Assembly: GCA_001724265.1 (NCBI GenBank)
Contig: MEDY01000230.1
Location: forward strand, 1 to 47,267
Reading direction: 5' to 3'
DNA length: 47,267 nt
DNA from: Rhizaria sp. SCN 62-66
Taxonomy: Eukaryota
Shown here: positions 1 through 47,267 of the stretch, in pieces
Position numbering within the stretch: the first letter of the stretch is position 1
How the letters are laid out: each line of letters begins with the position of its first letter
The notes under the pieces: model-generated
Told to the model about the DNA's origin: nothing
Seen by the model: only the letters and a program-made list of their open reading frames with translations
Databases searched by the model: none
Program-made: the position numbers and the translations under genes

Positions 1-56
<56 letters not shown>
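1..56. repeat. (TG)n microsatellite, intronic, truncated by the window edge
   Basis: Perfect TG dinucleotide run at the window start, upstream of the acceptor at 171-172. Confidence 0.97.
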
Positions 57-60
<4 letters not shown>

Positions 61-172
61 TAAAAAAAAATTTATGCAACGTTTTATTTTACAAAGTCCT
101 TGGATATCATTATATAGATCCTCACAATCGTTTTTCTCCGTGTTTTCTTGCGCTCTTGCTTCTGCCTCGCAG

Positions 173-1075
173 GGCTCCGGCTCCCAGGGCGGCGGCTACC
201 TGCGCGGTTGGGAGCAGCCCATCACCTGGGCGATCGTGTTCCTGCTGGTGACCGTGGGATTGATCACGTCGCGCATCATGAAGAACTACGACAGCATCGT
301 CAAGATCTTCTGCGTGTCGATGGGCAACTTCGTCGTGTACGCCTACTCGGTGTTGTTCCAGGGTCAGCCGCTTGCGCTGTCGTTCATCGTCGCCTTCGCC
401 CTCGTCTCGGGCTCGGCATACACTTACCAGCTCGAGAAGATGCGTCTGGACGCCGAGGCCGCGCCGGTCCAGCCCTCCAAGATTGTGCTGTCGCGCCCCG
501 AGGAAAGCGACATCATGCTCGGCGACCTCCCTTCCTCTTCATCGTCTATCAACAGCAGCAGCAACGTCGCTGGTGGCAGCAGCAGTCTCAGCGGCCGCGT
601 CAGCGTCAACAACAGCGGTGCAAGCAGCCGCAGCGGCGGCGCTCGGTGCCCTTACGCGGCCGACGCCGACAGCTTCGCCGACGCCGACATCGACGGCTAC
701 GGCGACGGTGACGCCGAGCAGGGCGGCCAGAGCCAGGGCGACCCCCTGGCCGGCTCCGGTCCCCGCAGCGACGACAGCGGTTCGGCCCGCAAGAGCACAA
801 ACAGCCGCCTCAGCAGCAGCAACAGCCTCCGCGGTGGCGCTAACGGCGGGGTGAGGCGGTGCCGCAACGGGCCCACGTGCTCTGGCGGCGACGGGTGCTC
901 CGCGCTTGAGGTCCAGGCGCTGGCCCGCGGCGTCGCCAGCGTGCTCACCGCGTCCACGCCCACCAACAATAGCCGGGACGGCCACGGCCACGGCCACGGC
1001 GGCGGTCTCACCAGTCCTACCGAGGAGGACCTGACCACAGACGTCGACGCGCTGTTCGCCGCGCACGACGACTAA
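173..1075 (+). CDS. Last exon of a nucleotide-sugar transporter (SLC35A / CMP-sialic acid / UDP-Gal type) with a low-complexity C-terminal tail
   Basis: Pyrimidine tract plus cgcag acceptor at 171-172. Peptide GWEQPITWAIVFLLVTVGLITSRIMKNYDSIVKIF...SVLF...SFIVAFALV resembles the SLC35A C-terminal G...S..MKY.D.I.K.F transmembrane segment. TAA stop. Confidence 0.75.
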   Translation, partial: GSGSQGGGYLRGWEQPITWAIVFLLVTVGLITSRIMKNYDSIVKIFCVSMGNFVVYAYSVLFQGQPLALSFIVAFALVSGSAYTYQLEKMRLDAEAAPVQPSKIVLSRPEESDIMLGDLPSSSSSINSSSNVAGGSSSLSGRVSVNNSGASSRSGGARCPYAADADSFADADIDGYGDGDAEQGGQSQGDPLAGSGPRSDDSGSARKSTNSRLSSSNSLRGGANGGVRRCRNGPTCSGGDGCSALEVQALARGVASVLTASTPTNNSRDGHGHGHGGGLTSPTEEDLTTDVDALFAAHDD

Positions 1076-1119
1076 GTAGCAAAAATACGGACTTAGCCGG
1101 CGAAGTTCCGCCGCGTTGG

Positions 1120-1168
1120 TGATGTCTGATGTCTGATGTCTGATGTCTGATGTCTGATGTCTGATATC
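1120..1168. repeat. Tandem heptamer (TGATGTC)x6 plus one degenerate copy
   Basis: Read directly; lies about 45 nt after the transporter stop codon. Confidence 0.95.
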
Positions 1169-1943
1169 ATGTCAAAAAAATATGCGACGTGACGTCACAG
1201 TGTTTTTGTTCTTCTTTATTTTTGTTTTTTGTTGTTTGTTCGTTCGTTCCGTCATCTGGCATCTTCGATGCTTTGATGTATCTCTGTCTCGTTTTGTCCT
1301 CTCTTGTTGTGTCTGTTCCCGTTTCTGGGATGTTCGCTCGATCATGATCTTCGCCTGTCGACTGGCCTAGCTGTTTAGCTCGCTTACACTGGTGATTTCG
1401 AAGATGGATGCCTATGTTCGTTGATTTGTATGCAGTGGTCTCATGTACTAGTATTTGACTTACCTGATCGAGTTTGTCAATAATCATTTCTTTCTAACAC
1501 AGGAGCTTTGATTTGTGGAGTCCAGTGGCTTGATATTGCTCTGACAACTATTTCTCTTTCTATGTTTGCGTTTTTTCCTTTTGATGTCACATTGATCGAT
1601 TACTGTTACTGGTGCATATTAATTGTGCTTCACTCCACAATACACCTGAAAGTCTACTTGTCCTCGTGGAGAGCCGAGGCCGTGATAACTCTAAACAACA
1701 ATATAATACAATATGAGACATCTAAGGAGTGTGAGCAATTTTTAAGATTTATTGTCATTTTTATATTTTAATGAATGTATTTTTTCATCTAAATCTGACT
1801 TTATACGTCGTGTGATAAAAAAGCGTGCATTCTGTTTACTTTGTAACCTAACTGAATTTAAAGGCGGCCCCATCTCTATTAGCCTATGAACACTTATAAT
1901 ATCATTGTTCACGTTAACAACAGCCCATTGCACCTTCAAGGAC

Positions 1944-2579
1944 TTAAAGCGGCGTGCTATCCAGGTCCGCGCGCGGCCCCTCAGCCCGACTGCCGTCAGC
2001 GAGCCTCGCCCGGCCGCTGCCGCGCAGTCCGCCGCCGCGGCCAAGGCCGGTAAGGATGGGCTGGCCCGTGGCCGGGTCCGTGACGGTGATGGGGGCCGTC
2101 GGGTCGCGGGGGATGCCGAAGCGGTGCCCATGGGCGTCCGTGTTGCTGCGCGCGGGGCTGCCGCCGCTGCTACTGGCACTCGATGCGCCAGCGTTATTGT
2201 TGTTAGAGGTGGAGGGTGTGGAGCCCATGGGTTGCATGACAGCTGTGGCGCTCGAGGGTCGGGGGGCGAAACGGACTGAGAGCAGAGAGACAGGACGTAC
2301 ATGAAGTGTGAAATAGACAGAAAAGGGTGTGTGAGCGATATCAAGAAAATATCAAGAAAACACATTTGACGAGTGAATAAAGCACCCAAACTTCAAAATA
2401 ATACATTAACAGCTCATGTATACGTGATACTTCAGAAGATATGCAGATATGGCTCGTTTGTGCTGTTATATACAATGGTTTGTTCAGTGAGAGAAATACG
2501 TACAGGCTGTGGTGTGGGCGGGGACGAGGACGAGCGAGAGAGCGGCTAGAACGGTGATGGAAGAGAGAAACTTCAGCAT
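1944..2579 (-). CDS. Small orphan secreted protein, about 135 aa, 2 exons (2579-2504, 2275-1944)
   Basis: Exon 1 encodes signal peptide MLKFLSSITVLAALSLVLVPAHTTA. A phase-1 gtacgt...ctcag intron joins in frame to FRFAPRPSS...DLDSTPL. TAA stop. Confidence 0.7.
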
Positions 2580-3600
2580 GAGCAAACTATAGATGTGATC
2601 ATATGTCGTGATGTTCGAGAGGTATGTTACAGTCGAGAGGAAGGCAAGTTTGACGGGAAAAAAGCGGAGGTAACAGCAAATAGATGCAAGGGCACCAGAA
2701 CACGGATAGCAAGCGCAAAGCAAGAGGTATGGAAGTGTGGCAGCAGTATATACATTGAAAAATCGCAATCAATACGATGCAGTGACGATGTCAGTGGGCA
2801 TGATCGGTGTGTGGTGTGGGAAGGGAGGGAGTGGGGAGATGCGATGGTTGTGGTGAGGGACACACGAGAGAGCTTCAGAACAAGACAGAGAGCGATAAAC
2901 AGCTTTCCCAACTTTATAAAAAGAAGGAAATAACTACAACACGCTATTATATCTTGCCGTCTGCTCTGTGTCCCATCTGACGACCGCGTCACGCTGGGCT
3001 GGCACGCCAGTGAAAGTTGGTGACAGCAAGGCGAAGTCGTGGATAGGGAGGGACAGTCGCGGACGTCAAAAAGCCATGATATTTCACGGAAACCAACTCT
3101 AATGGTGATTTTTCATTTAGAATCCCAAGTCGGTCAGCTATAAACCCGCCATATTTAAAGGATGCATTTGAATATACTCATTTCATAAAGATATCTTACA
3201 TTTTGTATTTTCACTCGAAATGTTCAAGTTTGTCACGTTCGTTCAGTGTGCCCTTCGAAGTCTTAGCAAAACCTCGGTTGTGGTTGTGTCTTATGGGTGA
3301 TGGATTTAGGAGAGCTTTTTTTGTGGTGGTTCCGTAACCGTCTTCAAATATCATCACTCCTGCATCTTATCGTCCGTCAGTCGGGAATTCAGCACTATTT
3401 CCAGATTAAATACGACACTTTTCATATATTCTTAATAGACTATTCTCACAACCGCTTTAAAACCTCGCTACTTTCCCTTCCTAGACCCATCGCTTCACAG
3501 AGCTTTTCCTCTCCCCCAGCTCTCCCCACCCCACCGTTTCCCTCGCCTCTGCACTTGTGCTCCTCCCCTCGACGCCCCCCGCAGCCGGCACACCAGCATT

Positions 3601-5380
3601 ATGGGCGGCATCTCCTCCAACTCCTTCGGCGCCGTGCCCCACTACGTGGCTCAGTGGATCGCCAAGCACAACGAGTATCTGCGCAGCGTCAACTGGTCCG
3701 TCCCGCGATAACATGCCTCTGCCGACTGCTTTGCCATGCTTCTAGGAAACTGTTTTCGCATTGGCCACGCAGTTTCCTGTGTGTTATATCTACAATATCT
3801 ACATTCACAATGTTTTCTGCATATGTCATCCCCATATGTCTTAAGACGTTCGCTCACCTTCACACACCTGCTACACCCCCCTTGCCTCTTCCCCCCTCGC
3901 CTGGCCTCAGCTCGCCGTACGAGATCAAGGTCATCGGCAACCTTATTTGGGTTGCGTACCACCGCTTCCGCCTGTTCCGCAACATTCACACCCGCAGCAA
4001 CCCCAACACGCACCGCTTCTACGGCTTCGATCCCCCCGCCGACAGCGACGCCGTACGTCTAAACTTATCTTTCATACCGCACAATGAGACAATATCGTCA
4101 TGTATTTTTGTTGAATCACGCAGTGTTTATTCGAAATAGTGCGTGTCCGTTCTATCTTGTTCTATTATCACTCAATCTCACTCTTTCATGACTCTGTTCT
4201 CTTGCGAATGAACTCAAACACTCCCCTCTCTTGGACTGACTCAATCCGGACCGACCCCAGGCCGCGTTCATGCGTCTGCGCGTGCCCGCGATCGAGATCG
4301 CGCGCATTCCCGAGCTGGCCTACAACCGTCTTGGCCTCCGCGTTGCGTGCGCGCTCGCTAACGTCTTCTTCGAGGAAGGGCCAGACTTCCCCGACAACAA
4401 CCCCCTGAGCCCCGCCAACCGCCACAAGGCCGCCGCCGGCGCCGCCGCCGCGACCAGTCCCAGCGGCTTCACCACCGCCACCGCCACTGCAAGCCCCAGC
4501 TCTGGCGCTGCTGCCACGGGCGCCAGTCCTGGGCTCGTCGCATCGTCGAGCGCGGCGATCCTGCCCGAGGAGGCACTCGGCAACCTCGACTTCGCACTGG
4601 GCGCCTCCCCGTCCTCGTTCAGCAGCAGCAGCAGCAGCGCCGGTGTGGGCGCTGCTCCGCAGAACCAGCACCGCCCCTCGGTCTCCCATCATAGCTCCCC
4701 GAGCCACCCGACGCACAACGCCAACACGGCCGCGACGGACGCGATGGTCGTGTCACCCAGCGGCGCGTCCCCCGGCCCGCTCGTCTCGTCCCAATCCGCG
4801 GGCTCCACGGCTTTCATGACGTCTTTCTCGTCCCCTGTGTACGGCGGCGACCACCGCGTTCTGCCACGCACGGGCACCGCGGCGCTGGCCGCGCCCGTGA
4901 CGGCGATCGAGTCGATCCGCGCGACAATCTACACGCGCACGTACGACTTCCTCGACTTCCTCCGGCTGCTTTTCGTGTTCCACCACCAAACACCGACTGC
5001 GTTCAAGGCGTGGGCGGCGTTCCGCGTGTACGACTTTAACGAGAACAACGAGGTGGACATCACCGACGTGCAGGCAATGCTGCTCTTCATCATGGGCAAG
5101 CGCGCGCTGAGCGATAAGCTCGTAGTGCTGGCCAGCAAGACCATGGACGAGATCGACGTCGACGGCAATAAGACCATCTCGGTGTTTGAGTTTGAGCAGT
5201 TTCTCAAGCGTGTGCCGGAGTTCTCGTACAACTTCAGCTTCGAGCCCGTCACGATCGAGGAGTCGCTGCGCTTCCGCTTCGATCCCGCCTTGCTGCCACG
5301 CGTGTCTAACGATCACCACAGTACACACGCCAACGCTAGGGACAGGGGTACCTCGAATGCGGTGAGCCCCAGCCCAAGCC

Positions 5381-5411
<31 letters not shown>

Positions 5412-6216
5412 AACTGCGACCGCGGCCGCCAACAACGCTAACAGCGACCCCGAGGGCGCCGGCGCTGGTGCTGGCTCTGGTGAGCGCAAGCGCGTGTCGT
5501 TCGCGGCGACGCACGAGGAGCGCCCCATCCCGAGTCACGGGGCCTACAACGGCGAGGGCGGCGCGGTGATTCCGGGGGGCGCGCAGTCGTTCGAGGCGCC
5601 CGGGCAGGGCTACGCAGGCCTGCCGACGCTGCCGGAGGGCAGCGTCAGCGGCAGTAATGACAATGGCGAATACAACAACGCGGCCGCCGCTGCCCACGCT
5701 GCCGCTGGGTCAGAGTATCACGGCGACGGGAGCTTTGCGCAGTCGTACGGACAGGCCCCTGGTGGGTACGCGGCCTCGAGCCACTGCATCGGCCCCAGCA
5801 GCCAAGTTGACGGCTACGCCGGCGCGGGCGAGAGCTACAGCCACGCCGGCGCCCATGGGCACCAGTATGAGAGCATGGACGGCAGCAGCAGCAGCGGCGG
5901 CCGCGGCGGCGGCGACGTCGCCGCGGGGTCGTTCACGGCGGTGCACGGCGACGGCAGCGTGTTGGGGCTGGGCGACGAGCGCGCGGGGTCGTTCGCCTAC
6001 GACAACGCCGCCGAGATGAACAACAATGGCAACGGCACGACTAACTTCGTGAGCGACAACAGCAACTACGTGCACAACACCGGCGCGGGCGTCGGCAACT
6101 TCGGCAATGCCGGCGACGCTGAGGGCGAGTATGAGTACGAGCAGCAGCCTTTTGCACCCGTCAAGGGCTACGAGGCTTACCCGGGTCCCGCTCCGGAGGA
6201 TGGCAACACGAACTAA
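3601..6216 (+). CDS. CIB: Calcium- and integrin-binding (CIB) / calcineurin-B-like EF-hand protein, 3 exons (3601-3695, 3911-4052, 4261-6216)
   Basis: N-terminal MGGISS myristoylation-type start. IPELAYN...ANVF, FLDFLRLLFVF, AFRVYDFNENNEVD and DVDGNKTISVFEF...PEF match CIB-family EF-hand motifs. Both GT-AG introns are phase-compatible. TAA stop. Confidence 0.8.
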
Positions 6217-7075
6217 GCGAAGCCGCATGAAGGACGACGTTTGAAGTGCGTTTTCTTATTCAAGGACAACGTGTACTGGACGTTACTTTACGTTCATTAT
6301 TTCAGAGGTTTTTTTTTTTTTTAAAGTGTTGCTCCTTTGTCGTTATTATCATCAAATCATTACCCTTCAAGAATCTTCGTGAGTTTTGTGTGTGTTTGTT
6401 TGTGTGTTGTTGCTGTTGTTGTTATGGCACTCATTGTAAGTGACTTGCAGCAACCGCAAAACATCGTCATATGTTTTTTACGCATCACTCAAAGGTTTTT
6501 TATTACATTTGTCTTTGCTGTTCCCTTTGTTGCTACTGTTGTTTGTGTCTCGCTACTGCCATATTCTTGTCTTTTATTTTAAATCGCGCCTGTCGACTGC
6601 TATACTGTAGGTTGCAGTTGCGATTTTAGCTATAGCCATGTTGTGCTTTGTGCTGCATCAGACTACTGCTCGTTTGTTTGTCTTTTTAATACTGTTCTTG
6701 CTGGCGTATTTTATTTTTTGTTCACCTCATCAATATCTTTTCGTAGTAGTCGCAGTCGTCGTCTCGTCTGCTGCCTTCATCTGCCGCTCATCTATCTGTG
6801 CTTCGCCGATACTAGTGCTGTCACTAGTATCGCTGCCGTTATTGTCCCTGCTGTTTGTTTGTGATTCCTCTTTACTGTTGTACTTTTCTTGCTGTATTCC
6901 AATCAGGCAACGTGTTCGCGGTCGTACTCCGTGTTAGATTTTAAGATTTTAAGATTTACATGCAGTTTCATTTGCTTTAACTCAGAATCAAACAAGCATA
7001 CATACACACACATCTTTTAAAAACACTCCGTTCATTTCACTACTGTATCTTCAAATTTTTAATTCAATTCGCTTT

Positions 7076-8542
7076 TTAAAGACAATATGACACTGCCAAC
7101 TCTTTCCCCTCGCTCGCAACATTGCGACGATCACAACTGTTGTTACCACCGGATCCAGACTCTGTGCTCAAGAGCACGCTAGAACCCGACGCCGGCTTGA
7201 CTACACTGCGGTTAATACGCCCTCCACTGTTACTGCTTCCATTCTTATCAGTCTCTTTGCTGATCTTCGCGACATGCTTGTCGACAACGATGATGGGAGC
7301 TGTTGCGGCTTTGTTTGCACGCGCGTCGACTGCTGAAAGTTGCTGTCGATGCTGCATTGTCTCTTGTGCGGCGGCGCCGTTGGTTGCTTCTAGTGATTGC
7401 TGTAAGATGTCGGCATTGCTACTAAAGCCAGCATAGTTCACATTGAAATCTCGTTTCTTATTGTTGTTCTGACACCTGCGCTTATTCTGCTCACTCATCT
7501 TATGAACAATGCTTATGAGTGGAGCGCTTATGCCCGGAGTGACACTCTTGATCTTGTGCACATTTACTTGGCTGTTGCTGACGGTGACGTCTTGATTCCA
7601 GCCGCATTGCATGATCACCGCGATCTCTCTGTAAAACTTTTTCTTCAAATCATCAAACGAGCTGTATCCGACGCTCTTAACCCATTCCCACAGCGCAACA
7701 GTGTATCTTCGCACCGACTCAAAACGATCGGACTCAAACTTACCTCTTTCCAGCTCACGCTCAACGGTCCCGCGGCCGCGCCAGCGCTCGAACAGAACGT
7801 GATTCGGGTGTTTTGTCGGTTTCAGGTCAAGATGTAGCGGAACAGCGTAGAACTCGACGATAAGCCCAGTGTTGAGCCTGATGTCAAAGGTAATCGGCCG
7901 CCAGCCAAACGCTTTGGCGCACACGAACTTGTCAAAGTCGAGCTTGACCGGGTGGGCGCCGTGCAATGAGAGCAGCGTGAGCAATGGCGGCAGGTCTGAC
8001 AGTGATGATAGACGCGCTTTGAAGCGGAGGCTGTCGCGGATGTGCTCGATGTTAAACCACGGCTGCCAACAAAGGGGACGATATGACACGAGATGCGATG
8101 CATAACAACTTTTGAGAAATAAGATAACACTATTTTGTGATTTCGTGCGGACGTCTCGAATGCTTGTTGACGTGATGAATAAGCCTTATTTCTTCTCAAG
8201 TCAAAAATAATTATGCTGTACCTTCTCTTGCTTGATCTCCGGGCGGAGCGCTTTAAGAGCCACGCCAACAATGGATTTTGTGCCGAACTTAGCAAACAAA
8301 CCCAGCAGCCGCTGGATATCGCCTGTGATACGCGCTACTAGTGGCAAGCTTGCCTTTACGAGTTTCGCTAGCGATCGTAACTTGACTGCGCCGGATGCCT
8401 TCTTAGGGACTGGATTGCTCACTTCCCAGAGCCGCCCCTCCACATGCGGCTCCTCTACATCGCCCCAAAATGGACGACTTAACTTGGCACGCGCAGCACG
8501 ACACGGCCAGTCTTCATAGGGATGTCGCTGTGATGCTGGACA

Positions 8543-8573
<31 letters not shown>

Positions 8574-9445
8574 TGCAGCTTACTAATAATTTCCAGTACG
8601 GCAGCGTCAGAGCTGTCAAATCTGCTGCTGTTTGTGTTGCTTATGTCTTGCGCACTGATGTCACACTCTTCATCGCCATATACCCCGACACTTTCACAAT
8701 CATACGCAGGCATTGCCTGATGCTACAGCTGCTCTACCGTATCCTTGCTCACATTTGCGCTCTTTGATGCGTCCCAGCGGCACACGCGGCTGTCAACTGC
8801 TTTTGCCTGCGTTGTTGTATCTAGTGCCGCAATTGCACCGCTGCGCAAATAGCTTAGTGCGCACGAGTTAGACAGTGCCATGAACTAACGACGTTGCTGC
8901 TGCAGTAGTCGGTGTCGCTTTAAGAAGGCGCTATGATCAGAACTATGAACTGGCTTAGTTCTGCGGGCAGTGTGAGTGTGTGGCCGCAGCTTCGGACTTT
9001 GCGGGGATGAGAACGACTGCGGTCGCAGCTGTGGACTAGTCCGAGGAATGTGTGTTTGCGAGAACGGACTCTTGGGAGACAGATAGCTTGAGAATAAAGG
9101 CTTGCTGGCACCTGAACCCATCGTGTCAACTTTTTGCTTGATGCAGCAACCTTGCGAGGTTGCTTTTGGTTTTTCAAACGGCAAGAGCATTGGACTGAGG
9201 ACTGTTGAAGCAAGTTGCGATGATGTGGCCCGTATCCAGCTGCGTAACGCTCTGTATGGCAGCGTCCAGACTCCGCCCGGACTCCAACTCGTGTAACCTC
9301 TCAATTCATCATGCTCGACAATGCTTGCGTACGGCCGGAACGGATTAGTAGTAGCGCTGGCAGTAGCGAGCGGGGCCGCAAGGCACAATGAGAAGATGCA
9401 GAGCACAAAATGAATGACGGTGCTACGTCCGACAGACGGGGGCAT
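7076..9445 (-). CDS. Signal-peptide-bearing protein with a RelA/SpoT-like (alarmone synthetase-type) nucleotidyltransferase domain, about 736 aa, 2 exons (9445-8222, 8062-7076), two in-frame TAGs (8885-8887, 8723-8725)
   Basis: ORFs 8885-9469 and 8201-8713 share a frame and are separated only by TAG codons. A phase-0 gtacag...ggcag intron gives KQEK|PWFNIEHIRDSLRF. Motifs KS..G...K..R, D..R, GWR, VEFY and H.LFE.WR occur in RelA/SpoT order. TAA stop. Confidence 0.65.
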
Positions 9446-9999
9446 TGAACCGGCTTGTACGCCCCACACCTCGCACTTACAAACTAAAGAGAGAACTTCA
9501 AGTCAAACAACAAGATAAATCCTCAGTTATAGTTAAAGTATGCCTCGTATACAGCAACGATGTTGAGAACCTGACATGTTTAAGTCGTCACCTGTTCAAG
9601 TTCGACTGCGAAGTGCAACAACAAATCGCATTCTGTAGTTTTGATTGGAGCGATAGATCGTTGGATAAAGTCGACATTTTATTTGTTCTTGCATTTTAGT
9701 ATTCGATTTAAGCTTGATTAGGGCTTATACAAAGATTGTATGCCCAACAACTACACAAATTTGCGTTGTATCTAATTGTTTCGAACGCTTCGAGTTCATG
9801 GGTCGATGAAACAAGAAACAGGGCGAGAAAATATAAGATTTATTTTACTTGCAATAATATATCTAAGTAACTTCACAAAGCAACTTTGCGACCCTCCATA
9901 CACGAACAAAGTCCTGGGATATGCGTGTCCGTAAGTGAGGTGGCCAGCAGTGGCCTGACCAAGAGTACTGCAAGGCCGTGGAGCGTGCGCGCATCCGCC

Positions 10000-11088
10000 T
10001 CAGACCCCCCAGCCGTCACGCTTAACCGTGACAAACAGCTCGGGCCACGTGGCTGCCACCACAATCGCCACCACCAGCAGCGCCGCAGCGGCTTTGAGCA
10101 GCATCAACACGGCAGCGCGGCCACTGATTTTAGCGCTGACCGACGAGGTTGCGCCGCCGCCGCTACTGCCATCACGGCTGCTGCTGCTGCTGCTGTCGCC
10201 GGGGGCGGTGTCGGGGGCAAAGCTCACCCGCTTACCACTCACACTATTAGCGTCGCCGCTAGTGCTGCTAGTGTTGGTGCCGGGGCCGGCGTACTTAAGG
10301 GCGGTGGCCGCGGCGTCCTTGGCCGCTTGCGACAGCCCCACGCCCTGGGCCTGCGCCAGCGCGAGCTGGATGCGCAGCGCGCCCGCCGAGCCGAACTCCG
10401 CCCGGAGCTCCGAGGGCCCCTCAGTGATGGCTCCGCCGCTTACGGGCGCGGATTCGGCCATCCGCTTCGCCGAGTCGGCTGCGAGCCGTTGTGCGGCAGA
10501 CAGCAGCTTGGCCGAGTCTGCCCGGAGCTTAGCCTTCGCCGACTCATCATTTTCGGCGCCGTCAGCAGCAGCAGCAGCAGCACTCACGGACGATGACGAG
10601 TCAGCATTACCGTTGTCGTGTGGTGTGTTGAGGTGTGCGAGCCCGTTGTCTTCGTTCCACTTCTGCTTCAGAGCAGCAAGCTTCTCCGTCATAGCCACAC
10701 GCCGGCGCGCGTCCGCGATGCGCTGCTCAGCGCGTGACGAGGCCGTACTCTGCTGGGTATTGACAGCGCCAGCACCTTTGCTGTTGCTGTTGCTGTTGCG
10801 GAGACGGAGCTTGAAGTCGGGGTTTTCGAAGTCCTTCAGCAAACTGTCCATCTCGTCATCACCACCCTCATTGCTACTGCTAGCGCCGGCACCCACACGC
10901 GCCGCCTTGCCCTGTGTAAGTACACCCTTAGACTCGAGCGACTGCAGGATGTCGTCCTTATCTCCGCCCAGCCGCTCGATGCGGCCCGTCCTTGGGTCGA
11001 CGATGACACCCTGCGCCTGCAGGCGCGCGCGCTCGAGTTGCTCCAGAGCAGCCAGGTCAGACGTCAGGTCTGTGTGTATGTGTTTGTG

Positions 11089-11152
<64 letters not shown>

Positions 11153-12605
11153 AGGGGAGCAAAGGACAAAGGAGAAGAGAATACAAAAATACACAATAGG
11201 AAGAGAGAGTTAGCAGATGAATGAAATAAATGACAGTTATTGAGTACAAACAACAGTAGTTGACTCAATAGTTGTTTAATCTGTGAGATAAAATCAATGT
11301 TTTGGTATCGTGATAGAGAAACATGGAGACGTGCCTGTGGCGAGGCTATTGATGGCCTTGCTGAACACCCCCGCCGTCTTAGTGCTGCCGAACCGGTCCC
11401 CCAGCGGGGCACCGGTACTCGTGACCCCCCTACGCGTTCCACCTGCTGCGGTGTCGCCGTAGAGGTCGATAACGGGCATCACGGGCCGCGACGGGTCGCC
11501 CGCCACCAGCGAGGCCAGGATGCCGGCCTCGTCAGCAGCCGCGGCAGCCCCGTCTTTCGCCATATCGTCAGTAGCATCGGCATCACTGTCGCTTTCCTCA
11601 TCCTCTTCTTCCTCCTCTTGCTCATCGTTGCTCTTGGCGGCGGAGGAGGAAGTTAGGCCGTGCTTGGCGGTAAGCGTCTCCCGATGGCTCTTGCGCTGCT
11701 TCATCACATAGCGCTTCACAGCCACTGTGTACTCGTCGCGGCCCTCGTCCACGGCGCCCGCGGCGGCGACCATCGCGGGCGTGATCTCGGCGAGCGTCTT
11801 GACGCCGTAGCGCTCAGCGATCCCCCGCCTTGTCACTATGGCGTGGCGCGTGTACTCCTCGGCCATCCGCTTGTTCTCCTCGTCAAAGAACAGCCGCGCA
11901 AGCCGCTCGTACTGCAGCGCGCGGTGCACGTCGCGCTTCAGCGCCGCGGGGGCGACAGCGGCCGTCGCGGCGGTCAGCTACGAGGAGGCCGGGTCCGTGG
12001 TCTCGGCGGCGGGGCGGTCGATGAGATCCAGCGTGAGCAGTTGCGACTCGTAGATAAGGCGCTCGGCGTTGCGAAAGCGGAGTGCTTCGTCAAACTTCTT
12101 GTGGAAGACGCAGATGGCCGAGAGGCGGCTCAGGCAGAAGGTGATTTGCTCGAGGTTGAGCACGTTGGTGTGCGTGTCGAGGATGTACAGGAAGTACTTG
12201 ATCGCCAGTTTCTGTGTAAAACGAATAAAAAACAAGTAGTTCAATATAATAGAAACCAATCCTATTTAACATATATCCCACGGTCATTTCATGAGTTGCG
12301 ACAAAAGTGTGTATATGCGGAATACGTACGTGCTTGCCGTCGCGCTCGAGCTCTGCAGCGCGGACGAGGTAGTCTTTGACCGTGAGTTTGCTTGCTGCAG
12401 CCGCGAAGTCGGCGTGGTCTGCAAAGAAATCCGCAGAGTCGGTGTCATCGCCCGTCGTGGCGGCGTTGGAGGACTGGGGCTGGCCGATGATGTTGCCGTC
12501 TGCGTCGGGGAGTCCGGCGAGCAGAAGCTGTTTCTCTTCCTCGGATAAAACTACCGCAGGCGCGCTAGGTGCGCTCGCAGGAGAGTCCTTGTTTAAACTA
12601 GCCAT
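10000..12605 (-). CDS. Consortin-like protein: TPR-like helical N-terminal domain and C-terminal transmembrane helix, 3 exons (12605-12330, 12211-11335, 11069-10000), one in-frame TAG (11978-11980)
   Basis: Phase-compatible introns (second is GC-AG). CLSRLSAICVFHKKFDEALRFRNAERLIYESQL resembles the consortin N-terminal helical repeat. Hydrophobic AVLMLLKAAAALLVVAIVVAATW near the C-terminus. TGA stop. Gene model is more certain than the family call. Confidence 0.6.
11071..11152. repeat. Imperfect (TG)n/(CA)n microsatellite inside an intron, abutting the acceptor
   Basis: Read directly; the minus-strand CA run ends in cacacag, the acceptor of exon 3. Confidence 0.95.
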
Positions 12606-13099
12606 ACTTTTCGTTCGTCTAGTTTTCGGAAATCAGTGCGAAAGGCCACGTGACGGATTATTTCACGAAGATATCAAAGGTGCTACATTTGCTCGTTCAA
12701 GCACCCTCGCTTGCTGCCAGACCGGCCGACCCGTTGGCTGAAGTAATCCTTTTAGTCTGCTGAGAGAGCAGGCGCGAAAAGTTTGAATTCGGGCGACTCT
12801 ATTACGGGTTATATCTCCTCAACCATCCATTTTCAGTTTGTGCATATTAAATATATGGTTTAAAAAAGGCGGGCCTATCGATTTTTATTATTAGCAGACA
12901 GTTATATTGTACCTAGCATTGTGCAGCCGTATTTTTCTAGTCCTTCCCGCTTACTCGTTTGTTCCTTCCCAACTTTCACTTCCGCGTTCTTGCCCCACCC
13001 AGCCTCAAGCTTTTTCGAACTTTAACCCCGCCTGATTCGTAGAAACCTTCGTTTTTAATATCCTCACGGTGGTGTCACCCGTTGATCTCACCCCCGCAG
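12606..13099. promoter_or_regulatory. Probable shared divergent promoter region
   Basis: About 490 bp AT-rich spacer between head-to-head starts at 12605 (-) and 13100 (+). Inferred from gene geometry only. Confidence 0.4.
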
Positions 13100-16000
13100 A
13101 TGTCTGGGCGTCTCTCCACGGACCCGCTCGTGGCGTCGTTCGTGTCCTCTGAGCGCGACTACATCGAGCTCCTCGGCGTCCTCGTCCTCGAGTGCTTGGA
13201 GCCCCTCAACCGCATCTGCGACATTCCTTCTCCCTCCACCTCCGACTCCCACGCGTCGCTGCCCGTTACCGAGCCTCCGCCGGCGCGTTTCGCGCGCGTG
13301 GTGCGGCAGTTCACTGCCTCGCTGCCGACGCTCGCGCAGCACCAGCTCACGCTCCACTCGCACCTGCGCCTGCGTACGCTCACCTCAGCCTCGCACCTCG
13401 CCGCCGCGCGCGCGCTTGTTACGGCATTTTCCCCGCTGCTGCCGACGCTCTGCGACGCGTACTCGGCCTTCGCCTCGGAGCTGCCCCTGCTGCTGCCTGC
13501 GCTGGGCCAGCTCGTCGACGCCCAAGACGCCGACTTCGCCGTCAGCAACGTGCTGCTGACTGCCGTCGAGGCACGCCACCGCGCGCGCTACGCAGCGTTG
13601 CTCTCATTGCCTTCGCCTGCCGCCGCCGGGACTGTGCGCAGCAGCAGCAGCGGTACCAACGACGATGATGAGAGTGATACCACTCCTCCGTATATCAACA
13701 ACATCAGCAGCAGCAGCGGAAGCGCCAATCACTCCGCAAGCGACACGCCCGTGCCGTTCCTTGTTGCCGCGCTGCGCCAGCCGCTTGCGCGCGTGCCCGT
13801 TTACCTCGCTCTGTTCAAGTCCCTGCGCACCCGCCTCGCCGCCGCCGCCGCCGCCACCACCGCCTCGACGCCGACTCGCAGCGCCGCTGCGGAGGAGGAT
13901 GACGGGGATGAGACGAGCCTCGAGACGTACCTGGCGCACACGGACGTGATTCTGGCGTCGCTGGAGGCGCTGGCGGGCTACTGCAGTGGGTTTGAGGACG
14001 ACATCGCCGCGGCCATTGCGCAAATGCCCTCCGCGTCCAGTCAAAACACGTCCTCTAACACCACTCACGGCCACGGCCACGGTCATGCGCTCTCTGGCAG
14101 TGCTGCGTCTCACTGCAACAACAGCATCAACGGTCAGTCTGCGTACAGCCGCAGCCGCGGCAGCGTCAGCAACAGCCAAAGTGACAGCGGCAACGAGTCC
14201 GAGACCGGCGTCGGCTTCCGGCTCCCGCGGAGGCCTCTGCTTGCCAGCGACAGCCCAGACGCCAGCGCCAGTTCCAGCGCCGGCTCCTCCGCCGCGCACA
14301 GCCAGTCTGACGCTAATCTCCCCGGTCACAGCGACGGCGACAGCGACGGTGACGTCAGCAAGGCCCATACGCAGGCGTTGAGTCGGCACAACGACGCGTC
14401 GAGCCGGCATGGAGACATCTACAAGACGTCTTTCATCCCCGATCCCGTGCCAGCGGGCGCCAAGAGCGGCAGCAATACCAATAGCGCCAGCGACGCAGGC
14501 TGCAGCAGGCGCGGCTCTGTAGCCGGCGGCTCTACTGCCGGTGTCGCTAGCGCCGCTACCGCGAGTGCGGCTACGGAGGCGGGGCTGGGCGGGCTGCCGC
14601 TGCCGACGGTGACTCCCGACACAGACCACTACGACGACCACAACGACAACAACTATAACGAGGATGACCATGGCTACAACAACGGAGACTACGCTGATGC
14701 CGAGGAGGCGGGTGACCACGGAAACTACGGCTACGATAACGAGGACGACGCCAACGACGCACTGCAGCGGGAGCGGGAGCATGCGGCCGAGGCTTCCAAT
14801 GCCGATGTCGGGGCTGCGAACTACAGCAGTCTCAACGCGAGCGCGAGCGCGAAGCCTAGTGCTAACACCGCTGCCAGCGCCAGTCGTGGTCACAACCGCG
14901 CACACAGCATCAACGGCCCTGCCAGTCAGGCCACTGCTGCTGTCGCCGTCGGTGGTGGTGATGGCGTTGACGCTGCCGACGGGGCTTACGGCGGCTTCAA
15001 CCCCCCCGCGCCCGCGCAGTCGAGCCCCAGCTCCAGGTATGCTTCCCCAGTCAAGGGCCGCAGCCGCGAAGTCACGCCCACCAAAGACGCCGATAGTAAC
15101 AATAACAACAACAACAGTTCCAGCGCGAGCGCGGGCGCGGGCGCGGGCAGGACTGTTGTTGCGTACGACCGCGGCAACCACACTGTCGGGTACCAAAGCC
15201 ACGGCCACTACGAGCTTGGCCCCAACAGCAATGTCAGTGAGTTTGGCAACGTCTACAACGATAACGGCCACGACGAGGCTGTCGCCGCCGCTGCCGAGGC
15301 TGCCGCGACCGACGCCGAGGCTGCCGCTGCCGCCGCGCTCGTCTACGCCAAGGCGGCCGCCGCCTCCGCCAACGCCGCTTCCGCGAGTGTCGGTGCAGAC
15401 GTCCGTGTAAGTACCCCCTTAGACGGCGCTGTAAGCGGCAAGGCGACGCCAGTCTACCGCGCGCCTACCCCCGTCGCCCACACTCATGCGGCCGCTCACG
15501 GCGCTGTTGCAGGTGCGAGCCAGAGCGCCACGCCTGTCGCGCCTGTTGCATCTGTTGCTCCCCACACTCCTGGCTCGATCAGCGGGCGCGCCAGCGCCAG
15601 TGCCAACGCCGCTGCTGCTTTGACTGCTCCCGGGCTCAGCGCCAGCCGCCCGCAGCCCCAGCCACAAGCTCACACCACTCACTCTGGCAGCGGCCACGGC
15701 GCGGGTGCCGCGGGTACTTACACGGGTGCCGCGGATACTTACACGGCCGCCGATCGCACTTACACGAGTACCCATGCCCACGCGTCCGCTCCCGTGCCCG
15801 CGACGGGCGACAACGCTGTTGTTGCGCCCCGCCGTATCGTGATTGGCGTATACACGAACCCCACTCCTGTTCCTGCTGCCCCGAACGCCCACAACAACAA
15901 CAGCAGTAGCAGTGCGGTGGTCAATGCAACTCAACAGCATCAGCAGCAGCAACAGCCTCAAAACGGACACAACATCGCTGCTTACCGCCGCTCCTCGCTC

Positions 16001-19000
16001 TCTTCCAGCACAGGCACCGGCTCTGGTCCCAACTCCGTCTCTGACGCTGCCGCTGCTGCCGCCGCCGCCCCCGCCCCTGGCTCTGGCCCCGTCTCTGGCA
16101 CGCACACGCGCTCTAATTCCACTCTCACTGGCCCCAATTCGGCTTTCGCAGACTCTCAGCACACGGTCCCTGTCGGCTCGCACAGCCGCACCAACTCCAC
16201 CCTCTCGGCCGCGGCTGCCGTGCCGGGCGCCCACCACTCGCGGACCAACTCCACCCTCACCGTCTCTGCGTCTCCGTCTGCTGGCTCTGCGTCTACTGGG
16301 TCTGTGTCAACTGCGACCCCGGCCACGAACCGCGTCTACACCACCACCACCGTCGTCCCCTCTGCCGCTGCCGCCGCTGCAAACAACGCTGCCGCGAACA
16401 ACGCTGCCGCCTACACGTCGACTGCTGCCACTACTGTTGCTTCGAACGATCGCGCGACACCCGTCTACTCAGCCCCCAGCGCCAGAGCCACGCCCGTCGC
16501 CGCTGTCGCCGCCCCCGGCCCCGCTTTTGGCCCCACAGCGCGCAACAGCAGCAACAACAGCATCAACAACGGCGACGCGCTCGCAACTCCAGCGTCGATG
16601 CACACCTCAACCGCGCCGACCCCGACGAACTACAGCTCGCGCTACTTTGCAGCCAGCTCGAGAGCGCACGATGACGCCGCCGCCACTGCCTATAGCGGCG
16701 GCGTGCCGAGCGGTGGCACTGGCACTGGCACTGGCGTTACCATCGGTGGCGGTGCGGCTGCGTCTGAACCCCGCCGCTTCCCTCCTGCGCCTCTCTCGAC
16801 GACCGCGCACGTCGGCGCCGGCTCTGGCGCTGGCGTTGGCTCCGGCGCCTCCTCTCGCCGCACCTCGGTCGCTACCCCGCGCGTGCCCCATATCCATATC
16901 GCCAGCTCTCTCAGTGGCGCCGCGGCGGGCAGCCCGCGCAACGCCTCTGTTAGCGCTACCAGTCCCAACGCCACAACTGCTGCTCTCTCCGCGGTTGCCG
17001 CCGCCGCGCTCGCAAGCCACCGCCGCGCGTCCGCGCCTTCGAGCGCCTCCACGTCTTTCACTGAGGCCGCTGGCGACTACTCACTGCCGCAGCCGCAGGC
17101 TCAGGGCGGCACTGGCGCGGACGCGGTGGCGGCGGCGGCCGGTGAGGCTGCGGCTGCGGCGGGGCTGGGCGAGGATGCGCTTGTGCGGCTGCTGATGGAG
17201 GCTGTGAAGCAGCAAATGGCTACCAGCGATACCAGCGCTAGAGGCAACAACCACAACGCTAGCATGACGGGGAACGAGTTTGCTGATGTCGACGGTGTTG
17301 GCAATGTTAGCACTGTCAACGTCTCCGCTCTTGGCGACCTTAACGCCCAGACGAATAACGGTCAGCAGAAGCAGCCGAATGCCACCAACGGCTCTGAGAG
17401 TTTGTTTGGCCTTAACCTGCCTGGCGGCTTTACTTTGCCCGCCACCCTGCCAGCCGGTCTCGTTGACCTCGTCACCGCTCTCACCGGACTGGCCGCGGTG
17501 CAACAACAGTCCGCACTCCTATCTAACAACAACGGCAGCAGCAACAGCAACAGCGCCGACGGCGGTGGCCGTCTGAGCGGCGCGGGCGCGGGCGCTGGCT
17601 TGGGTGCGATGCCGATCCAGATCGCGGCGACGATCGTCAACAACAACACGGCCAACAGCCACAACGCGCACACGGCGACGACCAACGCGAGCCGAACCGA
17701 CAGCAGCACGCACACGCGCAGCGACAACAGCAGCAGGACCGACAGCAGCTCGCGCACGCGCACGGGCCGCAGTAGCGACAGCAGCACGCACAGCCGCGTC
17801 GACAACAGCACGCACACGAAGGCGGCCGGCAGCCACAACAACACCAACCACGGTGCCGAGCGCGTAGAGGCTGCGGGCAACGGCGCTGCGGTGACTGACG
17901 CATCAGCTGCTGCTGATGCGACTGGCGGCGCCCGCCACGCTCCCCGTGGCAACAGCTCGAACAACAACGCGGCAGGCTCTGCGTCTGTTGTCAACCCGAA
18001 TATTGCTGCCGGCGCTTTGCCCGCTGCCTTGGCGCCCCAGTTGGGCTACGACAAGGCCGCCTTGGCGACGCATCTGCTGTCCAACATCGTTAACACCCAC
18101 CCCGCGCTGGCGCAGGCCCACCTACCCAGTCTCCTGGCGGCGCTCGCGGCGTTCCTCAACAACAAGGAAGGTACGCCGCTCGTCGCGGAGGTCAAGCCGC
18201 CCGCCGGCGGCAAGGCGCCCAAGGTGAAACTGACTGTCCACGGCGTGCCCACCGGTCCCCACAGCGGCAGCGTTCCCGTCACGGTCTCGCGCAGCGGCGA
18301 GGCCGGCGACACGGCCGCGCGGGCGGCCAGCGCGGCGGCCGCGGCGACGCTGTCCGCTGCGTTCGGTGGCCCAAGCCACGGCGCGAGCTCAGTCACAACA
18401 CGTATTTTCCCCGCTAATTACACCGCCATCGGCGGCGTTGTCGGCGGCGACCGCGGCAATGACGCGTACTGCACGAAGCGCGACAAGAAGGACAAGAAGG
18501 ACCGCTGTTCGAGCGCTGCGAGCGTCCGCGACAACTGCCCGTACTTGGCCTCGGTGACTCGCGTGCACAACGACGCCTCGGCCCACGGTCACAAGGGCGC
18601 CAAGGAGACGCGCCGCGACCGCGAACGTGACAGCTGCGAGCGCCCCGCCGACTGCGCACACGCACATGGCCACGGCTACGGCCACGGTCACCACGGTCAC
18701 CGCTGCAAGGGCACTTGTAGCGGCAGCAACAAGGACGACGCCGAGCTGAACCACTACGAGCGCAGCGCCTGCCTGCCGTCCCGCTTTTGCGCCGCCGCCG
18801 CTCACGGTCACCCTGCTGTCCCCGCGACGGCGACGGCGGCCGAGGTCGCGGCCGCGGACGCTGCTGCGGCGCGCGCGAGCCGGCAGTTCACCGACGCACT
18901 CGTCTCGGCCCGGGCGCGCGCCACGGCCACGCTAAACGCTGACCATGTCTCTGTCTACAGCAATGGCAACAATAACGCTGCTGCTGCTGTCCAGGGCCGT

Positions 19001-21043
19001 GACAGTCGTTTTGACGCCTTGATGCGGCCGACGCCGCAGGCCAGCCCCGCGACTGCTCGCGACGGCCCCGTTTTCACCGGCTCCCACGCATATACGCAGG
19101 CAAACGCACACGCGCAGTCGCAGGCGCAGTCTGCGGCGCTGTTGTGCCCACGGTCGCTCGGCATAGCTTCGCACGGGCCCGGCGGCTGCCCCGCGCTTCT
19201 GTCGTCGCACGCCGCTGGCTGCAACCACAACAACAGCAGCGACGACTCTGCGTCTGTGGACCGTGATTTGACGATGATCGCGGACAACGCTGTGGCCACC
19301 GCTGCGGCGACTGCGCCCTGTCTCATTCCGGGGCAGCAGTACGGCCAGCTCCACGGCAACAGCAACAGCAACTTCGGCAACAACGGCGGGTTCAAGGTTT
19401 CTCTTGCGCCCAACGCGGGCGCTGGCGGCTCGTTATTCAGCGATTCTAGCGTGTTCAGCGATGACTCTGCTACCTACACCCACGCTCACGGTAACTTCAA
19501 CGGCAACAATAACAACAACAACAACATGCACATGAATGCCACCACTCGCGCTGCCGCTGCTGCACTGCCGCAACAGCCCGTGGCGTGGACTGTGCCGACG
19601 TCGCCGTCTGAGGAGCTTTTCGCCCTCGCCACTGCGGGCTACCCCATCCCCGCTGTCACGGCCCCTCGCGCGCACTCCGCTGCCCATAGTCACCTCACAG
19701 CCCCTGCAGCCGCTGCTGTTGCTGCTGCTAACGGCCGCCTCGGTCAGAGCGTCCCCGCAGTCGCCCCGGCGTCGCGCTCCGCCTTTGTCTCCAACCCCCC
19801 CGCGACCGCGCCGTCCTCTCTAAGTACCCCTTTAGACGCCGCCCCAGTCCCGCCAATCACGCAGCACACGCTGCCCCCCGGCGCCGTGGCGCTGAACCGC
19901 ACCCGGCTGGCCCGCGCGCGCGCGGACGCCGATGCCGCGGCCGCCGCGGCCGAGCAGCGCCGCCAGCTCGCCCGGGCCGCGGCGGCGCGCGCGCAGGAGC
20001 AAGTCGGCGTCGACCTCGAGGTCGCGAGGCTCGCCGCCACCACTGCTGCCGCGAACAGCGCGAATACAAACACCTACAACAGCACGGTGCCGAGCGTGAG
20101 TGCGAGCGCAAACGCCGCTGTCGGCGCCCTCGAGGCCGAGGCCGCGCTCGCAGCCGCGCGCGCCCGCTTCCAGCAGCAGCATCAACAGCAGCAGCAGCAG
20201 CAGCAGCAGCCGCAGCCATGGCCACCGCGCCAGCAGCAGCCGCACCAGCTGCAGTATGGCGCTGGTGACGACAGTACTGATGACTCGCTGCCGTTGTCGC
20301 CTATTTTCAGCAACGCCTGCAACAACGCGGCTCTGCGCGCGACCGTGGCCGGTTGTAACAGCGCGAACGGTGCTTACAGCAGCTCTAGTTCTAGCTCTGC
20401 TAGCGCCAACGGCAACGTTTACTATGCACAGGCGCCCGCGTTCGCCTCGTTTGCCCCCCGGGTGCCCGCGCCGCCCCAGTGGTTCCCCGCGTCTACCTTT
20501 GCTAGCACTGCCGCTGATGATGTCCCCGCTAAGGCGAACGCTTACGTGAACAACACTGGTGCCAACGCGGGCAAGGGAGCGTGTCCTTACGGCGACCCCT
20601 CGATCTGGGCGATTTTCGCGCCCGCGCCTGCCGCCGCTGCCCCCGCTCCTTTTGCCGCCGCCGCCGCCGCCTCGGCTCCGGCCCCGTCGAAGCCGATCAC
20701 CGTGCCGTCGTTTGCCAACGCCGCGACGGACACGGCGGTGACGTACCCCGTCGCGGTCGCGCTGCCGCTCAAGCTGGGACTGGCGCTCACGCATACGCCC
20801 AACAACCGCGGGTGCTACGTCAAGGCGCTGGCCCCGCAGTCGGTCGCCGCGGCCGTGGGCGTGGCGGTGGGGGACCGGGTGGTTTACGTCAACAACAGGC
20901 TCACGCGCAGTTTGAGCGAGTTCTCCTGGGCCATGGACATGGCCGCCAAGGACGTCAGTGAAAACGGCGGCAACGTCGTAGCCGTGCAGTTCGCGCGCGG
21001 GGAGAACACCAGGCTCATACTCTACCTGCCCGTCGCGATCTGA
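13100..21043 (+). CDS. Giant single-ORF protein (about 2647 aa): N-terminal RhoGEF DH-like domain, long disordered middle, C-terminal PDZ-like domain
   Basis: FVSSERDYIELLGVL...LEPL and LRQPLARVPVYLALFKSL resemble DH conserved regions 1 and 3. LGLAL...GCYVKALAPQSVAAAVGVAVGDRVVYVN is PDZ-like. TGA stop. Confidence 0.75.
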   Translation: MSGRLSTDPLVASFVSSERDYIELLGVLVLECLEPLNRICDIPSPSTSDSHASLPVTEPPPARFARVVRQFTASLPTLAQHQLTLHSHLRLRTLTSASHLAAARALVTAFSPLLPTLCDAYSAFASELPLLLPALGQLVDAQDADFAVSNVLLTAVEARHRARYAALLSLPSPAAAGTVRSSSSGTNDDDESDTTPPYINNISSSSGSANHSASDTPVPFLVAALRQPLARVPVYLALFKSLRTRLAAAAAATTASTPTRSAAAEEDDGDETSLETYLAHTDVILASLEALAGYCSGFEDDIAAAIAQMPSASSQNTSSNTTHGHGHGHALSGSAASHCNNSINGQSAYSRSRGSVSNSQSDSGNESETGVGFRLPRRPLLASDSPDASASSSAGSSAAHSQSDANLPGHSDGDSDGDVSKAHTQALSRHNDASSRHGDIYKTSFIPDPVPAGAKSGSNTNSASDAGCSRRGSVAGGSTAGVASAATASAATEAGLGGLPLPTVTPDTDHYDDHNDNNYNEDDHGYNNGDYADAEEAGDHGNYGYDNEDDANDALQREREHAAEASNADVGAANYSSLNASASAKPSANTAASASRGHNRAHSINGPASQATAAVAVGGGDGVDAADGAYGGFNPPAPAQSSPSSRYASPVKGRSREVTPTKDADSNNNNNNSSSASAGAGAGRTVVAYDRGNHTVGYQSHGHYELGPNSNVSEFGNVYNDNGHDEAVAAAAEAAATDAEAAAAAALVYAKAAAASANAASASVGADVRVSTPLDGAVSGKATPVYRAPTPVAHTHAAAHGAVAGASQSATPVAPVASVAPHTPGSISGRASASANAAAALTAPGLSASRPQPQPQAHTTHSGSGHGAGAAGTYTGAADTYTAADRTYTSTHAHASAPVPATGDNAVVAPRRIVIGVYTNPTPVPAAPNAHNNNSSSSAVVNATQQHQQQQQPQNGHNIAAYRRSSLSSSTGTGSGPNSVSDAAAAAAAAPAPGSGPVSGTHTRSNSTLTGPNSAFADSQHTVPVGSHSRTNSTLSAAAAVPGAHHSRTNSTLTVSASPSAGSASTGSVSTATPATNRVYTTTTVVPSAAAAAANNAAANNAAAYTSTAATTVASNDRATPVYSAPSARATPVAAVAAPGPAFGPTARNSSNNSINNGDALATPASMHTSTAPTPTNYSSRYFAASSRAHDDAAATAYSGGVPSGGTGTGTGVTIGGGAAASEPRRFPPAPLSTTAHVGAGSGAGVGSGASSRRTSVATPRVPHIHIASSLSGAAAGSPRNASVSATSPNATTAALSAVAAAALASHRRASAPSSASTSFTEAAGDYSLPQPQAQGGTGADAVAAAAGEAAAAAGLGEDALVRLLMEAVKQQMATSDTSARGNNHNASMTGNEFADVDGVGNVSTVNVSALGDLNAQTNNGQQKQPNATNGSESLFGLNLPGGFTLPATLPAGLVDLVTALTGLAAVQQQSALLSNNNGSSNSNSADGGGRLSGAGAGAGLGAMPIQIAATIVNNNTANSHNAHTATTNASRTDSSTHTRSDNSSRTDSSSRTRTGRSSDSSTHSRVDNSTHTKAAGSHNNTNHGAERVEAAGNGAAVTDASAAADATGGARHAPRGNSSNNNAAGSASVVNPNIAAGALPAALAPQLGYDKAALATHLLSNIVNTHPALAQAHLPSLLAALAAFLNNKEGTPLVAEVKPPAGGKAPKVKLTVHGVPTGPHSGSVPVTVSRSGEAGDTAARAASAAAAATLSAAFGGPSHGASSVTTRIFPANYTAIGGVVGGDRGNDAYCTKRDKKDKKDRCSSAASVRDNCPYLASVTRVHNDASAHGHKGAKETRRDRERDSCERPADCAHAHGHGYGHGHHGHRCKGTCSGSNKDDAELNHYERSACLPSRFCAAAAHGHPAVPATATAAEVAAADAAAARASRQFTDALVSARARATATLNADHVSVYSNGNNNAAAAVQGRDSRFDALMRPTPQASPATARDGPVFTGSHAYTQANAHAQSQAQSAALLCPRSLGIASHGPGGCPALLSSHAAGCNHNNSSDDSASVDRDLTMIADNAVATAAATAPCLIPGQQYGQLHGNSNSNFGNNGGFKVSLAPNAGAGGSLFSDSSVFSDDSATYTHAHGNFNGNNNNNNNMHMNATTRAAAAALPQQPVAWTVPTSPSEELFALATAGYPIPAVTAPRAHSAAHSHLTAPAAAAVAAANGRLGQSVPAVAPASRSAFVSNPPATAPSSLSTPLDAAPVPPITQHTLPPGAVALNRTRLARARADADAAAAAAEQRRQLARAAAARAQEQVGVDLEVARLAATTAAANSANTNTYNSTVPSVSASANAAVGALEAEAALAAARARFQQQHQQQQQQQQQPQPWPPRQQQPHQLQYGAGDDSTDDSLPLSPIFSNACNNAALRATVAGCNSANGAYSSSSSSSASANGNVYYAQAPAFASFAPRVPAPPQWFPASTFASTAADDVPAKANAYVNNTGANAGKGACPYGDPSIWAIFAPAPAAAAPAPFAAAAAASAPAPSKPITVPSFANAATDTAVTYPVAVALPLKLGLALTHTPNNRGCYVKALAPQSVAAAVGVAVGDRVVYVNNRLTRSLSEFSWAMDMAAKDVSENGGNVVAVQFARGENTRLILYLPVAI

Positions 21044-21644
21044 GACCGTTCTACTCGCTACGTTCACACGTTGACTCGTTCACACGTTGACTCGCCAAGT
21101 TGTGGGGCTTCATTTCCTCTGGTTTAAACTTGATTATTTTTGTTTAAAGATATTCCATTATGTTTTTTGTTTTGCATTTCACAATCCACGATTTCCCATT
21201 CTTTGTCTCAGTTATTGTCTCGCAAAGCGTTTTTGTTTGATTTGTGTGTATACGCTCTCGTTTTTTTTTTTTCTTCTTTCGCCGCACTAATTTGCATGCA
21301 CATACACGTATGTACTTGTATCGCGTGCTTTCATTGTTTTTCTATGTTTTCTTCTTTTCATGTTTCGATAAAATAGTCACAACAAACTGTACTTAATCAA
21401 CAATACAAGAGTCACGTCAAACATCAGTTTCACTGAAGCATTCGGGCTTTAGCTATAATCATGCAGTTACTGTATTGATGAGTCATATCGGCGTCATTGT
21501 CGTTGCGAGTTATCACTATCAAGCTAAAGCACGCCACAGCGGCTCAGCCTTCAGCAGGCGACAGCGGGCAGATAGCAATAAGTGCGGTCATTTCCAACAA
21601 AATCAGTCCGTTCCACACCCGCTCTCCCCACCCCGCGGCTTGAC

Positions 21645-22727
21645 TTAGTTGAACCCGGCAATGCGACGCATCTCGATACCTTCGGGCGAGTTGTCGAAGT
21701 ACACGCCCCGGCCGTTGTGGTATACCACCGTCTGGCTCAGCCCGCCGTTGCGGTTCAGCGGCGCGCCAGACAGGTGCAGCTCGCCGTCATTCGCGTGCGC
21801 CGGGTGGAGGTTCGCGGCGTTGGCGTCGCTGACCGCGGCCGTGTTGGTGCCCGTGTTGTCGACGGTGTAGTAGTACTCGTTGCCGTCGGCCGCCGCCTCG
21901 CCGTACACCGGCGTGGCCTGGGCGGGGGACGCAGGCGTGATGCCGTAGCCAGTACCGGCGGCTGTGTGATCGTGAGTCGCGGCAGGGGCGGCGGGCGGGG
22001 CACCAGCGCCAGCGTTGTAGCTGTTGTGCTCGTAGTTGTTGTAGCGCTCGTTGCTGGGCGCGCCTGCGTTGGCGTTGGCGTTCGGTGTTCCGCTCGGAGC
22101 GGTGCCAGCAGTGGCCGCTCCCGCGGCGGTGTTGGTATTGTTGGCGGGGTTCACAAGGTCAGGGTTGCGGAATATCACGTCGCCAGTGCTTGTGTCGGCG
22201 ATCGCATTGCCGTCCGCGTCCGTGGTCGGACCAGTGGTGTTGCCGGCGGGGCGCACGAGCGTGGGGTCGGTGTCGTAGGTACGCGTGACCGTGGGTTCCA
22301 GGATGTTGAACTCGGCGCGGGGGCCCAGGCGCGCGAGATCGCGCATCGGCGGGTTGCCGAACAGAATGTCCTCATGCGCTGAGTCATCGAGGGGAACGTT
22401 CTCGCTCGCTGTTAGCCCGCGGTCCGCAGCACTTGGACGGTTCGCGGGATGGCGCCAGCGGAAGCCTGCGTCGGAGAGAAAGTTTAATGATACATGATTA
22501 AACAATGAAGTGTGAGAGCATCGTTTATGGAGATAGTAGAATAACACACAACACACATGATCAAAAGTGTTATTAAGTTCTAGACAACAAAACAACGCGT
22601 GCGTATGACATTGAAGATGGCCCAGACCAGGGGTGGAAGCAACAAGAGCAACGATAGACGAACCTTGGGCACTGGCGACAGCCACGAGGGTCGCAAGGGC
22701 GACAAAGAGAACAACAGCAAACTTCAT
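21645..22727 (-). CDS. Orphan secreted Asn/Ala/Thr-rich protein, about 294 aa, 2 exons (22727-22664, 22465-21645)
   Basis: Signal peptide MKFAVVLFVALATLVAVASA in exon 1. A 198-nt AT-rich phase-1 intron (gttcgt...cgcag) happens to be stop-free. Internal near-repeat DPTLVRPAGNT / NPDLVNPANNT. TAA stop. Confidence 0.75.
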   Translation of the reverse strand: MKFAVVLFVALATLVAVASAQGSSIVALVASTPGLGHLQCHTHALFCCLELNNTFDHVCCVLFYYLHKRCSHTSLFNHVSLNFLSDAGFRWRHPANRPSAADRGLTASENVPLDDSAHEDILFGNPPMRDLARLGPRAEFNILEPTVTRTYDTDPTLVRPAGNTTGPTTDADGNAIADTSTGDVIFRNPDLVNPANNTNTAAGAATAGTAPSGTPNANANAGAPSNERYNNYEHNSYNAGAGAPPAAPAATHDHTAAGTGYGITPASPAQATPVYGEAAADGNEYYYTVDNTGTNTAAVSDANAANLHPAHANDGELHLSGAPLNRNGGLSQTVVYHNGRGVYFDNSPEGIEMRRIAGFN

Positions 22728-23706
22728 GTTTAACTTGAAAACACGACTACGCAGAAACTGCAATGATACAGCTCTTTGTGGTTGTTGCAAGAGACGGTTT
22801 GAAAACAGGCGCGACCATCACCACCCCGCCCCAATTGACAGTGAGCAGGTGGAAGTTTCGGGCGTGCACAGTCACCTCTTAACAATCAAATTCAGCATTT
22901 TAAGCTAAACAATCACAATTCATGACTTGTCTACCGTGAATTTTTCATCTTTATTGTTTTGTGCGAGTTTAACATGTTATTGGCTTAGTTTCGGTGAATG
23001 ATCTTATTCGAGTCGATACTATCAATGACCAAGCGTCAATATCAAAACAACAGGCTTGAAATTTTAGATAACTGTCAAAAATGCTGAAAAGTAGAATGAC
23101 GCTTTGCTAGTTGTATGCTTAACTCAGCTTATTAGCGAAATATCGTCATAAACCCAACGTTTTGTTCGAGACCACGCGCCCTCCAACATCCAGATTCTGA
23201 AGAGATACCAATGGCTTTAAGTACATTTCTGGTATGGTGGGATGTAAAATCCCTGCTATACCAATATATTACACTTACACTTTATATTATAACGGGTGTC
23301 ACTTAGTAGCGTTGTTTTAGTGATGCCAGGCGACCATAAATGCATTTTCTTTTTCGGAACCGACGAGTGTTATGGTGACGTTGCCCGCTTCCTGTTTCGT
23401 CGAATATCTCACGTCACACTCGTCAGTTATCTTCACAAGATAACTAAACTATTTTCCCGCCTATAAATCATTACTGATTCTTTTTGCATTGTCATTCAAG
23501 GCTATTGGCTTCCTCTGTCAGCAATGATTCTTCCTCCCTCTACACCCTTCCAGCGCACTCCCTTCAAATTTCTTCTGTTTCTCATCGCCACAACGAGTAT
23601 TGATCTTGATCTCACCATATAATGTGATTCATTTCATATAAACACTACAAATACTGCCTCTGCCCCCTTGACACTTTTCCACTGTCCCCATATCCCGCAG
23701 AAAGGC

Positions 23707-26700
23707 ATGTCAGCTCCTGGCCTGCTAGGCGCCGCCGCAGTTCCCTCTGCCGCCTCCGCCGCCGCCGCCGCGCCCTTGGCTGCCCGCCGCGCGCGCCCGC
23801 CGCCCTCCCAAGCCGCACACGCCTCTTCTTCCAGCTCGACGGGCGTTGATGCGACCGGGAACGAGGGCCGCGTCACGCGCATGAAGTGGCTGTACAACAC
23901 CATCACGGCCTACGGCACAGAGTACGAGTTCTCCGACGCTGCGCGCCAGTGGATCAAGGAGCGCGTTGCCACGGCCGACGTGTCCTCGCGCCGCGACCGC
24001 CGCTTCAGCACCTGGTGGGAGGACTCAAGCAGCAAGACCCCGTCCGGCGGCGGCAGCGGCGGCGCTGGCCTCAAGAGCGCAGTGCTGCCTGTGCTGGCGC
24101 CCTCTGCGGCCGCGCAGACGCTCGCCGTCATCTCCGCGGGCAACGCGCACAAGCTCAGCCTCACGGACGTGCTTTCCTCTGCGTCGCTGCTCTCGGACGT
24201 TAAGGACTGCCTGGAGGATGTGCTGGGCTCCCACAACCTCGAGTTCCTGGAAGCGGTCCAGTGCTGGCTTGATGACATGGAGGACCTGCCGGCTGACGCC
24301 CCGCGCGCCGCGCGCGACACGCTGCTCTTCGACGGCGCCGTGTCGATCTACTCGCAGTATCTGGACCGCGCGACGGCGCGCGACAACCTTATCAACGTGC
24401 CCGACGACGTGCTGACGCTGTTCCAGGCGCAGTTCGCGCTCGTCAACAAGACGGGCCGCGGCAAGTGCGGGCCCTCGCTGCTGAACCCGGCCATCTTCGA
24501 CCCCGCCGTGGCGGCCGTGCGGCGCTACGTCGAGGACAACCTCTGGCCCGATTTCGTCGCCAGCGACGACTATACCGTGATGTGCATCTCGGCCGCCGAT
24601 ACCGCCGCGCGCGCCGCCGCCGCCGGCAACGGCAACGCCAACAGCGCCGCCGCGCGCGCCGCCGCGGCCGCCGCCAGCAAGCCGCTGCCGGCGTCGCGCT
24701 GCGACTACAACGACACGGTGCCGAAGCTGCCCTATCCGGCGCTACTCTCTGCGCCGCTGCCCAGTTGGGACCACGCGATGGCGCCGTTCAACAGCATCAC
24801 GGTCACGGTCAGCAGTGGCCGCGGGCCGATGGCGAGCATGAAAGGCAACAACCAGCTCTACGTGCTCGTCACCGCGGGTTCCTGCGTGCTTCGCGGTGCC
24901 CAGGTGCCGTGCATGTGGGGGGAGACTTTCTCGCTGCCGGTCGCCGCGACGCTTCAGTGCGTGACCGTCGCCGTCTGCCTCGGCACCAAGCTCGTCGGGT
25001 TCATCCCCATCAACATGAGCGAGGTCGCCGCCGCCGCCGCCGCCACCGCCGCGGGCACTGCCATTAACAACGGCGCGGCGCTTCCCGTGACGAGCTACGA
25101 AAGCGAGTCCCGCTGGTATGCGCTGCGCGACGATGCCTCCGCTAACAGCAGCTCGAGCAGCGGCAGCGGGTCCTTCACCAGCGCTGCTGGGTCCGCGTTG
25201 GACACGGCCGCGGGCACGTGTCCCGGGCCCGGCATCGACCGCACGGCGCCGCCGTCGGGCCGCAACGAGGTGTTGATGCACTGGTCGCTGTCGCAGGTGG
25301 AGCCGGTGCCGGTGGTCATGCAGCCCGACAACGTCAAGGCCATCTACGTCGAGGAGTCAGCCACCGGCGGGCTCGGCGACTTCATCCGCAACAAGGGTAC
25401 GCTGACTTTTATTAGTTGTACTTTTCTTATTATTTACCGCCTTACTCTTTATTTTTCAATGCGATTCTTTTCTTTTTGTTTCTAAAAGCTCACACCTGTG
25501 CTGTCAAATCTTTACTTGTTGCTGTTTCTCGCTGTGCTTGTGTGCGTGCGATACAACAGTGTCCAAGAAGAAGAAGCGCTTCACTGATGACAACTTCAAC
25601 CTGGACCTGACGTACATCACGCCCCAGGTCATCGCCATGGGCTTTCCCTCCGAGGGCGCCGAGGGCGTCTACCGCAACCCCCTCAAGCAGGTTCAGCAGG
25701 TCCGTTGCAATGCTTCTCAAACCCACTCACTCATTGCAGTCTACGCAGTGCTTAACAAATGAGCTACGATCTAAAACGAAGCTCTTAGTTAAATTTGTTT
25801 GCTATATATGTAATATTTTTCATGACTTTCTTTTTACTTCGCTCACCTCTTTATTCCATATTTCTCGTTTTTGCTCCGCACTTACATACAGTTCTTCAAG
25901 TCGCGCCACCCGAACGCGTACCGCATCTACAACCTCTGCTCGGAGCGCGCCTACGACCCGAGCAAGTTCGAGGACCGCGTGCGGCGCTTCCCATTCGACG
26001 ACCACAACCCGCCCCCGTTCACGATGATCAAGGAATTCTGCGAGGACGCGCGCGCCTTCCTGGCCGAGCACCCACAGAACGCCATCTCGGTCCACTGCAA
26101 GGCGGGCAAGGGCCGCACGGGCACCATGATCGCGTGCCTCTTTGTCTACCTCGGGCTCTCATCGGCGCACGACGCGCTGATGACGTTCGGGCGGCAGCGC
26201 ACCAGCAACAGCAAGGGCGTGACGATCCCGTCGCAGATTCGCTACGTGCACTACTTCGACAACTACTGCGCACTGCGCCGCGCGGCCAAGGCGGCTCCCG
26301 GCAAGACGACGCTGTTCTTGCAGCGCGTGCTGATCCGCAACATCGGCCGCACGCACGCTAACAGCGAAGTTTTCTTCACGATCCTGGAGCCGAACCATAG
26401 CAACGACGACGTGGGCGACTCGAGCAAGGTGAAGCTGTATTCGTCGCGCAAGCTCGTCGATCCCGTCTACTACGTCAACACCGACTCGCTCTGCTGGGAG
26501 CTGTCGAAGAAGCTTGTTGACCTCAACGAGGACTTCCGCGTCGAGTTCGCCGCCAAGACCGGCTTCGGTCGCGAGAAGATGTTCCAATGCTGGCTCAACA
26601 CACGCTTCATGAAGCTCGAGCTCACCTCAGGTGGGGAGCCGCGCATGGTGGTGCCCAAGCGCGAGCTCGACAAGGCCTGCAAGGACATCCGCAACAAGCG

Positions 26701-26968
26701 CTACCCGCCCAACATGTACCTCGAGCTCGTTTTCGGCAACACCGCCACGGCCACCAAGATCAAGGCCGCAGAGCTTACTGTCACGCCCACCAACGCCGCC
26801 GCCGCCGGCCGCGCCGCCAACGCCGCTGCTGGCGCTGGCGCTGCAGGGCTGGCTGTGGCTGTGGACGGCGCCGAGAGTGCGGCGGCCGCGGCTGCCGTGT
26901 CTGGGCTGGCGTCCCCCTCAGCGGGCACCACGGGCGTCACCACCGAGGTCGCCGAGGAGCCCATTTAA
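23707..26968 (+). CDS. PTEN: RGS domain - C2-like domain - PTEN (phosphatase + C2) fusion, 3 exons (23707-25396, 25560-25699, 25892-26968)
   Basis: PTEN signatures VSKKKKRF...LDLTYI...IAMGFP...[27 protein letters not shown] and [15 protein letters not shown] motifs [22 protein letters not shown] and WPDFVAS. Introns are phase-compatible. TAA stop. Confidence 0.9.
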
Positions 26969-27556
26969 GGGGGTACTAAGCGGAATTAGTCCCTGCCATG
27001 TGCTGTCGTGTGTAAGATGAGTGCTTAGGAGTAGTACCTCTGAGGTGCGTGTTCGTAAGGACTTGAGGTTGATGTGGTTAATGTTGTGATGTATGTGATG
27101 GTTACTTTCTCTATTTTTCATCATTTGAGTCGGAGAGAAAACCGTCGTTGAAATCGTCGTTGTTTCTTTGTTCATGTTCGTCTTGTTTTTCGTTTATGTG
27201 TCATTCTTCTCTTTTGCGAGTTCATGTTGTTCTTCCGTTTCCTATCGGCTGTATTAATACAAGATTCAATTAGAACTATTCAAGCAAGCAAGATTCATGA
27301 AGAACTTAGAGTTAGTCTTGCGCAGTAGTGCGCGAGTCGTCATTGATATGTTAGGAGAAGGATCACACGTCATGGCAAGATTTGTCACGTGCTTGGGAGG
27401 TGTAAAGAAGACAAAGAAAGAGCGATTGTTTCCACATGTTCGGACTAAAGAATAAAAAAGGGGTATATTCAGGGTATATACCCCTTTTTAATACTATGTA
27501 CCAATTTGCACATCGGAGTCGGATGTTGGATGTTGTCGACTTGACTTGCTGCAAAC

Positions 27557-29396
27557 TTAATCCGCGAAGAGCTCGTCGACAAACGTGGCGATTTTGAGCT
27601 TGATATCACGCAGCTCGGCCGAGTCCGACGCGGCAGGCCTGCGGAAGGCGTGCCCACGCAGGGTCTTGGACTGTACCACAATGTTGGCGGGCTGCGGGAC
27701 TGGATAAATGTCAGCAAGGTGAGCAAGCGCGTCGACAGTTGAGTGCACGAAAAACACTTTGCTACCAGCATACGGCTTGTTCATATTGAGGTTGCGCTCA
27801 ATACGGTCAGCGGCAGCGGTTGCGGTGGCGATATTGAACTTGGGGCCGAGGTAGAGGCGGCACAGGTCATCGTACAGAGTCTTCGTGATGACGTCGGGGG
27901 CGTAGATCGAGGTGACGCCGTCGGTGGTAGGGATCGCAAGGCCGCCAGAACATGAGTACGAAAGCTCGGTGCCCTAAAGTTAAGATCAAAAAGAAAGAAA
28001 CACACAGTAAAAGAATTGTTAATCCATCGTTTGGCGATAATTCACGGTTTTCGGGGCGTCATCAGTGATTTTCAACGTTTCTGCAAAACACACATCTCTC
28101 ACTCTCTCACCAAGAACTCACACTCTAGCTTTGATTGTCGTCATAATTTAGTGATGTTTGTTCCAAGAACTGGGGGTTAAATAGAGACGAACCTGGAACA
28201 TTTCGAGCGCGGGACCAGTGGTAAGAGCCGAGTTGATGTCTACATCAATGCAGTTCCCCGGGTAGCTGCGCATCGCCTTGTGGACATTGGCGAAATCAGT
28301 CAAGTAGTTCTTCATCGTCATGTACTCGCAAATAGTGTCCACACTGCGAAGGACTGCCGGAGTCATCGAGTGCGGGGAGTTCATGAAGCGTGCGAGCGGG
28401 TACGACATCTGATACCAGAAGAACGCGCGTTCACGGGCAGACATGTTGACCGGGGGCGGAGCGCAGAGGTTGAAGTTCTTCTTGATGTAGTCGCCGAATT
28501 GGCCCGTAGTGTCGTTACGCAAGCCAGAGTCGATGTCCTAATATGCGACAAAGATGGAGAAAACATCCAATAACAGTTGCACATGAGGATGTGAAGTTAG
28601 AACGTTAGTTACGGAACTTACTCGCGTTGATGGTTTGAGGTTAGAGTTGTTCGATAGGGACATGCAAATAATTGAAGGAACATCATCAGCCCAAACACAC
28701 TGTTGTGTGCTTCACCAACCCGTACAGAGGAACATTGTCGTGCTGTGCATAATATATTAATAGATAACTTACCCTCACAGCCAATGTAATTGCGGAGGTG
28801 CAATCGTCGGGGACGCCCGTAGGAAACGCGTAAATCAGCGATGTGGTAGCCTTCTTCATGTGTGGCGTGTCGACAAACGCGCCACGGACATTCGGATTGA
28901 GATGACCAAACAGTGCGCGGTAGTGGGCCGCCACAGCGCCGCCGCGACCGGTGCCGACGAGAATGATCTTCGGGATCTGTTTGATGATGTTGTTCTCGGT
29001 GAGCAGCACGTGGAGATCATTGACCATGTGTTCCATGTGCACCGTGTCGCGCAGCCCAAATGGTGGGGCCTCGGTGGAGGCTTGATCAAAACGCAACGGG
29101 ATAAAGAAGTACGACACGTTGAAACGTTCTTCGTACGTGGCAAAGATCGACCTTGAGGCAGTCCAAGTGAAGTCGAACGTCAGGAAGTCGGCGTCGCTAA
29201 TGAACACGAAAGCCGTGTCCGTGGGCTTGCTAGTTGAGGTGTGAAACTCGTGCTGAAACGTCCCCCGCGATGTGTCGCTGTACGAATACGGCAGCGTATG
29301 TATCATCTTTGCCGTATGAATAAAGGCAGCGCAAGTGTCGACGAGGCAAGAGAGGACTACGCACACCAGAACGGAGTAAATGCGCGAATTCATCAT
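27557..29396 (-). CDS. Secreted serine carboxypeptidase S28-like alpha/beta-hydrolase, 3 exons (29396-28773, 28537-28193, 27973-27557)
   Basis: Signal peptide. F-Q-H-EF, EHMVNDL, ILVGTGRGGAVAAHYR, SKVFFVHSTVD and SDSAELRDIKLKI follow the S28 (PRCP/DPP7-like) motif order. Two phase-0 GT-AG introns. TAA stop. Confidence 0.65.
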
Positions 29397-30152
29397 TCCC
29401 GGCCGTTTGCGGAAGTATACACGCGTTTTAGACAATGTAATCGGATGTGAAAAACAAATGCCGACTCGATACCTTGCGTGGGTAGACTAACGTGTTTGAA
29501 ATACAGCGTTGTGACTCTTCGAAATGTCAAGAACAGCAAGTTCGCAAATCGCGATAGAAGTAGGAGAGAACATGTTAACATGGAGTACGTATATGAATAA
29601 ATACTCTATTTGCAGCGGAGTGCACGTTTATCTCCGCCATGACGCATTACACAATGGATATAAGGCACCTGAGTTGCTTACCAAAACCGAGTCGTCCCAG
29701 TTGAGTTTGCATTTCTCACAGTCAACAAGAAGAAAAAACAGTTTGTATTACTGCCATCCCAGACCCAGCCACTCGCACTCTGTATCACGGTTCCTAGTAA
29801 GACACATTATGATCGTCAAAGCGAATTTTGTACCTGCCCCATGTTTTTCTGCGCGTTACCACATATCTTTGTTCAATTATACTTCTGGAAATACCAAATT
29901 ACCCTATGGATTGCTGAACAGACTCTGGTTGGTTCACTCTGCCCGTGGTTCATCGCACAACAACAAAATCGAAGCTGGACTTACAAATTCATTTTTGCCA
30001 ATTGTTCTATGCAACGTTTCAAATTATTCATAGGTTGCTGGTACAACAACAGCTCACTTGGGTCGCCGTTGAAACACAGACCCAATCTTAATACTTTGAG
30101 ACGTGCTCGCGGCTACTTGGACTCCGTTCTCTCCGAGTTCTGAGGTATCGCA

Positions 30153-33100
30153 ATGAAGACCTTTTCTCCCCCCGTTAAGGGTGTTGCTTCTCCCTCTTCT
30201 CTTAATGCCACTGCAGCGGCCTCAATTCAATCTGACCGCTCGGGGTCGAGCAAACGCTCCAAGCTCGCCCGTCTGTCCCAAGTCCCCATCAACGAGCGCG
30301 TCTTTGGGCTCGGGCTCACCTACACCGGCGACGGCGACCCAGCGACGGGGATCCGCCACGGCCGCGGCGTCCTGACGCGTGCCGACGGCACGGTGCAGTA
30401 CGACGGCCCCTGGCGCGACGACAAACGCCACGGCCGCGGCATCACGCGCTTTAGCGACGGCAGCTGGTTCGAGTGCGAGTGGACCGACGACGTGCCAGCG
30501 GCACAGGGCGTATTGCAGACGCAGACGAATGTCCAGTTTACCGGCGACTGGGAGCTCGTGAACGGGGAGCCGCTGGCGCGCATGCTCGCGACCTCGCTCA
30601 GTCCCGCGCTGCAGCCGAGCGCGCGCGGCCGCGGCAGGGTGCGGTACGCCGACGGCGCGATCTACAACGGCGAGTGGCGGCACGGCCTGCGCAACGGTTC
30701 GGGCGACTACCTGGAGCTGGTGGCGCAGCGCGCAACTTACGGGCACTGGGTTGACGGCAGGCTGGACACGACGCGGTGGTTCACACGCGCCACAGCGTGT
30801 GGGCTGGTGACAATGCCCGACGCGTTTGCGATGCGTGGCGAGGCGCCGCGCACTGGCGACGAGTACGTGCAGAGCAAAGCGACGGATATTGACTCTGATG
30901 AGGTATTGCAGGGAATTCGGTTGCAATATGACATTGGTCAGATGACGCATCGTTTATTGTCGTACATTCTTGTCCTTTGTCAGTCTCTAAATCCGTACTC
31001 TACGAGTTCGCTGACAGCCGCGTTTGCCGCGGCGATCCTGTGGCACAGCCGCACCACACACAGCCTCGAACTGCTCAAGCGGTCCTGCGACGTCGGCGAC
31101 GAGGACTGCAAGGACGCATCGCGGCTTTCGTGCCCCTGCATCAACCTCGCGTGTCCCCACCAACGGATCGTGCGTTCTGTGTACACGGGCCAGCTTGACC
31201 GCGCTGGGCTGTTCCCGCGCGGCCGCGGCGTGTTCGAGTCGCGCTGGGGCGGCATGACGCTGTGCGGCGACGGGTGGGACGATCTCGACGTCAAGTCAGG
31301 CCGCGCGACGTACGCGGCAACGGGCGCCACCTTCACCGGGAGCTGGCGAGCCGGTAAGTGGGATAGTGGTGAGCTGCAGCGCAATGACGGGCCTTCGGTC
31401 GCGAACAAGGTATGGGACCTGGATGACCTTATCAGATTGAGCTTCACGCGTATAAATGCAGCCATGAGCTCACATGGACGCGGTAAGCTGACTCTTTATG
31501 ACGGCAGTGTTGTCGATGGAACTTGGGCGGACGGTAAGCTGCTCGATGGCTTCACTATAAAATCCCCGTTTGGTTTTATCCAAACCAAGTCTTCCACGAC
31601 AATGTTGTCGGCCCTTATGGGCTCTTTTTCAAAGCTTACGAAGGTGTCAAAGCCAAAGCTTCAGAGGGACGATTTTTATAGCTGTGTTACTGCTGGTGCC
31701 ACATCATGGCTTGACAGCTACACTTGCTCTGGTCCCAGGCCTCGCAGGGTTTGCCACAAGATGACGTTTCGAGGCGAATGTGCTGTTTCGAGCTCTGGCA
31801 ATGGATTATCCTCTATAGAGGCCCTTTCGGAAACCCACGAAAGCTCCTCTGCTTCCACGATCACGCTTGATGCGTCCGCGCTCACCCGTGACTGGCGGCT
31901 GAGTGTGGACGCTATGCGCGGGAGCGATGGCCCCAACACCAACATGTCAACCAAAACGATTCAGTACAGCGAGACGACGAAGCGGTGGGAGTCGATCTAT
32001 TCGGCGTACGAAGAGTTCGCCACGAAGTCTGCGGCTGCGCGCACTGTTGCGCGGACTCGGTCGTCATCGTCGACGTTCAAATGTACCTTTGTGGAGAAAC
32101 TCAACGCACCAAACAAACACATCAAACCGACGCCTGTCATTTCCATGCGCCCGAGTCTAGAACTCAGTGTTGTTGGTTGTTTTCCGATCCTCAGCTCGAC
32201 CCTTCGCCCTGAGCAGGCCATGACGCTGGTTATGAAGAACGGCAATCTCATTACCGGCGTGCTGTTTGATGTACAGCCGCGGCGAATGACACTGTTGCCG
32301 CATCCGGAGCAGCTGAGGATGCAGCTCGCCCACGGCCCCGTGTTCGTGGCTGACCCTCCCAGCGCGGCCGCCCGTGCAGCGTACCCGCGCGGCACGGCGC
32401 CGCTGCTTGGCAAGATGCTGTTTCCCGACGGCAGCAGCGAGACGCGCCGGTACGAGTGTTCATCTCCGGGCAGCACCGCACCGCCACTCTCCGACGAGTT
32501 TGTCACGCGCCACGGCTGGCGGCTGACTATCAGGCGCGAGCCTCAGTACCGCAGCGCAAATTGCCGCTGTACACCGTTTGCCCATTAGAAGAAGTTCAAC
32601 ATGTGCCAGCTGCTTGAGGCTGTCACGCCCAACGGCACTAAGTTCGATGGCTCTTTCCGCGCCATTTCACCGTGGATGCACACTGCGCCGACCGAGCTTG
32701 TGGGCCTCTTCACGCTGCCCAACGGCGTTACGATGCAGTTCGAGAGCGTGCACATCGACAAAAAGGCGCCGTTCGAGGGCGTCCAGTGCGTTGTGACCGT
32801 GCCGGGCCGCTCAGAGGCGCTCCGCGGGTGCTGGCGCGGCGACACATTCGTGGGCGCGGGCGCAGCGGGGGCAAAGAGCGTGCTACTATCGACCGACGAC
32901 GGACAGTACGAGGGAGAACGCAACGATGCCGGCGAGCGCCACGGCCAAGGCAAGTGTGTATACGTGACCGGTGCAGTGTACGAGGGCCAGTGGGAGCACG
33001 GGGTGCGCTGCGGCCAAGGAAAGTACACGAACTTCGTTGGTGATGCGACGTATACAGGCGCATTCAAGGACGACTGTGTTCACGGCCATGCCGTGCTGAC

Positions 33101-34652
33101 GCGTGTCAACGGCACAACGCTGACCGGAGAGTGGGCCGCTGGGGCATTCACGTCAGGCGTGTACATTGATCTTTTAAAAAACACAATCAATGTTGCCTAT
33201 TCCTCCGATTTTCCCCACGCAATGTTCTGCACAAAAGACGCGACGCTCGTGCTCGTCGACGAACAGCTTTACGCCTCCATCTACAAGGGCGGGGTCGTTG
33301 ACGGCCTTCCATGCATGCGAGGGACGCTCTGCGTCTACGCCGACTTGGACGCCCTTTGCCACGACACGGCTCCGCATTCGTCGCAGAGGATGGCACAAGT
33401 GCGGGAGCATCGATTCGCGACATACACCGGGGTTTGGTTGGCCGGGCAGTTCGTTGGTTTGGGCGAGATTAACATCCAAGACACGCAGTACGAGTCGCGC
33501 AACTCTGACGTGAATAATTTGCAAGTTGAGATCTCGTTCGGCGAGGGCAGCATTTACAACGGCAGCGCGCGTTTCACCGAGTTTAATCATATCGAGTTTC
33601 TCGGGGAGGGAGCTGTGGAACATTTCGAGTACGGGCGCGTGTGTGAAGGTCAATGGCGTGCCGATGACTACTCAACGATCTGGGGCCACAAGATGATCTG
33701 CAACGGGAGCGCAAACATCCTTGTTCAGGATAGTTTTCTGTACCCGGTTGAATCTTGTCACTTCGAACTGGTTGGCGAGAAAGTTTTAGCGACTGGTGCC
33801 CGCTCCACTGTCAAGATTGATGATGAGCATGGCACGGATTAGAATGGCATCACCTACGAAGGTTCGTTGATTGAGAGTTGTTTGCCTCACGGTTATGGTA
33901 TGAAAAAGACACCCGACAGCAAAATTCTGCAGACTGAGGGCTATTTCTGCAATAATGGCTCTCTGGGGTTCGGCGTGTCGAAAGCGGCCAACGGCGACGT
34001 GTACACCGGCCAGTTCAAGCGCGGGCGCCGCCACGGCTTCGGCCGCATGTGCTACGCCAACGGTGACTTACACAGCGGCTGGTGGATTGCCGACCGCCCC
34101 GGCGGTCTCGGCACGCTTGCCACCGAGCGCGGCGCGCTGTACGTCGGCTACTGGGACGGTTCCGAGCCTCTGGGCGACGGCTTGGTGCTGCACTTCGCAA
34201 ACCTCAAGCACAGCTTCGGTCCGGAGTGGCAGCAGGCAGCGAAGCAGGCGCTGGCCGACCGTGCGACGGAGCGGCGCTGGGGCCACCGCCGCGGCATCTC
34301 CCCGCGCAAGGCGACGTGGTTAGGCCCGCGTGACGAGCGAAACAAGCCCTGCGGCGCGGGCGTGATGACGCGCTTCGACGGCGTTGTGGTGCAGGGCACG
34401 GCGCGCGGCGGGCGATTGACTGGGACCGGTGTGATGCACTACCCGGACGGGACCGCGTACTCGGTGACCTTCGACCATCAAGGTCGTGTGGTGGAGGCGC
34501 GGCCCTGTGTCAGCGCTGCGCGGCCGCACGACGGGGCCGCCGTGAAGAAGCGGGAGCTGTCGGCGCGGCTCGCGGGGCTGCTGCAGCCCGTCGACACGGA
34601 CGAAAAGGAAGAACAACGTTTAGATGAAGACTTCTTTACGTCTTTGGTTTAA
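30153..34652 (+). CDS. MORN-repeat protein, 1499 aa as one intronless ORF with two in-frame TAGs (32586-32588, 33840-33842)
   Basis: ORFs 30153-32588, 32601-33842 and 33867-34652 are in one frame and separated only by TAG. MORN repeats (YxGxWxxGxRHGxG) occur in all three parts. TAA stop. Confidence 0.85.
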
Positions 34653-35156
34653 GATCGATCAATGCATTTTTGTCAAGAAATCGACTTGTTACTTAGTGAA
34701 GTCTGCGGGTTTCGGTCAGATTTCGAATAGATAAACCGAAACGAACTGTAAATAAAACTGACTTTTCACGGACGTATTTTGCCATGAGATTTTCTTCGAC
34801 TATTTCTTTGAGTTGTACAGTTTATGTATTCTCATCGTTTTTCCAGGTTATAATCAGGCTAACACATGCATGGCAGGAGGGGTTTGAGTCTCACATACAT
34901 GTTATGGTCACCAAGTAAGTTGTGATTCAGATTCATACATAATAAATCCAGGGACACTGTGACACCATCATCGATGATTGCATTCGAACTAGAGCTGATG
35001 TTACATTATGACAGTCGCAAAACGCATGCAATGCACACACGTACTCATGCTTGTACATGTACTCATGCGTGTCGTCCACACTCTATAGTGAAATAGCGAC
35101 CGACGCTGGCGACACCCACTCGAACATTCCTTCGTCAGCACCCATGTGCGCGGCAC

Positions 35157-37322
35157 TTAATAAACGACGACGCGGCGCACGCTTGGCGGCGGGCTCCGGC
35201 TGCGGCCGCGGCTGCCGTCTGCCACGGGCGCGACAGTCAGTTCGGGCTTCTCACGCCTAGCAGCGATGCCGGCGGCGGCGGCGGGAGCGATGACCACAGG
35301 CTTGTCGGTCCGGACCAAGGTGGCCTCGGGCTTCTCTGTGATCACAGGGCCAGTAGCGGCGGCGGCGGGGGGCTTGTCGCCGGGGGCGCGCGGGGCAACA
35401 ATCACCGGCTTGTCGGTGCGCACGACCGGCCTCTCAGTAGCGGGGGCAGCGGCGCTGTCGCTGGCACGCGCGCGCGCACGTGCACTCTAACGCGCACGGG
35501 AAGCGAGCTCAGGCGCAGGCGCAGGCGTAGCAGCGGTGTACTCAAGCTCACGGTCACGGTCGCGATCCGGTGAGGTTGCGCGGAGCAGGTTGCGGCGCCC
35601 GCGCTCGGCCGCGCTCGTCACGGCGCTGTCGGCGGCGGCGTCGGGGCTGTCCTTGAGAAGCTTCTCCCGCATCTTCTGCACTTCGCCACGGATCTTGCGG
35701 ATCTCATCACTGAACTTGGGGAAGTTCTGCTTGAGCCACGCGCTCTCAGCCGTTTCCGCACCGCCGCGATGGATCAGGCGGACCGCGGACCAGAGCATCT
35801 GGCGCGGGGTGTATTCCAGCATGCGGTCGCCGTCCCAGTCGCGGAAGTTCAGCCGCCCCGCAGGCTGGTAGGTGTCGAACAGTGCGAAGAGCTTGTCCGT
35901 CGAGCCGCGGTCCCTGGCGCCCTTCCAGAACGACCAGAGCCGCGCGAGACTCTTGGCGAGGAGCGAGTCGGTGTCCTGGCGCAGAGACTTGACCAGCTCG
36001 GGGTAGTCCTTGTCACTGCGCAGCGCGGCCATGGCGGAGGCGAAGTCGGCGTTGAACTTTCGCCACTCGGGTGAGTCGAGCGCGATCGCGGTCGACGTCA
36101 TCACGAAGCGGCGCGAAACTACGGCGTTGTTGTTGTCGTTATTGGCGCGGTTGCGGTTGTTGTTCATGTTGTTGTAGTAGAAGTAACGCTTAAAGAGATC
36201 ATCGAGGTCGAGGTCATCATCGTCATCGTCATCGCGGTCATCACGGCGGCCACGGTGCTTGAGGTCGTCATCATCGTCGTCGTCATCGTCGTCAAACGTG
36301 GTCATACGATTGTAGCCACTGGCGACCGGCCGCGGCCGGCGCGAAGGCCGCCCCAGTCGCTCAGAGCTGGGGCCGTACTCGCCCGCGCGCGAACCGCGGA
36401 CGGGGGCGACGGGGCGCGCTGTAGGATTCAGGCCCTCGCCGGCGCCGGCCGGAGCGGTGGGGGCCCCGTACCCACTGTCGTCGTTGTAAAGCGTGTACAT
36501 CGACAGCCCCTCAGGCTCACGCTCACGGTCACTCAGGTCGCGGCTGCGGCTACGGCTGCGGGAGCGGGACAGCGAGCGCGAACGCGAGCGCGACCGGTCG
36601 CCCTCGCGGCTGAGACTGCGCTCGCGGGAGAGCTCGCGGGCGACGTCACCACGGTTGCGGCTAAGGCTGCGGCCCTCGGAGATGGCGCTCATGATCGGCG
36701 CGGGCGTGCGGTCGCGCGACCGAGAGGGCGACGTGGCGCGCGCGAGACGGCGGAGACGGATCTTCTCGAGGATGCGCGCCTCGCGCGGGGTGAGGTAGGC
36801 CTCGATCATCTCGCCCATGTTGCTCGCGCGCGACAGAGGCTTGGACTCGTCGGCTGCAGTCTCGATCGCTGACGGTGACGTGCGGGCGGAGGCGGGGGAC
36901 GGCGGGTTCAGGTAGGACGAGAGAGAGCCGGCGTTGTCGCGCTCGAGAGATGGCTCAAGGGCGCGCCGGAAGCGGTTGCGGAACGAGGCCGCGGGCGGTG
37001 CCGCGGTGTCATCCGCCGCTGTGAGAAAAGAAGAAAACAGGCAGGGAAGCGAAACAGACACGATGAGAGCACGGAACGATGATTTCAAGTATCCGGGAGT
37101 GAAGTAGGTTGGTCATACAGTACACAGCACAGCGTAGATATGAAGGTAACAACACTTTTTAATGTTGCTTGCTCAAGATCAACTTCCAGAAACATGATGA
37201 ACTGAGAGGGATGAATGTGACAAGTGGGACTCATGAAAGTGAAGATACGTACCAGTCGCTACGTAGGAACTTAAAACGCAAAGAAGTACAATCAGTACCC
37301 CCATGGTTAATAGAAACCTCAT
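35157..37322 (-). CDS. Orphan secreted protein with RS-rich, acidic and TDKPV-type repeats, about 643 aa, 2 exons (37322-37253, 37018-35157), one in-frame TAG (35487-35489)
   Basis: Exon 1 is signal peptide MRFLLTMGVLIVLLCVLSSYVAT. Phase-1 gtacgt...cacag intron. The frame stays open 109 codons past the TAG with the same GC-rich codon style until TAA. Confidence 0.7.
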
Positions 37323-38029
37323 GTGTGATACAGGTCTAGTGTCACAAGATCACGATGTTCAAGCAATATCAAATTATGAGCAAAGCAAGATCATGGCCGC
37401 GGGACTGACAAGATGCTGCGCAACTTGAAAAAAAGTGCCTTCATTGTCAGTCACGAAAAGCAAGTGCATTCGTCTCAATGCGCGCATGGTAAGGGCTTGT
37501 ACACACGCGCTCTCAAAATGTCCGATTTTATTTCACACATCAAACTTGTTTTGAGTTCGTGTATGCCTGACAGTACCTTTGTTCAAGTTCTACAAACTTG
37601 CAACTGCTGACAAAACAGGAGATATCGTATGTTGATAAATAGACACAACTTAGTTATCAGGTAAATAAAGGTATCACTACCCATGTTATCACACGTTATA
37701 TGGATATCTGATACCGCTGTGATGCAGTGCAGTTGTACGCTGTTTTAGACAAATTCAAGTCCAGCTGCAGTCGGCAGACGGGACGCCGATTTGGGTCGGC
37801 GACAACGAGAGGTGACGAAGGTCCTCCTAAAAAGCCTCTGCAGCTCGTCTTAAATCCGTTACTACAATATATCTTTGAAATATGATCCAGATCTTACACG
37901 CAAATAATACGTCATAATAATGAAAGCCTATTATCTAACTCCTACCGAGCCCCTGTTATCCTTGCCATCTTAGCCCTTTCGCCCCTCGACTCATCACACC
38001 ACGCTTGGCTTGCGTTGCCTCTCTGTGAG

Positions 38030-41000
38030 ATGGACGACTCAATGCAGGAGCAGATGCTCCGCCACCTAAACATTACTGCGCAAGCTGCCACATCTCCGCC
38101 GTCCGTTTCTGTCTACAACACCCAGAAACACCCGCAAGCCCAGTCTGTCGCAGCCTCTGCCGACTCCAGCACAACTCCCACTGGCCCTATCTCGACAGCG
38201 TTCCCTCCTCCCGTCTCGACAGCCTTCCCGCCCCCAACTGCACCCGCGTTGTCCCCGCTCGCCGTCTCGACCGCGTTCCCGCCCCCCATTGCGGCGGCCG
38301 CGCCGCCGCAGCCGGTCTCGACCGCGTTCCCCCCGCCCGTCTCGGCGCCCCGCGCCGCGACCGCCGCCGCGCTGCGCGCGCTCGCGTGGTCGCCAGTCGA
38401 GCGCGACGACATCGCCGTGCTCACGCGCAGCGAGGTCCGCGTTTATCGCGCCGCCGCGCCTCCGCAGCAGCACTCGGCGAGCGCAGCGCAGCCCGACTGC
38501 ATGGTCTCCGGCCGCCGCGGTGACACGCCGTTCGATCCCCTCGGCATCTTCTCCGCATCGGCCTCCGCCGCCGCCTCGGGCGACTTCGACAGCTTCTACC
38601 CCGGCGCGGGCGCGGGCGCTGGCCCGCCCGGACTGGCGCTGCTGGCGACGGTGCCGCTGCCAGCGCTTGACGCCTCCCAGGCGCACAGGGCAGTGGCGTG
38701 GGGACCTTCGTACCGCCTCACGCCCGGCGGCGCCGCCGCGGCCACCTACGCCGTCAACAACAACAGCTGCGGCGGCGGCCACAGTGGTGGCGCGGGCGTG
38801 GGCCGGTCGGCGAGTGCGAGCGCGAGTGCGGGTGCCTCGAGCGTCGCCGCTCTGACCGCGCCCGCGACTGCGTTCGACAACTCGAGCCACATCGCGCTCG
38901 GCCTCTCGAGCGGTCGCATCCTCGTCGCGAACCTCGGCGCGCCGCCCCTCACGCCCGCGTACACCCACGCCAACGCCTCCTCCTCCGCCGCCGCCTTTGC
39001 CGCCTCCGCCGCCGCCGCCGGTGCGACGGGCTACGACGTGTCGCATCCAGCAGGCGGGGCTGCGGCGTTAAACTTCTCTTTCGCGCTGGCGCCGCGGCAC
39101 GCGCGGCCCGTCCAGTGCCTCGCCCTCTCGCCACACCCGCTGGCACCGTCGCCCGCCGCGCTCCAGCAGCACCAGCAGCAGCTCCAGTAGCAGCAGCAGG
39201 CGGGTGGCTACTATGGGAGCGGCTGCGAGGCGCCGGCGCTGTCGCCGTCGCCGCTGCTCGCGGTGGGCTACGACTACATGCGCGGGGACCACAGCGTGCT
39301 TATCTGGGACCTGCTTGCGGCCTCGGACAACACTGCCGCCGCCCGCAATGGCGCGTGTTATCCCCATAACAGTAATACACATAGCTCGAGCTTCGTGACT
39401 GGCAGCAGCCACGGGCAGTACGGATCTCCGTATCCCCCCTATCCGCCCGTCTTGGCTGGCCTGCAGCAGCAGCCCTCGTTTGCGGCGCACCTCGGAAACG
39501 CGGCCACGGTGCCGCTGTATCGCGGCGAACCCATCACGCGGCTGCTGGCCTCGGACTCTGCCGCCTCGCTGGCGTGGCTGCCGCTGTCGCCCGGTACGTG
39601 GCCCTTGCACTGACTTCACTCGCAACAATCTGTTATGTTGATCTATAATTCATTGTGACAATCTATCGACATCTTTATTATGTTCATTTTCTCTCACGTC
39701 TGCTTTAATCCCATCATCTTTCGTCACATTGCGTTGTTGTTTATCGAAGGCTGTATTGCGACTGGCACCAAGTTCAAGTGGTTGCGTTTCTTTGATCTGC
39801 GCAGCAACGCCATGACATCTGCAAACGCTGCCAACACGAACGTCAACGCGAATTTCGGTAGTTTTAGCTACACAAACAAAAATGCGCCAAACTCGACGTT
39901 CGGCGGCTACAACACCAGCAGCACCGGTTTGAGCTCCAACGGCCACGCCATCGGCTACCGCTCGCGCCCCGGCGCCAGCTGCTTCCCGAGCGGCGGCGCC
40001 GGCGGCTTAGCTTCCGCCCCGGTGACCGTGGGCTGCATCCCGAGCATCACGGTGACACCGCGGCCCATCACGTCGATCGTGGCCCACAACAAGGTCACCA
40101 GCGGCATCGCGCCGGAGCCCCACAACGGACACTATCTGGCCACACACAGCGACGATTTGATCGTGAAGGTCTGGGATTTCCGGTTTTTGCGCAACAGTTC
40201 TGCCCCCGTTGCTACTATTGATGTCAGCCTCAAGCAGCACTCGATCAACAACGACTTTAACAGCGCATCCTCTGCTGCTGCTAATGCTGCTTCGATCGCT
40301 GACGGTGACGGCGCCAGCAGCGGCAGCGGCCTCGGTCAGCTCGTCTCGGTTGGCTGGTGCGCTCAGCGCCAAGGCGTCCTCGTCACCGTGACCACCACCA
40401 ACGACGCCGGCTCCGGCGGCGGCGCCAGCGCGGGCGGCAGCGGCGGCGGCGGAGGCGTCGTGAGCATGTGGGATGTTCAGACCGCGATTAACGCTTCCTC
40501 AACCGCGATCACTGTGGCCGCGGCGAACAACAGCGCAGCGCCCAGCTCCGCAGCCGCCGGCTCCGTCTCCATTGACGCCGCCTCCGCTGCCGCTTCCGCT
40601 GCAGCCACAGCGTCGGCTGCTGCGGAGAGCGTCGTGGCGATCGCCGAGGGCCGCCGGCACTACACCAGCGACAGCGTCACCGCGGCTGCGCCGCACCCGG
40701 AGCAGGCGGCGCGCGTCGCCATTGCCCTCACCGCCCCGCCCCAGCACGCCGCCGTCGCTGGTGCGGGCGCAGGCGCGGGCTCTCTCAGCGGCGCTGCGTC
40801 GGCGTCGTACGCCAGCACGCCGGGCGGCGCGAGCCTCACGACCGCGTCCTGGGCGCTGAGGGACGTCACCCTGGTCGGCCCGCTGCCGATTGCGCTCGCG
40901 CCACCGCTCGCGCAGCTCACCGCCACCGCCGCAGCCGCTGCCGCAGCCACGTCCGCGCGCGGCAAGCTTGCTGTGGCAGGCGCCGCGGCCGCGGGTGCCG

Positions 41001-44000
41001 GCGGCGGCAAGGGCAATAACGGCAGCAACACGACCGGTGTGGTGTCGCTTGTTGGCGCGCTGCGTCGGGGCCGGCGCGCTCTGAACCGCATAGCGAGCAA
41101 CCTCAACGCACGCACACGCGCGCACGCCCGCGCCGCTGCCGCCGCCGCCGCCGCCGCCACGGACTCCTTCTCGTATCACAACCACCACCCGCACTACTAC
41201 CACAACGCGGGGGCCCACAACGGCGGCGGCGGCGCGGGCAACGCGCCCGTCGTGTCCGCGGCTGCCTTCGCGGCCGCGGCGGCTTCGTTCCCCTCCCCCG
41301 CCGCCGCCGCGGCCGCCGTCGTCTCAGGGCTCGACGCGCTGGCCGCCGCGCTGGCGGGCGAGCGGGCGGCGGCGCGCGCTGCGGCGGTGGAGGCGGCCGC
41401 CGCCGAGGCCGAAGCCGAGGCTCGCGCCCGCGCCGCCGCCGCCTCAATCCCCAGCACCGCGGGCTCTAGCGTCAGCGGCTCTGGCGGCGCCAACAGCGGC
41501 GCGCTGGTCGCTTCGCCGCAGCCGCTGCCGCTGCCATTGCCCGCCACCGCCAGCCCGGCAACTGGCGGCGGCGGCGGCGCTGCCCACAGCGGCGGCTTTC
41601 ACGGCGGCGACGACAGCGATGACAGCGACGATGAGGAGGAGCAGCGGCAGGTCCTCGCTGACGCGGCGGACGTGGACACTCTGCTGACGTCGTGTATGCT
41701 GCCGAGCGTTTCGTTCGGCTCGGCCAACACGCTCGCGCTCGATACCACGCTCACCAGCAGCAACGGGAGCTGCAACAACAACCACAACAACAGTAACGCC
41801 ATCAGCACGGCCACTGGCGCCGCGATGTCGTCCCTCTTCTCTCCTCAGCCCGACGCGGGCTCTGGCGCTGACGGCGCAAGCACCGGCGGCAAGCCCGTAT
41901 GCGCGAGCTTCATCGTGACCGTCGCCGCGTCTCTGTCGCTGTGCTTCTCGTCCGCCGCGCTACTGCCAGTGCGTGCGCTCCAGGGCTACGCGATTGCGCC
42001 GCGGCCCAACCTGCTGCTCTTCGACGCCCTGCTCTCTGCGCTCGGCCGCATCGAGGCCGAGCTGTTCGCGTTTAAGGCCGCGGCGGGCGCGCTCGACGCC
42101 GCGCTATGCGCTGCTGCCGCCTCCGACTCGGCCTCGGCGTCCGGTGCCGCCCACGGCCACCTGCACGGCGGCCACGACTTTGGTCACATGCACGGGACGC
42201 ACGGGATGCACGGTCACGGGGGCTACTCGGCGATGCAGTACAACAGCAACAGCAGCAGCTCGGCGATGTCCGCCGCCGTGGCCGCAGCAGTCGCCGCCGC
42301 CGCGGCCGCCGCCGCTGCCGCTGCCACCGCCAGCTCCAGCGGCAGCAGCAACAACAGCGAGGCCGCAGCCGCCGCAGCCGCCGCCGCTGCAGCCGCCGCG
42401 GCCGCGGCCGCCGCCCTCTCGGGCGCGGGCTCCGGTTCGGCCCCGCTGTCGCCGCACGCGCTGCTGCGCACAGCAGTTTCGCTGCGCGCCGCAGTGGCCG
42501 CTCTGCCCGCGCGCCTGGTCCCGCCTGCCGCCGTCGACGCCGTGCGCGGCACTCGATCCGCGTGGCGCTTCCTCACCCAGGCCAGCGAGTTCGCGGAGCA
42601 GGACCACCGCGCGCTCACGCAGACCCAGTCGGGGGCGACTGTGGGCAGCGGAGTGACCGTGGGCAGTGGCGGCCCCGGGGAAGGGCCTGTGCTGGTGTTG
42701 CCGCCATCTCTGACGACGGGCATGCTGCGTCAGTCGGCCGCCCAATGGGGGCTCATTCCCGCCGCGAACAGCTCCGCCACCGCCAACACCAACACTGCAT
42801 CCGGGCTGGCGAGTAGTACCACTGCCAGTGGGGCCACCGGGGGCGCCGTGCTTGCTGCGTTTGCCGCGCCGCCACCGCCGCCGCCGTCGCCGCGCGCGCT
42901 GTTCCAGCGCCACGCAGTGGGCCTGTACCCGCTGCTGCGCGTACTGCTGCCCCGCAGGGCTCGGTAGGTTTCTTACCATAGTCGACTCTCAATTGACACA
43001 TATGTCTTTTATAACATGATGGATTGTTTATGTTAAGGTGAAATTGAATGATTTTTGTTGAAGCGCACGTTTTGTGTTTTTGGCTTACACGTTTTGTTTT
43101 ATACTCTCTATTCGCCCTTTTCTTAGCGCTCTCGGCGTCCGCGCCTCAGTGCCTCTGACCCCTCTGTTCCCCCTGGGCGCCGCCGCAGCCTCCGCTCGCT
43201 CCGCCGCAGCCTCAACCACCACCTCTGGCTTCGGTTCTGCTGCGGCAACTCAGAGCCGTTACAGCAGCACCAGCGGCCGCACGTCCCTTCTGTCCCTGTT
43301 CCCCGCGTACGTCCACCCCTTACGGTCGGTGGCGCTCAACATGGTCACCACATACGGCGCCGGGTTGGCGGACCCGGCGCTCAGCGTTGTGCTGCTCACC
43401 CCTCTCCACAACGACAGCGCGGCCACCGGTCTAAGTACCCTCAGCGGCGCAGGTCTAAGCACCTCCTCTGGCGGCGTGTCTGCGAGTGAAGGCAAGGCGC
43501 TGGTGCTGTCCAACTGGTCCGCTTCGGTGCGCCGGCTGGTTGTCGCGCTCATTGCAGTGGGCCGCAGGGACGAAGCCTGCGCCGCCGCGGTCTTCGGGCT
43601 CGACTTGCCGCTGGCGATCAAGGTACTCATGGGGCGCACGGTCACCGACACCAGCGGCGACGGCGAGGGCGAAGGCGCCGGCGGCAGTGCGGATGAGGAC
43701 GAGGATGACACGGCGGTGGCGATGTTGCTGCAACAGCAACAGCAGCAGCAACAGCAGCAAGGGCGTGGCACGTACTCGACGAGTGCGTACCCGTACCCTC
43801 TCGCCCACAGTCACTCTGCTGTTCCACCTGCGCCACACAGCCACACTGCTCATGCGCACGGTCATTTTGACCAGCAAGGCCACTTAGTCGGCACCAACGC
43901 GAGTCCGTTGACCCCCTTACACCACCCCGCCGCGACGGGCGCTTACTTACACGGCCCCTCAGGCGCAGGCGCTCACAGTCACTTCCATTATCACTCGAGC

Positions 44001-46265
44001 GTCAATAGCTTCGGCGGCAGCGCCGGCAGCAACAACGCGAGCAGTGCTTTTGCCAACAGTGTGCTGCCGATGTCTCCCTATCTCGCAGGCAGCCCTGCGC
44101 ACGGTCAGTACCGCAACCCTGCTGCTGCTGCTGCTGCTGCTGCGGCAAGTAGTGCTACTGCGCTCGCTCAGTCCCCTTACTCTTACTCGCAGCCGGTGCC
44201 AGCGAGCGGGTACTTCAGCGGCTCTCTTCCCACCGACGGTACTTACACGCAACCCCCTTACATGGCCAACGCCAGCGCAAGCGGCTCCGCTGCGAACGCC
44301 GCTGCGAGCGGCGGCTTTGGCGCTGGGGCGGGTAACGAGACGGTGTTTTTGTCCCTCGCCCTCGCCTCGCTGGCAGCGAAGCTCCCCTTCATCGCGTGTC
44401 TGCGCGAGGACGCCGCCGCCGCCGCCGCCGCCGCAACCGCCGCAGCCGCAGCCGCCGCCGCTGCGGCTGCTGCGGGCAGTCCCACCTCAGGCGCGGACGT
44501 TGCCGCCGCCACGGCAGCCGCTACGGCCGCCGCGACCGCCGCCGACACCGCTGCGTCGACCGAGGCCGCCGCGACCGCCGCCTGGCACGAAGCAAGCGCA
44601 CCGCTGCGGCACGCTATCTCGTCGCTGCCGTCGCCCTACCTGCGCGCCGCGTTTCGCTTTCTCGCATACGCACCCACGTCCACTTACAATGTAAGTGGCG
44701 GGAGCCGTGGCAACGGGAATGTTTCGCTGTCGGTCGCGCACTTGCAGGAGACGCTGGCAGACACGGCCCTGCCGCTGCAGTTCCGCGTCGCGCTCGCGCT
44801 GCGTTACCTGCCGGACCGCGAGCTGGTGCGCTATCTGCGCGCCGAGACGGCCGCGGTGGTGCGCGCGGGCAGGCTGGACGGACTATTGCTCACGGGGCTG
44901 GTCCACACGGGCGGGAACAACGGCGGCAAGAAGCTGAAGGGTGCTGCTGCTGTTGGCAACGATCCCGCTCGCTCTGCTAAGCGCGACAACAGCAACGAGC
45001 GCAAGAGCGAAACCGACGCGACTGAGGACGAGGACGACGACTACGACGACGACGACGACGACTGTCCTGGCGATGGCATCAGCACGGGCCCGGCTGCAAA
45101 TGCGTTTCTCAGCAGCCTAACGCCGCCCTCGCCGCAATGGGCGCTGTCCGGCATCGGCAACGCGGCTGCTAACGCCAGTCAGAGCTGTGGTGGAAAGGCT
45201 GCAACGCCGCCGATGGCGATTGCACTGCTGCAGAACTACTTAGACCGCACCTCGGACATTCAGACCGCCGCGTTGCTGGGTACTTACACACTCGCGCTCC
45301 ACAACACCAACAACAGCAAGCCCAAGCCGCTGATCGCCGGCCCTGACGCACCCGCCAGCGCCACTGCGGCTGCGTCTGCCGCGGCGGCTGCGACTGCCGC
45401 GCTGGCTCCGGCCCGGTGGCTCGCTCAATACGCGAGCCTTCTGCAGCAGTGCAAGCTGTGGGGCGTCCGCGCGCGGCTCGACACTGCGCGCAACCTCCTT
45501 CTCACGCGCCTCCGTCCGCCCGTGAGCGCCGGCAATGGCAGCCGCAGCTATAGCGGCGGCGGCGGTGCGGCCGCGGGCAGTTTCTCAGGGCCGGTCACCG
45601 CCTCTGCAGTCATTGCCGCCCTTCCGGCCCCGGCCGGCACAGCGCGCGGCAGCCCTCTTGCCGCCGGCGGTCTCAGCGCCCCGCTACCGACCGGCGTCTG
45701 TGTCACCGGTCTTGCTGCGATTACGGCCGGCGCGGAGGCCAAGGCCCTGACGCGCTCGCTCCGCGTAGAAGCCTGGCCCATCTGCCCGCACTGTGCGTAC
45801 CCAATGTACGGGGCGGCGCGCCGCGCGACCGACAGCAACTGCAGCGGCTCAGGTAGCAACAGCAACTCAGGCAGCGCGGGCGCAGGCGCAAGCGGCGAGT
45901 CGAAGCAGGGCGCGGGCTCGAGCGGAGGCGGCGGCGGCGGCGGCAGTGTCGGGGGCGTGTGCGTCAAGTGTCGCCGCGGACTGCCTAAGTGCGCAATCTG
46001 TCTCGTCGGCGTCGACGTCACCAGCAGCAGCACTAACAGCAGCAGCAGCAGCAGCAGCGGCGGCGGCAGCAGTAGCAGCAGCGGCGGCAACGGGCTGAGG
46101 CCGGATAGGTGGCTTGTGTGGTGCGTCAAGTGCAAGCATGGCGGACACGCGGGGCACATTGACGCCTGGTTCAGGGCGCATAACGAGTGCCCTGTCGCAG
46201 AGTGCACGTGCCAGTGCAACTCTGCGGTGCCCGGCGCGGCGGCTCTGCTGGCAAAGCAGCAGTAA
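38030..46265 (+). CDS. MIOS: GATOR2 complex subunit MIOS/Sea4 (WD40 + C-terminal zinc ribbon/RING), about 2638 aa, 3 exons (38030-39593, 39750-42963, 43127-46265), one in-frame TAG (39188-39190)
   Basis: RHARPVQCLALSP, LAVGYDYMRGDHSVLIWDL, LRFFDLR, VKVWDFR, PYLRAAFRFL, LDGLLLTGL, LLQNYLDRTSDIQTA and C-terminal CVKCRRGLPKCAICL...WLVWCVKCKHGGHAGHIDAWF...CPVAECTCQC are MIOS-type motifs. Introns are phase-compatible. TAA stop. Confidence 0.92.
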
Positions 46266-46870
46266 ACGAAAATGCCTCTTGCGAACAGGCTCAGGTTCTT
46301 TTATCGTGTATTAAAGCTGACGTGAATTAGTGACGGAAAACGCGTCAATAGCCACTAGAATTTGCACAAATACATTAACTCGTAACTTTTTTAGTTAGGG
46401 GCTATAAGGGGTCATGGTTGTATGTAATATCAGGAGCATACTCGGCCACCAAACAATACAATACGTATCGTACAATTCCATCTTATCACGCGTTGTTTTC
46501 TTCAGGACAGAAATGTAAAAACTCGAGAACTGCGCTGAGTTCCAAGCTTCACGTTGGCCTGCGGAACTCAAACCAAGTGAGCTACCGATTGCGACTGCTT
46601 TTATCACCCACTTTCTCACTGTGGACAAGAGGACATATAAGTTCGAGAATAGACGTCAACATGCGTTATTCAGTGAGATACGGGAGAAAAGCGGCAGCCT
46701 TCTACCGACACTCAGCATCACACGAGGGCAAACGCCACCCACGGCTGTTTCGGGGCGTTTGGATATAAAAGTGGTGTTTCTTGTGTACACAGAGACCCCG
46801 AATAAAAAAGCTGTCTTACACAAATATAGCAAGTACCTACACATTTAATCATCTGAATATAACTGCTGCA

Positions 46871-47267
46871 ATGAAAACACTGTCTGTGTCCGTCGGTGGC
46901 GCTGTCGCTGCCTGAGCCGCACGCCTCCTTTTCTCCACTCTCCTCAACAGCGGCCACTTAGAGCGCCCCACTGCAGGCGCAGACCGCGCCCCGCTGGCCG
47001 CGGCCGCGCGTGCCGTGGCCGGCAGCGTTGCGTGTGATGCGGTGGTTACTCTGGACGCGTCGAACGTGCTGCTGCGGCCCGCCGCGGTCGCCGCAATGGC
47101 GGCCGCGGACCGCGCCGCGCCGCCTCTGTGGCCCTCCTGGCCGCCGCCGAGGCCGCGGTCGCCGCGGGGCGCGCGCTGAGCGAGCCCGCGGCGCGGCTGT
47201 CGACGGCGCACTTGCTCGAGACCGTTATGGTTCCCGCGCACGCGTTTGCGCTCGCGCGAGAGACGTT
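46871..47267 (+). pseudogene. Possible degraded or mis-assembled Ala-rich coding sequence running off the window end
   Basis: ATG at 46871, in-frame TGA at 46913-46915, then Ala-rich coding-like sequence that appears to switch frame near 47118. A minus-strand ORF (46849-47267) is the alternative reading. Confidence 0.3.

Follow-up and report, generated by a model that had tools for sequence, protein, structure and literature searches.

In-frame TAG codons in conserved genes of an uncultured, probably rhizarian eukaryote: a likely reassignment of UAG with UAA and UGA kept as stops

In the 47,267-nt stretch of DNA considered here (the window), UAG is likely decoded as an amino acid, with UAA and UGA kept as stops, as judged from genes reconstructed on the sequence. 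Orthology, splicing in frame, differences between strains and base composition now back this reading, which had been proposed in an earlier note on the same DNA. TAGs lie inside conserved, spliced and selectively constrained coding sequence, namely in a MORN-repeat gene and in a MIOS-like gene, and no gene of the window ends in TAG. The scope of the whole analysis is this one 47-kb window with about 11 genes, a eukaryotic metagenome contig whose matches recur in wastewater and bioreactor metagenomes of several studies, and which comes from an uncultured GC-rich eukaryote of such communities, probably a rhizarian.

All seven in-frame TAGs reported previously were recovered at matching positions and on matching strands, and each lies in frame within a long ORF; the GC content of the next 150 nt (0.47-0.75) agrees with the reported absence of AT-rich introns around them. 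Over the conservatively delimited coding parts (10,772 codons), TAG was counted 7 times, that is 0.65 per 1000 codons, and TAA and TGA 0 times. The claim that the genes lack internal TAA and TGA holds as a count, but partly by construction, because TAA and TGA delimited the ORFs; in the MORN-repeat gene, the extent of which (1499 codons) is set by an ortholog, TAA and TGA are still absent in frame. The coding frame of every TAG-bearing exon is devoid of TAA and TGA, while many stops of every kind are found in all other frames of the MORN-repeat gene and of the exon at 8222-9502, and no frameshift was found in the five TAG-bearing genes. A 2666-codon ORF at 13043-21043 contains no TAG at all. 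All seven TAGs occupy weakly conserved or low-complexity positions, a pattern that, together with their rarity, would suit a codon that is young or decoded with low efficiency.

Some lines of argument were set aside. Reading TAG as sense merges the flanking ORFs, but long ORFs of this GC-rich DNA are joined in the same way, across introns, UTRs and shadow frames, when TAA or TGA is taken as sense, so that ORF merging alone is no evidence. Codon-usage scores of the stop flanks were likewise dropped, antisense and shifted frames of this GC-rich, Ala-rich coding DNA reaching the scores of the true frame. Regarding short GT..AG stretches around the TAGs, the sole one noticed (20 nt, 32569-32588) has a length not divisible by three, and its removal would disrupt the frame confirmed by the ortholog.

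The MORN-repeat gene contains two of the TAGs:

30153..34652, + strand: MORN-repeat gene, 1499 codons plus TAA, with two in-frame TAGs (Pfam MORN, E=2.6e-24)
32586..32588, + strand: first in-frame TAG (TAG1), aligned to a Met of the ortholog P0287, with conserved His and Lys on either side
33840..33842, + strand: second in-frame TAG (TAG2), inside an 8-residue insertion relative to P0287, the MORN repeats continuing in frame

MORN-type alignments are present in all three segments separated by the TAGs. The best matches of a first homologue search were generic MORN proteins (23-28% identity); the ortholog P0287 of a relative, found on 4 contigs of which the longest reaches 205,739 nt, is a single unbroken ORF of 1484 aa with 50% identity that spans all three MORN segments. 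Identity to P0287 amounts to 47, 56 and 50% for segments 1, 2 and 3, without frameshift, and the parts after the TAGs are not below the part before TAG1, which lies 685 codons upstream of the gene end. As the 1484-codon ORF of P0287 is without any stop, nothing in the relative points to a shared code. Database entries split the gene of the window into 811-aa and 413-aa pieces. Contigs from the runs X3, X4 and X10 provide partial cover, stretches without cover being uninformative, and the run X5 was flagged as probably DNA. In X3, a DNA run of an independent study, the contig at 31217-33431 spans TAG1 with 0 differences; contigs of the strain X4 (31217-32774 and 32898-33961) show 1 difference each beyond those listed, at a position not given, and X10, a polyA library in which DNA carry-over is possible, covers 32632-32894, downstream of TAG1.

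The MIOS-like gene carries one TAG and is interrupted by two introns:

38030..39593, + strand: MIOS-like exon 1, opening with the ATG at 38030 and closing at the donor G/GTACGT, delimited from the sequence and the ORF list, in frame with exon 2
39188..39190, + strand: in-frame TAG within a CAG-rich run (…CAG CTC CAG TAG CAG CAG CAG…)
39594..39749, + strand: MIOS-like intron 1, GT..AG, 156 nt, AT-rich; joining G + GC makes a Gly codon and preserves the two ORF frames
39750..42963, + strand: MIOS-like exon 2, with weak WD40-type Pfam matches
42964..43126, + strand: MIOS-like intron 2, GTAGGT..TTAG, 163 nt
43127..46265, + strand: MIOS-like exon 3, Pfam zinc_ribbon_16 (E=5.2e-17) and MIOS_a-sol (E=1.1e-4), with terminal TAA

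The frame of the TAG at 39188 joins exon 2 and then exon 3 in frame via canonical GT-AG introns, as read from the sequence, and exon 3 encodes the C-terminal zinc ribbon of the MIOS family. The splice-joint table derived from the runs was swamped by low-complexity repeats, and the introns are neither confirmed nor refuted there. Across this TAG, the X3 contig at 38091-39208 shows 0 differences. Listed X4 strain differences number 39 (17 in coding parts and 22 outside), and the three that fall between the TAG and intron 1 (39337, 39481 and 39520) are all third-position and synonymous. A deletion in X10 at 39417 is of 3 nt and keeps the frame, the indels seen in the region being of 3 nt; this polyA library covers 39284-39527, downstream of the TAG, with the same possibility of DNA carry-over. 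A further TAG, at 42965-42967, is a piece of the intron 2 donor and not a codon.

The terminators of the window were located as follows:

1073, 6214, 7076, 21645, 26966, 27557, 34650, 35157 and 46263: gene ends in TAA
10000 and 21041: gene ends in TGA

With 12 reconstructed genes, 10 ends in TAA and 2 in TGA had been announced; the two TGA and the absence of TAG stand, and the present count is of 11 genes, 9 of them ending in TAA. Finding no TAG among 11 terminators has P=0.17 if the true TAG share is 15% and P=0.04 if it is 25%, and with a sample of this size TAG may still be an occasional terminator. Composition separates the in-frame TAGs from these ends without overlap: the GC drop, taken as the 150 nt before minus the 150 nt after, ranges from -0.05 to +0.07 at 7/7 TAGs and from 0.09 to 0.31 at 11/11 TAA or TGA ends (Mann-Whitney U=0, p=0.0003).

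The remaining four TAGs belong to three genes without outside homologues:

8222..9502, - strand: exon or ORF of no known family with two TAGs; 0 TAA and 0 TGA in the coding frame, 11-28 stops in each of the other five frames
8885..8887, - strand: in-frame TAG with GC continuity
8723..8725, - strand: in-frame TAG with GC continuity
11335..12100, - strand: middle exon of no known family, the gene ending at TGA 10000
11978..11980, - strand: in-frame TAG, GC 0.64 before and 0.69 after
35157..37112, - strand: ORF of an Arg/Ser-rich protein of no known family, with TAA at 35157
35487..35489, - strand: in-frame TAG at a distance of 110 codons from the TAA, the weakest of the seven

Neither Pfam nor homologue searches returned homologues for the genes at 8222-9502 and 11335-12100. 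The exon at 8222-9502 probably continues beyond a donor motif AAG/GTACAG at ~8221, and for the exon at 11335-12100, with a GC3 of 0.86-0.90 before and after its TAG, joining in frame to the exon at 10003-11069 via a GC-AG or GT-AG intron appears possible. For the gene at 35157-37112, the sole database match was P0288, a 524-aa piece of the gene itself that terminates at the TAG. The GC content around this TAG is 0.74 before and 0.75 after, falling to 0.53 only past the TAA at 35157, and the GC-rich block reaches 35112; an X10 contig (35305-35535) spans the TAG with 0 other letters, DNA carry-over being possible in this polyA library. This TAG could be a true terminator with an open, GC-rich 3' region behind it; at GC 0.75, a frame staying open for 110 codons has an estimated chance of ~0.4, which is not unusual. 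At 8222-9502 and 35157-37112, the case for coding status after the TAGs comes down to ORF length and GC continuity. Among the smaller ORFs of the window, Pfam returned 0 families for 6/6 ORFs, and a peptidase assignment for the signal-peptide gene at 27557-29402 was abandoned as a guess without Pfam support.

Several other explanations of the TAGs have to be weighed against a reassignment. Under ambiguous or leaky decoding, UAG would be a terminator in some genes and be read through in those described here, by context, as happens in codes that lack a dedicated stop, or by near-cognate tRNAs in place of a dedicated tRNA(CUA). Such an explanation is unlikely: TAG terminators are lacking (0/11) and, with TAG1 685 codons before the end of the MORN-repeat gene, low read-through would lose most of the conserved protein; yet it would accommodate the extreme rarity of in-frame UAG at weakly constrained positions only (7 of 10,772 codons), the short distance from TAG 35487 to its TAA, and the modest probabilities given above for 0/11. 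Under the standard code, the TAGs would be true stops, and the frames downstream relics of pseudogenes, genes of their own or non-coding sequence that is open. TAG would then terminate five of about 11 genes, as is normal for a GC-rich genome, and GC-rich DNA is rich in long open shadow frames, ORFs being merged by TAA or TGA as sense too. The argument that random nonsense should also yield TAA and TGA proves weaker than the earlier note implied, ~63% of random nonsense being TAG under the present codon usage, but it keeps some force, as seven such events without any TAA or TGA have p ~0.04. The standard code is nonetheless decidedly improbable in view of the single 1484-aa ORF of the relative with equally conserved MORN segments after the TAGs, the in-frame splicing past TAG 39188 and the exclusively synonymous differences there, the exon-like GC after 7/7 TAGs unlike 11/11 real ends, the lack of frameshifts in five genes, and the TAGs at 32586 and 39188 being unchanged in X3.

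Removal of the TAGs at the mRNA level, by U-to-C editing that turns TAG into CAG or by the splicing of tiny in-frame introns, is very improbable. One TAG does sit inside a CAG run, where CAG is the expected codon, but the polyA-library contig over TAG 35487 shows no other letter (subject to the possible DNA carry-over), and the introns of the window are ~156-163 nt long, AT-rich and of GT-AG type, with no such sequence beside any TAG. We know of no nuclear U-to-C editing of the TAG-to-CAG kind. Hardly credible, finally, is an error of sequencing or assembly, or a consensus of chimeric origin, an idea to which the metagenomic nature of the contig lends itself: the X3 contigs at 31217-33431 and 38091-39208 have 0 differences, two JGI contigs are 100% identical over their overlap (the TAG sites lying outside), and errors would not all yield one and the same in-frame codon.

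The source organism was placed with one gene:

25907..26968, + strand: PTEN-like exon (Pfam PTEN_C2, E=6.3e-14; homologues; tree), with 0 TAG inside

In this single-gene PTEN tree, the protein of the window falls with Bigelowiella, Paulinella and the sequence P0023 in one clade (SH-aLRT 99), which places the organism probably among Rhizaria, adjoining P0023. With coding parts of 60-70% GC, introns of ~160 nt and several genes on one contig of over 47 kb, the window does not resemble ciliate DNA. A metagenome scan with the MORN protein gave 2 loci, on JGI contigs, both of the same organism, and no DNA of any relative; the two contigs show 100% identity over the overlap and neither reaches a TAG site. 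Among prokaryote genome contigs, in which mis-binned protist contigs were sought, the MORN alignment gave 33 pattern matches and 0 relatives, and the PTEN alignment gave 12 loci, all bacterial PTEN-like (31-40% identity). P0023 itself is probably a sequence of exLh, on the basis of a UniProt accession block filed under Lygus hesperus, the insect in the transcriptome of which exLh was found (PMC5304391).

UAG and UAA nearly always change meaning jointly, and only a handful of eukaryotic lineages split them (PMC5304391, PMC11687900). UAG stands for Gln in Iotanema, Hartmannula and Trochilia, and for Leu in exLh and TARA ciliates (PMC5304391, PMC11687900). The window is likely a further lineage of this UAG-only kind, already known from a few protists. 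In exLh (Sainouroidea, Rhizaria), UAG encodes Leu, UAA and UGA being stops, with gene ends counted as UAA 56, UGA 15 and UAG 0 (Panek et al., 2017; PMC5304391). As is likely in the window, UAG alone is sense, and, as among the 11 gene ends of the window, genes end only in UAA or UGA with UAA dominant; the supergroup is probably shared. The differences are marked, since 384 UAG occur in 71 genes of exLh and UAG is the commonest Leu codon of its proteasome genes (PMC5304391), as against 7 in 10,772 codons here. Besides, identity between the PTEN proteins is no more than 46-49%, Leu is established, of the two, for exLh alone, and exLh is known from transcripts only, whereas the window is genomic DNA with introns. 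A common origin of the two codes is doubtful, as the nearest sampled relative of exLh apparently uses the standard code. Iotanema spirale (Fornicata) likewise shows a UAG-only change with UAG as a minor codon, ~8% of Gln codons there and 2.2% here if UAG is Gln (PMC5304391), but there UAG is Gln, with UAA the main stop, and the lineage is unrelated on the single-gene PTEN tree. UAG-reassigned phyllopharyngean ciliates are also alike in the UAG-only reassignment and in UAA being the preferred stop (PMC11687900, 2024), whereas the PTEN of the window groups with Rhizaria. In the codes without dedicated stops, stop codons are similarly sense within genes, but all three of them, whereas the window has 0 in-frame TAA or TGA (Swart et al., 2016; PMC4967479).

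Regarding the residue inserted at UAG, none of the TAGs stands at a strongly conserved column, TAG1 facing a Met and TAG2 a gap of P0287. The earlier proposal of Gln as the probable residue is not established. This Met resembles Leu more than Gln, and the single-gene PTEN tree puts the organism among Rhizaria, beside a sequence probably of exLh, where UAG is Leu. Gln residues are present within 3 residues at 3/7 TAGs against a 13% background (p=0.055, n=7), the corresponding figures for Leu being 3/7 against 34% (p=0.44, n=7). Gln has about an even chance, Leu a clearly lower though substantial one, and any other residue a small one. NCBI translation table 15 has TAG as Gln and would be the same codon table as that of the window if the residue is Gln. 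No tRNA gene was found in the window by ARAGORN, nor any Rfam match, and eRF1 is not encoded there. By analogy with known UAG-only codes (PMC5304391), decoding would involve a dedicated tRNA with a CUA anticodon, pairing with UAG and not with UAA, which may have derived through one anticodon change from tRNA-Gln(CUG) or tRNA-Leu(CAA), and an accompanying eRF1 with poor UAG recognition would be expected.

In a literature search of partial coverage, no such case from activated sludge and no later work on exLh were found. A tentative and rather doubtful reading takes this as a second, independent UAG reassignment in Rhizaria, or else as the first genome-level view of a free-living relative of exLh and its lineage, at an early stage with UAG decoded but very rare and at unconstrained sites only. 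If true, and compared with close relatives from these metagenomes that keep the standard code, for example the source of P0287, it would make the stepwise capture of a stop codon visible. Genomic contigs could supply the tRNA(CUA) gene and the eRF1 that Panek et al. (PMC5304391) were able only to predict for exLh. Standard gene callers cut the proteins of this organism at TAG, and the very low use of UAG is relevant to the way in which stop codons are captured.

The window (47,267 bases) consists of GC-rich blocks (0.56-0.75 GC) interspersed with AT-richer spacers, and its long ORFs lie within the GC-rich blocks, on both strands. These encode eukaryotic proteins with abundant Ala, Ser, Asn and Gln runs, among which the ORF list and Pfam matches identify the following:

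Nucleotide-sugar-transporter-like protein, end piece only
EF-hand protein
PDZ protein, 2666 codons
23705-26968, forward strand, RGS-like plus PTEN-like gene
30153-34652, forward strand, MORN-repeat protein, 1499 codons
38030 (ATG) to 39593, forward strand, exon 1 of a MIOS-like protein with a C-terminal zinc ribbon

Where introns could be read off the sequence itself, they are AT-rich, some 160 nt long and bounded by canonical GT-AG; neither tRNA genes nor matches to Rfam families were found in the window. The stretch 30100-39700 was recovered in 14 of the 16 listed public sequencing runs (9 studies), all of them bioreactor, wastewater, sludge or fuel-cell metagenomes; the window is thus a contig of an uncultured protist.

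Regarding gene structure, the RGS-like part is an ORF at 23623-25485 and the PTEN-like part one at 25826-26968, and the two probably belong to a single gene; in P0290, a protein of 852 aa from a relative, the RGS and PTEN parts lie within one ORF. P0290 has a stretch between its Lys-rich motif and the start of the phosphatase for which no counterpart was located at about 25400-25907 of the window; it may correspond to a small exon. On the reverse strand, 27557-29402 reads as a three-exon gene with a signal-peptide-like N-terminal start (MMNSRIYSVLVCVVL…) and a TAA end at 27557, no exon of which has a Pfam match. A candidate intron at 11070-11334 (reverse strand), with a GC donor (CAG/GCACGT) and a long (CA)n microsatellite immediately before the acceptor, preserves the frame from exon 11335-12100 to exon 10003-11069, as does an alternative GT donor at 11322. 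(TG)n/(CA)n microsatellites occur at 2-60 and at 11090-11160, the latter inside this candidate intron.

An earlier note had claimed that UAG is a sense codon here, and its seven in-frame TAGs are all present, in the frame of long ORFs, at 8723-8725, 8885-8887, 11978-11980 and 35487-35489 on the reverse strand and at 32586-32588, 33840-33842 and 39188-39190 on the forward strand. In conservatively drawn coding parts (10,772 codons), TAG occurs seven times and TAA and TGA never, an absence that is partly circular because the ORFs are themselves delimited by TAA and TGA. The note counted 12 genes (10 ending in TAA, 2 in TGA), of which 11 could be placed; their ends are indeed restricted to TAA (9) and TGA (2), with no TAG, and the ORF ends at 8201, 11294, 25483, 28686, 39611 and 43034 are frames entering introns, not gene termini. 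TAA closes 9 of the 11 genes despite third codon positions that are 80% GC. When TAA or TGA was taken as sense for control, long ORFs likewise fused, via introns, UTRs and GC-rich open shadow frames. The note expected random pseudogenisation to add TAA and TGA as well; given local codon usage, 62-64% of single-base nonsense changes would yield TAG, and the probability that all seven would be TAG under random nonsense is about 0.04, not an overwhelming figure. Codon-usage scores of the stop flanks were unusable, as they did not separate the frames. Since these simple arguments carry less weight than they seem to, the case must rest on signs of translation past each TAG.

In databases, under the standard code, the MORN gene appears as separate pieces, namely P0138 (811 aa), which ends at the TAG at 32586, and P0139 (413 aa), which runs from the first ATG past it to the TAG at 33840. 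A homologue search among 1.84 billion representatives recovered a relative's piece, P0140, the 90% cluster of which includes P0287, an uninterrupted ORF of 1484 aa present on 4 contigs (the longest of 205,739 nt). Over its whole length P0287 can be aligned with the gene in the window; identity is 50% overall, with 47% (359/762) before the first TAG, 56% (227/408) between the two and 50% (132/266) past the second, without any frameshift, and MORN repeats are present in all three parts. This colinearity, together with the unbroken frame and the repeats throughout, indicates that the three parts are one conserved gene in which the TAGs are internal. The first TAG aligns with a Met of P0287 flanked by conserved His and Lys, and the second falls within an 8-residue insertion relative to it. 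The last 245 residues of the relative's protein also occur as a separate protein, P0142, on 2 other contigs, identical to the end of P0287; a stop may interrupt the upstream frame there, or the break may come from an intron call or from a contig join, and the split could hint at in-frame stops in the relative too.

For the MIOS-like gene (TAG at 39188), splicing provides the signs of translation. Exon 1 ends at G/GTACGT, intron 1 ends at 39749, and G + GC across the junction forms a Gly codon that carries the frame into exon 2; the latter ends at CG/GTAGGT (42963) and joins in frame, at 43127, exon 3, with its MIOS alpha-solenoid and zinc-ribbon matches. The in-frame junctions imply that the TAG-bearing frame is the spliced one. 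Among the joints tabulated from the public runs, repeat-driven ones predominated and no splice junction was readable. A related strain (run X4) is about 0.4% divergent (74 differing places over 19,968 bases compared), and of its 39 listed differences 17 lie in coding parts and 22 outside, though the greater share of the stretch is coding. Three of them (39337, 39481 and 39520) fall between this TAG and the intron, each at a third codon position and each synonymous when read in the TAG frame. The deletion at 39417 in the polyA library X10 is of 3 nt. Length differences between runs (3 nt at 39417, 3 nt, CCA, at 42651 and 6 nt in 35305-35535) are all multiples of three, within low-complexity coding sequence.

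Composition bears on all seven sites, including genes without outside homologues. Measured over 150 nt on either side of each stop, GC drops by 0.09-0.31 past the gene-ending TAA or TGA in 11 of 11 cases, versus a change of -0.05 to +0.07 across the seven TAGs, the two sets being non-overlapping (U=0, p=0.0003). For the TAG at 35487, composition is the sole line of evidence, GC remaining at 0.75 up to the TAA at 35157. It is also the main evidence for gene 8222-9502, along with frame counts (no TAA or TGA in the 427 codons of the coding frame, 11-28 stops in each of the other five), and around the TAG at 11978 GC3 is 0.86-0.90 on either side.

Taken together, orthology, splicing and composition argue that UAG is probably translated here whereas UAA and UGA terminate, as the note proposed. 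That the TAGs are mere errors is barely credible: DNA contigs from an independent study (run X3) show no difference over 31217-33431 and 38091-39208, the latter terminating 18 letters beyond the TAG at 39188. A contig of X10, an RNA library with possible DNA carry-over, spans the TAG at 35487 with no other letter. In strain X4 the two contigs relevant to the TAG sites have one unlisted difference each, and the sites may therefore differ there. Removal of the TAGs by editing or as mini-introns is highly improbable. A standard code, the interrupted genes being pseudogenes or open non-coding frames, is improbable, and a UAG serving both as sense and stop codon, or leaky read-through, is unlikely. 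For translated UAG, a tRNA with anticodon CUA, unable to pair with UAA, would read the codon, accompanied by an eRF1 with poor UAG recognition, by analogy with described UAG-only codes (PMC5304391). The eRF1 residue corresponding to human Leu69 is altered in exLh (PMC5304391).

Regarding the organism, the closest metagenomic relatives named for the PTEN-like protein, P0019 and P0020, are 62% and 52% identical to it. A quick tree was built by maximum likelihood from 36 PTEN proteins, hand-chosen from the 120 matches listed together with P0290; the window's protein falls there in a clade of 18 rows (SH-aLRT 99), in which Bigelowiella natans and two Paulinella species, all of them Rhizaria, are the sole members bearing an organism name. 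This one gene and quick tree make a rhizarian origin likely, albeit not certain. The clade also holds P0023 (UniRef100_A0A0A9XYQ8), apart from five beetle PTENs; two neighbouring accessions, A0A0A9XY89 and A0A0A9X7A0, belong to the insect Lygus hesperus (PMC10642949), in whose transcriptome the rhizarian exLh, with UAG=Leu, was discovered (Panek et al., PMC5304391). P0023 probably derives from exLh. Where the other rows of the alignment extend that far, they share a Leu (FL/WL before EHPQN), and the P0023 ORF starts exactly one residue past it, which would be the expected result of a UAG=Leu codon taken as a stop. PTEN-like phosphatases at 31-40% identity also occur in bacteria (loci L003-L014), in MAGs of Parachlamydiaceae, Protochlamydia, Anoxychlamydiales, Scalindua and others.

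As to the inserted residue, Gln, which the note favoured, has about an even chance, Leu is a serious possibility and any other residue is rather unlikely. In favour of Gln, UAG/UAR reassignment usually leads to this residue, and TAG is one transition from CAG, an abundant codon (249/10,772); Q occurs within three residues at 3 of the 7 TAGs (one in a CAG run) versus a 13% background, which is not significant (p=0.055). For Leu, the sole aligned residue is the Met at 32586, reachable through TTG, and the organism is apparently rhizarian; L occurs within three residues at 3 of the 7 TAGs versus a 34% background, again not significant (p=0.44).

UAG-only reassignment is reported for exLh (Leu) and Iotanema (Gln) (PMC5304391) and for several phyllopharyngean ciliates, with Leu or Gln (PMC11687900). 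The window probably shares with them the code type, and it shows a strong preference for UAA as terminator (here at GC3 0.80), also recorded for exLh and Guttulinopsis (PMC5304391) and for UAG-reassigned ciliates (PMC11687900); it differs in its very low UAG usage, its bioreactor and wastewater habitat and in being genomic DNA with introns. No account of such an organism was found in the literature searched, although one may exist, and a term search of a 2025 preprint on Rhizaria transcriptomes returned neither 'genetic code' nor 'stop codon' nor 'UAG'. As the nearest sampled relative of exLh apparently uses the standard code (PMC5304391), a common origin with the code of exLh is doubtful, and the window would represent a further case of an already described UAG-only code type.

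Follow-up and report, generated by a model that had tools for sequence, protein, structure and literature searches.

A TAG triplet within a MIOS/Sea4 gene of a GC-rich eukaryote is almost certainly translated, with glutamine and leucine as candidate residues

A TAG triplet lies in frame within a run of CAG codons in the first exon of a MIOS-like gene, and the question that it raises is whether translation stops there or continues with an amino acid, and in the latter case with which one. In this study, we examined this question over the whole stretch of DNA on which the gene is located (47,267 nucleotides; referred to below as the window). A few protists are known to read TAG as an amino acid, and it is rare for a change in the nuclear code to set UAG apart from UAA. 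The window is best explained as nuclear DNA of a GC-rich eukaryote with spliceosomal introns, and the host of the contig occurs in wastewater and bioreactor metagenome runs. The original prediction proposed that the TAG is translated, and as glutamine. We conclude that TAG is almost certainly translated, because further TAGs stand in frame in other genes, no ORF inspected ends at TAG, the coding score is even on both sides of the TAGs, an orthologue of a second interrupted gene (P0187) is conserved past them and the polymorphism in MIOS is mostly synonymous. With coding signal and homology continuing past the TAGs, the first half of that prediction is upheld; the choice of residue is discussed separately below.

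The MIOS/Sea4 gene consists of three exons with 2638 codons in total and TAA as its terminator. The features that are needed for the argument are given here, with both introns predicted from the sequence.

38030..39593, plus strand: exon 1, with a putative start at the first ATG of the ORF
39095..39133, plus strand: RHARPVQCLALSP, matching MIOS N-terminal profile positions ~103-115 (profile domain 2)
39134..39253, plus strand: 40-codon lineage-specific insertion, HPLAPSPAALQQHQQQLQ[TAG]QQQAGGYYGSGCEAPALSPSP, delimited by the profile alignment
39188..39190, plus strand: TAG in frame at codon 387 of the MIOS-like gene, amid a run of CAG, CTC and CAC codons
39254..39313, plus strand: LLAVGYDYMRGDHSVLIWDL, matching the profile segment 'lLAaGldKvRnDhslliWDv' (domain 3, i-E 2.9e-25)
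39594..39749, plus strand: intron 1, GTACGT...AG, 156 nt, 38.5% GC, with in-frame TGA stops
39750..42963, plus strand: exon 2, with the remaining WD40 domain and long low-complexity runs
42964..43126, plus strand: intron 2, GTAGGT...AG, 163 nt, 33.7% GC
43127..46265, plus strand: exon 3, coding for putative parts of the alpha-solenoid and for the zinc ribbon/RING at the C-terminus, up to the TAA

Intron 2 accounts for the change of frame between the ORFs at 39659-43036 and 43062-46265; neither intron junction was seen in RNA contigs among the matches listed. The TAG at 42965-42967 is ruled out as a sense codon and is part of the 5' splice site, GTAGGT, of intron 2.

MIOS/Sea4 is a subunit of the GATOR2/SEACAT complex, in which its partners are WDR24, WDR59, SEH1L and SEC13. 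The C-terminal zinc-ribbon/RING domain of the window protein matched Pfam zinc_ribbon_16 (5.2e-17, 62.7 bits; cutoff 27) and the structures of human MIOS (7uhy_A, 4.4e-23) and yeast Sea4 (8adl_G, 5.8e-20), as expected from the earlier identification of the gene as a MIOS with a conserved C-terminal zinc domain. The N-terminal WD40 beta-propeller matched our MIOS profile with a whole-sequence E of 2.4e-43, in the order 6-42, 46-115, 108-215 and 212-286. Pfam MIOS_a-sol reached 22.3 bits, under its cutoff of 27, and there were short colinear matches to human MIOS residues 626-677, 678-695 and 714-747 in the alpha-solenoid region. The protein has the same colinear order of WD40 domain, putative alpha-solenoid and zinc ribbon/RING as MIOS/Sea4, and judged from this homology the gene is a real MIOS/Sea4 orthologue. 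It differs from its homologues in that its 2638 residues amount to about three times the length of the matched human chains (875 and 894), the extra length coming from poly-Ala, poly-Asn, His-rich and poly-Gln insertions, and in that pairwise identity is only about 30% in the conserved blocks. Neither a PDB search with the MIOS residues before the TAG (38360-39166) nor a word-indexed homologue search with exon 3 gave a match, and the homologues of exon 3 were obtained by a HMMER search of representatives. The named best matches came from a chlorarachniophyte, an ichthyosporean, fungi, amoebozoans, Diphylleia and an oomycete, and a taxonomic placement from best matches was dropped because they are scattered over these groups.

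Read in the frame of the ORF opening at 37886, the TAG at 39188 has the context CAG CAG CAC CAG CAG CAG CTC CAG TAG CAG CAG CAG GCG, and its position inside a CAG run of the MIOS ORF is therefore as originally described. The N-terminal profile was built from the first 450 residues of 31 homologues, which were drawn from the 34 of 78 full-length matches that also match the window N-terminus. In the profile alignment, window residues 264-369 correspond to positions 46-115 and residues 400-548 to positions 108-215, so that positions 6-115 lie before the TAG and 108-286 after it, and the homology is colinear on both sides. Since the profile positions on the two sides of the insertion adjoin, the flanks are contiguous in MIOS homologues, which bears out the earlier view of them as one uninterrupted N-terminal WD40 stretch. 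LLAVGYDYMRGDHSVLIWDL also matches residues 123-145 of the MIOS chain 9dx0_A, the pairwise matches being weak (E 2 for 9dx0_A and 0.0036 for 9dx2_H). The profile motif 'CnavawnP' has two possible partners in the window protein, 'RPVQCLALSP' upstream of the insertion and 'CEAPALSPS' downstream, and for this reason the insertion can be delimited only to within about 30 residues; whichever pairs, the TAG lies between the two. Termination at this codon would remove 85.3% of the protein, close to the 85% estimated before, and the parts that would be lost are conserved.

The TAG at 39188 is no artefact of the assembly. The 386-residue ORF product ending at it has an exact copy on 4 contigs of the ENA/Logan assemblies and the 111-residue product following it on 6, and the ORF products bounded by the TAGs recur on 4-7 contigs of these assemblies, although the runs in agreement with the window are not fully independent, since campaigns or strains may be common to them. 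Among the contigs recorded for these ORFs is one of 68 kb. A contig from another study's run covers 38091-39208 with 0 differences and extends just 18 letters past the TAG, which is below the 31 letters beyond a site at which a contig was counted as bridging it. No RNA contig spanning 39188 was present among the matches listed.

Four further in-frame TAGs are found in three other genes, giving a total of five TAGs in four genes, a small sample with all sites on one contig.

32586..32588, plus strand: first in-frame TAG of a MORN-repeat gene (30153-34652), opposite a Met of the orthologue P0187
33840..33842, plus strand: second in-frame TAG of the MORN-repeat gene, in a gap of the P0187 alignment
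35487..35489, minus strand: in-frame TAG of a gene rich in Arg, Ser and Asp (35157-37112, minus strand); a further 109 codons and a TAA come after it
11978..11980, minus strand: in-frame TAG of a gene at about 11294-12265 (minus strand), with coding score upstream and downstream

The MORN-repeat orthologue P0187 is a protein of 1484 residues without an internal stop, and its identity to the window protein is 46.9% before the first TAG, 55.6% between the two TAGs and 49.8% after the second, both proteins ending at the same place, the window's TAA. The peptides of this gene that span the TAG codons read CTPFAH[X]K (after Arg) and, for the other, contain GTD[X]NGITYEGSLIESCLPHGYGMK; the MIOS peptide that holds its TAG exceeds the length suited to tryptic mass spectrometry. 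The TAG at 32586 is bridged unchanged by contigs of two other studies' runs (X3 record 10, X4 record 17), and the one at 33840 is bridged by X4 record 18 with 4 differing letters, of which 3 are listed, none of those 3 at the TAG. A contig of a polyA RNA library (X10 record 2) covers 35305-35535, including the TAG at 35487-35489, with 0 differing letters; the library may carry DNA, and the presence of this TAG in mature mRNA is thus not certain. A JGI metagenome scan with the MORN segment found no match, a JGI scan with the MORN alignment yielded nothing beyond a 1-kb contig (L001), which matches residues 7-113 and is far from the TAGs, and a GTDB contig scan gave no match. Three candidates were not counted: the ORF at 8201-9502 (minus strand), which has two TAGs near Gln runs and is not a gene, its coding score being about 0 in all frames; the ORF at 3189-4211, which scores as non-coding; and three TAGs upstream of the giant PDZ gene, which lie in AT-rich sequence outside the standard-code ORF.

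Neither TAA nor TGA occurs in frame in the 10,077 coding codons of the window, which form 17 segments cut at TAGs, so that the TAG count inside the segments is 0 by construction. The ORFs end nine times at TAA, four times at TGA and never at TAG (n=13, one contig), and among the eight ends regarded as secure seven are TAA and one is TGA. TAG itself has a frequency of about 5 per 10,000 codons (~0.05%). A codon-usage score trained on 6796 codons from other segments gave 0.50 bits/codon both before and after the TAG in MIOS, 0.28, 0.47 and 0.46 across the MORN TAGs, 0.59 before and 0.53 after the TAG in the 35-37 kb gene, and 0.63 upstream and 0.61 downstream in the 11-12 kb gene, with other reading frames at -0.37 to -0.97. 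Between the window and a diverged strain (run X4) there are at least 8 differences in MIOS; the 8 listed all lie beyond the TAG, and 6 of them are synonymous, compared with an expectation of about 27-31% (P = 0.006-0.013). A contig of a polyA RNA library carries a 3-nt in-frame deletion at 39417. Scans of the window for tRNA genes and for Rfam families found none.

We suggest that UAG would act in this host as a rare sense codon and not as a terminator, with translation ending mostly at UAA or else at UGA, and that translation of the TAG at 39188 would yield a full-length GATOR2/SEACAT protein of 2638 residues. By analogy with published UAG-only codes, this would likely involve a tRNA whose anticodon is CUA, which would pair with UAG and not with UAA, and perhaps an eRF1 that no longer recognises UAG.

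Three explanations that do without a sense codon have to be weighed against these data. The TAGs might be recent nonsense mutations, with MIOS, the MORN-repeat gene and the two other genes being pseudogenes or null alleles in this strain. In the MORN-repeat gene the differences to the X4 strain comprise 2 synonymous and 7 non-synonymous changes, and as 2 of 9 is the neutral expectation, a recent decay of this gene would be compatible with polymorphism alone; furthermore, with this codon usage TAG arises more often than any other nonsense codon, making up 62% of new stops in a pure nonsense-mutation model, so that five TAGs out of five stops have a P of ~0.09-0.10, which alone is not decisive. 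However, four of about 12 genes on one contig would need to have been hit without a frameshift, TAA or TGA, the TAG at 32586 is kept both in X3, which is identical to the window, and in the diverged X4 strain, P0187 is equally conserved before and after the TAGs, the coding score is undiminished past them, and the synonymous excess in MIOS points to purifying selection downstream of its TAG. We therefore regard decay as very unlikely. Hardly more can be said for removal or alteration of the TAG at 39188 before translation, by a small in-frame intron, U-to-C RNA editing or, for that matter, a sequencing error, which is the least probable of the explanations considered here. There are 56 in-frame GT/GC...AG combinations that span the TAG, for example the 33 nt from GTAGCA at 39187 to the AG at 39219, one combination starts with GTAG like the 5' site of intron 2, and none of the RNA contigs among the matches listed covers 39188. 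Against this, the insertion is coding-like with a GC content of 73.5% (over 39133-39249), whereas the recognisable introns are of 156-163 nt with 34-39% GC (38.5% and 33.7%), in three of the other four TAGs the letter before is T and not G, so that they cannot begin an intron, the polyA RNA library contig has the TAG at 35487-35489 unchanged (with DNA in the library possible), and the same ORF boundaries recur on the 4-7 contigs.

The third explanation is that TAG is ambiguous, normally a stop that is partially read through by near-cognate tRNAs or under a context signal, with a reduced yield of protein. The rarity of TAG in coding sequence would be in accord with this, and context could matter, as the letter after the five in-frame TAGs is C, A, A, A and C while G follows 7 of the 8 secure stops. 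No readthrough motif common to the five sites was found, however, none of the 13 ORF ends is TAG, two readthrough events within one gene of 1500 codons would multiply the losses, and an equally rare UAG together with a preference for UAA is described for published UAG-only codes in an excerpt of PMC5304391. We consider readthrough improbable, and the reading of TAG as a regular sense codon is retained in what follows.

As to the residue, the site at 39188 had been put forward as the best evidence for UAG as glutamine, and this did not hold up: the TAG is located in an unconstrained, lineage-specific low-complexity insertion, in which almost any residue would be tolerated, and the mutation from CAG is the one by which TAG arises most often, irrespective of its meaning. 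Of the five TAG sites, 32586 alone is alignable with an orthologue and flanked by conserved residues (CRCTPFAH[TAG]KKF in the window and CRCTPAAH[M]KDY in P0187); one of the remaining sites falls in an alignment gap and three are without an orthologue. The TAG positions are hence not mainly opposite Gln in orthologues, the sole alignable site having Met, a sample (n=1) that is too small to reject glutamine and that offers the comparison with Leu-like residues the same single site (n=1). Since Met-Leu has a score of +2 in BLOSUM62 and Met-Gln one of 0, the Met slightly favours leucine. The leucine reading, in which the decoder of TAG would be a tRNA-Leu(CUA) that arose from tRNA-Leu(CAA), as has been put forward for the sainouroid exLh, is nested inside the sense-codon reading and competes only with the earlier assignment to glutamine. 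A single change converts TTG into either ATG or TAG, termination dominated by UAA is described for exLh and its relative Guttulinopsis in an excerpt of PMC5304391, and the best-scoring named match of MIOS exon 3 is, as a weak pointer, the rhizarian Amorphochlora. On the other hand, the Met is one site only, at 50% overall identity, glutamine would be synonymous in the CAG run of MIOS, and the named matches of the MIOS N-terminus are amoebozoans, fungi and Diphylleia, so that rhizarian affinity is not established; in addition, exLh has 384 in-frame UAGs in 71 genes (excerpt of PMC5304391), as against about 5 in 10,000 codons in the window. The original remark that leucine is not strictly excludable was thus right as to its possibility and wrong in treating it as a remote caveat, leucine being a serious rival in view of the Met at 32586. 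As parts of the probability given to translation, glutamine is favoured tentatively, at somewhat below an even chance, leucine is possible at a lower level and any other amino acid would be a real surprise.

The UAG-only stop-to-glutamine nuclear code is formally NCBI table 15. The code with UAG as glutamine (Iotanema spirale, Hartmannula sinica, Trochilia petrani) resembles the window pattern in that UAG is used at low frequency as a sense codon, termination is mainly at UAA and UGA still acts as a stop, and one window TAG sits in a CAG run; it differs in that the window host is neither a fornicate nor a ciliate by its genome style, with 60% GC, a multi-gene 47-kb contig and GTAxGT introns. 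In the code with UAG as leucine (exLh and an uncultivated phyllopharyngean ciliate lineage) the reassignment is likewise confined to UAG and UAA dominates termination, and the sole orthologue-aligned window TAG, opposite Met, is compatible with leucine. UAG-only reassignment with UAA as dominant stop is described for the sainouroid rhizarian exLh (Leu) and for Iotanema (Gln) in an excerpt of PMC5304391, and to Leu or Gln in phyllopharyngean ciliates in an excerpt of PMC11687900. By the former excerpt, UAG makes up ~8% of Gln codons in Iotanema, above the 5 in ~10,000 codons of the window, and is frequent in exLh, unlike in the window. By this comparison, the window pattern of TAG as a sense codon and TAA as the main stop matches the published UAG-only reassignments. 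A literature search, with subscription journals outside it, found no paper on UAG reassignment in a eukaryote from wastewater or activated sludge.

Whether the host is a previously unrecognised non-ciliate, GC-rich eukaryote with a UAG-only reassignment at ~0.05% of codons, UAA-dominated termination and a residue that may be leucine seems to us evenly balanced. Standard gene callers have already cut the interrupted genes at their TAGs, with the fragments stored as separate proteins in public protein collections, and the proteins of this host are therefore systematically truncated in databases. Two non-ciliate UAG-only cases were described in the 2017 paper (excerpt of PMC5304391) and ciliate cases were added by the 2024 paper (excerpt of PMC11687900). 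If confirmed, the window would represent a further non-ciliate UAG-only code besides exLh and Iotanema, and as a further independent lineage, known solely from environmental sequence, it would add evidence for repeated UAG-only capture with UAA as the preferred stop. It would also be a natural example of an early stage in stop-codon capture, and its very low TAG usage would illustrate the appearance of a reassignment at an early stage or in weak use.

The codon TAG is very probably translated in this organism. The original prediction had singled out a TAG in the MIOS gene, and re-reading bears out its coordinates and flanking peptides exactly: TAG 39188-39190 lies in frame with a long ORF opening at 37886, in a run that reads directly as CTC-(CAG)2-CAC-(CAG)3-CTC-CAG-TAG-(CAG)3 (39160-39199), and an insertion of 40 codons separates RHARPVQCLALSP (39095-39133), on its 5' side, from LLAVGYDYMRGDHSVLIWDL (39254-39313), on its 3' side. 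The TAG is MIOS codon 387 and 85.3% of the protein lies past it, in agreement with the predicted loss of about 85% on termination. The observation is strengthened by further in-frame TAGs, and TAG as a sense codon is well supported by coding signal, conservation, polymorphism and the lack of TAG at ORF ends.

A three-exon model of the MIOS gene was drawn up from the sequence and frame logic alone:

38030 (first ATG)-39593, plus strand: putative exon 1
39594-39749, plus strand: putative intron 1, GTACGT...AG, 156 nt, 38.5% GC, in-frame TGA stops inside
39750-42963, plus strand: putative exon 2
42964-43126, plus strand: putative intron 2, GTAGGT...AG, 163 nt, 33.7% GC
43127-46265, plus strand: putative exon 3, TAA end

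Among the joints listed from RNA contigs there were no MIOS splice junctions. A TAG at 42965 was rejected as a sense codon, being part of the GTAGGT donor (42964-42969) of intron 2; it closes the standard-code ORF 39659-42967 and would be miscounted by an intron-blind stop-codon census. Judged by its matches, the predicted product of 2638 residues is a MIOS/Sea4 orthologue. Exon 3 matches Pfam zinc_ribbon_16 (5.2e-17), MIOS_a-sol (sub-threshold), human MIOS (7uhy_A, 4.4e-23) and yeast Sea4 (8adl_G, 5.8e-20), and its solenoid pieces are colinear with the structure matches. At roughly three times the length of human MIOS, the orthologue (38030-46265) owes its excess to insertions (poly-Ala, poly-Asn, His-rich and Gly/Ser-rich) and to six 'STAFPPP' repeats, all of the latter within the first 165 residues.

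Exon 3 gave 862 matches at E <= 0.001 (HMMER, 1.84 billion representatives); among the best 150 of these, 78 are 780 residues or longer, and the N-terminal 1000 residues of the window protein are matched as well by 34 of the 78. A profile built from 31 of these 34 homologues, each taken up to residue 450 (P0040, P0042 and P0125, whose matches start near their own N-termini and which look truncated, were left out) matched the window protein at E 2.4e-43 with its segments in order, positions 6-42 and 46-115 before the TAG and 108-215 and 212-286 after it. Because this ordered match continues across TAG 39188, the flanks of the insertion occupy contiguous profile positions, as had been proposed for MIOS homologues. 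The profile motif 'CnavawnP' pairs either with RPVQCLALSP or with CEAPALSPS, its near-repeat across the insertion, and the TAG lies between both under either pairing.

The other in-frame TAGs are the following:

32586 and 33840, plus strand: in frame within the fused MORN gene
35487-35489, minus strand: in the gene 35157-37112
11978-11980, minus strand: in the gene at ~11294-12265

Read as sense, TAG joins three adjacent ORFs (30144-34652) into one MORN-repeat gene of 1502 codons with a TAA end. With a codon-usage score trained on 6796 codons from other segments, the signal continues past the TAGs: 0.50 before and 0.50 after in MIOS, 0.59 and 0.53 bits/codon at 35487-35489, 0.63 and 0.61 bits/codon at 11978-11980, and 0.28, 0.47 and 0.46 in the successive TAG-bounded parts of the MORN gene, with off-frame scores of -0.37 to -0.97. 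The window is ~60% G+C, with exons of 68-72% GC alternating with AT-richer spacers. In-frame TAA or TGA was absent from 10,077 codons of 17 coding segments, which were cut at TAGs. Two TAG-containing ORFs, 3267-4136 and 8201-9502 (minus strand), scored ~0, the latter in all frames, and were not counted as genes. ORF 8201-9502, of 433 codons and with a poly-Gln run, opens under TAG as sense; it is unlikely to be a gene and serves as an example of how that reading inflates spurious ORFs. At ~10900-11290 (minus strand) a (CA)n-type microsatellite, translating as HTHTHTHT, lies in an AT-rich stretch that separates two coding ORFs of one gene and is probably an intron.

Nine of the 13 ORF ends inspected are TAA, four TGA and none TAG; among eight secure ends there are seven TAA and one TGA, and the next base is G in seven. 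The bases after the five in-frame TAGs are C, A, A, A and C. The predominance of TAA is notable with a GC3 near 0.8. The one secure TGA end is that of a 2666-codon intronless ORF (13043-21043), whose sole match is a weak one to PDZ at the C-terminus.

The region 30100-40000 is present in runs of several bioreactor and wastewater studies. The 386-residue product (first ATG to TAG 39188) has exact copies on four ENA/Logan assembly contigs and the 111-residue product after the TAG is on six, the longest contig with these products being 68,264 nt. A contig from another study (run X3) covers 38091-39208 with 0 differences; it has just 18 letters past the TAG and therefore falls below the tool's bridging rule. 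Among the pieces listed, no run carries an alternative letter at 39188-39190; none of those from X4, a run with a diverged strain, spans 39188, the nearest starting at 39227. Contigs of this strain retain TAG 32586, and at 33840 no change is among the three listed of the four differences in the contig there. In MIOS six of the eight listed X4 differences, all downstream of the TAG, are synonymous (expected share 27-31%; P = 0.006-0.013). Six X4 differences fall within 43 nt (35030-35072) of the spacer that separates the MORN gene from the 35-37 kb gene, a density far above that of the flanking coding sequence. Of two polyA RNA library contigs, for both of which DNA carry-over is possible, one crosses TAG 35487-35489 unaltered and the other has an in-frame 3-nt deletion at 39417.

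A search with the MORN protein led to P0177 (814 residues, 44% identical) and, in the same cluster, to the full-length P0187, which has 1484 residues without an internal stop and contigs of up to 205,739 nt. Its identity to the window protein is 46.9% up to the first TAG, 55.6% from there to the second and 49.8% beyond it, and the two proteins share an end point at the window's TAA.

It is extremely improbable that TAG 39188 is removed as part of a small in-frame intron or, counted jointly, is due to RNA editing or sequencing error. As many as 56 in-frame GT/GC...AG pairs cross it, one a 33-nt GTAGCA...AG, but the insertion has 73.5% GC and a coding-like score, whereas the recognisable introns are AT-rich and 156-163 nt long, and T precedes three of the four other in-frame TAGs. 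Nonsense decay of the genes is also highly unlikely; while TAG makes up 62% of expected nonsense products and the MORN strain differences (2 synonymous, 7 non-synonymous; n=9) are as under neutrality, decay would require TAG and nothing else in each of four of about twelve genes on one contig. Five TAGs out of five have P ~0.09-0.10 under decay; by itself this count is no more than suggestive, but it adds to the evidence from conservation and from polymorphism. The MORN gene (30153-34652) shows mainly non-synonymous differences despite 50% identity to a full-length orthologue along its entire length.

The best named matches of the window's genes are scattered widely across taxa: Amorphochlora, Creolimax, Geosiphon and Onygenales for MIOS exon 3, Ceratiomyxa, Balamuthia, Gaertneriomyces, Spinellus and Diphylleia for the MIOS N-terminus, and Phytophthora for MORN. 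A GC-rich contig that carries several genes and has GTAxGT introns is presumably unlike a ciliate macronuclear genome. The tRNA and Rfam scans found no tRNA gene or rRNA in the window. Scans of JGI and GTDB contigs yielded solely a 1-kb fragment, the JGI metagenome contig L001, where positions 709-1029 encode the N-terminal part of a related MORN protein, with 58% identity across residues 7-113; relatives of this organism are therefore present in other metagenomes.

Of the proposal UAG = Gln, the part that TAG is a sense codon is well supported; Gln itself is not established. The MIOS site, put forward as the best evidence for Gln, does not decide the matter, because it lies in a low-complexity, lineage-specific insertion and CAG-to-TAG is the commonest mutational source whatever TAG means. 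TAG 33840 falls in a gap of the orthologue alignment, and no relatives of the two minus-strand TAG genes were detected. Just one of the five sites, 32586, has conserved residues on either side in an orthologue alignment, where CRCTPFAH[TAG]KKFNMC faces CRCTPAAH[M]KDYNAC of P0187. The Met is closer to Leu (+2) than to Gln (0) in BLOSUM62, and TTG is a single step from both ATG and TAG, so that Leu, already allowed for originally, is a live alternative. PMC5304391 describes two cases in which UAA is the dominant stop: the sainouroid rhizarian exLh, where UAG means Leu, and Iotanema, where it means Gln. In PMC11687900 UAG is Leu in one lineage of phyllopharyngean ciliates and Gln in two, UAA being the preferred stop. 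No report of such a UAG code in a wastewater eukaryote was found in the literature searched. Since the MIOS site is indecisive, Met faces 32586 and precedents go both ways, Gln is the tentative first choice, Leu is only somewhat less favoured, and any other amino acid is very unlikely. As far as these sources describe them, exLh, Iotanema and the phyllopharyngean ciliates reassigned UAG only and kept UAA as main stop, and the window resembles them in its in-frame TAGs and its use of TAA as main stop.
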